A stretch of DNA of 48,264 nucleotides, from NCBI GenBank assembly GCA_039795875.1, contig JBDKKY010000003.1, positions 1 through 48,264 on the forward strand. Direction: 5' to 3'. A program made the translations under genes and the position numbers. Source of the stretch: Candidatus Parcubacteria bacterium (lineage in GTDB: Bacteria; Patescibacteriota; Minisyncoccia; Phycocordibacterales; CAIZLB01). Under the pieces are notes generated by a model. That model did not search any database. It was given only the letters and a program-made list of their open reading frames with translations, and was not told the DNA's origin. Shown one piece after another: positions 1 to 48,264 of the stretch. How positions within the stretch are numbered: position 1 is the stretch's first letter; each line of letters opens with the position of its first letter.

Positions 1-1641
1 AGCCCTCCAGCCCGTTTTATTCGGTCGTTTGACAATATATTCTGGAAGCACCGACTCGGCATATTTTCGTAGAAACAGTTTATTGTTCTGTTCATTTATG
101 TACATATCGCTTGGCACCAGATGGTCTACATAATCTCTAAATGGTTCGTACGCAAAAGGCGACCGCACCTCCATAGATTGACTGCCGTATAGTTTATCAC
201 TGCGGATAAAGTTTTCAGATGCTAACCAGTAATATCTATCCAAGAGCATAGATGTGTACACTGGATCTTTTCTCTGAGGATCCTTTTTGCAAAATATGTT
301 TTTATAGTAGGCAAAACTATCTTTTATAAAATTCACAAACTCAGTATGGGAATATTTGTTTCGGGCAAACATTTTAGATAATGTTTTCATGTGACCCCAC
401 CGTTCCTCTAGAATCAGATTATTGATAAATGTACTACCAGTAAATTTGGATCGCAAGAAAGACAATATTGTATATAAGACAGGGGTATACTTTTTAATTT
501 TTCCATCTATGAGTGCGTGTTGCAGATAATAACTATAGCCGCCGAATATTTCATCTCCTCCATCGCCTGACAACGTGACTCTTTTCTTGTCACCTTGTGC
601 CCCCTCAGTTTTAGCGGTTATCAGATATACAGGCAGAGAAATATTATAGTTGGGTTCTTCGATGCAGGTATAACTTTCTATAAAATTGTCAAAATAGTCT
701 TTTTTGGTGATGTGGATCTCTTTGTGGGTCGTCTTGTAGTCAGCGGACAACTTTCGTGCCAACTCTGCATCCTCGTTGTATGTCTTCTCGTCTCCTGGTA
801 TATCAAAAGAAGTTGTATAACTGTCAATGTCATATCCATTTCTGTGTGCCTCGTGTAGCAATAGGGAAGAATCAAGTCCTCCGGAAAGGTTGATCGAGAT
901 CTTGTCTTTTGACTGCAAATGTTCGTTGACCAATTTTTTAATATTGTCTGAAAAATCACCGGAGAAGTAGTCGGCTGTTTTTGGTGTGATAAAGCTCTTT
1001 TTTAGAGTATGTTTTTCAGTATTATAGATTAGGCATTCGCTTGGCTGAACTTTTCGGATGTGGGCGAACAATGTCTTATCGGCTGGAATGTATCCAAGAG
1101 ATGTAGACACAAAAACCGCAAAATCATCCACTGCGCGGTCAACATCGTGTTCTAGAATACCTTTTATCTCAGAAGAGAAGATGAACGTATTACTTTTGTG
1201 ATAATAATAGAGATTCTTTTGACCACTTGAATCTCGATAGATGTAAATATTCTTATCTCGGGTGTCAAAGTAGGCAATAGCAAACATTCCGAAAACTTCC
1301 TCTATAATACTCGGCCCGAATTTTTTTATACTTTCATACAACACGTAGGTGTCGAGTTGGATTTTACTGTTGTCGAGCATGACACCAGCATTCTGTAATT
1401 TTTCTATCAGCTTCTTTGTGTTATAGACTTGTCCATTGAAAGCTAAGATGATATGTCCATCTAACACATATGGTTGTTTTGAAATATCATCAACAGCACG
1501 TATGGAAAGGAGGTTGTGTCCAAGAGAGAGGGTGTCCGCATAATATTCTCCGGAAAAATCAGGGCCTCGATGAGAGGTCGCTGCGTTCATGTTCTGCAAT
1601 AGAGTTTTATCCCTAAAATTAAAGCCGTTTATGCCGCACAT
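1..1641 (-). CDS. asnB: Asparagine synthase (glutamine-hydrolysing) family amidotransferase, 3' end runs off the window
   Basis: Not in the ORF track (no stop inside window). The reverse strand from ATG at 1641 reads MCGINGFN...SHRGPD (Ntn amidotransferase N-terminal Cys). Further motifs: LSGDGGDEIFGGY, EVRSPFA and VKRPNKTGW near base 1. Confidence 0.92.
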   Translation of the reverse strand, partial: MCGINGFNFRDKTLLQNMNAATSHRGPDFSGEYYADTLSLGHNLLSIRAVDDISKQPYVLDGHIILAFNGQVYNTKKLIEKLQNAGVMLDNSKIQLDTYVLYESIKKFGPSIIEEVFGMFAIAYFDTRDKNIYIYRDSSGQKNLYYYHKSNTFIFSSEIKGILEHDVDRAVDDFAVFVSTSLGYIPADKTLFAHIRKVQPSECLIYNTEKHTLKKSFITPKTADYFSGDFSDNIKKLVNEHLQSKDKISINLSGGLDSSLLLHEAHRNGYDIDSYTTSFDIPGDEKTYNEDAELARKLSADYKTTHKEIHITKKDYFDNFIESYTCIEEPNYNISLPVYLITAKTEGAQGDKKRVTLSGDGGDEIFGGYSYYLQHALIDGKIKKYTPVLYTILSFLRSKFTGSTFINNLILEERWGHMKTLSKMFARNKYSHTEFVNFIKDSFAYYKNIFCKKDPQRKDPVYTSMLLDRYYWLASENFIRSDKLYGSQSMEVRSPFAYEPFRDYVDHLVPSDMYINEQNNKLFLRKYAESVLPEYIVKRPNKTGWRA

Positions 1642-1708
1642 AATCCTCTATATAGTATCACATTTCCTCTTAAAAACACTATAGATTTTTGCCTTTCATA
1701 GTACTACA

Positions 1709-2677
1709 ATGGTGGGTATGACACCCTTTAGTCAGAATGCCAAAAACACCCTAGAAGCCAATCTTTCCGCCATCAAAAAGATACAGCTAAGTGATGCCAA
1801 GGACTTCAATTTGAACATCAAAGCAATACAAAAGAGAAAAGGGAAAATCATCACGACTGGTGTAGGTAAATCTTCGTATGTGGCCATGAAAATGGCTGCC
1901 ACTCTTTCTTCACTTGGAGTGCTTTCATTTTTCATCCATCCAGTTGAAGCGATGCATGGAGATTCGGGCATGATCGAAAAAGGAGATGTGATAATTGCTT
2001 TTTCGTATTCAGGAGAGAGCGAAGAGATTATCAGATTCTTACAACACGAAAAACAAACTAAAAAAGTCTCAATTTTTTCTATTACTAAGCAAGTAGCTTC
2101 AAGTCTGGGCAGAATTTCTTCAGGGGTGTTCGCTGTCAATATAGACAAAGAGGGATCGCCTCTCAATATAGCGCCAATGGCTTCAGTCACAGCATCATTG
2201 GTGATGGCTGACATGATAGCGGCGGAACTTGTGGCTACAGACTTCACAGAGAAGCATTTCGCCAATTTTCACCCAGGTGGTTTACTGGGCCTCCGATATG
2301 TCTCTGTTAAGGCTAGAATGGTATCTGGTCCACGTTTACCACTCATTTCCCAAAATAATTTTAAGGCCGCTATTCGAGAGATATCAGATAAGAAGAAGGG
2401 TGTGGTTGTGATTACGGATCAAAAAAACAACTTGAAAGGAATAATTACCGATGGAGACATTCGCCGAATTGTCCGGAAGAAAGAAAAAATGTCAGAGGTC
2501 GATCTATTTGCTGAAATGGGCAAGGCGCCTAAGACCATCGGAGAAGATGAGAGTCTACAGGTTGCACTAGAACGTATGGAAGAGTTCAAAATCACCACTC
2601 TTGTTGTGTTGTCCAAAAAAGGTAAAGTATCCGGTATTATCCATATTCATGATATTCTAGATAAGAAATACCTATGA
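1709..2677 (+). CDS. kpsF: KpsF/GutQ family arabinose-5-phosphate isomerase (SIS + 2 CBS domains)
   Basis: TGVGKS, HPVEAMHGDSG, SYSGESEE, APMAS, FHPGG motifs and C-terminal CBS pair (GIITDGDIRR, GIIHIHD). Confidence 0.9.
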   Translation: MVGMTPFSQNAKNTLEANLSAIKKIQLSDAKDFNLNIKAIQKRKGKIITTGVGKSSYVAMKMAATLSSLGVLSFFIHPVEAMHGDSGMIEKGDVIIAFSYSGESEEIIRFLQHEKQTKKVSIFSITKQVASSLGRISSGVFAVNIDKEGSPLNIAPMASVTASLVMADMIAAELVATDFTEKHFANFHPGGLLGLRYVSVKARMVSGPRLPLISQNNFKAAIREISDKKKGVVVITDQKNNLKGIITDGDIRRIVRKKEKMSEVDLFAEMGKAPKTIGEDESLQVALERMEEFKITTLVVLSKKGKVSGIIHIHDILDKKYL

Positions 2678-4116
2678 ATATAGATTATAAAAAAACATTG
2701 GAGTTGTTGAATGCATTCAATCAGGCACTTCGAACCAGCGGGGCGGAAAGAGATTTTTACTATGAAGGCAAAAATCTGTTGGCGTCATTTCAGATGTCGA
2801 TATTTTCAGACATAAAAATGTACACAGCCGACCCTCTCAAGCTGATCAACGAAAACAACCAATCATTGGGACAGAAAATTAAAGCTCACTTGATGCAGTC
2901 AGTCCTATCGGCTCTCAGCTTCTTTTCTTTCTGTGTGGTGTATCTGAGATATGTGTGGACGCGAAAACCTGTAGTAGCGGTATACAGCATAGACACAACA
3001 AGTGACAAAATACACAACAGAGACGGTCGAGTGAGTTATCTGTATGATTATGTGAGGCAGAATGGCGAGTCTCTACTTGAGTTCATGCATACCGTGCCCA
3101 GCCTACATAGTTTAAGAAAATTCTTAATTAGAAAAAGTCCCACCATATATCTTGAAAGTATTAATTTTTTAGCCAGTGGTTTTGTGTCGTCGAGAAAAAA
3201 GAAATATATCGACAGATCGCTTTTAAATTTCCCAGGTCTAGAGCAGAGGGATGCTGATTTCTTATATACACTATATAAAAAATATAAAAGACGAAAAGAG
3301 GTTTTTGTAATCTCTCAAAACATATATGGCTTTATATACCGAAGATTTACGATACAGCGGTTCTGGAGTATAGACGATACCCGTCATGTCTTTGAGCTTT
3401 TGCCCGAGCTCCAGAAGCAACGTGTAAAGACCTATGTCTTCCAGCATGGACATTATACAAAGTATCACACCGGTTTTCTGACTGACATGTTTGATAAGGT
3501 GGAGATTATTAAGCCGCAGTTTATTGTTGTTTGGAATGAATATTTCAAAAAAGAATTGCTTCGCCTCAGCTCATATTTTTCTGAGGAGCAGATCTTGGTA
3601 GGTGGAGAAAAGAGAGGGGTGCGAGCCTATGTACAAAAAGAAATAGGGGATTCTATCGGATCTGTGCTCATTCCATATGAGACGGACGCGCCAAAAGCAG
3701 AAGTAAAAGCCTATATAGAAAAATTCATACAAGAAGGCAAGACTGTGTATTTTAAACTTCGCAAAGATATAACAAAAGAGGTCCAGTTACAGCAATACGG
3801 TTTTGTCACCGGTGAGATCAATGAAAAATGTATTGTTATATTTGATGAGAAAGACATACTCAACAAAATCGATATGGTGGCAGGAGTGTACTCGACGTAT
3901 CTCTATGACATGTTGTATCTCGGGGTGCCGGTGGCGGTACTCGATACGAGTATGGATTATGGTATGGGTATGGTTGAAGGAGGCCTTGCAATCTTGTACA
4001 GTCAAACAAGTACTGATGGTGAAATCATCAATCAATACAAGAGTATTCGTGGTAATATTCAACATTTATATGGCAATATATTGTATATAGATACATATAT
4101 TAAAAATTTTGCGTAA
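2674..4116 (+). CDS. Putative surface-carbohydrate biosynthesis protein / GT-B-like glycosyltransferase
   Basis: 480-aa ORF coupled to kpsF by an ATGA overlap. FQHG...VVWNEY...ILVGG and STYLYD-LGVP patterns resemble capsule/sialyl/Kdo transferase-like proteins. Family not certain. Confidence 0.5.
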   Translation: MNIDYKKTLELLNAFNQALRTSGAERDFYYEGKNLLASFQMSIFSDIKMYTADPLKLINENNQSLGQKIKAHLMQSVLSALSFFSFCVVYLRYVWTRKPVVAVYSIDTTSDKIHNRDGRVSYLYDYVRQNGESLLEFMHTVPSLHSLRKFLIRKSPTIYLESINFLASGFVSSRKKKYIDRSLLNFPGLEQRDADFLYTLYKKYKRRKEVFVISQNIYGFIYRRFTIQRFWSIDDTRHVFELLPELQKQRVKTYVFQHGHYTKYHTGFLTDMFDKVEIIKPQFIVVWNEYFKKELLRLSSYFSEEQILVGGEKRGVRAYVQKEIGDSIGSVLIPYETDAPKAEVKAYIEKFIQEGKTVYFKLRKDITKEVQLQQYGFVTGEINEKCIVIFDEKDILNKIDMVAGVYSTYLYDMLYLGVPVAVLDTSMDYGMGMVEGGLAILYSQTSTDGEIINQYKSIRGNIQHLYGNILYIDTYIKNFA

Positions 4117-4133
4117 ATGATATACTAAGCCCC

Positions 4134-4874
4134 ATGTTTAAAAATCTCAAAAGGAGCCTATATGACTGTAAGCGCTGGGTTAAGATGATATATACCTATC
4201 CAGAGATGAGTCTTAAGAAAGTTGACTATGATGCCTACTGGGCAGATAAGAGGGGCAAGAACATCGGTGATCTCTCGGGCTGGCAGACTGACCGCGCGGA
4301 GATCATTGCTAAAGCCTTAGAAGGTCAAAAAGAAAATTTCAGTGTATTAGATATTGGCGGAGGTGACGGCAATATTTTGAACTTTCTTAAAACCAAAAAA
4401 CAATTACCGATCACAAAGATGTACAATGCCGACACATCAAGGTTTGCACTCGAACAATCTGAAAAGTTTGGTATAGAAAGTATTTTCTGTGACATTGTCG
4501 ATATGAAAAGTTTTGAGAAATTCCCAGAGGCTGATTATGCATTTATGCTTGAGATCTTAGAGCATATTCCAAACTCAGAAGAATTTTTGCTGGAGATATA
4601 TCGACGCATGAAAAAGGGAGTGTTTTTCTCTGTGCCGAACACGGGCTTTATCGTCTATCGCTTACGACTATTATTTGGAAAGACTCCGATGCAATGGCGA
4701 CTTCACCCGGCCGAACATGTACGCTTTTGGACAATCACAGACATGCGATTCTGGCTTGATGGACTTGGTTTCAAAGATAAATACACTATCTATACATACA
4801 AAGGAACTCCACTATTGCGAAAGTGGTTTCCTAATCTATTTGCACCAGCGATGGTGGTTCAGATCACTCAGTAA
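4134..4874 (+). CDS. Class I SAM-dependent methyltransferase (MetW-like)
   Basis: VLDIGGGDG motif I, LEILEHI, FSVPNTG. Confidence 0.85.
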   Translation: MFKNLKRSLYDCKRWVKMIYTYPEMSLKKVDYDAYWADKRGKNIGDLSGWQTDRAEIIAKALEGQKENFSVLDIGGGDGNILNFLKTKKQLPITKMYNADTSRFALEQSEKFGIESIFCDIVDMKSFEKFPEADYAFMLEILEHIPNSEEFLLEIYRRMKKGVFFSVPNTGFIVYRLRLLFGKTPMQWRLHPAEHVRFWTITDMRFWLDGLGFKDKYTIYTYKGTPLLRKWFPNLFAPAMVVQITQ

Positions 4875-4882
4875 GAGATTAT

Positions 4883-6118
4883 TTAGACTTGTTTAACCAG
4901 AATGAGAGAAGTGCATAGGCCGATCATCTTAGCCACAAGTTTACCGATCACAATTCCCATTACACCATACCAGTAGAATCCGAGTATAAGTATGGGTATT
5001 TTTGCTACGTTTGAGACGATACTCAGAATGTATTTGGCTCGTATAGCTTTTTGTGAATCAAGAAAGGCAATGGTGATCGAACTGCTGATCAGTATACCCA
5101 ATATCATGATCTGAGACAAAAAGACCGAATCTATGTAATTTGGAAATAGTATTTTAAATATATATGGTGCGCATACGATATAGAGTAGTGCAACAGGAAG
5201 GCTGGCCAGAAAGAGCACAAGAGTTTTGCGAAATACAGTCTCCCGCGCTGTTTTGACATCTTGGTTGACAAATTTTGGCACAGCTATAACGCCAACCTGT
5301 TTTACAAAGCCTTGTATTACATTTGGAATAGCCTCGGCAAAGTTATATATAGCCAGAGCCGTACCCCCCAATCCTTGAAAGATAATAACGTTGTCGATTT
5401 GATCCGAAATAAGTGAAAAAATATTGATTACTGAGGTGTGTTTTGCCAAATGTAAAGCCTCCTCGTCTACTTTATTATTCTCTATATGTACTGCCACAGT
5501 GTGGTAATACAAGATATTGAGTACTATAGAAGTTGAGAGAAAATAGACTACAGCCATGTACAAAGGGTTGAGAGTAAAGTAGGCGGTGATGGCAACCATG
5601 AGTGTTGGTATGGCATTTCGCAAAAAAGAAAATAGAGATAGTTTTTTAAATAACTTTTTTCCGTTTAAAACGCTCGTATGTAGAGCGCTCCGTTCTATAA
5701 AAGGTAATGTGAGTCCTCCAACCAGGATTCCGACACTGAGCAACATGTTGCCTTTAACATAATAATACACCGACAAAGCCGTTAGGATCGTTGCCGGCAA
5801 AAAAGCCCAAAAGAAATTGATTTTAGCAAACTGCTTAAGGGTACCATCACATCCTTTAGAAAAAGCTCGAACAAGTGCGGGACCTAGTCCTGTAAGTGCC
5901 AGAGAGTTTACCAAAGCTACAGTTGAGAGGATATATTTGTAATTTCCATACCCCTCTTTAGGGAAGATATTAGCAATAAATATGGCAAAGACGAGGGTAA
6001 CTAAGGAATTTAAAAATTGACCTCCAGAAAGGAAAGACATATTTTTAAAAACATACACCATGTCGGTTTTGGTGTACTTTTCAGACCATCTGAGTATCTT
6101 GGAGAACCTTTGTTTCAT
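4883..6118 (-). CDS. Wzx-type oligosaccharide flippase
   Basis: 411 aa with ~12 hydrophobic segments and a YGNYKY...LTGLG pattern, located in a glycan locus. Confidence 0.8.
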   Translation of the reverse strand: MKQRFSKILRWSEKYTKTDMVYVFKNMSFLSGGQFLNSLVTLVFAIFIANIFPKEGYGNYKYILSTVALVNSLALTGLGPALVRAFSKGCDGTLKQFAKINFFWAFLPATILTALSVYYYVKGNMLLSVGILVGGLTLPFIERSALHTSVLNGKKLFKKLSLFSFLRNAIPTLMVAITAYFTLNPLYMAVVYFLSTSIVLNILYYHTVAVHIENNKVDEEALHLAKHTSVINIFSLISDQIDNVIIFQGLGGTALAIYNFAEAIPNVIQGFVKQVGVIAVPKFVNQDVKTARETVFRKTLVLFLASLPVALLYIVCAPYIFKILFPNYIDSVFLSQIMILGILISSSITIAFLDSQKAIRAKYILSIVSNVAKIPILILGFYWYGVMGIVIGKLVAKMIGLCTSLILVKQV

Positions 6119-6126
6119 TTTTTTTC

Positions 6127-6141
6127 AGTATAGCATATACT
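6127..6141. promoter_or_regulatory. Back-to-back -10 elements (AGTATA-gca-TATACT) serving two divergent leaderless genes
   Basis: Perfect 6-bp inverted repeat. TATACT lies 7 nt before ATG 6149 (+) and 8 nt before ATG 6118 (-). Confidence 0.7.
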
Positions 6142-6148
6142 AACATCT

Positions 6149-7264
6149 ATGAAAGTTTTATTTATCACCCGGGATTTGATCCAAAACGCGGGGTGGGGAC
6201 GAACTGGTTATGAGACCATTGTGGCCATACAGAAGGATAAAAACATCTCGGTTGGTGCTGCTATTGAGAGGTCGGGTGGCAAAGAAGGTATCGTCGATGA
6301 GGTTATAAGCCTTATTCCTTCAAAATCTATCTGGGCAATATGTAGAAATATTATAAAGGTGTGGAAAGTCAGAGATTCGTATGATATTTTTCATGCTATC
6401 GATCTGTGGCCTTACGGTTTGTATGCCTTCGTCGCTGCTAGATTTGGTAAAAGAAAGAAATGTATTATCAATGGCATCGCGACATACAGCATTGCACCAC
6501 TAGATAAAAAGATTTTTGGTTTCATTCCGCGGTATGTGTATAGACACACTGATGCTATTCCGTGCATTAGCGAATACACCAAAAAAGAAATAGATAAGAG
6601 GCTTCCTGGTGCAAATACCAGTCTGGTATTACAAGGATTTACTAAGATGGAACACCAACGTGTGAGTGATACATATCTGGCCGAGAAAGGAATCAAAGAT
6701 ACGGACTATCCATTGCTGATCACAGTCGGTGAGGCAAAACCACGAAAAGGGCAACTATACACAGCCAAAGCAGTGGCTCTACTTAAGGAAAAATATCCAA
6801 ATATCAAATATCTGATTGTCTGCAATAAATTTGCCAAAGGGTATATGACGGAGATAGAGCACATAAATGCAAAATTGGGAGGGCAGGTTATCCAGCTCAT
6901 CAATGATGCTAAAACTGATGGTCATCTTGAAATGTTATATAAGAGATCCGACATGTTTGCTTTGAATTCAGTCAATTCCAAAGAGGGACATTTTGAAGGT
7001 TTCGGGTTGGTTATTTTAGAAGCAAATCAATTTGGTACTCCAGCTCTCGGATCTTTCAACTGTGGTATAGAGAGTGCTATACAAGATGGGGTCAGTGGCT
7101 ATCTGTGTCGACAAGAAGATGAGAAAGATATTGCCCGAAATATAGAAAAAATATTGGAAATGAAAAGAGGTAATCCTGAATATTGGAAAGAAAAGACTAT
7201 TGCTTTCTGCAACACTTTCTCTTGGGATAAGGCAGCCGAACAATATATTAGATTATATAAATAA
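6149..7264 (+). CDS. Glycosyltransferase family 4
   Basis: KPRKGQ and EGFGLVILEA GT4 motifs. Confidence 0.9.
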   Translation: MKVLFITRDLIQNAGWGRTGYETIVAIQKDKNISVGAAIERSGGKEGIVDEVISLIPSKSIWAICRNIIKVWKVRDSYDIFHAIDLWPYGLYAFVAARFGKRKKCIINGIATYSIAPLDKKIFGFIPRYVYRHTDAIPCISEYTKKEIDKRLPGANTSLVLQGFTKMEHQRVSDTYLAEKGIKDTDYPLLITVGEAKPRKGQLYTAKAVALLKEKYPNIKYLIVCNKFAKGYMTEIEHINAKLGGQVIQLINDAKTDGHLEMLYKRSDMFALNSVNSKEGHFEGFGLVILEANQFGTPALGSFNCGIESAIQDGVSGYLCRQEDEKDIARNIEKILEMKRGNPEYWKEKTIAFCNTFSWDKAAEQYIRLYK

Positions 7265-7265
7265 T

Positions 7266-8066
7266 ATGAGACGCATCATCCAGGAAATACAGACTATATA
7301 TAGAACGGCTCGGGCACTGTCTCGAAGTAGAATTCATGCATGTGTACTATTCGTGCAGATATTTTGTATTATTGTAGCCGGTAAGTTTTTTAAGATTTCC
7401 CCAAAACCGTTGTACCTTTATTTCAACAAAACATCTTTCATTTTTTATATAAATAGTCGTGTTGATGTTGCAGCGCTAGAAGAGATATTTGCCAAGAAAG
7501 AATACGGTTTTGCGTATGCTGAAGCATTGGGTAAAATGCCGAGCGTGATATTGGACCTCGGTGCCAATATCGGTGATTCGTCCGTTTTCTATGCGACACT
7601 CTTTCCAGAAGCTAAGATTTATGCGATCGAACCAAATCCGTTGGTTCATGACAAATTACAGCTAAATACTGCCGCCTTCAAAAATATTCAGATTCGCAAG
7701 TGTGCCATTGGAAACAAAACACAAAAGATCACATTTTATCTGGGAGCTTCACACCTTGGTTCCTCGCTCAAGAAACGTCAACAAAATACCAAAGAGATTG
7801 AAGTTGGTCTTGTCGCACTGACAGACTTTTTAGCAGCCGAAGGTTTGCAGCATGTTGATATATTAAAATTTGATATTGAAGGTGGGGAAGAGGATCTCTT
7901 GAAAGATGTGGCCATGAAAGACAAGGTGGGCGTTTTCATAGGAGAAATGCACGATGATTTAACCTCAGTCCCAACACGAGGTCTGGTAGAGAATATACCA
8001 GCCGAGATACTCCAGGTATGTACACTAACGCCGACTCGCAATATTACCGTTGCCAGATCTGTATAA
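7266..8066 (+). CDS. FkbM family methyltransferase
   Basis: ILDLGANIG, YAIEPNP, ILKFDIEGGE. ATG 7266 directly follows the upstream stop. Confidence 0.9.
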   Translation: MRRIIQEIQTIYRTARALSRSRIHACVLFVQIFCIIVAGKFFKISPKPLYLYFNKTSFIFYINSRVDVAALEEIFAKKEYGFAYAEALGKMPSVILDLGANIGDSSVFYATLFPEAKIYAIEPNPLVHDKLQLNTAAFKNIQIRKCAIGNKTQKITFYLGASHLGSSLKKRQQNTKEIEVGLVALTDFLAAEGLQHVDILKFDIEGGEEDLLKDVAMKDKVGVFIGEMHDDLTSVPTRGLVENIPAEILQVCTLTPTRNITVARSV

Positions 8067-9069
8067 ATTCAGCCGCTATCTCTTTCCATGTGTGGATAAA
8101 AGCATAGTTTTTGATGCGTTTTTTGCAGTCGGCATATATTTCAGGATTCAACAGAGAAACTATCTTTTGATATATATCTTCTTCGTGCAGTGGTTCCACA
8201 AAGACTCCCAGGCCCTGCAATCGTTCAGTAATACCATTCTCTTTGGTCAACACAAAAGGTGTACCAGCTCGTACGCTATCAAGCATCATGTTAGGGCTGA
8301 TATCTCCCAGAGACACCAAGACTGTGGCGTAGGCCTTTTTCATACGTTCGATGTACTCAGCATGAGGATAGGTTTTGTCGTCGATCTCTATCTGTAGGCG
8401 AGGGAAGTCTCTTTGTAGACGTTCCAATACTCGAATAGCCATCTTCTTATTTTTCCAATATAACTCTCGGCATCCCAACATAAATACTTTCGACTCGTCC
8501 TCGGGTGTACTAGGAGTCTTTGCTTCACTCACCACATTGTAATAATTTTCAACTAGGCGGGTTTTGCGTTCATCTATGCCATATACAGGCAGCCAAATAT
8601 TTTTTTGCCACGTTGTACTAAATACCATGTATTCTGCTCTCTGCACTATTTTTTTGGTTAGCCAAAAAATAATTCTTTCTTTACCAGTAAGATTGCCAGT
8701 TTCTTGGCTATAAAAATTACGAAGTAATACATCCTTCCTGGTCCGCTCCACATAATTTTCCCATAGAAAATCTCCGCCTGTGCGTATAGTATAGCGTTTG
8801 CCGGTGAGCAAAGAGAGAATATATATAGGGAAAGCAACACTGAATGTATCCAAGACCAAAACCTGATCAGCTCGCAGATAAGTCAAAAATGACTTCAGAG
8901 CAAAATATATATGGCGGATTCCTATAGGTAGAATTCTCTCAATCTTAGTATAGTGTTTTACAAGAACAGTGTGTCCTTGGTTTCTAAACTCCTTCTCTAT
9001 ACTTACGGTATACTGGGCAGGCCCTCCGATATCTGGCGGATAGATTCCGGTCGCGATTAGGATTCTCAT
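8044..9069 (-). CDS. Glycosyltransferase family 4-like
   Basis: MRILIATGIYPPDIGGPA N-terminus. TATAAT lies 7 nt upstream of ATG 9069. Confidence 0.8.
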   Translation of the reverse strand: MRILIATGIYPPDIGGPAQYTVSIEKEFRNQGHTVLVKHYTKIERILPIGIRHIYFALKSFLTYLRADQVLVLDTFSVAFPIYILSLLTGKRYTIRTGGDFLWENYVERTRKDVLLRNFYSQETGNLTGKERIIFWLTKKIVQRAEYMVFSTTWQKNIWLPVYGIDERKTRLVENYYNVVSEAKTPSTPEDESKVFMLGCRELYWKNKKMAIRVLERLQRDFPRLQIEIDDKTYPHAEYIERMKKAYATVLVSLGDISPNMMLDSVRAGTPFVLTKENGITERLQGLGVFVEPLHEEDIYQKIVSLLNPEIYADCKKRIKNYAFIHTWKEIAAEFIQIWQR

Positions 9070-9136
9070 GTGACTGATTATATAGTATTGTGTAATGCTT
9101 TCCAAACAAAGCCTTTTGAGATATTATACTATCCAT

Positions 9137-9835
9137 ATGAATACATCCTATTCTCCAGAAGAAGCCGATAAGCGATTTGAACCCGTAAGCCGATCAAAGA
9201 CCTTCAATCGAATCTTGGATACCTTAAAACTCAGAGACAAAAAGGTGTTGGATCTTGGATGTAGTTTTGGAGAATTTTTAGTTAAATTTGGACCCAACAG
9301 TTGTGGTATCACTACAACCACAGAAGAAGTAGAATACGGCAAATTGCGCAACTTGCGTATTCTGCAAGGCAATGCCGAACTCATCGATCAACTTGGACTC
9401 AATGAACAGTTTGACGCAGTCTGGGCCAATAATATATTTGAACACCTGCTCGCACCACACGCATTTTTGATGAAATTAAAAACACTTGCCAAAGACAACA
9501 CCCTACTCGTGTTGGGAGTTCCGGTGATACCTCGGATAGTATGCTTGATGAAGCTGAGAAAATTTAATGGAGCTTTGGCATCGCCGCATACCAACTTTTT
9601 TACTCGAGAGACATTGAAGCTGACAGTAGAAAGAGCTGGTTGGAAGGTGAAGTCTGTTCGACCGTATGTGTTTTCAGTCGCTTGGTTGGATACCCTTGCT
9701 GGTTTCTTCACCCCGCACCTATATATAGAGGCCTATGCTGACTCTAAGTTCGCTTACCCAGAGAAAAAAGTCCACGAATGGAAGGACGATCCTATGTACA
9801 AAGACCTCCTTAGATTGGGTAATCGGCCTCAGTAG
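9137..9835 (+). CDS. Class I SAM-dependent methyltransferase
   Basis: VLDLGCSFG, FDAVW, IFEHL, LGVP. Start placed 6 nt after TATACT. Confidence 0.85.
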   Translation: MNTSYSPEEADKRFEPVSRSKTFNRILDTLKLRDKKVLDLGCSFGEFLVKFGPNSCGITTTTEEVEYGKLRNLRILQGNAELIDQLGLNEQFDAVWANNIFEHLLAPHAFLMKLKTLAKDNTLLVLGVPVIPRIVCLMKLRKFNGALASPHTNFFTRETLKLTVERAGWKVKSVRPYVFSVAWLDTLAGFFTPHLYIEAYADSKFAYPEKKVHEWKDDPMYKDLLRLGNRPQ

Positions 9836-9866
9836 ATTTACATAATCAGTGTGCTATCATAGCCTC

Positions 9867-12152
9867 ATGACATCATCAAACGAGACGACCAAAAAAGTTC
9901 TGAGAATTATCACTGTAGTATTAGTAGGAATTATTCTAATCGTACCTTGGATTATGGGAGATACTATGTACTTCCCGTTTATCGCCGGCAAGGGATTGTT
10001 TATTAGAGCCATGGTTCAGATCACTCTTGGTTTGTACATAGTCCTTGCAGCCATAGATCCTTCGTCTCGACCTAGAAAGTCTCCTCTGTTATATGCATTG
10101 ATTGCTTTTTTGATTATCGCCGGTATTTCTGTTTTGACGAGTGTAAATCCAATCCGAAGTTTCTTTAGTAACTATGAACGAATGGAGGGGTATATCTTGG
10201 TTTTACATCTCGGAGCTTTGTTTGTGATCGCCTCATCTGTTATTAGAAAAAAAGAATGGGCTTGGATTGCTGGGTTTAGTCTGTTGGTCTCTTTGATTGT
10301 TGGAGCCAATGCACTTGGAGATGTAGGTAAAGCAACTGCAGCCGCAGCAGCTCGAGGAGTAACTGGGGCAGAACTGGAGACTGTTAAGGCCGGTGTACGT
10401 ATCTCAGGAAAATTGGGCAACTCTTCGTATCTCGGAGTGTATGCTCTCATCCATATCTTTTTAGCCGCTCTCGGCACCCTGATGGTTTTTCGTGGCAACC
10501 GAGAGGCAGATGTATTGACTGCACAAGTACAACAAAAAGAAACACCTAAAAAACAATCACTCACAGGAGTTAGTTGGTTTATGATAATAGTTGGAGTGTT
10601 GTTGGCGGTCTTCAATCTATATATTCTATTTAAAACAGGAACTCGAGGATCGTTCTTAGGGTTAGTCATAGGCTTCTTGGTCTTGACAGGCTACTTGACC
10701 TTTAAGGAGAAACACAAAGTCTTGAAATATTGTTCTATGGGTATCTTTACAGCAATCATCGCTTGTGTGCTGCTTCTTGGTATTTTCAAAAATTCGACTT
10801 TCGTTCAATCTTCACCGCAACTGAGTCGTTATTCAGCCTTGATTAGTCTTGATGTTAAAAATGTTGTAAAGAAATTGGGAGAAGACCGAACAATGATCTG
10901 GGGCATGTCACTTGAGGGTGTCAAAGAAAGACCTTTCTTCGGTTGGGGACAAGACAACTATGGATACGTCTTTGCAAAATACTATGATCCTGGAATGTAT
11001 GCTCGAGAGCACTGGTTTGATCGTTCACACAATGTGTTCATTGACTGGATGATTGCTGCCGGAGTACTTGGATTCCTCGGCTACCTGTCTTTCTTTGTTA
11101 TTGCTGCTTGGCTACTATTTTCAAAACGAACTCGGCTGACTGTTATCGAACGTGCCTCTCTACTAGGTTTATTGGCTGCTTACTTTATACACAACTTGTT
11201 TGTGTTCGATAACTTAACTAGCTATGTTTTATTCTTTCTATTGCTGTCGTATATACACGATCGATATACCCATGATCGTGTACCGGCACCTCTGATCAAA
11301 GGCAAAGATTACGGAACTATTATTCTCGGAACTTCATTCGCTGTGATCTTAGTCTTGGCGTATACACTCTATACAACTGTATACATTCCATACAATCAGA
11401 ATGTGAATCTAGTGACAGCGATGGGTGCTGCTAGCCAGCAAACACAAGTGACACCAGAGATGTTGTCTCGCGTTAAAAAAGTACCGATGGATTACGCGTA
11501 CGATTACTTTAAAAAGATATATGATGCCGGTACACCAACCAGTGAGGCTTTTGAACAACTCTCTGGTATCGCTGCAACCGCTATCACTTCGCCTACAGTC
11601 CCTAATGCAAGTAAGTTGGCTTTCTATAAACTCTACAATGATCAGATTGCGTATGTAGAAGCAGAAGCAAAGGGAGATCCACGATATCCATTCTTCATTG
11701 CCAACTTTTTCAAACAGATAGGGGATAAAGAGCAAGAATTGGTATACACACAGAAAGCCTACGACCTATCTCCTAACAAACAGTCATTTGGCTATGCCCT
11801 AGCTTTAGCACAATTGCAAAATGGCAACATAGCGGAATCAGTGAAAATCACAAAGCACGAATATGAAGTAAACCAGAATAATGCAGAAGCGCTCCGGTAC
11901 TATACATATATGGCATTGGAAGAGGCCCATGCCAAACCGGCCAACACGTTAGACCTTCTAAAGCTTGGAGCCCTGGCTCAAGTACTGGCTGATGGATATA
12001 TAAAACACGGCCATACTCTGGCTTTCGATCCACAGATCTGGACTGTCTTCGTCGAGGTTAAGAATGGAGTAGTGGCCAAGAAAGCTTTCGCTAAAAGATT
12101 GGGGGAGCTGGTGCCGGAGAAGAAAGCTGTCTTTGTTAATCTAGCCAAGTAA
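9867..12152 (+). CDS. O-antigen ligase family membrane protein with C-terminal TPR-like region
   Basis: Multiple TM helices; GKLGNSSY, TGTRGS, RPFFGWG, DRSHN (catalytic His); helical repeat tail. Confidence 0.85.
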   Translation: MTSSNETTKKVLRIITVVLVGIILIVPWIMGDTMYFPFIAGKGLFIRAMVQITLGLYIVLAAIDPSSRPRKSPLLYALIAFLIIAGISVLTSVNPIRSFFSNYERMEGYILVLHLGALFVIASSVIRKKEWAWIAGFSLLVSLIVGANALGDVGKATAAAAARGVTGAELETVKAGVRISGKLGNSSYLGVYALIHIFLAALGTLMVFRGNREADVLTAQVQQKETPKKQSLTGVSWFMIIVGVLLAVFNLYILFKTGTRGSFLGLVIGFLVLTGYLTFKEKHKVLKYCSMGIFTAIIACVLLLGIFKNSTFVQSSPQLSRYSALISLDVKNVVKKLGEDRTMIWGMSLEGVKERPFFGWGQDNYGYVFAKYYDPGMYAREHWFDRSHNVFIDWMIAAGVLGFLGYLSFFVIAAWLLFSKRTRLTVIERASLLGLLAAYFIHNLFVFDNLTSYVLFFLLLSYIHDRYTHDRVPAPLIKGKDYGTIILGTSFAVILVLAYTLYTTVYIPYNQNVNLVTAMGAASQQTQVTPEMLSRVKKVPMDYAYDYFKKIYDAGTPTSEAFEQLSGIAATAITSPTVPNASKLAFYKLYNDQIAYVEAEAKGDPRYPFFIANFFKQIGDKEQELVYTQKAYDLSPNKQSFGYALALAQLQNGNIAESVKITKHEYEVNQNNAEALRYYTYMALEEAHAKPANTLDLLKLGALAQVLADGYIKHGHTLAFDPQIWTVFVEVKNGVVAKKAFAKRLGELVPEKKAVFVNLAK

Positions 12153-12175
12153 GATGAAGTTACGATGTAAAAAGG

Positions 12176-12203
12176 TTGACATTTTGTAAAAAATACGCAC
12201 AAT
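12176..12203 (+). promoter_or_regulatory. sigma70-like promoter of orphan 12288
   Basis: TTGACA-16 nt-CACAAT, followed by a structured leader. Confidence 0.55.
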
Positions 12204-12287
12204 AATAAGGGCACAGAAACCCTTTAGGATTTCGTGCTCGGGACCGATGTCTCGAGTGCGATTTTCCTTTTCAGCAAAGAAAGAACT

Positions 12288-13331
12288 ATGAAAATACTCA
12301 GATTCATCGCAACAGCTATTCTGCTGCTTGCCGGATGCCCCAATACGCGGGCGGAGAAAGTCGAGATGGTGCTTGCGCCATCTGATACCGATACCTATCT
12401 AACTCTCATCGAAGATGCTACGGGTAACGACAAAAAAGTGAAATGTCCGACGGCCGTCCACAAGGACAGTCTAAAGGTCCTCGCTCGTCGTACCGTTGCG
12501 GTCGTACTGGACGTACGCAAGTATACGGTGTGGGTTGAGGATTTCTATTTCGTTGGCAGCCTGGAGGAAATGCATGTTGCCATCGCGGCACGTGACAATC
12601 CTGCACGGCCGATCCCTCTCACAGGAGAAGAACTGCAGGTGGTGGGTTCCGACCCAGCACTTCCTCGCTCTGCTCCCGTGATAGAGACGGATCCGCTGCC
12701 AAAGCCGTTGAAAACTGTGCCTCCTAATCCGCACACCGCCGGCACGGTAAAAATCAAACCTCCGGATGTTGTCGTTGTGTCTCCTTCTGAAATTTGGCCA
12801 GTTCCTCCTAGGGACATGACCAAAGAACAGATAGACGCGTTGCCAAGAGAGAGGAAGGTCACCGCTCCGGACGGAAAAACTATCCCATTCGATCTGATGG
12901 TGGTGCAGGCAGCGAATATCGCTGCCGAGCAGAAGATCTACCGGCTGGAGGAAGCACAATCAGTACTCAGTAAAGAGAATGCTGGTTTTGCCACTCGCAT
13001 CAGCGATTTGCAAAACGATCTCGAAGCAGCGAACAAAACACATGAAGAGTTTAAGCAGCAGCAGGAGACAGAGAAGTTGAATCTAACTGCCGAACTAGCC
13101 ACTGCGAGACGTATTCATACTGAGGAGATCACACAACTCAATCGTGAGAAGGAGGGACTGAAAAATAAGAATGGCCTGTATCTCGTTGGTGGTGGTGTTG
13201 TTGCTTTGGTTGCTCTATTGGCTGCGGTACTAGCTTCCCGAGGTTATCACCGAGAGATTGTCCGTCTGCGGTCACTGCCTTCGGGCGGAGCTGTACGCTC
13301 GCGTGGCAACTTGCCTCCTCCTCGTCCCTAA
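12288..13331 (+). CDS. Hypothetical exported/membrane-anchored protein (signal or lipobox LAGC, Pro-rich linker, coiled coil, C-terminal TM)
   Basis: ORF track and composition. Visibly GC-richer than flanking genes. Confidence 0.75.
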   Translation: MKILRFIATAILLLAGCPNTRAEKVEMVLAPSDTDTYLTLIEDATGNDKKVKCPTAVHKDSLKVLARRTVAVVLDVRKYTVWVEDFYFVGSLEEMHVAIAARDNPARPIPLTGEELQVVGSDPALPRSAPVIETDPLPKPLKTVPPNPHTAGTVKIKPPDVVVVSPSEIWPVPPRDMTKEQIDALPRERKVTAPDGKTIPFDLMVVQAANIAAEQKIYRLEEAQSVLSKENAGFATRISDLQNDLEAANKTHEEFKQQQETEKLNLTAELATARRIHTEEITQLNREKEGLKNKNGLYLVGGGVVALVALLAAVLASRGYHREIVRLRSLPSGGAVRSRGNLPPPRP

Positions 13332-13415
13332 CCCTCTCCGGATGGCAAAGAACCAGTGCGGCCAATACCTGTTGTCAGTGTCACCTCCAAACAATCCTGA
13401 CAACCCTCACAATCT

Positions 13416-13494
13416 TTCACGCCTCTGTATTTCCTCTTGGTGAAGAGATGTTACAGAGCCTCCGTTGCCTTACGAGGCTAACGTGATGCGTGAA
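13416..13494 (+). ncRNA. Candidate structured RNA (three-way junction), function unknown
   Basis: Nested complementarity: TTCACGC/GCGTGAA, CTCTGTA/TACAGAG, CTCTT/AAGAG, CGTTGCCT-TACG-AGGC(T)AACG. Confidence 0.4.
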
Positions 13495-13530
13495 TGCTGA
13501 ATCAAACAGTATATAAAATAAAAATCACAA

Positions 13531-13570
13531 TACGTAAGTAGTCACCGCTACTTACGTGTTTTTTATTTTT
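13531..13570 (+). terminator. Intrinsic terminator (A-tract upstream, probably bidirectional)
   Basis: ACGTAAGTAG-tcaccg-CTACTTACGT followed by T-rich tract. Confidence 0.8.
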
Positions 13571-13630
13571 CATTTCGTCTTCATTTAAAAATTTTTTCAT
13601 CATCAATGAAATAAAAAATGTGAAAAATAT

Positions 13631-13639
13631 TTATCCACA
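13631..13639 (+). promoter_or_regulatory. DnaA box
   Basis: Perfect TTATCCACA 20 nt upstream of a -35 element. Confidence 0.55.
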
Positions 13640-13659
13640 TAAAATTTGTTGAAAAATGT

Positions 13660-13688
13660 TTGCATCAAAACTTTTTTTGCGTGATAAT
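13660..13688 (+). promoter_or_regulatory. sigma70-like promoter of the small basic peptide gene
   Basis: TTGCAT-17 nt-GATAAT preceded by A/T-rich UP-like DNA. Confidence 0.6.
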
Positions 13689-13812
13689 TAAGTTACGTGT
13701 TAATGAGGTGTTTGTCGAACATCAACATGACACGGTTGATTACTTTCTTTTCATGAATTTTTTTCAGAAAAAAGAAAGAGCTCTTTCTAAAAATAATTTT
13801 TAAAACAAAACA

Positions 13813-13893
13813 ATGGCAGCAAAGAAAAAGGCTAAAAAAGTTGCAAAAAAGGCAGCTAAAAAAGCTAAGAAAAAAACTTCTAAGAGACGATAA
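13813..13893 (+). CDS. 26-aa Lys/Ala-rich histone-H1-like peptide MAAKKKAKKVAKKAAKKAKKKTSKRR
   Basis: Below ORF-track cutoff. A-rich start context (AAAACAAAACAATG), own promoter and terminator. Confidence 0.75.
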   Translation: MAAKKKAKKVAKKAAKKAKKKTSKRR

Positions 13894-13916
13894 TCTCTTC
13901 AGGAGCCCACTTAAGC

Positions 13917-13950
13917 AAAACACGTTAATCCGCAAGGACTAACGTGTTTT
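13917..13950 (+). terminator. Intrinsic terminator after the small peptide gene
   Basis: AAAACACGTTAaTCC-GCAA-GGAcTAACGTGTTTT hairpin with GNRA loop. Confidence 0.8.
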
Positions 13951-13975
13951 GTGTTTATATGCTATATATACAGAT

Positions 13976-16309
13976 ATGTCATTTTTCAATATGTTCGGTT
14001 CGCCGATAAAGAAATACCAGAAAAAAGTCAATGAAATCAATGCTCTAGAGGCCGAACTGGCCGCCTTGTCAGATGCTGAGCTAAAAGAAAAGTCTTTAAA
14101 ATTGAAGGCTGAAGTTGCTGCGGCTATGAAGGGAATAGAGAAGGATAAAAATGCTATCAATACTGTCTTGACGCCCCATTTGGCAATGGCTTTTGCTTTG
14201 ACTCGAGAGTCAGCAAAACGGACATTAAACCAACGACACTATGATGTGCAACTTATCGGTGGAATGGTTTTGAATGATGGAAATGTGGCAGAAATGAAAA
14301 CTGGAGAAGGAAAAACGCAGATGGCAACTCTGCCTACATACTTAAATGCGCTCACCGGACTTGGTGTGCACGTGGTAACGGTAAACGATTATCTGTCACG
14401 ACGTGATGCTGCTTGGATGGGTCAAGTGTATTTTGCTCTCGGATTGTCGACTTCTGTGATTACCCAAGAGCAGGCCTATATGTACGACCCTACTCATGTG
14501 ACAAGTGAAGTAGATAAGAAAGAAGATGAACTGGGTAGCTTCAAAGTCGGATATGAATTCCTAAAACCTTGCACAAAACAAGAAGCATATGCGGCTGACA
14601 TTACCTATGGAACAAACTCAGCCTTCGGCTTCGACTACTTGTTCGATAATATCAGCATGTATATCCGAGATGTTCGACAGCGAGCACCGTATTTTGCCAT
14701 TATTGACGAAGCAGACTCTATTCTTATCGACGAATCTCGGACGCCGTTGATCATATCTCAGCCGGCTCAAGAATCAGATGAGATGTATAAGCAATTCTCT
14801 AAAATCGTCCGTGGTATGAAGCGAGATGAACACTATACTCTCGATGAAAAGTTCCGTTCTATCATTATTACTGACGAGGGTATTACGTATGCCGAGAAGA
14901 TGTTAGGGGTTAAAGATTTGTATAATACGCAAAATATCCAGCTTGTGCACCACTTAGAAACTGCGGTCAAGGCGCAGGCTATGTATCAAAAAGATGTTGA
15001 TTATCTAGTTAAAGACAATGAAGTAATCATTGTGGATGTTTCTACTGGTCGTTTGCAACCAGGACGGCGATGGTCAGAAGGAATTCACCAAGCCATCGAG
15101 GCCAAAGAAGGTGTAAAGATTCAGCGTGAGAGTAAAACGGCAGCTTCTATTACATATCAAAACTTCTTTAGACTCTATACTAAGCTGGCGGGCATGACAG
15201 GGACCGGTATGACGTCGCGCGAAGAGTTTAACAAAGTGTATGGACTCGATGTACTAGAGATTCCCACTCATAAACCCATCGCCCGAAAAGATTTACATGA
15301 TCTTATTTTCCTTACAGAGTTGGGGAAATTCAAAGCTATCGCCAAGAAGATCAAAGAGTTGAGTCAAAAAGGTCAGCCTGTACTTGTTGGTACTGTGTCT
15401 ATTGAAAAAAACCAATTGTTATCTGAGTATCTCAAGGTTGCTGGAGTACAACATACTATATTGAACGCTAAACCAGAGTTCGCAGAGCGAGAAGGAGAGA
15501 CAGTCGCTCAAGCTGGTAAAAAAGGTGCAGTTACTATCGCTACCAACATGGCCGGACGAGGGGTGGATATTAAACTCGGTGGTATCCCAAGTACTCAAGA
15601 GCAAGCTGATGAGATCAGAGCTCTAGGTGGTTTATATGTTATCGGTACAGAACGACACGACGCGCGACGTATAGACAATCAGCTGCGAGGTCGTTCCGGT
15701 CGACAAGGCGATCCAGGTGAAACACAGTTCTATGTTTCTCTAGAAGATAATATGATGCGGATTTTTGCTAATAATACTATGCTCAAGAACTTCATGAGCA
15801 AGATGAAATTGGCCGATGACGAGGCTATCCAACATTCTCTCGTATCGCGAGCCCTTGAATCAGCCCAAAAGAAGATCGAAGGATTTCATTTTGATAGTCG
15901 AAAACAAGTATTAGAATACGATAATGTATTGAATCAACAACGACAAAGTATCTATCAGCGTCGTCGAGCTATGCTTATGGCTGAAGGGGATGTGCTGAAA
16001 GGTATTGTAGACCCCAAGACTACTTCACCAGAGGCTCAAACTCTGAAGGCTAAGCTAGGTGATGAGGCCTTCTATAAGACAGCACAAAGCCTGTGGTTGC
16101 AAATCAATGACTATTTCTGGATGAATCACTTGGATCATATGGACCACCTACGTATGAGCGTAGGATTACGAGGTGTTGGACAACGAGACCCATTGGTAGA
16201 GTATAAGAGAGAAGGACTCGGGATGTTTAAAGACTTGGAAGCCAAAGTAGAGGAAGAGTTTGTTCGTGCAATAAATCATCTGCAGGTTAAGGAGCCTACC
16301 GTTGCCTAA
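13976..16309 (+). CDS. secA: Preprotein translocase ATPase SecA (compact, 777 aa)
   Basis: MKTGEGKT, HVVTVNDYL, IIDEADSILIDE, TNMAGRGVDI, QLRGRSGRQGDPG. Confidence 0.97.
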   Translation: MSFFNMFGSPIKKYQKKVNEINALEAELAALSDAELKEKSLKLKAEVAAAMKGIEKDKNAINTVLTPHLAMAFALTRESAKRTLNQRHYDVQLIGGMVLNDGNVAEMKTGEGKTQMATLPTYLNALTGLGVHVVTVNDYLSRRDAAWMGQVYFALGLSTSVITQEQAYMYDPTHVTSEVDKKEDELGSFKVGYEFLKPCTKQEAYAADITYGTNSAFGFDYLFDNISMYIRDVRQRAPYFAIIDEADSILIDESRTPLIISQPAQESDEMYKQFSKIVRGMKRDEHYTLDEKFRSIIITDEGITYAEKMLGVKDLYNTQNIQLVHHLETAVKAQAMYQKDVDYLVKDNEVIIVDVSTGRLQPGRRWSEGIHQAIEAKEGVKIQRESKTAASITYQNFFRLYTKLAGMTGTGMTSREEFNKVYGLDVLEIPTHKPIARKDLHDLIFLTELGKFKAIAKKIKELSQKGQPVLVGTVSIEKNQLLSEYLKVAGVQHTILNAKPEFAEREGETVAQAGKKGAVTIATNMAGRGVDIKLGGIPSTQEQADEIRALGGLYVIGTERHDARRIDNQLRGRSGRQGDPGETQFYVSLEDNMMRIFANNTMLKNFMSKMKLADDEAIQHSLVSRALESAQKKIEGFHFDSRKQVLEYDNVLNQQRQSIYQRRRAMLMAEGDVLKGIVDPKTTSPEAQTLKAKLGDEAFYKTAQSLWLQINDYFWMNHLDHMDHLRMSVGLRGVGQRDPLVEYKREGLGMFKDLEAKVEEEFVRAINHLQVKEPTVA

Positions 16310-16347
16310 CTCTGGCGCTCTTGCGCCGTGAGAGTTATACTAGAGTC

Positions 16348-17388
16348 ATGCAAAATGTATCCAGAGCGAGAAATATATTTTTTATTGTCCTGTTGATAAT
16401 ATTTGGTGTGTTGTCTTTTAGCGTGTTGTCAAAATTTCTTATTGTTCTAGCACTGGCTTATATATGTGCCTTGCTCGTCTTACCTTTACAGAAGAGGCTT
16501 CAGGGCTGGCTTGAGAGGAGAAAGGGTTTCAAGAGGGCGGCACCAGCACTTGCTTCCACTATTACCCTGATATTGCTGGTAGTGTTAATTATCACCCCGT
16601 TCAGTCTCATGCTTGGGAAGATTTTCACTGATGCCCAAGGTTTTTACGTTAAAGTGACAGAAGGTGGTACAGGCGCTCTCTCAGCTCGTATTGAAAATGC
16701 GGTTCAACCATATTTTCCAAATGTTGATATTAAGATTAATGAAATAGCACAAGGAATATCCGGTTTCGTAGTCAGCAATATTGGATCTTTTTTCTCCAGC
16801 ACTTTTGATATTGTTTTGAAATTATTCTTATTCTTGATCGCCTTGTTCTACTTCTTGAAAGACAGAACTCATTTTGCTACTTTGTACGCACGTATAACGC
16901 CCCTTAGTGATAAAGACAATGATCGAATCTTTACTTCTATCCGAACAGCTGCCCGTTCTATCATGATTGGATCATTGGTTGTAGCCTTATGTCAGGGAAT
17001 CGTGACGGGTATTGGTTTTGCCATATTCGGAGTACCTAACCCATTTTTCTGGGGAGCAGTTGCAGGCATGTTTGCTCTAGTACCGGCTGTAGGGCCAGCG
17101 CTGATCTGGATTCCGGCGGTTATTTATCTATATGTGACGGGGGATCCTGGTAGTATTGCTTGGATTGGTCAATTGATTTGGGGAGTTGTTGCTGTAGGGT
17201 TGATTGATAATATCTTGGGACCACTGGTGATCAACAAAGGCATATCGATTCATCCTCTGTTTATTTTGCTTTCAGTGATCGGAGGTATCGCAATGTTTGG
17301 TCCAGAAGGATTTTTGTTTGGACCTCTGGTTTTGAGTATTTTTGTGGCGATTATTGAGGCTTGGAAAGTGCGGGAGAGTGGGGTATAG
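16348..17388 (+). CDS. AI-2E (PerM) family transporter
   Basis: Polytopic membrane protein; GVPNP, IDNILGP, IHPLFILLSVIGG, FGPEGFLFGP. Confidence 0.88.
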   Translation: MQNVSRARNIFFIVLLIIFGVLSFSVLSKFLIVLALAYICALLVLPLQKRLQGWLERRKGFKRAAPALASTITLILLVVLIITPFSLMLGKIFTDAQGFYVKVTEGGTGALSARIENAVQPYFPNVDIKINEIAQGISGFVVSNIGSFFSSTFDIVLKLFLFLIALFYFLKDRTHFATLYARITPLSDKDNDRIFTSIRTAARSIMIGSLVVALCQGIVTGIGFAIFGVPNPFFWGAVAGMFALVPAVGPALIWIPAVIYLYVTGDPGSIAWIGQLIWGVVAVGLIDNILGPLVINKGISIHPLFILLSVIGGIAMFGPEGFLFGPLVLSIFVAIIEAWKVRESGV

Positions 17389-17409
17389 TTTTGTGGTATA
17401 CTCGGGTGT

Positions 17410-18438
17410 ATGAAAAAGATTCCCTATCTCAGCCCAGTTATCGCCAAAGCCGTCGATCGTATCGTCAAGAAAGGCAAAGTAAACCTAGTAACCCATAGTA
17501 GTAATTTTCATGCTGATGATATTTGTGCGACAGCGACTTTAAAACAATTTTTTGCCTTAGCCTTTCCAAAAATAAAAATAACTTCTACTCGGAGTATTGA
17601 CCCAAAAGTGATGGCTGCTGCTGATATCTTATATGATAATGGAGCGGTGTATGATCCTAAAACACTTCGTTTTGACCATCATCAAACGGGCGGGGCGGGT
17701 ATGAGAGAAAATGGCGTAAAATATTCGTCTTTTGGCTTGGTTTGGAAATACTTTGGAGTTAGTTTATGTGCCTTACACACACAGGCCACAACAGGGAAGC
17801 TGCCCTCTAAGAAGATCGCAGAACACCAAGCGGCAATCATCGAGAAAAAAGTGGTATTCCATATAGATGCTATGGATAATGGACAGATGACATATGAGCC
17901 GCTGATTGATGGTTGTGACGTACTTACACTGGATAAGTTTTTTGAAATGAGTAAGATCCGTGTCGGGGGTACACAAGAGAACATTAAGCAGGTAAATAAG
18001 AATTTTGATTCCCAATTTCAGAAAATGGTAAAGCTATTTGGACAAATGCTTTTGACCATCTTGAGTTATGCTGTTACCAAAGAAGTGGACGAGACTCTGG
18101 GCGAAAAGATGTATGCCAAAGCTAAAGATAAAAGAGTAATTATCTGTGATAGATTTGTCTATTTTAATTATTCAAAATATCCAGAGCCTCTGCTGGTGGT
18201 GTACCCGGATCCCCGAGGTGGATGGGCGGCAAAAAATGTGCGATTGGATGAAGCTTTGTATAAGGGACGTTTTTATTTTCCGGAAAGCTGGAGGGGAAAA
18301 ACTAATGGAGAGTTGATTCAGATCACCGGAATTCCAGGAGCACGATTTTGTCACAATGCTGGATTTATGATCGCGGCTGATACCAAAGAACAAGTGCTGA
18401 AGATGATCGATTTGGCTTTCAAAACAGAACGTATCTAG
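17410..18438 (+). CDS. MYG1 family protein (putative exonuclease)
   Basis: THSSNFHADD, FDHHQ, SSFGLVW, IDAMDNG, FPESWRG, FCHNAGF motifs. Confidence 0.9.
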   Translation: MKKIPYLSPVIAKAVDRIVKKGKVNLVTHSSNFHADDICATATLKQFFALAFPKIKITSTRSIDPKVMAAADILYDNGAVYDPKTLRFDHHQTGGAGMRENGVKYSSFGLVWKYFGVSLCALHTQATTGKLPSKKIAEHQAAIIEKKVVFHIDAMDNGQMTYEPLIDGCDVLTLDKFFEMSKIRVGGTQENIKQVNKNFDSQFQKMVKLFGQMLLTILSYAVTKEVDETLGEKMYAKAKDKRVIICDRFVYFNYSKYPEPLLVVYPDPRGGWAAKNVRLDEALYKGRFYFPESWRGKTNGELIQITGIPGARFCHNAGFMIAADTKEQVLKMIDLAFKTERI

Positions 18439-18680
18439 TATGCCATGTATGTCTTATCTGTTCGGAGACCAACATATAAAATCTGATTCACACCATCCCT
18501 TCTTTCAAAGATGATACGGACCCTTTTCTTTCTGACGCGATAAATGTGCTGCTGACCTTTAATTTTTTGAATATTCAGCCCCGTAAGCCTATTGGTTACT
18601 ATTAAGACCATTAACTCATGAGTAATCAAAGTGTTTGGGGGTGATAATTTATCGATGTTTTTCTGAATTTGATTGACCAT
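18435..18680 (-). CDS. RelE/ParE-superfamily toxin
   Basis: 81 aa, basic, IQKIKG...YRVRKKRVRIIF. Overlaps the upstream antitoxin ORF. Confidence 0.7.
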   Translation of the reverse strand: MVNQIQKNIDKLSPPNTLITHELMVLIVTNRLTGLNIQKIKGQQHIYRVRKKRVRIIFERRDGVNQILYVGLRTDKTYMAY

Positions 18681-18930
18681 GCTTTTTTAGTTTTCTACGT
18701 GCTATGTTTTCATCGAATAATTTCAATACCTCTTCGGCTGGTATACCCCCTTTTCGATATTGAGTAAAATCAATAATTGTCTCCCAAGTACTCTCTACGG
18801 GGGGAGTAATCTTAAAGAGAGCTTTGGATCGTTTCATCACGATCAGCTCTTCATCCTCATCTTTTTCCATAAGTTTGACGTATTTTTCTACGTCCTCTCT
18901 GAAAGCTTTTAAGTTTACTATTTTAGTCAT
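18649..18930 (-). CDS. Phd/YefM-like antitoxin
   Basis: MTKIVNLKAFREDVEKYV...ELIVMKRSKALFKITP Phd-like N-terminus. First gene of a two-gene operon. Confidence 0.65.
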   Translation of the reverse strand: MTKIVNLKAFREDVEKYVKLMEKDEDEELIVMKRSKALFKITPPVESTWETIIDFTQYRKGGIPAEEVLKLFDENIARRKLKKHGQSNSEKHR

Positions 18931-18935
18931 ATTTG

Positions 18936-18965
18936 AAAGATTATCAAAAGATAATCTTTTGTCAA
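18936..18965 (-). promoter_or_regulatory. TA promoter with palindromic operator
   Basis: TTGACA (18965-18960) and TG-a-TAATCT. Perfect palindrome AAAGATTATC-aaaa-GATAATCTTT (18936-18959) covers the spacer and -10. Confidence 0.8.
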
Positions 18966-19102
18966 TGACAGGAGGGCGTTCTCTCGTGGTGTGATGGGTC
19001 ATATAGCAAATTTATCATAAGGGAGTTGTGCAAAACCGTAAGAAACTCTAAAGAAAAAGTAAATATATTCGGATCCTAGTGGGTGTGATACTATATACCC
19101 AT

Positions 19103-19675
19103 ATGCAACCAAAAGTACTGATAATCACAGCGCATCCTAGCCCAAAAGGATTTACTCATAAGATTGCGGATGCATTTGCTCAGGGTGCTCGAGAGGGTGG
19201 AAAGGTCGTGGAGATTATTGATCTGTATAAAACTAATTTAAAACAAGATTTTCTGACATTTGAAGAAAAATCAGATATGGCCAAAGCCGATCCGATTCGG
19301 AGTGCTATCCAAAGTAAGATTCAAGGCGCCAGTGAGTTGGTATTTGTTCACCCTCTATGGTGGATGGGGACACCGGCTATCATGAAGAACTTTATTGATA
19401 TCAATATCAGTTCTCAATTTGCTTTTAGATATGTAAAAGGTTGGCCATTAGGTTTGTTGAAGGGTAAAAAGGGCCATGTTTTCATTACCTGTGATGGACG
19501 AATGTGGTTATACTGGCTGATGGCGATTCCTTTTAGAACTATTTGGAATCTGGGAACTTTACGATTTTGTGGGATTAAGCCGGTTACATTTAAAGTGTTG
19601 CATGAAAAATATAGACGAACTGAAGAATATTTAAATAATTTCTTAGTAAAAGTTAAAGCGATTGGGAAGAGGTAA
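19103..19675 (+). CDS. Flavodoxin-fold NAD(P)H-dependent (quinone) oxidoreductase
   Basis: AHPSPKGF, HPLWWMGTPAIMKNFID, GLLKGKK. Confidence 0.88.
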   Translation: MQPKVLIITAHPSPKGFTHKIADAFAQGAREGGKVVEIIDLYKTNLKQDFLTFEEKSDMAKADPIRSAIQSKIQGASELVFVHPLWWMGTPAIMKNFIDINISSQFAFRYVKGWPLGLLKGKKGHVFITCDGRMWLYWLMAIPFRTIWNLGTLRFCGIKPVTFKVLHEKYRRTEEYLNNFLVKVKAIGKR

Positions 19676-19685
19676 ATCGAGAAAT

Positions 19686-19724
19686 AAAACGACCGCCGGA
19701 CGCACTATGTGCGCCGGCGGTTTT
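19686..19724. terminator. Bidirectional intrinsic terminator
   Basis: ACCGCCGG(a)CGCAC-tat-GTGCGCCGGCGGT flanked by A and T tracts, between convergent genes. Confidence 0.8.
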
Positions 19725-19732
19725 GGGTTGGG

Positions 19733-20101
19733 TTATCTCCAATCACCACGATCGGGAGGGGTGATGTTGAGGTATTCGAGGGCCCTTTTCATGATCCGGA
19801 CGAGGTCAGTGCGCCCGGTTTCTTGATGAAGAGCGCGAATCTGATTGCCGGTCAGAGCCTCAAACTCAAACAAGGCTCTGATAGACCTGGGTCTGGTAAC
19901 TCCTTGTGTGGCCAGGAAGTTTCTTTGTACGAGTGTGGCGACGTCTGCGTCGGTAAGCAGACAGAACTTGCCGGCAGTTGGAAGTTCTTTGTAGAATCCT
20001 TGGTTGGTCCACACAACTTTGTGGGGGAAAAGGACTCGACGGGTGGTTAGGACTGTGGCGGGGCGGGGAGGTGGCTGTATATATCTATGAGGGGCAGGCA
20101 T
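19733..20101 (-). CDS. Hypothetical protein (orphan cassette)
   Basis: 122-aa ORF with own TTGACC-17-TAGGCT promoter (20171-20143) and terminator. Confidence 0.65.
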   Translation of the reverse strand: MPAPHRYIQPPPRPATVLTTRRVLFPHKVVWTNQGFYKELPTAGKFCLLTDADVATLVQRNFLATQGVTRPRSIRALFEFEALTGNQIRALHQETGRTDLVRIMKRALEYLNITPPDRGDWR

Positions 20102-20172
20102 GGCGTGGTATGGGTGAATGGTGAAAGGTCGGGGACAAGTTCAGCCTACCTCAACTAGAATATAAGGTCAAT

Positions 20173-20209
20173 AAAAACCACCCCAGACACGTTTTACCGT
20201 GTAAGGGGT
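20173..20209 (-). terminator. Intrinsic terminator abutting the next promoter's -35
   Basis: Minus strand ACCCC-tt-ACACG...CGTGT-ct-GGGGT then GGTTTTT. Confidence 0.65.
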
Positions 20210-20212
20210 CTG

Positions 20213-20533
20213 TTATTCAAGCTCGTAGAGCCAGGTTGTGTCGGCGGAGAATAGGCCTTTGCCAGGATAGATTGTTTGGACACCAACAAGACCTTTTGAG
20301 CCTAGAACGAGGCGGTACATCCAGCTGTTTTTCGTTGGTACATAAACTAGACTTGTTCCAAAAGTAGGCAAGGGCAGGCGAAACAGGTTGCGGGCCAGTA
20401 CTTGCCATTTTGGGGTGCAGTAATGAATCAACGCTCTGGTATTGATATCTTTTCTGGTCAAGCGACGAGTGAGACGAAGGTCTCGAGGAGTGAAAAGTAT
20501 GAACTGACACTCCCTTGTATCAAATGTGTCCAT
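20213..20533 (-). CDS. Hypothetical protein (orphan cassette)
   Basis: 106-aa ORF. Extended -10 TG-a-TATCTT near 20569-20561 and C-rich leader. Confidence 0.6.
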   Translation of the reverse strand: MDTFDTRECQFILFTPRDLRLTRRLTRKDINTRALIHYCTPKWQVLARNLFRLPLPTFGTSLVYVPTKNSWMYRLVLGSKGLVGVQTIYPGKGLFSADTTWLYELE

Positions 20534-20584
20534 GGTGCGGGAGTGGTTGGAGTTAAAAGCAAGATATCATATCTCTGAAAATAT

Positions 20585-20623
20585 AAAAGCCCTCCGAAGC
20601 GCATCGGGTGCGCCACGGAGGGT
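20585..20623 (-). terminator. Intrinsic terminator
   Basis: CCCTCCG...GCGCA/TGCGC...CGGAGGG hairpin with T tract on the minus strand. Confidence 0.7.
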
Positions 20624-20632
20624 TCGGGTGCT

Positions 20633-21073
20633 TTATTCTGCAAATACAGTTCGGAGGTAGTTCGGGTGGTTCAGCGGCTCCACTGTTCCGTAACCTTTAG
20701 CGTGCACAGCTTTTTCCATCTGATACGTTCCAGTTGGATTCAGACCTAGAAAGGCAACATCACAAACTCCGTTAAAAAGGCTGGGGTTCAGGGTTGTTCC
20801 GAAGATGGGGAGCACTCCGGCTTGTTCGGCCAACTCATTGACCCTATGTCGAAGCATCTGGGTGGTCAGGTTGAGTTTGAATTGACGCAATAGTTCCGGA
20901 GAAGTCAGGATGGCTTGGCCATTCTTTGTTCTTAAAGCCTCTTTTTCGATCAGCTCGGCGTTTATGCCTAGTCGTTGCCGTGCGGCCAAGAGCAGGCTAG
21001 GTTGACGAGGCAACTCTTTGTGTCGGAGACAGATTTCAAGCAGGGTAGGGGCAGGTTCAGAAGGTGCGGACAT
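20633..21073 (-). CDS. Hypothetical protein (orphan cassette)
   Basis: ORF with TTGACT-18-CATAAT promoter (21129-21100). ATG 21073 preferred over TTG 21094. Confidence 0.65.
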   Translation of the reverse strand: MSAPSEPAPTLLEICLRHKELPRQPSLLLAARQRLGINAELIEKEALRTKNGQAILTSPELLRQFKLNLTTQMLRHRVNELAEQAGVLPIFGTTLNPSLFNGVCDVAFLGLNPTGTYQMEKAVHAKGYGTVEPLNHPNYLRTVFAE

Positions 21074-21168
21074 ATAAAGTGGGGTTGATTTCAATATACA
21101 TTATGCCACAGATACCTCTATATAGTCAAACCAGCCCCTTTATCCACCCCCCAACCTCCGAAAAACCC

Positions 21169-21197
21169 TTGCATTGCAGCCTAAAACATGATACAGT
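21169..21197 (+). promoter_or_regulatory. rpoBC promoter
   Basis: TTGCAT-17 nt-TACAGT with extended TG, about 100-nt leader. Confidence 0.6.
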
Positions 21198-21305
21198 CTC
21201 TGTAGCGTAAATCGATTGAGTACCTCCAGACTTTTATCGCTTTTATTAATTCCTAAATTCTAATATTTCCATCACCTGAACACGTCAGGGGATATTCTAT
21301 ATATT

Positions 21306-24300
21306 ATGTTAAAAAAGAAACACTTCTCACGTTTTCGTGAGCCGCTTGCGCCATTACCAAACTTAGTGGAAGGACAGATTCAGTCATACCGAGTCTTGCT
21401 GGAGAGAGGGTTAACAGAAGTATTCTCAGAATTTTCATCAATAAAAGACTATACAGAGAAAAAATTTGAATTCCGATTTGAAGGAATGCGTCTTGATCGT
21501 CCAAAATTTGACGAATTCTACGCCAAAGAAAATAAAGTAAACTACGAAGCCACAATCAAGGCGACTATCAAGTTGATTAACAAAGTTACTGGTTCTGAAA
21601 AAGAACAGGAGCTTTTTATGGCTGATATTCCAATGATGACAGAGCACGGAACATTTATTATCAACGGTATTGAGCGATGTATTGTGCCACAGCTTGCCCG
21701 ATCTTTCGGAGCATTTTTCACATCATCAGAATCAAAAGGACGAATCTTCCTTGGAGCGAAGATTATTCCAAATCGAGGATCATGGATTGAGATCGATTCA
21801 GATCCAGACGGAGCTATCTATGTTCGAATGGACAAGAAGCGAAAATTCCCAGTCACAACATTGCTCCGAGCTCTTGGGGCCGTGACAGATTCAGATATTA
21901 AAGCGTTATTTAAAGGAAATGATCACGCAACTACATTTATTGAGCACACATTAGCCAAAGATCACACAAAAACTCCGGATGAGGCCTATGTTGAGATTTA
22001 CAAAAAGATGCGAGACGGAGAACTTGCTACAGCACAAAATGCTAAAGAATTTGTCGAGGGTTTGTTTAAACCAGATCGATATGACCTTTCACCTGTAGGA
22101 CGATTCCGATTCAACCAACGGTTTGGTAAAGATATGGACGTAAAAGCCTTGGCACGAACAACATTGAATATGGACGATTTTGTAACATTGATCGATCAGA
22201 TCTCTACACTTTCACATATTCCAGATGCCGAAGTTGACGATGTTGATCACCTTGGATCACGACGTGTTAAGTTCGTCGGTGAGCAGCTGCAACAAAAAGT
22301 TCGATTTGCGTTACTTCAGATCAAGAAAAACATTCAAAACCGAATGTCGACTATTGAAACTGATGTAAGTCAGCCTATGCAAATGATTTCTCCTCGACCC
22401 TTGCAGGCTCGAATCAAGGAATATTTTAGTACAAACCAATTGTCACAGTTCATGAGTCAGGAAAACATTTTGGCTGAACTAGAGCACTTGCGAACCGTTA
22501 CAGCTCTTGGACAAGGAGGTTTGACACGAGAACGAGCTGGAGTTGAAGTTCGAGACGTACACCCATCTCACTATGGTCGTGTTTGCCCTGTTCACACACC
22601 TGAAGGTCAAAACATCGGACTTGTATTGCACTTGTCAGCCTACGCTAAGATTAACCACTTCGGTATGATCGAAACACCATATGCGAAAGTTAAGAATGGT
22701 AAAATTACCAAAGAGGTTGTGTATCTAGATGCTCTACAAGAAGAAGGATTCAAGATTGCCCACGCCGCTATTGCGTATGAAAAAGACGGAACAATTACAG
22801 ATGATTTTGTAGAAGTTCGTCTAAAAGGAGACCCTATTGTGGTTCCAAAAAATGAGATCGATCTTATCGACGTTGCACCAGAACAACCTTTCTCTATTTC
22901 TACATCTATGATTCCGTTCGTGAACCACGACGATGCCAACCGATCTTTGATGGGTTCTGGTATGCAGAAACAAGCAACACCTTGTATCGTGCCTGAAGCG
23001 GCGTATGTTGCAACTGGTATTGAAGAGACTGCTGCTCGAGACACAGGACGAGTTATCATTGCGCCTGAAGACGGAGAGATCATACAAGTAGATGCAGCGT
23101 CTATCACCTTAAAAGGAAAGCGAGAGACCAAATTTAAACTAGCTATCTTTAACAAAACAAACCAGTTTACAGTATTCCATCAACGACCAACTGTATCTCT
23201 TGGAGAAAAAGTTAAACGAGGTGATGTTTTGGCAGATACATCAACATCAGTAGGTGGACAAACAGCACTTGGACAAAATATCCTGATTGCCTTCTTGGCA
23301 TGGAGTGGAGCAAACTACGAGGATGCCATTATCATCTCTGAGAACTTGGTAAAACAATCTAAATTTACATCTATCCACATCGAAGAGTTTGTCATCAACG
23401 TTCGAGATACAAAACTAGGACCTGAGGTCAACACTCACGATATTCCAAACGTATCTGAAGCAAAATTGAAAGACTTGGATGCTGAAGGTATCGTGCGAAT
23501 CGGTGCTGAAGTTCGACCGGGTGATATTCTTGTCGGAAAGATTACTCCAAAAACAGAAACCCAATTAACTCCAGAAGAGCGGTTGTTACGATCTATTTTC
23601 GGTGATCGAGCTCGAGATGTAAAAGATACATCAAAGCGTCTTGAAAATGGAAAGCGAGGACGAGTTATCGGTGTTAAAACATTCTCACGAGAGCGAGGCG
23701 ACAAACTAGAGTCAGGTATTATCAAGCGAATCTATATTGAAGTTGCGCTTCTTCGAAACGTATCTGTTGGAGATAAGCTTGCTGGACGACACGGAAACAA
23801 AGGAGTTATCTCACGAGTTCTTCCGGTTGAAGATATGCCATATATGGCTGACGGAACACCGGTGGATATGATCCTAACACCTCTTGGTGTGCCATCACGT
23901 ATGAACTTGGGACAGATTCTAGAGCTTCACTTGGGTCTTGCAGCTGCAAAGATGCAGTATCAAGCCATCGTTCCTGCCTTTATGGGACCAACAGCTGAAG
24001 AAGTACAAGATGAGTTAGAAAAAGCTGGATACAATCGATCAGGAAAAATGAAATTATTCGATGGACGAACAGGAGAGGCTTTTGCTCAAGACGTGTCTGT
24101 TGGATACATGTATATGCTTAAACTCCACCACATGGTTGAGGATAAGATCCACGCTCGTTCAACTGGACCATACTCTTTGATCACACAACAACCACTTGGA
24201 GGTAAAGCTCAAGGAGGAGGACAAAGATTTGGAGAAATGGAAGTGTGGGCACTTGCAGGTTACGGTGCCTCACATACATTGCGAGAAATGCTAACTATTA

Positions 24301-24593
24301 AGTCTGATGATATTCAAGGTCGATCAGCAGCGTACGATGCTATTGTGAAGGGCGAGACATTGAGTGACCCAAATACACCGGCATCATTTAACGTGCTGCT
24401 TTCAAACTTGCGAGGTCTATGTATTGATGTTGGATTCGACAATAAAGACGGAAAACATCTTGACATCGGTCTTGACATTGGCCATGACGGCACAAAAGTA
24501 CAGATAGATACAGAACATATGGACGGCATCGATGAAGAGGATGAAGCAGGATTACTAGGAGAAGAAGAAATGACAGAGATTAAAGAAGAATAA
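21306..24593 (+). CDS. rpoB: DNA-directed RNA polymerase beta subunit
   Basis: GTFIINGIER, DHLGSRR, TPEGQNIGL, GDKLAGRHGNKG, GGQRFGEME. Confidence 0.99.
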   Translation: MLKKKHFSRFREPLAPLPNLVEGQIQSYRVLLERGLTEVFSEFSSIKDYTEKKFEFRFEGMRLDRPKFDEFYAKENKVNYEATIKATIKLINKVTGSEKEQELFMADIPMMTEHGTFIINGIERCIVPQLARSFGAFFTSSESKGRIFLGAKIIPNRGSWIEIDSDPDGAIYVRMDKKRKFPVTTLLRALGAVTDSDIKALFKGNDHATTFIEHTLAKDHTKTPDEAYVEIYKKMRDGELATAQNAKEFVEGLFKPDRYDLSPVGRFRFNQRFGKDMDVKALARTTLNMDDFVTLIDQISTLSHIPDAEVDDVDHLGSRRVKFVGEQLQQKVRFALLQIKKNIQNRMSTIETDVSQPMQMISPRPLQARIKEYFSTNQLSQFMSQENILAELEHLRTVTALGQGGLTRERAGVEVRDVHPSHYGRVCPVHTPEGQNIGLVLHLSAYAKINHFGMIETPYAKVKNGKITKEVVYLDALQEEGFKIAHAAIAYEKDGTITDDFVEVRLKGDPIVVPKNEIDLIDVAPEQPFSISTSMIPFVNHDDANRSLMGSGMQKQATPCIVPEAAYVATGIEETAARDTGRVIIAPEDGEIIQVDAASITLKGKRETKFKLAIFNKTNQFTVFHQRPTVSLGEKVKRGDVLADTSTSVGGQTALGQNILIAFLAWSGANYEDAIIISENLVKQSKFTSIHIEEFVINVRDTKLGPEVNTHDIPNVSEAKLKDLDAEGIVRIGAEVRPGDILVGKITPKTETQLTPEERLLRSIFGDRARDVKDTSKRLENGKRGRVIGVKTFSRERGDKLESGIIKRIYIEVALLRNVSVGDKLAGRHGNKGVISRVLPVEDMPYMADGTPVDMILTPLGVPSRMNLGQILELHLGLAAAKMQYQAIVPAFMGPTAEEVQDELEKAGYNRSGKMKLFDGRTGEAFAQDVSVGYMYMLKLHHMVEDKIHARSTGPYSLITQQPLGGKAQGGGQRFGEMEVWALAGYGASHTLREMLTIKSDDIQGRSAAYDAIVKGETLSDPNTPASFNVLLSNLRGLCIDVGFDNKDGKHLDIGLDIGHDGTKVQIDTEHMDGIDEEDEAGLLGEEEMTEIKEE

Positions 24594-24632
24594 AAAATCC
24601 AACGCATCAAACTAAATAAAAAATAAAAATTT

Positions 24633-27600
24633 ATGTTCCCAAACAAAAAACTTAAAACAAAATCTTCTATCGATGACCTGGATTCAGTATTTATCAAATT
24701 GGCCTCACCTGATAAGATTCGAGCCTGGTCACGCGGAGAAGTTCGACGACCGGAGACAATGAACTATCGAACACAACGAAGTGAACGAGATGGTCTTTTC
24801 TGTGAAAAGATTTTTGGTCCAGAAAAAGATTATGAGTGTTATTGTGGTAAATACAAAGGTATTCGATACAAAGGCATTATTTGTGAAAAATGTGGAGTAG
24901 AGATCACTCGAGCGATCGTTCGACGAGAGCGAATGGGTCACATCGAACTATCAGTACCAGTTGCACACATCTGGTTCTTGAAGAACATGCCATCACGAAT
25001 TGCCACTATCCTTGGAATGAACCCAGCCGATGTAGAGAAGGTGGTATATTTTGCCGGATATTTGATTACAAAAGTAGACGAGAAAGAAAAAGCTAAACTA
25101 CACAAAGAACTTGATGATGAGTTTAAGTTAAAGATGAAGGCTATTGTAGATGAGAAGACTAAAAAAGCACTTCTAGATTTGATGACTGGTATCAAACAAG
25201 ATATCGATCTTATCCAAGTTGGTAAAGTGCTTGATGAAAACCAATATCACAAGTTTTCATATAAATTCGGTAGTGCCTTTGAGGCCGGTATTGGTGGGGA
25301 AGCCATTCACGCCATTCTTGGTACTTTGAATCTGCAAGATCTACAAAAGAAATTGACTGTTGATCTTGAGAAAGCTGGAACAGCAGAACGAGAAAAAATT
25401 ATTCGACGTTTGGGTTTTATAAATGGCATGATCAAAGCTGGAGTTCGACCAGAGTGGACATTCGTAAAAGCCTTACCAGTTATTCCTGCAGCATTGCGAC
25501 CCATGGTTGCACTTGATGGTGGGCGACAAGCGACATCAGATGTAAACGATCTATACCGACGAGTAATCAACCGAAACAATCGATTGAAAAAACTTAACGA
25601 GATCAAAGCTCCTGATGTTATTCTACGAAACGAAAAGCGTATCTTGCAAGAAGCCGTAGACGCTCTACTTGATAACTCAATGAAAGGAAACGGTGCCGCA
25701 TTTTCAGGAATCAACCCTGCTCAAAAACGACCTCTAAAATCTATCGCTGACAACCTAAAAGGTAAGCGGGGTCTATTTCGACAAAACTTGCTTGGTAAAC
25801 GTGTAGACTACTCAGGACGTTCTGTAATTGTGGTAGGTCCAAACTTGAAGTTCCATGAATGTGGATTGCCAAAACACATGGCGCTGGAATTGTTCAAACC
25901 TTTCGTCATCTCTGAGATTCTACGAAAAGAACTTGCTTTCCAGATTAAGGGTGCAAGTAGAATGATTGAAGAGCAGTCACCAGAAGTTTGGGAAATCCTA
26001 GAAGATGTCATCAAAGGAAAATATGTATTACTCAACCGAGCTCCAACACTACACCGATTGTCAGTACAAGCGTTCCAGCCGGTTCTTATTGAAGGAAATG
26101 CGATCCAGATCCACCCACTCGTTTGTTCTCCATTTAACGCCGACTTCGACGGAGACACAATGTCAGTACACGTTCCTCTTTCAGAAGAAGCACAATACGA
26201 AGCCCGAAACATTATGGCTTCAAGTCGAAACATCTTGAAGCCAGGATCAGGAGATGCAACAGTCACAAACAAAATGTTGGACATTGTTCTTGGTACATAT
26301 TGGGTAACTAAGATTGTTGATGACGAGCCAGGAGCAGGCAAATACTTTGAATCTCCTGCAGCTGTTATCGCCGCGTTGGATCACAATATCATTGGATATC
26401 GAGCGCCAATCAAAGTTCGAATTTCAGAAGCTGATGTAACAAAATACAAGGATGCTGCAGGTACTATGTTGGATACAACTGCAGGACGAATCTTGTTTAA
26501 CCAATTGCTTCCAGATGATGTTGTTTTCATTAACCGAGAGATCAACAAATCAGTCCTTACTGCGACTATCGATGATCTTATCTTGAATAAAGGAAAAGAT
26601 GTTGTGGCCCCATGGATCGACGCTATCAAAGAGTTTGGATTCAGATTTGCAACGATGTCAGGTATCACTTGGAGTATTTCAGATGTAAAAATTCCTCAAG
26701 AGAAATACGCTCTTCTAAATGAATCTACTGCCAACGCAGATAAGATCCAAGCATCATATAATGCCGGTCTATTATCAGAAGACGAGAAACATATGAAGAT
26801 TGTTCGGCTGTGGCAAGATACTCAAGCTCGAATTGAGAAATTGATTCCAGGAACATTTGATCCTAAAGGATCAGTAAACGACATGGTATTCTCAGGAGCT
26901 CGAGGTACACTAGGACAGCTCAACCAGATGGTGGGTATGAAAGGTTTGATCGCGACCGCTCAAGGTTCAACTATTGAGCTTCCTATTAGATCTTCATTTA
27001 TTGAAGGGCTGACACCGATCGAATATTTCGTTTCAACTCACGGTGCCCGAAAAGGTATGACTGATACAGCCTTGAACACTGCTAAAGCCGGATATTTGAC
27101 ACGTAAGTTGTTCGTGCTCGCACAAAGTGTGATGGTTACAGAAGAAGATTGTAAGACAAAAGAATTTATTACGATCACTAAAGCTACGGCTTCAGGTATC
27201 GAGACAAACTTCTCTAAGAACTTATTTGGACGAACGGCTGCCAAAGATATTGAAGACGCACAGGGAAATGTATTGTTCAAAAAAGGACATATTCTTTCTA
27301 AGCTTGATGCTCAAGCAGTTGAAAAAGCTGGACTGACAGAAGTAGTGATTCGATCACCTCTAGGTTGCAAAACACATCGAGGAGTGTGTGCCTATTGTTA
27401 CGGAGCCGACCTGTCAACTGGTTCTATCATCGATGTAGGCGAGTCAGTAGGAACAATTGCCGCTCAAGCCATCGGAGAGCCAGGTACACAGTTAACTATG
27501 CGAACATTCCACGCCGGAGGAGTTGCGGTTGCTGGAGGAGATATTACAGCCGGATTGCCACGTGTTGAGGAATTGTTCGAAAACCGGACACCTAAGAACT

Positions 27601-28373
27601 CAGCGGCTCTTGCCTCAGTAGAGGGAGTCGTTACAGCCGTAGTAGATAAGGGACATGAGAAAATCATCCGAGTTCTTCCAGATGTGCCAGTAAAGGCTAC
27701 TGCTAAGAAAGGTGCCGAGATCGAATACTCATTCCACCACGCTCGTATTCCAAACGTAAAAGTAGGACAAGCTGTCACAAAAGGACAAATCATGAGTGAT
27801 GGATCAGTCGATGTAGACATGTTGTACGAATACGCTGGTAAAGATGTTGCACAGGCGTATATCATCAGTGAAGTTAAAAAGATTTACGAGTTGCAAGGAG
27901 ATAACTTGTCTCGAAAACACATCGAAATCATCGTTCGAGAAATGTTTAACCGAGTACGAGTCACTAACAAGGCTGACAGTGAATTGTCAGAAGGAGATGT
28001 GATCGAGTCATTCGAATTCTTTATTACAAATGAGAAGCTTGAAGCCGCAGGTAAAATGCCACTTAAGGGTAAACAAGTAATCATGGGTACTATGGAAGCC
28101 TCATTGAATCGACAATCATTCTTGGCTGCTGCTTCATTTCAAAACACAAACCGAATCTTGGTAAACGCTGCTCTAAAAGGTCATCACGATCCACTATACG
28201 GTATTATGGAAAATACGCTGATTGGTCGGTTGATCCCAGTTGGTACCGGATTCCCGGGTAGTCAAAAACAATTGGCTATCGCTAAGATCCAGGCTGAGAT
28301 CGCTGCTGCTGATGAATTGAAATACCTAGATCAAGCAGAGGTGAGTACAATGAAGAGATTTGGAGATGAATAA
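24633..28373 (+). CDS. rpoC: DNA-directed RNA polymerase beta' subunit
   Basis: CYCGKY...CEKCG zinc site, [20 protein letters not shown]. Confidence 0.99.
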
Positions 28374-28393
28374 ACCCTCTTCGTTCCGATAGA

Positions 28394-28431
28394 GAAAAAA
28401 CGCCACAATCCGCAAGGAGAGGCGTTTTTTC
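28394..28431 (+). terminator. rpoBC terminator
   Basis: GAAAAAACGCC...GGCGTTTTTTC inverted repeat. Confidence 0.8.
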
Positions 28432-28454
28432 ATTTGCTATGATATACTCCGTAC

Positions 28455-28919
28455 ATGACAGAAACAACACTACACGCCCAAATTAAGGGTCAAATAAAAG
28501 AAGCTATGATGGCTAAAGATGCCGTAAGATTATCAGTCATGCGAGGTCTTGTAACCGCTTGTACAAATGAGCTTGTCACAAAAGGTAAAATGCCCCAAGA
28601 TGTGCTTGATGATGAAGAAGTATTGGCAGTTATCCGACGACAAGTAAAACAACGAAAAGACTCTATTGAGCAATTTATAAGCGGAGGTCGACCAGAGTTG
28701 GCTGAAGGAGAACAGGCTGAACTTGCCGTACTTGAAGTATTTCTTCCGGCCATGATGCCTGAGGAAGAGGTGATTAAGATCGTTGCTGCTAAAAAGGCCG
28801 AGATGGGTATCACAGATAAGAAAGATATGGGAAAATTTATGGCTGAGGTTATGAAAGACTTGAAAGGCAAAGCTGATGGCGCAGTAGTTAAAAAAGCTGT
28901 TGATGAGTCTTTCGCTTAA
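28455..28919 (+). CDS. GatB/YqeY domain protein
   Basis: IKEAMMAKD, KQRKDSIEQF, KKDMGKFM, GKADG. Confidence 0.92.
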   Translation: MTETTLHAQIKGQIKEAMMAKDAVRLSVMRGLVTACTNELVTKGKMPQDVLDDEEVLAVIRRQVKQRKDSIEQFISGGRPELAEGEQAELAVLEVFLPAMMPEEEVIKIVAAKKAEMGITDKKDMGKFMAEVMKDLKGKADGAVVKKAVDESFA

Positions 28920-28925
28920 GAATTC

Positions 28926-29408
28926 TTAATAGGTTTCTTGAGTATTCATTACATTAAACCCTTCAATAATCTTAATTCTCTTATACACTACTGGAGCTGT
29001 GCTGTCGGTAGTGTTTTCCGTTTCAAAGATGTGATATTCCACCACGTCTTCATTTTTTATTTCTATCACATAGAAAATGTACCGAGTGCCAAGCCAAGTA
29101 CCTGTTACAGCATCACTTGCTTCTAGCGGGATCCGATAGATATCTTTATAGTATTCACTTTTTGGAATATGAGAGAAACTTGTGCCGATAAATGAGTAGA
29201 TCAGATATGGCTGATTCCGGGCAATCAATTTGATCTGAGATTGAACATTGTCGAGGTCATCTTTGGTCGAGTTTTTGTCGATTTCAAAATATACAGGTCC
29301 TTGCAATTTTTTGATACTGAAGTCTTCAGTATTGATTTCTCCCGTTTTGAGAAGGTATAAAAAGAATCCAAGTCCGACTATTAACATAAGAAAAATGAAC
29401 TTTTGCAT
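28926..29408 (-). CDS. Hypothetical protein with N-terminal TM/signal anchor
   Basis: ORF track. TATACT 6 nt before ATG 29408. Confidence 0.7.
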   Translation of the reverse strand: MQKFIFLMLIVGLGFFLYLLKTGEINTEDFSIKKLQGPVYFEIDKNSTKDDLDNVQSQIKLIARNQPYLIYSFIGTSFSHIPKSEYYKDIYRIPLEASDAVTGTWLGTRYIFYVIEIKNEDVVEYHIFETENTTDSTAPVVYKRIKIIEGFNVMNTQETY

Positions 29409-29442
29409 AATGTAAGTATATAACAAATTAAATTCGGATGTA

Positions 29443-29469
29443 ATCTGCTTGCACTACGTTCTGGCGAGA
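29443..29469 (-). repeat. 27-bp dispersed repeat copy 1
   Basis: TCTCGCCAGAACGTAGTGCAAGCAGAT, 21/27 identical to 47526-47552. Confidence 0.6.
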
Positions 29470-29495
29470 CATTGTGACCCTTGAGGTTATGCAAT

Positions 29496-29530
29496 AAAAA
29501 AAAGAGCGTCGACGGTGAGGTCGAGCGCTC
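29496..29530 (-). terminator. Intrinsic terminator
   Basis: Minus strand GAGCG(c)TCGAC-ctcacc-GTCGACGCTC-TTTTTTTT. Confidence 0.8.
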
Positions 29531-29586
29531 TGTGATACAACTTAATTTTTGCGCAGGTATGTTGTAAACCGGCGGTAGGAGAGTGC

Positions 29587-30147
29587 CTATTTTGCTCCGC
29601 GCATCAGCATGTGTTCCAGTGCCTCATCGTTGGTCGGGGGAAGGTTTTCTACCCTCAGGATGAAGATGTCTGGGTCTTCGGTCCTTTTGATCATAAACAT
29701 CGGACTACCTCCTTCGGTAGCTCTGCCTTGATACAGGCCGAGGATCGCGTAACGCTCGTCGCCCAGGAAGGTCATGATCGCGTGGCGGACTTTCGGGCCG
29801 TCCCGTAGATCTGCCTCTGCGATGCGACCCATAGCTGCCTGAATGGCTGGGTGCTGTACCTCTTCGGGCTGATGAGGGACGGCTCCGTACACATAGTAGG
29901 AGTCATCTTTCTCGTCATAACGAAGGGTTACATCCTCGAGAAAGAGATAGGGCCGTTGCATAGCCCCGGACTCTTTCCGCTCCGTTGCCGAAGCAAAGAT
30001 GTTGAGTGCCGTTGCCCAGTCTGCCTCGTCGAACGTTTGTTGTCCGAAGAGTTGGATCTGGTGAAAGTCGGGACCGACGATGCGGTTTGGGAGTGATCTA
30101 ACGGTGTTTGGGAATGTTTTGGTTACGTGCAGCTTGGCTATCTGCAT
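29587..30147 (-). CDS. Hypothetical protein (orphan cassette; start uncertain)
   Basis: 186-aa GC-rich ORF with consensus promoter and terminator. Confidence 0.65.
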   Translation of the reverse strand: MQIAKLHVTKTFPNTVRSLPNRIVGPDFHQIQLFGQQTFDEADWATALNIFASATERKESGAMQRPYLFLEDVTLRYDEKDDSYYVYGAVPHQPEEVQHPAIQAAMGRIAEADLRDGPKVRHAIMTFLGDERYAILGLYQGRATEGGSPMFMIKRTEDPDIFILRVENLPPTNDEALEHMLMRGAK

Positions 30148-30218
30148 CTTTCAAGACTCATTAAGTGCTGAAAGATACAGATAGGGAACTGCGTAACCTG
30201 TAAAAGTACTATGAATAC

Positions 30219-30247
30219 ATTATATCATAGTTACTACCCGTTGTCAA
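30219..30247 (-). promoter_or_regulatory. Perfect consensus sigma70 promoter
   Basis: TTGACA-17 nt-TATAAT with extended TG. Confidence 0.85.
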
Positions 30248-30290
30248 GCTAAAAACCCTTATAAAATAAGGCTCTATCCAAATATAGACG

Positions 30291-30326
30291 TGCAAAACAC
30301 CTACGCAGCAGCGCAGGTGTTTTGCA
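30291..30326 (-). terminator. Hairpin at 3' end of rnpB
   Basis: TGCAAAACACCT...AGGTGTTTTGCA 12-bp inverted repeat. Confidence 0.65.
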
Positions 30327-30328
30327 GT

Positions 30329-30706
30329 ACCTCTCCATACGATAAGCCGAATTCTGTACATTTCTTGCGAAATGCGACAATCATTAGTCTGGGATGAACG
30401 TCGCCGTTCACCTCAAGCGATTCACTTGCATGTCCCGAGGGACTACAAGTACGATCTTGCACTCATGTAAGGGTTTAGCCGTTTCACTCTAGATATTTAG
30501 TGGCATTGCATATCTAGATTACTCTCATAGCAGAGTGGTTTGAGCTTTCGCTCGCACCCGTCACTGTTCGCACCTCCTTGTCGCCAAGGGTAGGGGTTAC
30601 CTACTACAATTCTCCGCTTACGCGGGAGTGTTCGGACTTTCCTCTGCGCATATGATATCCTGATATAATCAGTTCATATATGCAGCGATTGTCTGTATAC
30701 AGAGGT
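30329..30706 (-). ncRNA. rnpB: Ribonuclease P RNA
   Basis: Minus strand carries GAGGAAAGTCC (30644-30634), GTGAAACGG and ACAGAATTCGGCTTA. P1 pairing ACCTCTGTATAC/GTATGGAGAGGT. Promoter TTGACA-17-TATAAG (30741-30713). Confidence 0.95.
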
Positions 30707-30741
30707 GCTATACTTATATAATTTCTTAACATAAATGTCAA

Positions 30742-32082
30742 ATGCGTGACTTTTTACATCGAAAATCAAAATCCATTTCCCAGGCCGCTCTGGTGTTAGC
30801 GGCTTTTACCTTTGGGGCACAACTTTTGTCTTTGGTCCGAGATAGATTATTTGCCAGTCATGTCGGGGCTGGCATAGAGCTCGATACATATTATTATGCC
30901 TTTAAGATCCCGGATATCCTGTATGCTATTTTTTCAGCTTTGGTTTCGCTGACGGTTTTGATTCCTCTCTTAAGTAAACATAAAGAAGGTGAGACAGATG
31001 CGATGAAGCATACATACAGTGTTTTATTTACGGTTTTTTGTGCTGGTTCGTCGCTGCTTATTTTGATTGTATTTATATTGATGCCACATTTGGTTCATTA
31101 TATTGCACCTGGGGTGGTTGATGTTGGTACTGTTGGCGATATTATCCTTTACTCACGTATTTTATTATTACAACCATTCTTCCTCGGTCTTTCTAACCTA
31201 CTCGGTTCATATACGCAGATGAAAGAGCGTTTTTTGTTGTATGCTTGTTCACCATTTATCTATAACTTGGCTACTGTACTCGGACTTATTGTTTTGTATC
31301 CCAAGTTTGGTATGGCTGGGGTGGTTAGCGCGGTGGTAATTGGTAGTATTTTGCACGGTCTGATTCAGTTGCCATATATACGAAATGAAAATTTTATACC
31401 GCGATTTAAAAAGATTACTCGCACAGAGTGGAGATTGATCAAAGAAGTTATTACTCAGTCGATACCACGAGCCCTCATTCTTTCTTTGGTTCAGATTGAA
31501 TTTTTATTCTTGAACAGTATTGCGTCACTCATGCCGCAAGGCAATACTTCTATGTTGAACTTGGCCAATAACTTACAGTCTGTGCCTCTGAGCCTGATCG
31601 GCGTAAGTTTGGTGGTTGCTTCATTTCCATCATTGAGTAGGAGTTATGCCACAGGCGAAAAGGCTGAGTTTCGAAAGATTTTTACAAAAACATTCAAAAC
31701 TATTCTATTGTGGTGTACTTTGGCAACCCTAGTCTTGTTTGCTTTAAAGAAATGGGTCATCTACATTTTGTTGGGTGCACATTCATTTAGCCCGGAATCC
31801 ACAACCATTATCGTGACTACATTCGGTATTTTTATATTGGGCCTGATTCCACAATGTATAGAAATGCTTATTACCCGAACTTATTATGCTGCGGGCAATA
31901 CCAAAAAGCCGGCCGCCCTTAACATATTTGCCGCCGCTTTAACCATTGGTCTGGCCTATGGATTTTATCACAATGGGGGAGGAAGCTCGGTTATTGTCCT
32001 TGCTCTGGCTTTCACTATCGGGGCCTGGATCTCTTGTGCCTTATTTTATGTTTCTATCAGGAGAAATTTGTTAAAACTTTAA
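30742..32082 (+). CDS. murJ: Lipid II flippase MurJ (MviN)
   Basis: LSLVRDRLFA, AFKIPD, ANNLQSVP, FPSLS, RTYYA. Confidence 0.9.
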   Translation: MRDFLHRKSKSISQAALVLAAFTFGAQLLSLVRDRLFASHVGAGIELDTYYYAFKIPDILYAIFSALVSLTVLIPLLSKHKEGETDAMKHTYSVLFTVFCAGSSLLILIVFILMPHLVHYIAPGVVDVGTVGDIILYSRILLLQPFFLGLSNLLGSYTQMKERFLLYACSPFIYNLATVLGLIVLYPKFGMAGVVSAVVIGSILHGLIQLPYIRNENFIPRFKKITRTEWRLIKEVITQSIPRALILSLVQIEFLFLNSIASLMPQGNTSMLNLANNLQSVPLSLIGVSLVVASFPSLSRSYATGEKAEFRKIFTKTFKTILLWCTLATLVLFALKKWVIYILLGAHSFSPESTTIIVTTFGIFILGLIPQCIEMLITRTYYAAGNTKKPAALNIFAAALTIGLAYGFYHNGGGSSVIVLALAFTIGAWISCALFYVSIRRNLLKL

Positions 32083-32409
32083 TTAAACTTTAGCCCCCTC
32101 TTTTTCCTCCAATCTTTCTCGTCGACGAATGATTTTATTTAAGAATCGAATGACAATGAAGATTGTGAAAGCGACGATAAAGAAATTTATCACATTGTTG
32201 ATAAATAAACCGATTTTAATCTGACCGATGGTCCAAGTGCTGAAGTCAAAACTGCCAATCATACCGATCAGGGGAGTGATGACATCTTCAACCAATGAGC
32301 TGACGATCTTGCTAAATGCTGTACCGATGACGACTCCGATCGCCAGGTCCATAACATTGCCCTTAATGGCAAATGTTTTAAATTCATCGAAAAATGTTTT
32401 TATAGTCAT
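32083..32409 (-). CDS. mscL: Large-conductance mechanosensitive channel
   Basis: [38 protein letters not shown]. Confidence 0.96.
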
Positions 32410-32504
32410 GGCAAAAATATACCACATGTATACAATTTAAGCCATATTTGTCAATATTTCGCCACTGTAACACAGAGGGTAAAGGGTGTATAGTTAGTCC
32501 ACAA

Positions 32505-33518
32505 ATGGCTTTATTTTCAAAAAAACTCGGAATCGACCTCGGTACGGCCAACACACTAGTATTCATGCCTGGTAAAGGTATTGTTCTAAATGAACCTTCA
32601 GTTGTAGCGGTTTCTGAAGATGACAATCAGATCTTGGCGGTCGGTTTGGATGCCAAAGAGATGATTGGAAAGACCCCTGACTCTATTATCGCCTACAGAC
32701 CAATGAAAGATGGAGTGATTGCTGATTATCGGGTGACAGAAGCGATGTTGCGATATTTTATTCATAAAGCTTTGGGAAAATGGAATCTCATCAGTCCAGA
32801 AGTGATGATCTCTGTACCAGCCGGAGTTACTTCTACTGAAAGACGCGCTGTGATCGAGGCGGCCATGAAAGCAGGTGCCAAAGAGGCTTACGTTGTGAAA
32901 GAGCCTATTCTTGCCGCTATTGGTGCTGGTATTTCTATTCAAGATCCATGTGGAAATATGATTGTCGATATCGGCGGAGGTACAACGGATGTTGCTGTTA
33001 TTTCTCTTGGAGGAATTGTTGTGTGCACGTCAGTTAAGTGCGCTGGCACTCGGCTCGATACAGCCATTGTTGATTACATCAAAAAAACGTACAACTTAGC
33101 GATCGGGGAAAAGACCGCCGAAGATATCAAGATCAAGATTGGATCAGCTGTTCCTGTAGAAGAAGAATTGGCGGTTATAGTAAAAGGAAGAGATTATATT
33201 ACTGGGCTACCGCGGTCGGTTGAATTGCGTACCAATGAGATTGTCAAAGCTATTTCCAAAGAACTTCGTGACATGATCAAAGCTATCAAAGACGTATTGC
33301 AAGAGACTCCGCCTGAACTAGCATCAGATATCATCGATCAAGGTATCACTATGACAGGGGGATCGTCACTGCTTCGAAATCTGCCTGAGTTGGTGCTGCG
33401 CCGAACAGGTGTGAAGGCACATACAGCGGAAGATGCGTTATACTGTGTAGTGAAGGGGACAGGTATTGCTCTAGACCATCTAGACGCCTACAAGAAAGCT
33501 ATTATTACTAAACGCTAA
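32505..33518 (+). CDS. mreB: Rod shape-determining protein MreB
   Basis: GIDLGTANT, PMKDGVIAD, VDIGGGTT, TGGSSLL. Confidence 0.96.
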   Translation: MALFSKKLGIDLGTANTLVFMPGKGIVLNEPSVVAVSEDDNQILAVGLDAKEMIGKTPDSIIAYRPMKDGVIADYRVTEAMLRYFIHKALGKWNLISPEVMISVPAGVTSTERRAVIEAAMKAGAKEAYVVKEPILAAIGAGISIQDPCGNMIVDIGGGTTDVAVISLGGIVVCTSVKCAGTRLDTAIVDYIKKTYNLAIGEKTAEDIKIKIGSAVPVEEELAVIVKGRDYITGLPRSVELRTNEIVKAISKELRDMIKAIKDVLQETPPELASDIIDQGITMTGGSSLLRNLPELVLRRTGVKAHTAEDALYCVVKGTGIALDHLDAYKKAIITKR

Positions 33519-33528
33519 CCCAAAACAT

Positions 33529-34206
33529 ATGATCACATACACTGATACCAATTTCATGGATTTGATTCAACCAGGTGAAGTGTTTTTGATAAATACTGAC
33601 CTGTCGTTCGCAGATCGAGTTGAATCACTGAAGGATCAAGGCTATACAGGCCAAATCGATGTTGTTTCTATAACCAATCAATCTATGGGTATGGAAGATG
33701 TTGACTATGCTATACAACAGATTCAAAAAAAGGCCGAAGGAGGCATAAAGACTGTGTTTGTCGTATTTGATCAAATGAGTTTGCCTGCCCAGAATGCATT
33801 TTTGAAGACCTTGGAAGATGTGACTCTTGATACCTGTATCTTTCTCTATGTCTCTCGTCAAACAACTCTTTTGTCAACAGTACTGTCAAGAGTGGCGGCA
33901 ATTGAATTGGACACCATCGTCGATATTGCGGCTGATGAAAAGTCAAAAGTATTTTTCTCATATACCCAGCTCATGAAAGAGCAGAGTGTGGGCAAGCGAT
34001 TGGAAATGATTAAGCCTATTATAAAAAAATTTGATGATGATGTGATTAGCAAACAAGATATTATTTCATGGATTTCACGATTGTATGCCAGCGCGTCTCA
34101 CAAATCAGAAACCAGAATCGTTTTTTCTGAGTCTATTGTATTGTTGCAACAACCAAGTACGTTGGTGAAGTATGTTTTAGAGTACATGGTGTCTTTTTCT
34201 CACTAA
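33529..34206 (+). CDS. Truncated DNA polymerase III delta-prime-like subunit
   Basis: MSLPAQNAFLKTLED and LLSTVLSR clamp-loader motifs. No P-loop or zinc module. Confidence 0.65.
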   Translation: MITYTDTNFMDLIQPGEVFLINTDLSFADRVESLKDQGYTGQIDVVSITNQSMGMEDVDYAIQQIQKKAEGGIKTVFVVFDQMSLPAQNAFLKTLEDVTLDTCIFLYVSRQTTLLSTVLSRVAAIELDTIVDIAADEKSKVFFSYTQLMKEQSVGKRLEMIKPIIKKFDDDVISKQDIISWISRLYASASHKSETRIVFSESIVLLQQPSTLVKYVLEYMVSFSH

Positions 34207-34212
34207 AATTAA

Positions 34213-34229
34213 ATCCGCCTTTGGCGAGA
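34213..34229 (-). repeat. Short variant of dispersed repeat
   Basis: TCTCGCCAAAGGCGGAT shares both ends with the 27-bp repeat. Confidence 0.45.
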
Positions 34230-34234
34230 CTAAG

Positions 34235-34270
34235 AAAAAAACCCGGCCATACTTTCGTACGGACGCGGGT
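34235..34270 (-). terminator. Imperfect intrinsic terminator
   Basis: CCCG...CGGG hairpin with T7 tract on the minus strand. Confidence 0.55.
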
Positions 34271-34300
34271 CGAGTGAGAAGAGACGGAAGATGTGTTGGT

Positions 34301-34693
34301 CTACTCCGGACACTCCTCGGTGAGCTGAGCAATAATTTGTTCGGCGACCAGATGCTCATCACCAGGTGTGATCCGGATAATGCGAGCGGTCTTCCGAGGG
34401 CCCACAACTCCTTCTCCAGGCGGTTCATCCCATAAGCTCACTTCCAGATGATGAATCTTGACGGTGTCGGTCTCATCTTGCTGGTGTCTGCCTACTAACA
34501 GGTGTACGCTCCAGGTGAGTATTGGTGAAGGAATCTCAGCGAGGTGTACCAGAAATGAGTGTACCCTCAAGTGGATCGCGTGCTGTTGCATGGCGAGAGT
34601 ACCAAACTCCATTGCTGATGGCTCGCGGAATTTGAATGTGTTGGCAAACCCGGGTGCGGCTTCGGTGATGTAATTGATAAGAACTGTGGTCAT
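34301..34693 (-). CDS. Hypothetical protein (orphan cassette)
   Basis: 130-aa GC-rich ORF. Promoter TTGACT-17-TATAAT at 34764-34736. Confidence 0.65.
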   Translation of the reverse strand: MTTVLINYITEAAPGFANTFKFREPSAMEFGTLAMQQHAIHLRVHSFLVHLAEIPSPILTWSVHLLVGRHQQDETDTVKIHHLEVSLWDEPPGEGVVGPRKTARIIRITPGDEHLVAEQIIAQLTEECPE

Positions 34694-34863
34694 TGGTTAG
34701 AGGGAAGATGTTGAAGGTTCAGGACGTATAAGCATATTATATCATATATAGAAGATACAGTCAAAGCAGTCATTTTACCCTCTGTATTCTTTTTTGTTAA
34801 ATTGTCCACAACATGCTTTAGCCTCGTGTAGTATCTTATACATGTGGGGTATATAATATTTAT

Positions 34864-35601
34864 ATGAAAAAGATATTTACAATTTTGGTTTTGTCGGCGG
34901 TCATAGTAATCATAATTGTTTGGAATGTACGTGCGTCTATTGAAAATAAGGATAATGCCGCCCAAACCCTTAGAGTTGTGGGTGATAAGACTCTCACTGG
35001 TAAAGGAACGGCGATTTCGGGATTTCCGGATGATAAACCTATTCTGGATGCAATGGATACAGCTAATAATTCAGTACCTGAAAAACCATATTCTCAAAAA
35101 ATCTGTGGCGATAGTCGGGCATGTAACTATAATCCAGCAGGCCCCTCAATCGGCCAGTACTCTTGTATGTATGCAGTCTATGATATGGCTTTTGGCTCTC
35201 GAAATGCTCGAACATGTCAACCTTCAAAGACTAACGCCGAGTTAGAGGTAATCCCTGACTTTGCACCAAACAGTAACTATGGTTACCCAGCCAATGGACG
35301 AACATGTAGTCTGAGTCCAGACTCATTGAATATCCATGTGCATAAATGGTCTTATGACAGCGAGGGAAATCTTGCTTCGAATACTAATTATTTTCTAGGA
35401 AGTTACTCAGGTCATTGGTCACATACTCCTGCAGAGAATAAAAAGATTTTGACCCAAGACGCTAAAGATTGGCAAGGTAAGAGTGCTTGTAAACAGATGG
35501 CAGAGTTTGAGAAGGCACAAAATACAACTCAACAGACCAAGCCTGCAACCCAGGCACCAAAGTATTTGATCAAGAACCCTTTGAATGGTATGGGCAAGTA
35601 A
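34864..35601 (+). CDS. Hypothetical secreted/anchored Cys-containing protein
   Basis: N-terminal signal anchor and CGDSRACNYNP...SCMY motif. Leaderless TATAAT-6-ATG. Confidence 0.75.
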   Translation: MKKIFTILVLSAVIVIIIVWNVRASIENKDNAAQTLRVVGDKTLTGKGTAISGFPDDKPILDAMDTANNSVPEKPYSQKICGDSRACNYNPAGPSIGQYSCMYAVYDMAFGSRNARTCQPSKTNAELEVIPDFAPNSNYGYPANGRTCSLSPDSLNIHVHKWSYDSEGNLASNTNYFLGSYSGHWSHTPAENKKILTQDAKDWQGKSACKQMAEFEKAQNTTQQTKPATQAPKYLIKNPLNGMGK

Positions 35602-35621
35602 GGCAAATAATGTAGAGCCAT

Positions 35622-35660
35622 AAAAAAGAATTGGTGAACGCAAGTTCACTATTCTTTTTT
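35622..35660. terminator. Bidirectional intrinsic terminator
   Basis: AAAAAAGAAT-tg-GTGAAC-GCAA-GTTCAC-t-ATTCTTTTTT. Confidence 0.8.
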
Positions 35661-35694
35661 GTTATGGTGTTGTGTGTTGCGCTATCCACACACA

Positions 35695-35765
35695 AAAGTG
35701 GGATGAATGTGTTTCTAAATGTATCAGAGTGGTATAAAATGTTAACAAGTGGGAGAAAGTGGTAA
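35695..35765 (+). promoter_or_regulatory. MraZ-binding direct repeats over the mraZ promoter
   Basis: GTGG at 35698, 35729, 35749, 35759 with ATGT variants at 35707, 35719, 35739 (~10-nt period). MraZ is known to bind GTGG(G) repeats. Confidence 0.75.
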
Positions 35766-35779
35766 ATTATCAAAAACAT

Positions 35780-36238
35780 ATGTTTATAGGAGAATTCACA
35801 CACACCATAGACGAAAAGAAACGATTATCGCTTCCATCACGATTCCGAAAGGAGTTGGGAAAAAAAGTGATAGTAACATACGGATTCGACAACTGTTTGT
35901 TTATGTTTACTTTGTCTGAGTGGAAGAAAAAAGCCGCAGCGTTTGGAGACCTATCATTAGGTAATCCAGATTCACGAGCCTTCAATAGATTTATGTTTGG
36001 CGGTGCCGTTGAGGTTGATGTGGACAGTGCTGGACGTATTCTCATTCCAGATTTTCTTCGAGAATATACCAGTGCTCCAAATCAATCGGACAAAAAAAGT
36101 CCACAAAAATTAGTTTTCGCCGGGATACATACCCGAATCGAAATCTGGGAAGAAACAAGGTGGAAGGAATATAAGACACAAGTTATGAAGCAAGTGGATA
36201 CACTTGCGGCAAAACTAGGAGAAGCTGGAGCAATATAG
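35780..36238 (+). CDS. mraZ: Transcriptional regulator MraZ
   Basis: MFIGEFTHTIDEKKRLSLP, DSAGRILIP, RIEIW. Confidence 0.96.
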   Translation: MFIGEFTHTIDEKKRLSLPSRFRKELGKKVIVTYGFDNCLFMFTLSEWKKKAAAFGDLSLGNPDSRAFNRFMFGGAVEVDVDSAGRILIPDFLREYTSAPNQSDKKSPQKLVFAGIHTRIEIWEETRWKEYKTQVMKQVDTLAAKLGEAGAI

Positions 36239-36259
36239 GATCCCACTACAATCAACCGT

Positions 36260-37240
36260 ATGTCTGACACAACACATCTAGATACAAACACATATCCGAG
36301 ACACATCCCCGTACTTTTACAAGAAACATATCAGTATTTGGTAACCGACAATGCCAAAGCGCATCAAGGACAGCCGAAAACGTTTAACCATCTAGACTGT
36401 AACTTCGGTGATGCTGGTCACGTCGAGTACTTCGCAGAAACTGCCTCAAAAGCAGGAATACAGATGCAGATTCATGCTATTGATGCTGATCAAAATGCAA
36501 TTGACCGCGGTCAAGCATTTTTAAAGGCTAATACAGCTATAAAAGATGTGCCCATCACGGTTCATAAAGGCAACTTTAAAGACTTAGATGCTTTATTACC
36601 AGAAGGAATGCTCTTCGACAGTATATTGTTTGATCTTGGTTTAAGCACATATCAACTTGGTCCATCAATGAGAGGGTTTTCCTTCAAATTTAATGAGACA
36701 TTGGATATGAGATTCGAATCAGACTCATTGAATAGTGATAATCCGGAAGAGTTTACCGCTGAAGATATCGTCAATCACTGGTCAGCCGACAATATGGCTT
36801 TGATTCTACGAAACTACGCTGATGAGTCACGAGCTTGGAAAATAGTTCAGGCCATCATCGCGGAACGGGAGGCCGGTCCTATTAAAACCTCAAAGCAATT
36901 GGCTGATCTGATTGTCCGAACACTTGGGGAAAATAAAAAAACAGGAATTCACCCAGCGACTAAGACATTTCAAGCGTTACGTATCGCGGTCAACAATGAA
37001 ATCCAAATATTGAAAGATGTTCTGGCCCAAGTCCTGCCTCGACTAACTTCAGGCGGACGGGTGGCGGTGATCAGCTATCACAGTCTCGAAGACACAGTCA
37101 CCAAACAACAGTTTCGAGAATGGGAAACGGCAGAGCGGGGTAAAAGGATTAATAAAAAGATTATTATCCCTACTCGAGACGAACAAAAAGCCAATCCGAG
37201 ATCGCGGAGCGGCAAGCTACGAATTTTTCAAAAACAATAA
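36260..37240 (+). CDS. rsmH: 16S rRNA m4C1402 methyltransferase
   Basis: HIPVLL, FDLGLS, RGFSF, LDMR, HPATKTFQALRIAVN, ISYHSLED, NPRSRSGKLR. Confidence 0.95.
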   Translation: MSDTTHLDTNTYPRHIPVLLQETYQYLVTDNAKAHQGQPKTFNHLDCNFGDAGHVEYFAETASKAGIQMQIHAIDADQNAIDRGQAFLKANTAIKDVPITVHKGNFKDLDALLPEGMLFDSILFDLGLSTYQLGPSMRGFSFKFNETLDMRFESDSLNSDNPEEFTAEDIVNHWSADNMALILRNYADESRAWKIVQAIIAEREAGPIKTSKQLADLIVRTLGENKKTGIHPATKTFQALRIAVNNEIQILKDVLAQVLPRLTSGGRVAVISYHSLEDTVTKQQFREWETAERGKRINKKIIIPTRDEQKANPRSRSGKLRIFQKQ

Positions 37241-37244
37241 TTAT

Positions 37245-37547
37245 ATGAAATTCAGAAAAAACACAATTCAATTAATCTCAAAAACCATGCTGGCCTTTGT
37301 TGTGCTTGGTATTGGAGCATATATCATTTGTGTTTATAACACTGTTTTGACAGTATCTAAGGCTGAAACCGTGAAATCTGAATTTCAAAAACTGCAGGTT
37401 TCGGTCAGTGAAAAAGAGCATGAGTATATTCAATCTGTCTCAAGCATCAATGTGGCTTATGCCGAAGGTCTGGGATATGTTCGAGTCGCTCAAGACAAAT
37501 TGGCCTATGTCGATCTAAGCAAAGACACATCATTGGCGGTCCGATAA
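37245..37547 (+). CDS. FtsL-like bitopic coiled-coil protein
   Basis: TM + coiled coil + AEGLGY. Lies between rsmH and the PBP gene. Confidence 0.6.
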   Translation: MKFRKNTIQLISKTMLAFVVLGIGAYIICVYNTVLTVSKAETVKSEFQKLQVSVSEKEHEYIQSVSSINVAYAEGLGYVRVAQDKLAYVDLSKDTSLAVR

Positions 37548-37569
37548 TATGTTATAGTTGCTATAGTTT

Positions 37570-39372
37570 ATGCAGACATATATCAGCCGCGCACGAATAA
37601 TTTCTCTCCTTTTCATTTGTGGCGGGATTTTTTTGATTACTAAGCTGTATATTTTACAAGTTGCACGTCATGAAGTATATCGAGACCTTGCCGACAGACA
37701 ATATGTAAAGAAGAACAATGTGCCTGAAGACCGTGGATCTATATTTTTTACACTGAAGGATGGGACAGCTATCCCGGCAGCGACAATGAAGACTTATTAT
37801 ACGCTGTATATTAATGCAAAATCGTTGGATACCCAGATCAAAGCTGATAAATACACTAGTATCGGAGGACAAGTGCTGTCTGAAGTATCAGCTGTTCTGC
37901 CAGACCTGGAAGCCCGTCTCAAGAAGATACTGGACAACACTGCCACCAGTACTAGCGGGCAGCCATTGGTTCAAGTCAATCAAATGCACGAGGTGGCGGA
38001 GCGTATAAGCAGCACATACACTGAGTTGTACAAAAATCTAGATGAAGCACAAGTAGAACAAATTCAAAAATTAAACTTTAATTTCTTAGGGCTAGTAAAA
38101 GACAAAAAACGATATTACCCTGGAGGAGATTTGGCCTCACATGTTATCGGTCTTTTGGGATACAAAGGAGATGAATTGGCTGGACGATATGGGTTAGAAA
38201 AATTTTACCAAGCCAACCTGATGCGTAAAGAGTCGGCGTACACCAATTTCTTCGCTGATATTTTTTCAGGAGCTAAAAAGATGATTTCTGATACTGAGAA
38301 GTTTGAGGGCGATATATATACAACTATCGAGCCAGTAGTACAAAAAGAGTTGCAAAAAACAATTTCTCATATTCATCAAGATCAAAGCTCAGAACTTACT
38401 GGAGCGGTAGTTATGGACCCGTACACAGGCGAGATCTTGGCTATGGCAGAAGTTCCAAGTTTCAATCCTGAACAGACGAAGAACGTGAAGGACATCACGG
38501 TGTACAATAACGATATTGTCGACAGTGCTCATGAGATGGGATCTATTATCAAGCCATTAACCATGGCAGTAGGTATTGATACTGGTAAAGTTCATGCTGA
38601 ATCGACATATACTGACGAAGGATTCATCAAAGTTCGAGATCGAACCATGTATAACTTCGACAAAAAAGGTCGGGGGACTATCACAATGCAAACCGCTTTG
38701 TCACAGTCATTGAACACTGGTTTTGTGCATGTGGCTCAATTGGTGGGCAATGACGCCATGACCAAGTATTTTTATAAATTTGGTCTCGGTGAAAAAACTA
38801 TGATTGATTTACCTGATGAGTCGGCGCCGTTGACTCAAAACCTTAAGAAAGGAGATGTGGAACATGCCACCGCTTCATTTGGACAGGGTATTGCTATGAC
38901 GCCGCTTGGTACCATCCGGGCTTTGGCAGTTATTGCTAACGGTGGATATCTGGTTCAGCCACACGTGGTAAGCAAGATCAAATATTCGATTGGTACTGAA
39001 AAAACAATTGAGGTTTCTAAATTTAATAAAGACGACCAAATACTCAAAGATGATACCGCTGATGAAGTTCGACGCATGCTCGTCTATAACGTTGATAACA
39101 CACTATTGAATGGAAAGGGAAAGAATCCGCGGTACTCTATTGCTGCTAAGACTGGAACAGCCCAGATTGCTTCACCAAACGGCGGCTACTATCAAGATAG
39201 AAATATTCACACATTCATTGGATTTTTCCCAGCCTACAAACCCAAGGTGATAGTATTTATTTACACAGTTTGGCCAAAAAATGCCCAGTTCGCCTCAGAA
39301 TCATTAGCCAAATCATTTCTTGACTTAAGTAGCTTTTTGATCCAGTACTACGAGATTGCCCCAGACAGATAG
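37570..39372 (+). CDS. ftsI: Class B penicillin-binding protein (FtsI-like)
   Basis: RGSI, RYYP, GLE, SIIK (SxxK), SLN (SxN), KTG; dcw position. Confidence 0.85.
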   Translation: MQTYISRARIISLLFICGGIFLITKLYILQVARHEVYRDLADRQYVKKNNVPEDRGSIFFTLKDGTAIPAATMKTYYTLYINAKSLDTQIKADKYTSIGGQVLSEVSAVLPDLEARLKKILDNTATSTSGQPLVQVNQMHEVAERISSTYTELYKNLDEAQVEQIQKLNFNFLGLVKDKKRYYPGGDLASHVIGLLGYKGDELAGRYGLEKFYQANLMRKESAYTNFFADIFSGAKKMISDTEKFEGDIYTTIEPVVQKELQKTISHIHQDQSSELTGAVVMDPYTGEILAMAEVPSFNPEQTKNVKDITVYNNDIVDSAHEMGSIIKPLTMAVGIDTGKVHAESTYTDEGFIKVRDRTMYNFDKKGRGTITMQTALSQSLNTGFVHVAQLVGNDAMTKYFYKFGLGEKTMIDLPDESAPLTQNLKKGDVEHATASFGQGIAMTPLGTIRALAVIANGGYLVQPHVVSKIKYSIGTEKTIEVSKFNKDDQILKDDTADEVRRMLVYNVDNTLLNGKGKNPRYSIAAKTGTAQIASPNGGYYQDRNIHTFIGFFPAYKPKVIVFIYTVWPKNAQFASESLAKSFLDLSSFLIQYYEIAPDR

Positions 39373-39445
39373 TGATTTTTTATAAGAATTGTGTTACGAT
39401 AAGTCCTTATTGCTATTAAAATTTCTATTAAAAACAAATAAATTT

Positions 39446-40807
39446 ATGAATGAAAGAAAATCAAAAATCGTAGCCAAAATTGCAGATAACAACTGCGAGC
39501 CTGAATATATCGCAAAACTGGTAGATGCAGGTGTTGATGTTATGTGGTTAAATACTGCCCATCAAGACGAAGACGGTGCAACAGGGTGTATCAATCGTAT
39601 TCATGGCGTAACAGACAAGATGTCTATTTTGTTGGATACAAAAGGTCCAGAGACTCGAACAAAAAATGTAGAGACTCCTCTTGAGCTGAAAGCTGGTGAC
39701 CATGTGGTTTTTTCAGGTGACCTAGAATATAAAGGTGAAGATGTTATTGGTGTAGACTATCCAAATTTCCACAATGAAATTCCAGTAGGAGAACTCATCA
39801 CATATGATGATAACTCAATCGCTTTTACCGTCGTGGAAGTCGTTGATCGTGGCATAAAATGTGTTGTAAAAAATGGGGGAATTGTAAAAACTAAGAAAAG
39901 CCTAAACATCCCAAATGTGCATATAAACCTTCCATCACTTACTCCAAAAGATGTGGGCTTTGTACATTTTTCAGCTAAAAACAATGTCGATTTTATCATT
40001 CACTCATTTGTACGAAATGTACAAGATTTAAATGATATTAAAGAAATTCTAAAAGCGTATCCTGATTATAAAGGAAAGATTATTGCCAAGATCGAAAATC
40101 GAGAAGGATTCAATAATCGAGATGTCATTCTAGATAATTGCGACGGTTTGATGGTTGCGCGAGGAGATCTTATGGCTGAAGTTCCACTAGAAGAACTCCC
40201 ATATATGCAGAAGAAAATGGTTGAATCAACTTTGAAGAAAGGAAAGTATTGTATTGTGGCTACTCAAGTGCTGAAGAGTATGGTTAAGAACCCAAGTCCA
40301 ACTCGAGCGGAAGTGTGTGATATTGGAAATGCAGTTTTGGATGGAACACACGCCATTTCAATGAGTGATGAGACAGCTTTTGGTGATTATCCTCTGGAAG
40401 CTACAAACGTGATGTCACGAGTTATGAAATATACAGAAGACAAACGAGATGAACTAGTACACTTTACAACTGTTCCAGAAGTTGCAACAGCAGAATTTGC
40501 GTTTGCCAAAGAGATTGTCGCTGCTGCAGATAAGTCAGGTGTAAAAGCAATCGTTACCGCCATCTCACGAGATGCCAACAAAGCCATTTCAGCTTATCAT
40601 CCAAAGTCAATTATTATCGCTGGAGCTACTGATATCATGGATTACCGAAACATGACTCTTGGATATGCTATTCGACCAGTTATGGCTTCAACAATCAAAG
40701 ATGTAGTTGCCGCCGCAGGTCTTGCGGATGTAGACGCAGTGATGGTATGTGAAGAGATCGACGGAAAATTGATCTCTCGAGAAGCAAAAGTTTCCGAATT
40801 GCGATAA
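39446..40807 (+). CDS. pyk: Pyruvate kinase (divergent)
   Basis: LLDTKGPE, HSFVR, IIAKIEN, MVARGDL, PTRAEV, ETAFGDYP. Confidence 0.85.
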   Translation: MNERKSKIVAKIADNNCEPEYIAKLVDAGVDVMWLNTAHQDEDGATGCINRIHGVTDKMSILLDTKGPETRTKNVETPLELKAGDHVVFSGDLEYKGEDVIGVDYPNFHNEIPVGELITYDDNSIAFTVVEVVDRGIKCVVKNGGIVKTKKSLNIPNVHINLPSLTPKDVGFVHFSAKNNVDFIIHSFVRNVQDLNDIKEILKAYPDYKGKIIAKIENREGFNNRDVILDNCDGLMVARGDLMAEVPLEELPYMQKKMVESTLKKGKYCIVATQVLKSMVKNPSPTRAEVCDIGNAVLDGTHAISMSDETAFGDYPLEATNVMSRVMKYTEDKRDELVHFTTVPEVATAEFAFAKEIVAAADKSGVKAIVTAISRDANKAISAYHPKSIIIAGATDIMDYRNMTLGYAIRPVMASTIKDVVAAAGLADVDAVMVCEEIDGKLISREAKVSELR

Positions 40808-40839
40808 AGTAAACCTCAATTTTCCCTAAAGAAAGTCTT

Positions 40840-40865
40840 AAGAACTGGCCTCAGCCGGTTCTTTT
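40840..40865 (+). terminator. Intrinsic terminator
   Basis: AAGAACTGGC-ctca-GCCGGTTCTT-TT. Confidence 0.75.
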
Positions 40866-40896
40866 GATGTTTGACACAGATGATATAATTACTTCC

Positions 40897-41709
40897 ATGC
40901 CAACCTCATCCATAAAAACAAAAAAGAATACGCCGATCGTATCTCCCTATGTTCAGATGAACCATGGAGATATTATGATGATTGAAGAATCACCGGTGTA
41001 TGGAACTACTCAAGCTTTACCTCAAAAATCATACATCTTAAAAATCAAGGACATTCCGACCTACGACAAGCCCCGAGAAAAGTTGATGACTCTTGGTCCC
41101 AATGCCTTAAGTTTGGTTGAGCTTTTATCTATTGTCTTAGGAACAGGTACCAAAAAAGAAGACGTCATGAGTATTGCCTCACGAGTAGTGTATGAGTATG
41201 GAAAAAGTGCATTGTCGAGCACTGATAGAACAGCAACCCAATTGGCCAAAGATTTAGACATTCCTCTAATAAAAGCCTGTCAGATTGTTGCGGCCGGAGA
41301 GATGGGTCGCCGACTATTTAGTAAAAATATAAGCGGCTTAGCTACTATTCGAACACCAGAAGACGTGTACGAATACACAAAAGACATGCACTCACTGCCA
41401 AAAGAACAGCTCCGGGGTTTGTATTTAGATACACATCATAAAGTGATTCACGACGAAGTGTTGTCCATTGGTACTATTAACGCCAGCATGGTTCATCCAC
41501 GTGAAGTTTTTAAACCTGCTATTGAGTATGGTGCAGCGGCACTGATCTTAGTTCACAATCATCCATCAGGTGTCAGTACTCCCAGTGAGTCAGATAAAAA
41601 GATCACAGAGCAGATTGTTGCTGCCGGCAAAGTGTTGGGTATCAATATCTTGGATCACGTCATTGTGACTCGAGACGGTTTTGCCAGTGTGCCAGTTGAT
41701 TATCAGTGA
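40897..41709 (+). CDS. radC: RadC (JAB/MPN domain) protein
   Basis: KPREKL, VHPREVF, HNHPSG...PSESD, LDHVIV. Confidence 0.93.
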   Translation: MPTSSIKTKKNTPIVSPYVQMNHGDIMMIEESPVYGTTQALPQKSYILKIKDIPTYDKPREKLMTLGPNALSLVELLSIVLGTGTKKEDVMSIASRVVYEYGKSALSSTDRTATQLAKDLDIPLIKACQIVAAGEMGRRLFSKNISGLATIRTPEDVYEYTKDMHSLPKEQLRGLYLDTHHKVIHDEVLSIGTINASMVHPREVFKPAIEYGAAALILVHNHPSGVSTPSESDKKITEQIVAAGKVLGINILDHVIVTRDGFASVPVDYQ

Positions 41710-41729
41710 TTTCAGAGTATAGTACTTCT

Positions 41730-42416
41730 ATGAAGGGAAAACTATACATTGTGGCAACTCCTATCGGAAATGCTGGAGATATAACCTTACGCGCTATTGA
41801 GACATTGAAAATAGTTGATGTTATTTGTGCTGAAGATACACGGGTAACTAAAAAGCTTTTATCAATGTATAAGATTGAAGATAAAAAAGTTTACGCTGTT
41901 AATGAATTTGCTGATGCCGGTAAAATCAAACATGTACTTGATGCTCTCGACGGAGGCAAGGATGTAGCCTTTTCATCAGACGCTGGAACACCTGGGATCT
42001 CTGACCCTGGAGCCTTGCTTGTCGCAGAAGCTCGTAAAGTTGGCATTACCATCGTACCGATTCCTGGAGTGTCTGCTGTGGCTACAGCCATGTCAGTTGC
42101 TGGCATCCGAGAGACCCCGTTTACATTTTATGGATTTTTGCCACACAAAAAGGGTAGACAAAAGATTTTGGATACACTCTTGGCACAAGAACACAGTATC
42201 ATACTGTATGAGTCTCCTCACCGTTTTCTGAAGCTATTGGCAGAATTACAGGAGCGAGTGGTGGCAGGAGTACAACTTGAAGTCACTGTCTGTCGAGAAT
42301 TAACCAAAATGTATGAAGATATACGAGTTGGGGCGCCAGCTGAACTTATTGAGTATTATACCGACCATGGAGATCAGGTGAGGGGTGAATTTGTTTTAAT
42401 AATTCGCAAGATCTAG
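41730..42416 (+). CDS. rsmI: 16S rRNA Cm1402 2'-O-methyltransferase
   Basis: LYIVATPIGN, AEDTR, SDAGTPGISDPG, YESPHR, RELTK. Confidence 0.96.
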   Translation: MKGKLYIVATPIGNAGDITLRAIETLKIVDVICAEDTRVTKKLLSMYKIEDKKVYAVNEFADAGKIKHVLDALDGGKDVAFSSDAGTPGISDPGALLVAEARKVGITIVPIPGVSAVATAMSVAGIRETPFTFYGFLPHKKGRQKILDTLLAQEHSIILYESPHRFLKLLAELQERVVAGVQLEVTVCRELTKMYEDIRVGAPAELIEYYTDHGDQVRGEFVLIIRKI

Positions 42417-42429
42417 TATGATAAAGGTA

Positions 42430-43629
42430 ATGCGTGATTCTGCATTTCCAATAAAAACAATCATTGGCCTTATCGTCGGGCTGTTTTTATTATTTCTAGG
42501 TATTACATACACTGGTACAGGTTCACTTAAACCGATTAGAGAACACATTCTCGACAATACAGAGGTCAAGGGTATGGTAACTGAAGAACCTACTCCTGTT
42601 ATCGAGGAAGTACCGGTTATGCAACATGTCAAAACGCCAGAGAATGTTCGCGGAGTATATGTCAGTGCCTATAGTTTTATGAGTGATAGTTTTCGTACAC
42701 GCCTTGACACCATGATTGACAATACAACCGTCAACAGTATTGTTGTTGATATTAAAGATGCACCCGGAACTATTATGTTTGACATTGGTCTGGACACTCC
42801 ATGTGTGAAAGCGTCACTGTCAAAAGCGGGAGTAGAATCCAATATAAAACACTATCATGAAAAAGGTATATACGTGATTGCTCGTATCGCGGTGTTTCGT
42901 GATGAGTGTTATGTAAAAAATAATCTAGAATTGGCGGTCCAAGACAAGGTGGGCAATCCATGGAGAGACAATGGTGGACATTATTGGCTCGCACCACACG
43001 AACAACAGACTCGGGAGTACATACGAGATATTGCTAAAGCGGTGTTTGATCGAGGCTTCGATGAGATACAGCTTGATTATATTCGCTATCCATCTGATGG
43101 AAACATGGCAAATCTGAAATATGAGTACACGGATACTATTGCTGCCAGTTCAACCTTGATGGAAAAGCGACGAGCAACAATACATGAATTTGTCGGATAC
43201 ATGCGCAGTGAATTAAAAGATATTCCGTTATCAACCGATATATTTGGTATGGTTTTGACCAATACAGACGATCTGACCATCGGACAACATCTTGATGATT
43301 TTGTGCCGCAGGTAGATTTTATCTCACCGATGATTTATCCTTCTCATTTTCCAAAACAGTGGAATGGTATTGCTGATCCCAATAAGAGTCCCTATCAGAC
43401 TATTTACGATTCGACAGCCCAAGGTCTGGCGCGTATGAATATCGCTGTTGGATCATCAACTGCCAAACAGATGATGCGACCTTGGTTACAAGATTTTAGC
43501 CTATATGGAGTTGTATACAATGCACCGGAAGTTAAAGCTCAGATTAAAGCTTTGGCTGATCTAGGGGTGCAGAGTTATATACTTTGGAATGCTTCCAATC
43601 GGTATACTCCGGGTGTAATGAACAAATAG
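42430..43629 (+). CDS. Putative glycoside hydrolase (DUF4015-like TIM barrel), membrane anchored
   Basis: VVDIKD, IARIAVFRD, GFDEIQLDYIRYP, SPMIYPSH, RPWLQDF, LWNASNRY. Confidence 0.82.
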   Translation: MRDSAFPIKTIIGLIVGLFLLFLGITYTGTGSLKPIREHILDNTEVKGMVTEEPTPVIEEVPVMQHVKTPENVRGVYVSAYSFMSDSFRTRLDTMIDNTTVNSIVVDIKDAPGTIMFDIGLDTPCVKASLSKAGVESNIKHYHEKGIYVIARIAVFRDECYVKNNLELAVQDKVGNPWRDNGGHYWLAPHEQQTREYIRDIAKAVFDRGFDEIQLDYIRYPSDGNMANLKYEYTDTIAASSTLMEKRRATIHEFVGYMRSELKDIPLSTDIFGMVLTNTDDLTIGQHLDDFVPQVDFISPMIYPSHFPKQWNGIADPNKSPYQTIYDSTAQGLARMNIAVGSSTAKQMMRPWLQDFSLYGVVYNAPEVKAQIKALADLGVQSYILWNASNRYTPGVMNK

Positions 43630-43651
43630 TCTTCGTGCTATAATAACCGTT

Positions 43652-44275
43652 ATGTTCCATCACTATATTGATGCTGCTCTGAACTATGCTCAATCAGGAT
43701 CTACTGCCTTAACAGACTATTTGTATATCATTGTGTTTTTGGCTGCTTTGATCGAATCGACTCCTGTTCTTGGCACATTAACACCAGGAACTTTGTTTTT
43801 TTTGTTCTTTGGATATAGTGCTTCTATCACTGGTACGAACTTGGCCATGATTATTTTGATCGCCGGCATCGGAGCCGCTGTAGGGGATATTGGAGGATAT
43901 GTTTTGGGAAAATATGGCAGTGGATGGATGATTCGCAACAAAAAGATACTTAAGGAGGTGCATATAGAGCAAGGACGACGTTTTTTTAGTCGGCACGGCG
44001 GTAAAAGTATATTACTGGGCCGATTTGTTGGTCCGATCAGACCGATTGTGCCATTGATCGCAGGTAGTATTCGGATGAACTTTCAGACGTTCTTGTTTTG
44101 GAATATTGTAGGGGCCTTTGCCTGGGCTGCTTTATATATGGTTTTGGGGTATTTCTTTGGTACATATGCCAGAGAGATTGAGAAATACGTTTCCGAAGCT
44201 AGTATTATCATGGTTATAGTACTTGCAATTATTGGCTATTCTATGTATAGAAGATATAAAAATCATGCGGAGTAA
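43652..44275 (+). CDS. DedA family membrane protein
   Basis: IES...PG, GDIGGYVLG, GRFVGPIR, AGSIRM. Confidence 0.9.
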   Translation: MFHHYIDAALNYAQSGSTALTDYLYIIVFLAALIESTPVLGTLTPGTLFFLFFGYSASITGTNLAMIILIAGIGAAVGDIGGYVLGKYGSGWMIRNKKILKEVHIEQGRRFFSRHGGKSILLGRFVGPIRPIVPLIAGSIRMNFQTFLFWNIVGAFAWAALYMVLGYFFGTYAREIEKYVSEASIIMVIVLAIIGYSMYRRYKNHAE

Positions 44276-46508
44276 CAACAAATTCATTTTAAAACATACC
44301 CATGTTCCAAAAGGGGATCAGCCTGATGCTATCAAAAAGATAGTAGCGGGGATAAAGGCTGGCATGGATAAACAAACTCTCCTTGGCGCCACTGGTACCG
44401 GTAAGACTTTTACTATGGCCAATGTGATCGCGGATATACAGCGACCGACGTTGGTGATCGCACACAACAAAACCTTGGCGGCCCAGCTGGCACAAGAGTT
44501 TAAAGAATTTTTCCCTGACAACGCGGTGCACTATTTCGTATCATATTATGACTATTATCAACCTGAGGCGTATATTTCCTCAAGTGATACATATATAGAG
44601 AAAGAGGCGCAGATCAATGAAGAGATTGATCGCCTTCGCCATGCCAGTACTCAAGCCTTGTTGACTAGACGAGACGCTATTATTGTTGCTTCAGTCTCGT
44701 GTATATATGGTTTAGGTTCGCCAGTAGAATATGAAAAAGTTAATTTTTTGATGAAAAAGGGAATGAAAATTGATCGTGGAGAAATTGTTCGCCGATTGAT
44801 CGGCATGCATTTTTCTCGAACCATGGCCGACCTGACCCCGGGTACCGTGCGAGCCCTTGGTAACACTCTGGAGATTATGCCGATACAAGAGCGAGTGATT
44901 ATCCGAGTTCTATTTGAAGGAGATAAGATCGGTCGTATCGAATTGATCGATCATATCACTCGATCTATTTCCAATCCAGATGTAGAGAGCCTGTTCATTT
45001 TCCCAGCTAAACACTTTGTAACGCCGGAAGAGGATCGTCTACGGGCGGTTGAAGATATTAAAAAAGAATTGACTGATAGACTTGAGACATTGCAAAGACA
45101 AGGCAAAGTCATCGAATACGAACGACTAAAACGGCGGACAAACTATGACTTGGCTCTTATCCGCGAGGTTGGATATTGTAATGGTATAGAAAACTATTCC
45201 CGACATTTTTCAGGTAAGGGAGAGGGTGAGGCCCCTGATACGCTGATTTCGTATTTTCCAGATGATTTTTTAACTATTATTGACGAATCACATGTAACGG
45301 TTCCACAGCTCAATGGCATGTATGCTGGCGACGCGTCACGAAAAAAGAATCTTATTGATTTTGGATTTCGATTGCCATCAGCTGCTGATAATCGTCCATT
45401 AAAATTTGCTGAGTTTGAAGCTAAAGTAGGGCAGACTGTATATGTATCAGCGACTCCGGGTCCGTATGAACTGGCTCAATCAGAAAAAACTCAAGTAGTG
45501 CAACAGATCATTCGCCCAACGGGCTTGATTGATCCTGTTCTAGACGTCCGGCCTGTCGCGGCAACCGCTGAATATGTTGGGCAGATCTATGACTTTATTG
45601 CCGAAGTAGAAAAGAATACTGCAAATGGAGAACGAACTCTTGCTACTACACTGACAAAAAAGATGGCTGAGGATTTGAGTGAGTTTTTAAAAGAAAAAGG
45701 AATTAAGACAAGATATTTGCACAGTGACGTGGAGACATTGGAGCGTATCCAGATCCTGACGGAGTTGCGAAAAGGAGAATTTGATGTATTGGTTGGTGTA
45801 AACTTACTTCGAGAAGGTTTGGATTTGCCGGAAGTATCTTTGATCGGTATCCTCGATGCTGACAAAGAAGGCTTTTTGCGTTCGAAGACGGCGTTGATAC
45901 AGACTATTGGTCGAGCAGCACGAAACGTGAACGGTCGAGTGATTTTGTATGCAGATAACATAACAAATTCACTTCGTGGTGCTATGGAAGAAACCGAGCG
46001 ACGAAGAATTATTCAACTGGCTTACAACGAAAAGCACGGTATCACTCCTCAGACTATTAAAAAGACCATTCATGATATTACCGAAGCGATTGAGAATGCA
46101 CACGAAAAAAGTGTCCGAGAGGATATTATTCTTGACATGGGTATTGACAGTTTGGATGATATTAAAAAAATGAAACCTAAGGAAGTCCAAAAGAAAGTTA
46201 AGGCGGTGATCAAGAAAAAAGATATAGAAATGAATCTAGCTGTTAAGCAATTGGATTTTGAGACAGCGGCACTCTTGCGTGATGAGATCAAGGCCTTGGC
46301 CAATATTTTAAATGATTCAGAAAATCCAAAAGTGAAAAAGAGGAAGAATGCCTATGATGATATGTCTAAGCAGGGAGATAAGAAGGCCGAAGCAAAGATG
46401 CCAAAGAAGGACGAGAAACATCTGATCAATGTACAGTTTGGACGCCAAGGAGCGGTGAAGAAGATCAAAGATAAGGGCAATAAAATGGGTCCAAAAATAG
46501 CCGAATAA
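44265..46508 (+). CDS. uvrB: Excinuclease ABC subunit B
   Basis: GATGTGKT, YYDYYQPEAY, IDESH, NLLREGLD, QTIGRAARN, LDFETAA. Confidence 0.98.
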   Translation: MRSNNKFILKHTHVPKGDQPDAIKKIVAGIKAGMDKQTLLGATGTGKTFTMANVIADIQRPTLVIAHNKTLAAQLAQEFKEFFPDNAVHYFVSYYDYYQPEAYISSSDTYIEKEAQINEEIDRLRHASTQALLTRRDAIIVASVSCIYGLGSPVEYEKVNFLMKKGMKIDRGEIVRRLIGMHFSRTMADLTPGTVRALGNTLEIMPIQERVIIRVLFEGDKIGRIELIDHITRSISNPDVESLFIFPAKHFVTPEEDRLRAVEDIKKELTDRLETLQRQGKVIEYERLKRRTNYDLALIREVGYCNGIENYSRHFSGKGEGEAPDTLISYFPDDFLTIIDESHVTVPQLNGMYAGDASRKKNLIDFGFRLPSAADNRPLKFAEFEAKVGQTVYVSATPGPYELAQSEKTQVVQQIIRPTGLIDPVLDVRPVAATAEYVGQIYDFIAEVEKNTANGERTLATTLTKKMAEDLSEFLKEKGIKTRYLHSDVETLERIQILTELRKGEFDVLVGVNLLREGLDLPEVSLIGILDADKEGFLRSKTALIQTIGRAARNVNGRVILYADNITNSLRGAMEETERRRIIQLAYNEKHGITPQTIKKTIHDITEAIENAHEKSVREDIILDMGIDSLDDIKKMKPKEVQKKVKAVIKKKDIEMNLAVKQLDFETAALLRDEIKALANILNDSENPKVKKRKNAYDDMSKQGDKKAEAKMPKKDEKHLINVQFGRQGAVKKIKDKGNKMGPKIAE

Positions 46509-46514
46509 TTCATG

Positions 46515-46550
46515 AAGTGGATAACTCAGAGGTTGTCCACTTTTGATTTT
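46515..46550 (+). terminator. Hairpin/terminator made of two inverted DnaA-box-like sequences
   Basis: AAGTGGATAAC-tcagag-GTTGTCCACTT then T-rich. Confidence 0.6.
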
Positions 46551-46660
46551 TGTGGTATATAATACCTGGGTGCAATTGAGCACCTTTTCACTTTCCCTCG
46601 GTAGGGAGGGTGGAATCTTTGAATACGAAACACCACAACTCCAAAAAACTATCTGTCTGT

Positions 46661-47419
46661 ATGCATCAAAAAAGATTGCAAACTATCGTTACCTCGTTAC
46701 TGTTGACCCACGGTGGTCTCGCTTGCTGTCTCGCTGGCCTCGAAGGCGGCGGCAAAAGTACTGCAGCCACCGCACTGAGTGAGGCCTGTCCTGACTTAGT
46801 CCGAGTGGTCTATGTCAGTAAGGCTTTGGCCACACACTGTGAATTCCTTGAGACTGGCCCCGGTCGTCATGGCCGTGCAACGAAAGCTCTCATCAGGGAA
46901 GTCCGTGCCAAAATGGAGGCCAGGGACAAGAACATTGATCCTCAGTTTCTGAAGGCCGCACTACACAGGGCTCTGATGGCTGTGATCGGCAAAGAAATGG
47001 GCGAAGGAGAAAGCCCTAACCTCTTTGTCCTTATTGACGGTTATCCCCGTCTCAAAGAACAGGCTGATGAGGCACCGGCTGTACTGGGGGGCTTCTTTCC
47101 CAACCACCCAGCTCTTATCCTCGAGGTCGGTTGTGATCAAGAAGAAGCGTTCAGGCGTGCCACAAGCCGTGGTGGTGATTGGAACAGTCCTTCAAACATC
47201 ACCCGTTCCCATCTCGAATTCAACCAACGTATGCCCGATGTCCGTTCGGCTGCTACTCGCTGGTCAGACCACATCATGATCTCCAGTGATGGTCCGCAGG
47301 ATGAAACCTTGGCCCAACTGGCGGACCGGTTGGAAGAGTATTCTGCCCGCATCGCCACTGGAGGGTTCAAAAAACCTGATCCGGCGCTGATGATTCAAGG
47401 CATTCTGGCTAACGTATAA
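46661..47419 (+). CDS. Divergent adenylate/NMP-kinase-like P-loop protein (cassette-like unit)
   Basis: GLEGGGKST P-loop and LIDGYPR motif. GC-rich, with own promoter (TATAAT 46558-46563) and terminator. Confidence 0.72.
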   Translation: MHQKRLQTIVTSLLLTHGGLACCLAGLEGGGKSTAATALSEACPDLVRVVYVSKALATHCEFLETGPGRHGRATKALIREVRAKMEARDKNIDPQFLKAALHRALMAVIGKEMGEGESPNLFVLIDGYPRLKEQADEAPAVLGGFFPNHPALILEVGCDQEEAFRRATSRGGDWNSPSNITRSHLEFNQRMPDVRSAATRWSDHIMISSDGPQDETLAQLADRLEEYSARIATGGFKKPDPALMIQGILANV

Positions 47420-47463
47420 CCGCCCTCATCACCAACCCAGCATTCCCACCCAAAAAACCAATA

Positions 47464-47519
47464 CCCGTGACGTCATCTCTTGTCCCCCAAAAGGACCCAT
47501 GACGTTACGGGGATTTTTT
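47464..47519 (+). terminator. Intrinsic terminator
   Basis: CCCGTGACGTCAT...ATGACGTTACGGG then T tract. Confidence 0.8.
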
Positions 47520-47525
47520 ATTGCA

Positions 47526-47552
47526 TCTCGTTGAAACGTAGTGTAAGCGGAT
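47526..47552 (+). repeat. 27-bp dispersed repeat copy 2 (followed by related hairpin CTCGCCGAAGCGGG at 47566-47579)
   Basis: TCTCGTTGAAACGTAGTGTAAGCGGAT, 21/27 identical to reverse complement of 29443-29469. Confidence 0.6.
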
Positions 47553-47635
47553 GCAACGGTTGCACCTCGCCGAAGCGGGGCGCAGGCGGGTGAACTTTCA
47601 TTTACTTTCCAAGGCTAAGACGATATAGTATTCCC

Positions 47636-48264
47636 ATGCCAGCGTCAAAAAAGACCTCAAAAGGGCCCGATAGTCACGAAGGAAAGATTGTCATTAAAGG
47701 TGCGCGAACCCACAATTTAAAAAATATTTCTTTGGAGATTCCAAGAAATCAATTGACTGTGATCACTGGACTATCAGGCTCAGGTAAGTCGTCTTTGGCG
47801 TTTGATACTATTTTTGCTGAAGGACAACGGCGATATGTCGAGTCTCTATCTTCATATGCCCGACAATTTTTAAAACAAATGCAAAAGCCAGATGTTGATG
47901 AGATCACTGGTTTGTCTCCAGCTATTTCTATCGATCAAAAATCTCGATCAAATAACCCACGATCTACAGTAGCCACTATTACGGAGATCTATGACTATTT
48001 ACGTATTTTATATGCCCGAATCGGAAAACCTCACTGTTTAGTCTGTGGTGATGAGATTAAAAAACTTTCAAAAGAACAGATCATCGACACTATTCATCAT
48101 ATTGTTTTAGGGTTGGATAAAGATACTCCAATACAAGAACCTGTGAAGAAGGCTAAGAAAAAAGAAGTCATGGGCATATTGGTTGATGATAAGATGTTTA
48201 AGATCTACGCTCCGCTCGTTATCGGACGAAAAGGTGAGTACTATCAGATGTTATATGATTTGCT
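47636..48264 (+). CDS. uvrA: Excinuclease ABC subunit A, 5' part
   Basis: [40 protein letters not shown]. Runs off the window end. Confidence 0.97.

Follow-up and report, generated by a model that had tools for sequence, protein, structure and literature searches.

Integron gene cassettes carry an attC site, lack promoters of their own and are arrayed beside an integrase and a common promoter. A phage moron, as characterized in PMC4378225, is a single coding region with its own promoter and factor-independent terminator; it separates genes that stand side by side in relatives, and its composition is unlike that of its neighbors. Replacement flexible genomic islands, in the account of Lopez-Perez et al. 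(2014, PMC4033161), are multigene clusters for exposed structures, found among strains of >96% ANI, which hold barely alignable content at the same position in relatives; that account describes no mobile-element hallmarks at their borders and makes homologous recombination in the flanks plausible. The versions of such an island have a common inferred function, and the diagnostic signs are peaks of synonymous change in the bordering genes or identical islands in divergent backgrounds. The additive islands of the same paper carry integrases or transposases. For Patescibacteria, horizontal gene transfer (HGT) has been described to involve as much as 13% of genome length (PMC12455944).

Here we analyzed a window of 48,264 nt, a contig stretch from the 737-kb genome (G000) of a candidate-phyla-radiation (CPR) bacterium. 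The original prediction had singled out seven open reading frames (ORFs) in it as GC-richer, self-contained cassettes, belonging either to a class of fast-evolving genes, perhaps for host interaction, or to modules inserted by a trans-acting mechanism. We conclude that the seven ORFs probably belong to a class of chromosomal "moron-like" accessory units, autonomous and mostly of one gene each, that is spread over the whole genome. In the window, the seven have a GC content of 0.47 to 0.545 and a GC3 of 0.48 to 0.62, and neither range overlaps with that of the 36 other long ORFs (GC, 0.35 to 0.44; GC3, 0.29 to 0.46), a set of 37 from which we removed an antisense ORF (19709-20050) overlapping one of the seven. 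Using crude gene calls (longest ORF, first start codon) and a cutoff of GC ≥ 0.47, with the core at ~0.41, we then scanned the whole genome and found 137 such ORFs among 812, grouped in 101 islets that make up ~10% of the DNA. The GC distribution across genes is bimodal genome-wide, with values of ~0.52 for the GC-rich class and 0.41 for the core, and the shift is present at all three codon positions. Sense-strand C reaches 27.4% in the class, compared to 18.7%, and GC skew is negative (<0) in 72% of its members, compared to 19%. The choice of strand is random: 56 of 124 GC-rich ORFs follow the local majority versus 448 of 594 others, and in the window five of the seven lie on the minus strand, as claimed. 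The orphan genes themselves are bimodal, since about 226 AT-rich orphans have core composition and core layout; the GC-rich class differs from core genes and from AT-rich orphans alike, and the pattern exceeds chance across the genome. The islets are not an assembly artifact, because contigs made by a second assembler from the source run span islet and core with 0 differences and equal depth, and islets of like kind are present in assemblies of other species.

The units also have an expression layout of their own. Promoters, transcript ends, and translation are here sequence predictions. The leaderless-type element TAnnnT precedes 9 of 127 GC-rich orphans (7%), compared to 88 of 214 AT-rich orphans and 155 of 406 AT-rich conserved genes (38 to 41%), and the -10 of the best promoter ends 4 to 9 nt before the start in 5 of 102 GC-rich cases versus 143 of 491. 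A TTGACA or TTGACT box occurs ≤100 nt upstream of 14% and 12% of the class, respectively, versus 3% and 2%. At positions -22 to -1 of GC-rich ORFs, C accounts for 28 to 45% of bases and G for 7 to 19%. An intrinsic terminator lies downstream of 74 of 127 GC-rich orphans (58%), versus 30 of 215 AT-rich orphans and 99 of 404 AT-rich conserved genes (14 to 25%); for the class as a whole it follows 78 of 134 ORFs, compared to 129 of 619 others, and the number drops to 17 of 133 in a strand-flipped control. The predicted layout consists of a canonical -35/-10, a leader of 20 to 95 nt with little G, and an intrinsic terminator that is strong, whereas the core and the AT-rich orphans are largely leaderless. 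The window agrees with what had been proposed for it. TTGAC[A/C/T] stands upstream of five of the seven ORFs, four times with a -10 matching at least 4/6 at 16 to 18 nt and once (TTGACC) with TAGGCT at 17 nt, and six of the seven units have a credible promoter. Three of the seven ORFs have upstream the three best sigma70-like sites of 12000-31000; total sites in that interval are not above shuffles (42 versus 36.3 ± 6.5). Leaders run from 19 to ~95 nt, are G-poor, include C-rich examples and one hairpin (ahead of ORF 12288), and have no Shine-Dalgarno (SD) sequence; a hairpin and T-run follow all seven ORFs, at ≤120 nt in six cases and at ~230 nt in the seventh. The lack of SD sequences, which had been offered as a mark of the units, holds for them but is not special to them. 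No gene class uses SD sites genome-wide, because the 16S rRNA has no anti-SD, and SD motifs in GC-rich leaders are at chance level (9%).

The seven units interrupt core neighborhoods (rpoB/C, secA, uvrB/A, mraZ-ftsI, and mreB), as had been noted; in relatives, the flanking core genes are next to each other or almost so. Unit 1 (12176..13566, plus strand) has TTGACA at 12176, a 16-nt spacer, and CACAAT, followed by a leader of ~80 nt with a hairpin and U-run at 12232-12271. Its ORF (12288-13331, 347 amino acids [aa]), of a length reached by 0 of 1000 shuffles, has a predicted lipoprotein-type signal (LAGC), a conserved N-domain, a coiled coil, and a C-terminal transmembrane (TM) segment; the 3' untranslated region is GC-rich, and the terminator hairpin at 13529-13560 is followed by a T-run. 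In G006 and G005, this site holds a homolog of the N-domain; the sister species G007 lacks the unit, with a 433-bp AT-rich gap in its place. Unit 2 (19683..20171, minus strand) has TTGACC (20171-20166), 17 nt, and TAGGCT, a C-rich leader of ~35 nt (C is 19 of the last 40), ORF 20101-19733 (122 aa), and a terminator hairpin at ~19720-19693 with a T-run. Its length alone is weak evidence for coding (65 of 1000 shuffles reach it), coding periodicity is positive, and the antisense ORF at 19709-20050 is on the plus strand. Unit 3 (20173..20600, minus strand) is the weakest of the seven. The stretch upstream of ORF 20533-20213 (106 aa; GC, 0.47) is C-rich with no convincing -35/-10, the terminator hairpin is at ~20209-20179 with a T-run, and the coding signal is the poorest (G1-G2 periodicity, 0.000; 31 of 1000 shuffles reach the length); tblastn found no match in G007:C1, G006:C2, or G005. 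Unit 4 (20585..21129, minus strand) combines TTGACT (21129), 18 nt, and CATAAT with TG, a leader of ~19 nt, ORF 21073-20633 (146 aa), and a terminator hairpin at ~20621-20589 (-25 kcal/mol) with a T-run.

Unit 5 (29495..30247, minus strand) has a perfect TTGACA (30247)-17-TATAAT promoter, a leader of ~64 nt, ORF 30147-29587 (186 aa), and a terminator at ~29531-29501. Its sole homolog, in G007, is 51 to 52% identical and split across two frames (pN, 0.289; pS, 0.763); the unit is absent from this site in G006 and G005. Immediately upstream of the unit is the RNase P RNA gene. That gene (class A; 30327-30704, minus strand), a neighbor and not a member, scores 110 bits against a gathering score of 100 and, with a terminator-like hairpin at 30326-30291, spans 30291..30704; it was the only Rfam match in the window, where searches for tRNA and tmRNA found none. 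Unit 6 (34232..34764, minus strand) has TTGACT (34764)-17-TATAAT, a C-rich leader of ~35 nt (G is 3 of the last 40), ORF 34693-34301 (130 aa), and a terminator hairpin at ~34271-34239 with a T-run. Its site is a clean indel, 657 bp here and 47 bp in G007, and the ORF has no match in 40 relatives. Among 5.8 billion proteins, the products of Units 2, 4, and 6 match only themselves. Unit 7 (46533..47524, plus strand) has a TG-extended -10, TATAAT, at 46558-46563, a leader of ~95 nt, ORF 46661-47419 (252 aa), and a long terminator hairpin at 47465-47513 with a T-run; the next ORF after 46610 is the uvrA start.

The product of Unit 7 gave the clearest structural result. Modeled with AF2 (pLDDT, 86.7), it had adenylate and UMP-CMP kinases as its top Foldseek matches (probability, 1.0; TM score by target, 0.74 to 0.76), and both a P-loop and an (I/L)DG(F/Y)PR motif, which we take to be a hallmark of the adenylate/nucleoside-monophosphate kinase family, are invariant in the alignment of homologs. 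The model suggests a divergent nucleoside-monophosphate (adenylate/UMP-CMP) kinase-like P-loop protein, which we do not call a family member; its scores are below the curated cutoffs of Pfam and NCBIfam (ADK, 19.3 bits versus 26.8; TIGR01351, 20.2 bits versus 168). Homologs adjoin uvrB in G007 (59 to 61%) and in G017 and G004 (29 to 32%), and pN is 0.285 against a pS of 0.80. ESM Atlas models of Units 5 and 6 were poor (pLDDT, 0.35 and 0.45). For the class, codon periodicity (G1-G2) is +0.098, positive in 85% of ORFs, versus +0.015 in shuffles, and pN is below pS in 18 of 18 homologous pairs. Besides the confident nucleotide-kinase fold, there is one lipoprotein family. The GC-rich ORFs thus look coding as a class; for four or five short window ORFs the case is at class level, and the observed lengths of five are reached in 8 to 70 of 1000 shuffles.

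Most members are orphans. All-versus-all blastp of 832 crude ORFs found one similar pair among the GC-rich ORFs and none among the seven, whose mutual dissimilarity was thereby borne out. Pfam domains were matched by 20 of 137 GC-rich ORFs versus 86 of 137 length-matched controls, a homolog in G005 was found for 7 versus 78, and reciprocal best hits in G007 numbered 18 of 137 (median identity, 50%), compared to 369 of 646 for the core (79%). One of the two readings first offered, that of a separate class of self-contained genes which evolve fast, is thus supported genome-wide, whereas the suggested role in host interaction was not supported, with TM-like segments in 39% of the class versus 40% and hence no membrane enrichment. 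The annotated minority is mostly nucleotide and NAD salvage enzymes and includes thyA, DHFR, tmk, cmk, NAMPT, and NUDIX genes. ThyA is normally a slowly evolving enzyme. Here it is 42% identical to the syntenic ThyA of the sister species, and its best match in 400 genomes of the order is 53%; RpoB is 95% identical between the same two species. We found no phage signature for the class: PHROGs matched 11 of 137 ORFs, none of them structural, and three queries had no close relatives in viral contigs. Searches of viral contigs with those queries, of PHROGs, and of the 400 genomes for ThyA revealed no donor or gene pool.

Comparison of 27 islets with conserved flanks between G000 and G007 suggests that units are present or absent, swapped for unrelated GC-rich genes, or kept as very diverged homologs. 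G007 was empty (<300 bp) at 11 sites, held homologs at 8 and unrelated GC-rich ORFs at 5, and had one AT-rich ORF and two gaps without an ORF at the rest. The empty sites anticipated in relatives are therefore there; 7 of the 11 are <110 bp, the smallest measure 8 to 41 bp, and neighbors are intact. Of the homologous occupants, six of eight are 28 to 59% identical, and in the gap between flavodoxin and rpoB, five species (G000, G007, G006, G005, and G017) each have ORFs unrelated to those of the others. The thyA-DHFR-tmk islet retains its function. A gene between wzy and secA is homologous in G000, G006, and G005 (GC3, 0.51, 0.48, and 0.36), as is the kinase beside uvrB in four species (0.53, 0.46, 0.44, and 0.40), each time above the baseline of the genome; some members have long occupied their sites and are not recent insertions. 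The comparison with G007 already shows saturation of synonymous sites (median pS, 0.74), yet GC3 in homologous pairs is 0.55 in G000 and 0.47 in G007, versus 0.37 and 0.30 in the core. Simple amelioration of foreign DNA does not explain high GC3 at saturated divergence.

We found no insertion machinery. A Pfam search of 36 window ORFs detected neither an integrase nor a transposase, which agrees with the original prediction. The genome encodes one tyrosine recombinase (C6, another contig) and one large serine recombinase (C23), neither of which adjoins an islet in the window, and no rve transposase. In the 150-nt flanks of all 137 ORFs, blastn-short and k-mer enrichment revealed no common end motif, only scattered matches of 14 to 26 nt and one pair of 49 nt at 84%; TTGAC[AT] and T-runs alone were enriched. 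Islet ends have no terminal repeats, and no target duplication is visible at the Unit 6 (34301) junction. A transposon, insertion sequence, MITE, or additive mobile element was rejected, given the absence of repeated ends, paralogs, and rve.

How the units arose can be weighed against these data. A dedicated gene-capture system, integron-like or of a new kind, in which a trans-acting recombinase puts promoter-ORF-terminator modules into intergenic sites, would account for the uniform layout, the precise placement between intact neighbors, and the random orientation, and the genome does encode two recombinases. It is very improbable, however, and the proposal of trans-acting insertion gained no backing: flanks share no sequence, modules have no paralogs, no recombinase is adjacent to an islet in the window, the units occupy dispersed places with no array and with promoters of their own, and some are ancient residents. 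Recent transfer from GC-richer non-CPR bacteria or phages, with donor composition and signals retained, is improbable as well. It predicts the distinct composition as well as the canonical -35 boxes and strong terminators that are missing from the core, the annotated members are salvage genes of a typically mobile kind, and the published extent of HGT in Patescibacteria (PMC12455944) would fit. SD-using donors, though, should have left SD motifs in the leaders; 117 of 137 ORFs have no Pfam domain, three of the seven have no relative among 5.8 billion proteins, phage structural families and, for three queries, close viral relatives were not found, and GC3 is maintained despite saturated divergence. 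Least likely in our estimate, short islets could be structured noncoding RNA genes or dead remnants, their ORFs being by-products of stop-poor, GC-rich sequence. Some shuffles match the lengths of five window ORFs, both strands of Unit 2 contain a long ORF, two Atlas models are poor, and AT-rich genomes normally have stable RNAs that are GC-rich and possess a promoter and terminator of their own, with RNase P RNA adjoining Unit 5; yet codon periodicity is far above shuffles, pN is below pS in every pair, terminators favor the ORF strand, RNase P is the only Rfam match in the window, and two members have clear protein features.

A rather unlikely reading, but one with more in its favor, is that the units are resident, very fast-evolving genes whose GC and C are kept up in place, either by mRNA selection (stability, lack of structure, or codon choice for leadered, SD-less messages) or by a GC-biased process that acts locally, at sites prone to recombination; on this view, an empty site would mark a loss, and an "unrelated" occupant would be a homolog that has diverged past recognition. 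Same-site homologs with GC3 above baseline (the wzy-secA gene and the kinase), high GC3 in both members of G000-G007 pairs at saturated pS, and a shift at all codon positions, expected if composition drives amino-acid content, all fit. So does grpE, a vertically inherited, leaderless core gene whose identity follows relatedness and whose GC3 climbs stepwise toward G000 (0.25, 0.34, 0.46, and 0.53); because of this rise, an in-place process is also indicated, and core GC3 is likewise up from G007 to G000. On the other hand, grpE does not have the unit layout, ThyA has diverged between sisters with near-identical RpoB, several empty sites are tiny with intact neighbors, and the absence of Unit 5 (29587) from both outgroups favors gain. 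Since AT-rich orphans keep core composition and layout, weak constraint alone is not the cause of GC-richness. Under our preferred reading of moron-like accessory units, a unit's own promoter and terminator would keep it expressed and insulated at any landing place among the leaderless operons of the core. Units would come from, or be swapped within, a lineage-restricted gene pool already fit for SD-less translation, namely, other Patescibacteria or their mobile elements and not ordinary SD-using bacteria, and turnover may proceed by illegitimate recombination or recombination in homologous flanks rather than by a dedicated capture machine. A broader version is conceivable but doubtful. Here two gene "grammars" would coexist in one cell, an AT-rich, leaderless, operonic core and ~100 C-rich, leadered, terminator-bounded units turning over at fixed intergenic hot spots, with composition actively maintained despite synonymous saturation; this would imply that moron-like acquisition is fed by a hidden, GC-rich pool of genes, extrachromosomal or pan-lineage, with expression rules of its own, or that a local GC-biased process is tied to units and creeps into core genes such as grpE.

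Among described systems, the units resemble phage morons most in form: three of the four defining features given in PMC4378225 fit (own promoter and terminator, position, and composition), and, as reported there for morons, the acquisition mechanism is unknown and the ends have no common recombinase target. Unlike morons, they are surrounded by housekeeping genes (rpoB, secA, uvrB/uvrA, and mraZ) on a cellular chromosome and do not reside in a phage or prophage, number ~100 and occupy about a tenth of the genome, are GC-richer rather than AT-richer, are leadered against a leaderless core, and in some cases persist at a site across species. With the replacement islands of PMC4033161 they share position, barely alignable content, borders free of mobile-element hallmarks, and plausible recombination through homologous flanks; they are, however, mostly single small genes with no membrane enrichment, compared here at species level with synonymous sites saturated. 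Additive islands differ in carrying the integrases or transposases that the units do not. Like integron gene cassettes, the units are small, mostly single-ORF accessory modules, mutually unrelated and many of unknown function, but they have no attC-like shared site, adjacent integrase, or array, and each has its own promoter and terminator. They also recall the ORFans and individually transferred genes of Patescibacteria, a lineage-restricted hypothetical fraction of comparable size; we noted no bimodal composition or separate promoter/leader/terminator layout for acquired genes in PMC12455944, the main text of which does not contain the word "promoter."

CPR bacteria combine tiny genomes with a high proportion of unexplained genes. 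In this one, that "dark" gene share splits cleanly in two, and one half is marked by composition and layout. Because composition and the promoter, leader, and terminator layout mark them, these accessory genes are recognizable from sequence alone. The split joins three topics that are as a rule studied separately: the missing anti-SD together with leaderless translation, the turnover of genes in the absence of mobile-element machinery, and GC heterogeneity. Should transcript mapping bear out the layout, one cell would hold ~100 leadered, SD-less messages beside leaderless ones, a natural set that would be useful for learning how such ribosomes choose start codons, and the units would be a chromosomal counterpart of phage morons.

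The window is the entire contig C3 of a CPR (Patescibacteria) genome of 736,798 bp in 38 contigs, with 42.3% GC and 94% completeness. Its core genes are an asnB-like gene, polysaccharide genes, secA, rpoB/rpoC, murJ, mscL, mreB, mraZ-rsmH-ftsI, pyk, radC, uvrB, and the start of uvrA. We followed seven further ORFs, named by coordinate: 12288(+), 19733(-), 20213(-), 20633(-), 29587(-), 34301(-), and 46610(+), the last spanning 46661-47419. The original prediction had described them as GC-richer than the core, mutually unrelated, and built on one layout of promoter, leader, single ORF, and terminator, and all of this holds. When computed gene by gene, their GC is 0.47 to 0.545 (GC3, 0.48 to 0.62), against 0.35 to 0.44 in the remaining long ORFs there, and the peaks of the window's GC profile coincide exactly with them. 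None resembles another in an all-versus-all comparison of the genome's ORFs. A hairpin and then a T-run lie 3′ of all seven. The predicted TTGAC[A/C/T] -35 element is indeed found upstream of five, with a good -10 element at 16 to 18 nt in four of these; the fifth, which carries TTGACC, has TAGGCT at a spacing of 17 nt. The three best sigma70-like sites between 12000 and 31000 are those upstream of 29587, 12288, and 20633, and the total for this interval, 42 versus 36.3 ± 6.5 in shuffles, is not in excess. Leader lengths run from 19 to about 95 nt; G is scarce in them, and none has a Shine-Dalgarno (SD) motif. ORF 20213 is the weakest member, having neither a clear promoter nor G1-G2 periodicity.

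Several other features adjoin these units. The leader of 12288 contains, at 12232-12271 (+), a 13-bp hairpin followed by TTTTCCTTTT, a U-run, and resembles a transcription attenuator; beyond this ORF, a GC-rich stretch at 13332-13527 forms a roughly 200-nt 3′ untranslated region of the unit. Immediately before secA, the AT-rich spacer contains a mini-ORF of 26 codons, 13813-13893 (+), which is lysine-rich (MAAKKKAKK...) and has a hairpin and T-run behind it. A class A RNase P RNA (110 bits) and its 16-bp terminator-like hairpin occupy 30291-30704 (-), and the perfect-consensus promoter of the 29587 unit starts 44 nt past the RNase P RNA region. A GC-rich block at 47525-47600 separates the terminator of the seventh unit from uvrA; the sister species, G007, has an additional 89-aa ORF there, with a GC of 0.57.

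We then extended the analysis to the whole genome with a crude gene call, which took the longest ORFs from the first start codon and required 60 aa or more. The resulting 832 ORFs have a bimodal GC distribution that peaks near 0.41 and 0.52. We discarded 20 ORFs overlapping rRNA, tRNA, tmRNA, or RNase P RNA before counting, leaving 812. Of these, 137 reach a GC of 0.47 or more and 646 fall below 0.45; another 29, at 0.45 to 0.47, were placed in neither class. The GC-rich ORFs form 101 islets between core genes (72 single, 22 double, and 7 triple), and their bodies make up 76.8 kb, or 10.4% of the genome. Their surplus GC is mostly C: the sense strand has 27.4% C and 24.9% G, versus 18.7% and 22.2% in core ORFs, and GC skew is negative in 72% of them versus 19% of the core. 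G007 is likewise bimodal, with 68 of 642 ORFs at a GC of at least 0.46, and G005, of the same genus, is barely so (14 of 726 ORFs GC-rich).

A genome-wide scan for the architecture, as the original prediction had proposed, showed it to be more common in these islets than among core genes or AT-rich orphans. A terminator lies within 120 nt downstream of 74/127 GC-rich orphans, versus 99/404 AT-rich conserved genes and 30/215 AT-rich orphans; for the whole GC-rich class the count is 78/134, versus 17/133 in a strand-flipped control. In the 100 nt upstream, 14% of the class have TTGACA and 12% have TTGACT, versus 3% and 2%. Over the final 25 nt ahead of the start, C makes up 29% and G 14% in GC-rich ORFs, compared with 16% C and 14 to 15% G in other classes. 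A leaderless-type -10 element precedes just 9/127 GC-rich orphans, versus 155/406 AT-rich conserved genes and 88/214 AT-rich orphans. The layout is thus a feature of the GC-rich class and not of orphans in general. Core starts have TAnnnT at -12 to -7 and T at -1, and SD-like motifs precede only 4% of them, so that leaderless messages probably account for a large share of the core. Examples of TAnnnT in the window lie upstream of 34864 and 21306.

Bacterial 16S rRNA usually ends in GGAUCACCUCCUU. We located the 16S rRNA by an Rfam family search (C1:27317-28858 (-)); after helix 45 (about 1500-1540 of locus L030) its 3′ end reads ...GUGGAUUUAUUC, an AU-rich tail missing the CCUCC anti-SD core. 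Pairing between this tail and the C-rich leaders was considered and set aside, given that the tail is AU-rich. Missing SD motifs therefore characterise the organism as a whole: the leaders are SD-less as the original prediction stated, but this does not set the cassettes apart. Loss of the anti-SD and SD-independent initiation reportedly occur in other bacteria (PMC3457768 and PMC5397173). The proposed opposition to the majority strand fared similarly. Five of the seven ORFs are indeed on the minus strand, but across the class orientation with the local majority is random (56/124, versus 448/594 in the core), which is indifferent rather than opposed.

ORF length alone is decisive as evidence of coding only for 12288 and 46610, whose lengths were reached in 0 and 2 of 1,000 shuffles; the other five were reached in 8 to 70. 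The class as a whole looks coding on the strength of codon periodicity, substitution pattern, and the features of two proteins. Among 84 short GC-rich ORFs with no Pfam match, G1-G2 is +0.098 (85% positive) and T2-T1 is +0.116 (90% positive), versus +0.015 (53%) and +0.044 (71%) in the longest ORFs of shuffles. Furthermore, pN is below pS in 18/18 homologous pairs with G007, for example, 0.285 versus 0.80 for 46610 and 0.289 versus 0.763 for 29587. The product of 46661-47419 preserves Walker A and IDGYPR motifs in four species, and its predicted fold (pLDDT 86.7) matches the structures of adenylate and UMP-CMP kinases. Four relatives share with the 12288 product a conserved N-domain and a coiled coil, as well as its lipobox signal and membrane anchor. 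Language-model structures of two small ORFs, 29587 and 34301, are poor (pLDDT 0.35 and 0.45) and carry no information on this point.

Comparison with relatives revealed rapid turnover. In G005 (92% of the assembly), homologues exist for 7/137 GC-rich ORFs, 78/137 controls, and 420/646 core ORFs. Reciprocal best hits in G007 (568 kb) were obtained for 18/137 GC-rich ORFs, at a median identity of 50%, and for 369/646 core ORFs, at 79%. Homologues of 46610 lie beside uvrB in G007 (59 to 61%) and in G017 and G004 (29 to 32%); the G007 copy (G007:C1, about 1650-1700; L019:1652-2401) has a run of X in its translation, corresponding to N in the DNA. The N-domain of 12288 has homologues at the same site in G006 (33%) and G005 (26%) and is missing from G007. 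A homologue of 29587 is found in G007 only, at about 52%, and the site lacks it in G006 and G005; at G007:C1 18189-18612 its sequence falls in two different frames, which would fit either a pseudogene or an error of assembly. No relative of 34301 was found in 40 genomes or 5.8 billion proteins, and among the latter 20633 and 19733 matched only themselves. The relatives searched for 19733, 20213, and 20633 were G007:C1, G006:C2, and 92% of G005.

The empty sites expected in close relatives are also present. For 27 islets, both immediate flanking genes have orthologues on one G007 contig; G007 has an empty site (8 to 278 bp) at 11 of them, a homologue at 8, an unrelated GC-rich ORF at 5, an AT-rich ORF at 1, and a gap with no ORF at 2. 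At the 34301 site, the difference is a clean 657 bp versus 47 bp, with no visible duplication. In 5/5 species examined, the ORFs in the flavodoxin-rpoB gap differ and are unrelated to one another. A thyA-DHFR-(dCMP deaminase)-tmk-AAA_28 islet is syntenic between C11:11848-16219 and G007 C29:6976-11119, with genes only 35 to 47% identical; it looks like a whole salvage module replaced between sister species.

What, then, accounts for the composition? Overlap with rRNA, tRNA, or tmRNA was dropped, the 20 such ORFs having been taken out beforehand. Translational selection was dismissed on the low GC3 of rpoB/C and ribosomal protein genes, and replication-strand skew on a sense strand that is C-rich in both orientations. 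Nor is an assembly chimera retained: Logan contigs of the source run span islets plus core. Those of a second DNA run were short, diverged fragments of conserved genes that left the islets uncovered. Import of GC-rich units is favoured by the empty sites, the unrelated occupants, and the divergence of ThyA, which is 42% identical to its syntenic G007 counterpart and at best 53% across 400 genomes of the order, compared with 95% for RpoB between the two species. Since the units lack SD motifs, any donor pool would also be one without SD-based initiation, that is, mobile elements of related CPR lineages or those lineages themselves. Three results speak against simple import with later amelioration. 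Synonymous sites are saturated against G007 (median pS, 0.74), and homologous GC-rich pairs still keep a GC3 of 0.55 in this genome and 0.47 in G007, with the core at 0.37 and 0.30. Long-resident GC-rich genes are GC elevated in every species. Finally, grpE, a leaderless, vertically inherited core gene, rises in GC3 from 0.25 (G005) through 0.34 (G014) and 0.46 (G006) to 0.53 in this genome. In grpE (C10:23612-24211), TACAAT ends 6 nt before ATG and the first 150 nt are still AT-rich (GC3, 0.30); the adjoining dnaK is normal (0.33). Core GC3 also climbs toward this genome, with secA at 0.27 (G005), 0.28 (G006), and 0.39, and a mean of 0.30 in G007 versus 0.37 here for reciprocal-best-hit core genes. 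This rise is a compositional shift of the whole lineage, additional to the islets.

The original prediction left two readings, a class of fast-evolving genes or modules captured by a trans-acting insertion mechanism. A dedicated capture system is not supported, because the islet flanks share no motif, the window has no recombinase (its lack of integrase and transposase had already been noted), and the genome has no rve transposase. Flanks of the 137 ORFs gave just scattered 14- to 26-nt matches and one further pair of 49 nt at 84%; the whole genome encodes one tyrosine recombinase (C6) and one large serine recombinase (C23). Neither PHROGs, viral contigs, nor genome contigs yielded a donor of the GC-rich genes. 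Viral contigs scanned with three GC-rich proteins, by a method that detects close relatives only, contained no relatives. When genome contigs were scanned with the kinase alignment, the matches were three relatives from the same genus and, in an unrelated MAG, one that was weak and short (44% over about 40 residues; E, 5e-5).

Annotation is sparse: 20/137 GC-rich ORFs have a Pfam match (E up to 0.001), versus 86/137 length-matched AT-rich controls. The annotated minority belongs mainly to nucleotide and NAD salvage (NTPase, cmk, thyA, DHFR, tmk, AAA_28, AAA_33, NUDIX, and NAMPT), to which PHROGs, matching 11/137, adds two phosphohydrolases and no phage structural family. Membrane-like segments are not enriched (39% versus 40%). 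For the seven ORFs of the window, Pfam gave just subthreshold AAA_17/ADK and DUF1801 matches, NCBIfam subthreshold matches only, PHROGs nothing, and PADLOC one weak coiled-coil match (E, 0.004); ESM Atlas, with poor models of 29587 and 34301, gave no feature matches.

Horizontal transfer is put at up to 13% of genome length in Patescibacteria (PMC12455944). A full-text search of the literature on CPR genomes found no account of bimodal gene composition tied to a separate expression layout. The units resemble both the replacement and the additive kinds of flexible genomic islands (PMC4033161); unlike these, they are single genes, and no integrase accompanies them. Of the four features that define phage morons, accessory genes with their own promoter and terminator (PMC4378225), they share three; the one they lack is residence in a phage. 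We class the units as moron-like flexible genes on the chromosome, with a second expression grammar. The original interpretation is supported in part: the GC-rich set is a real, distinct, fast-turnover gene class.
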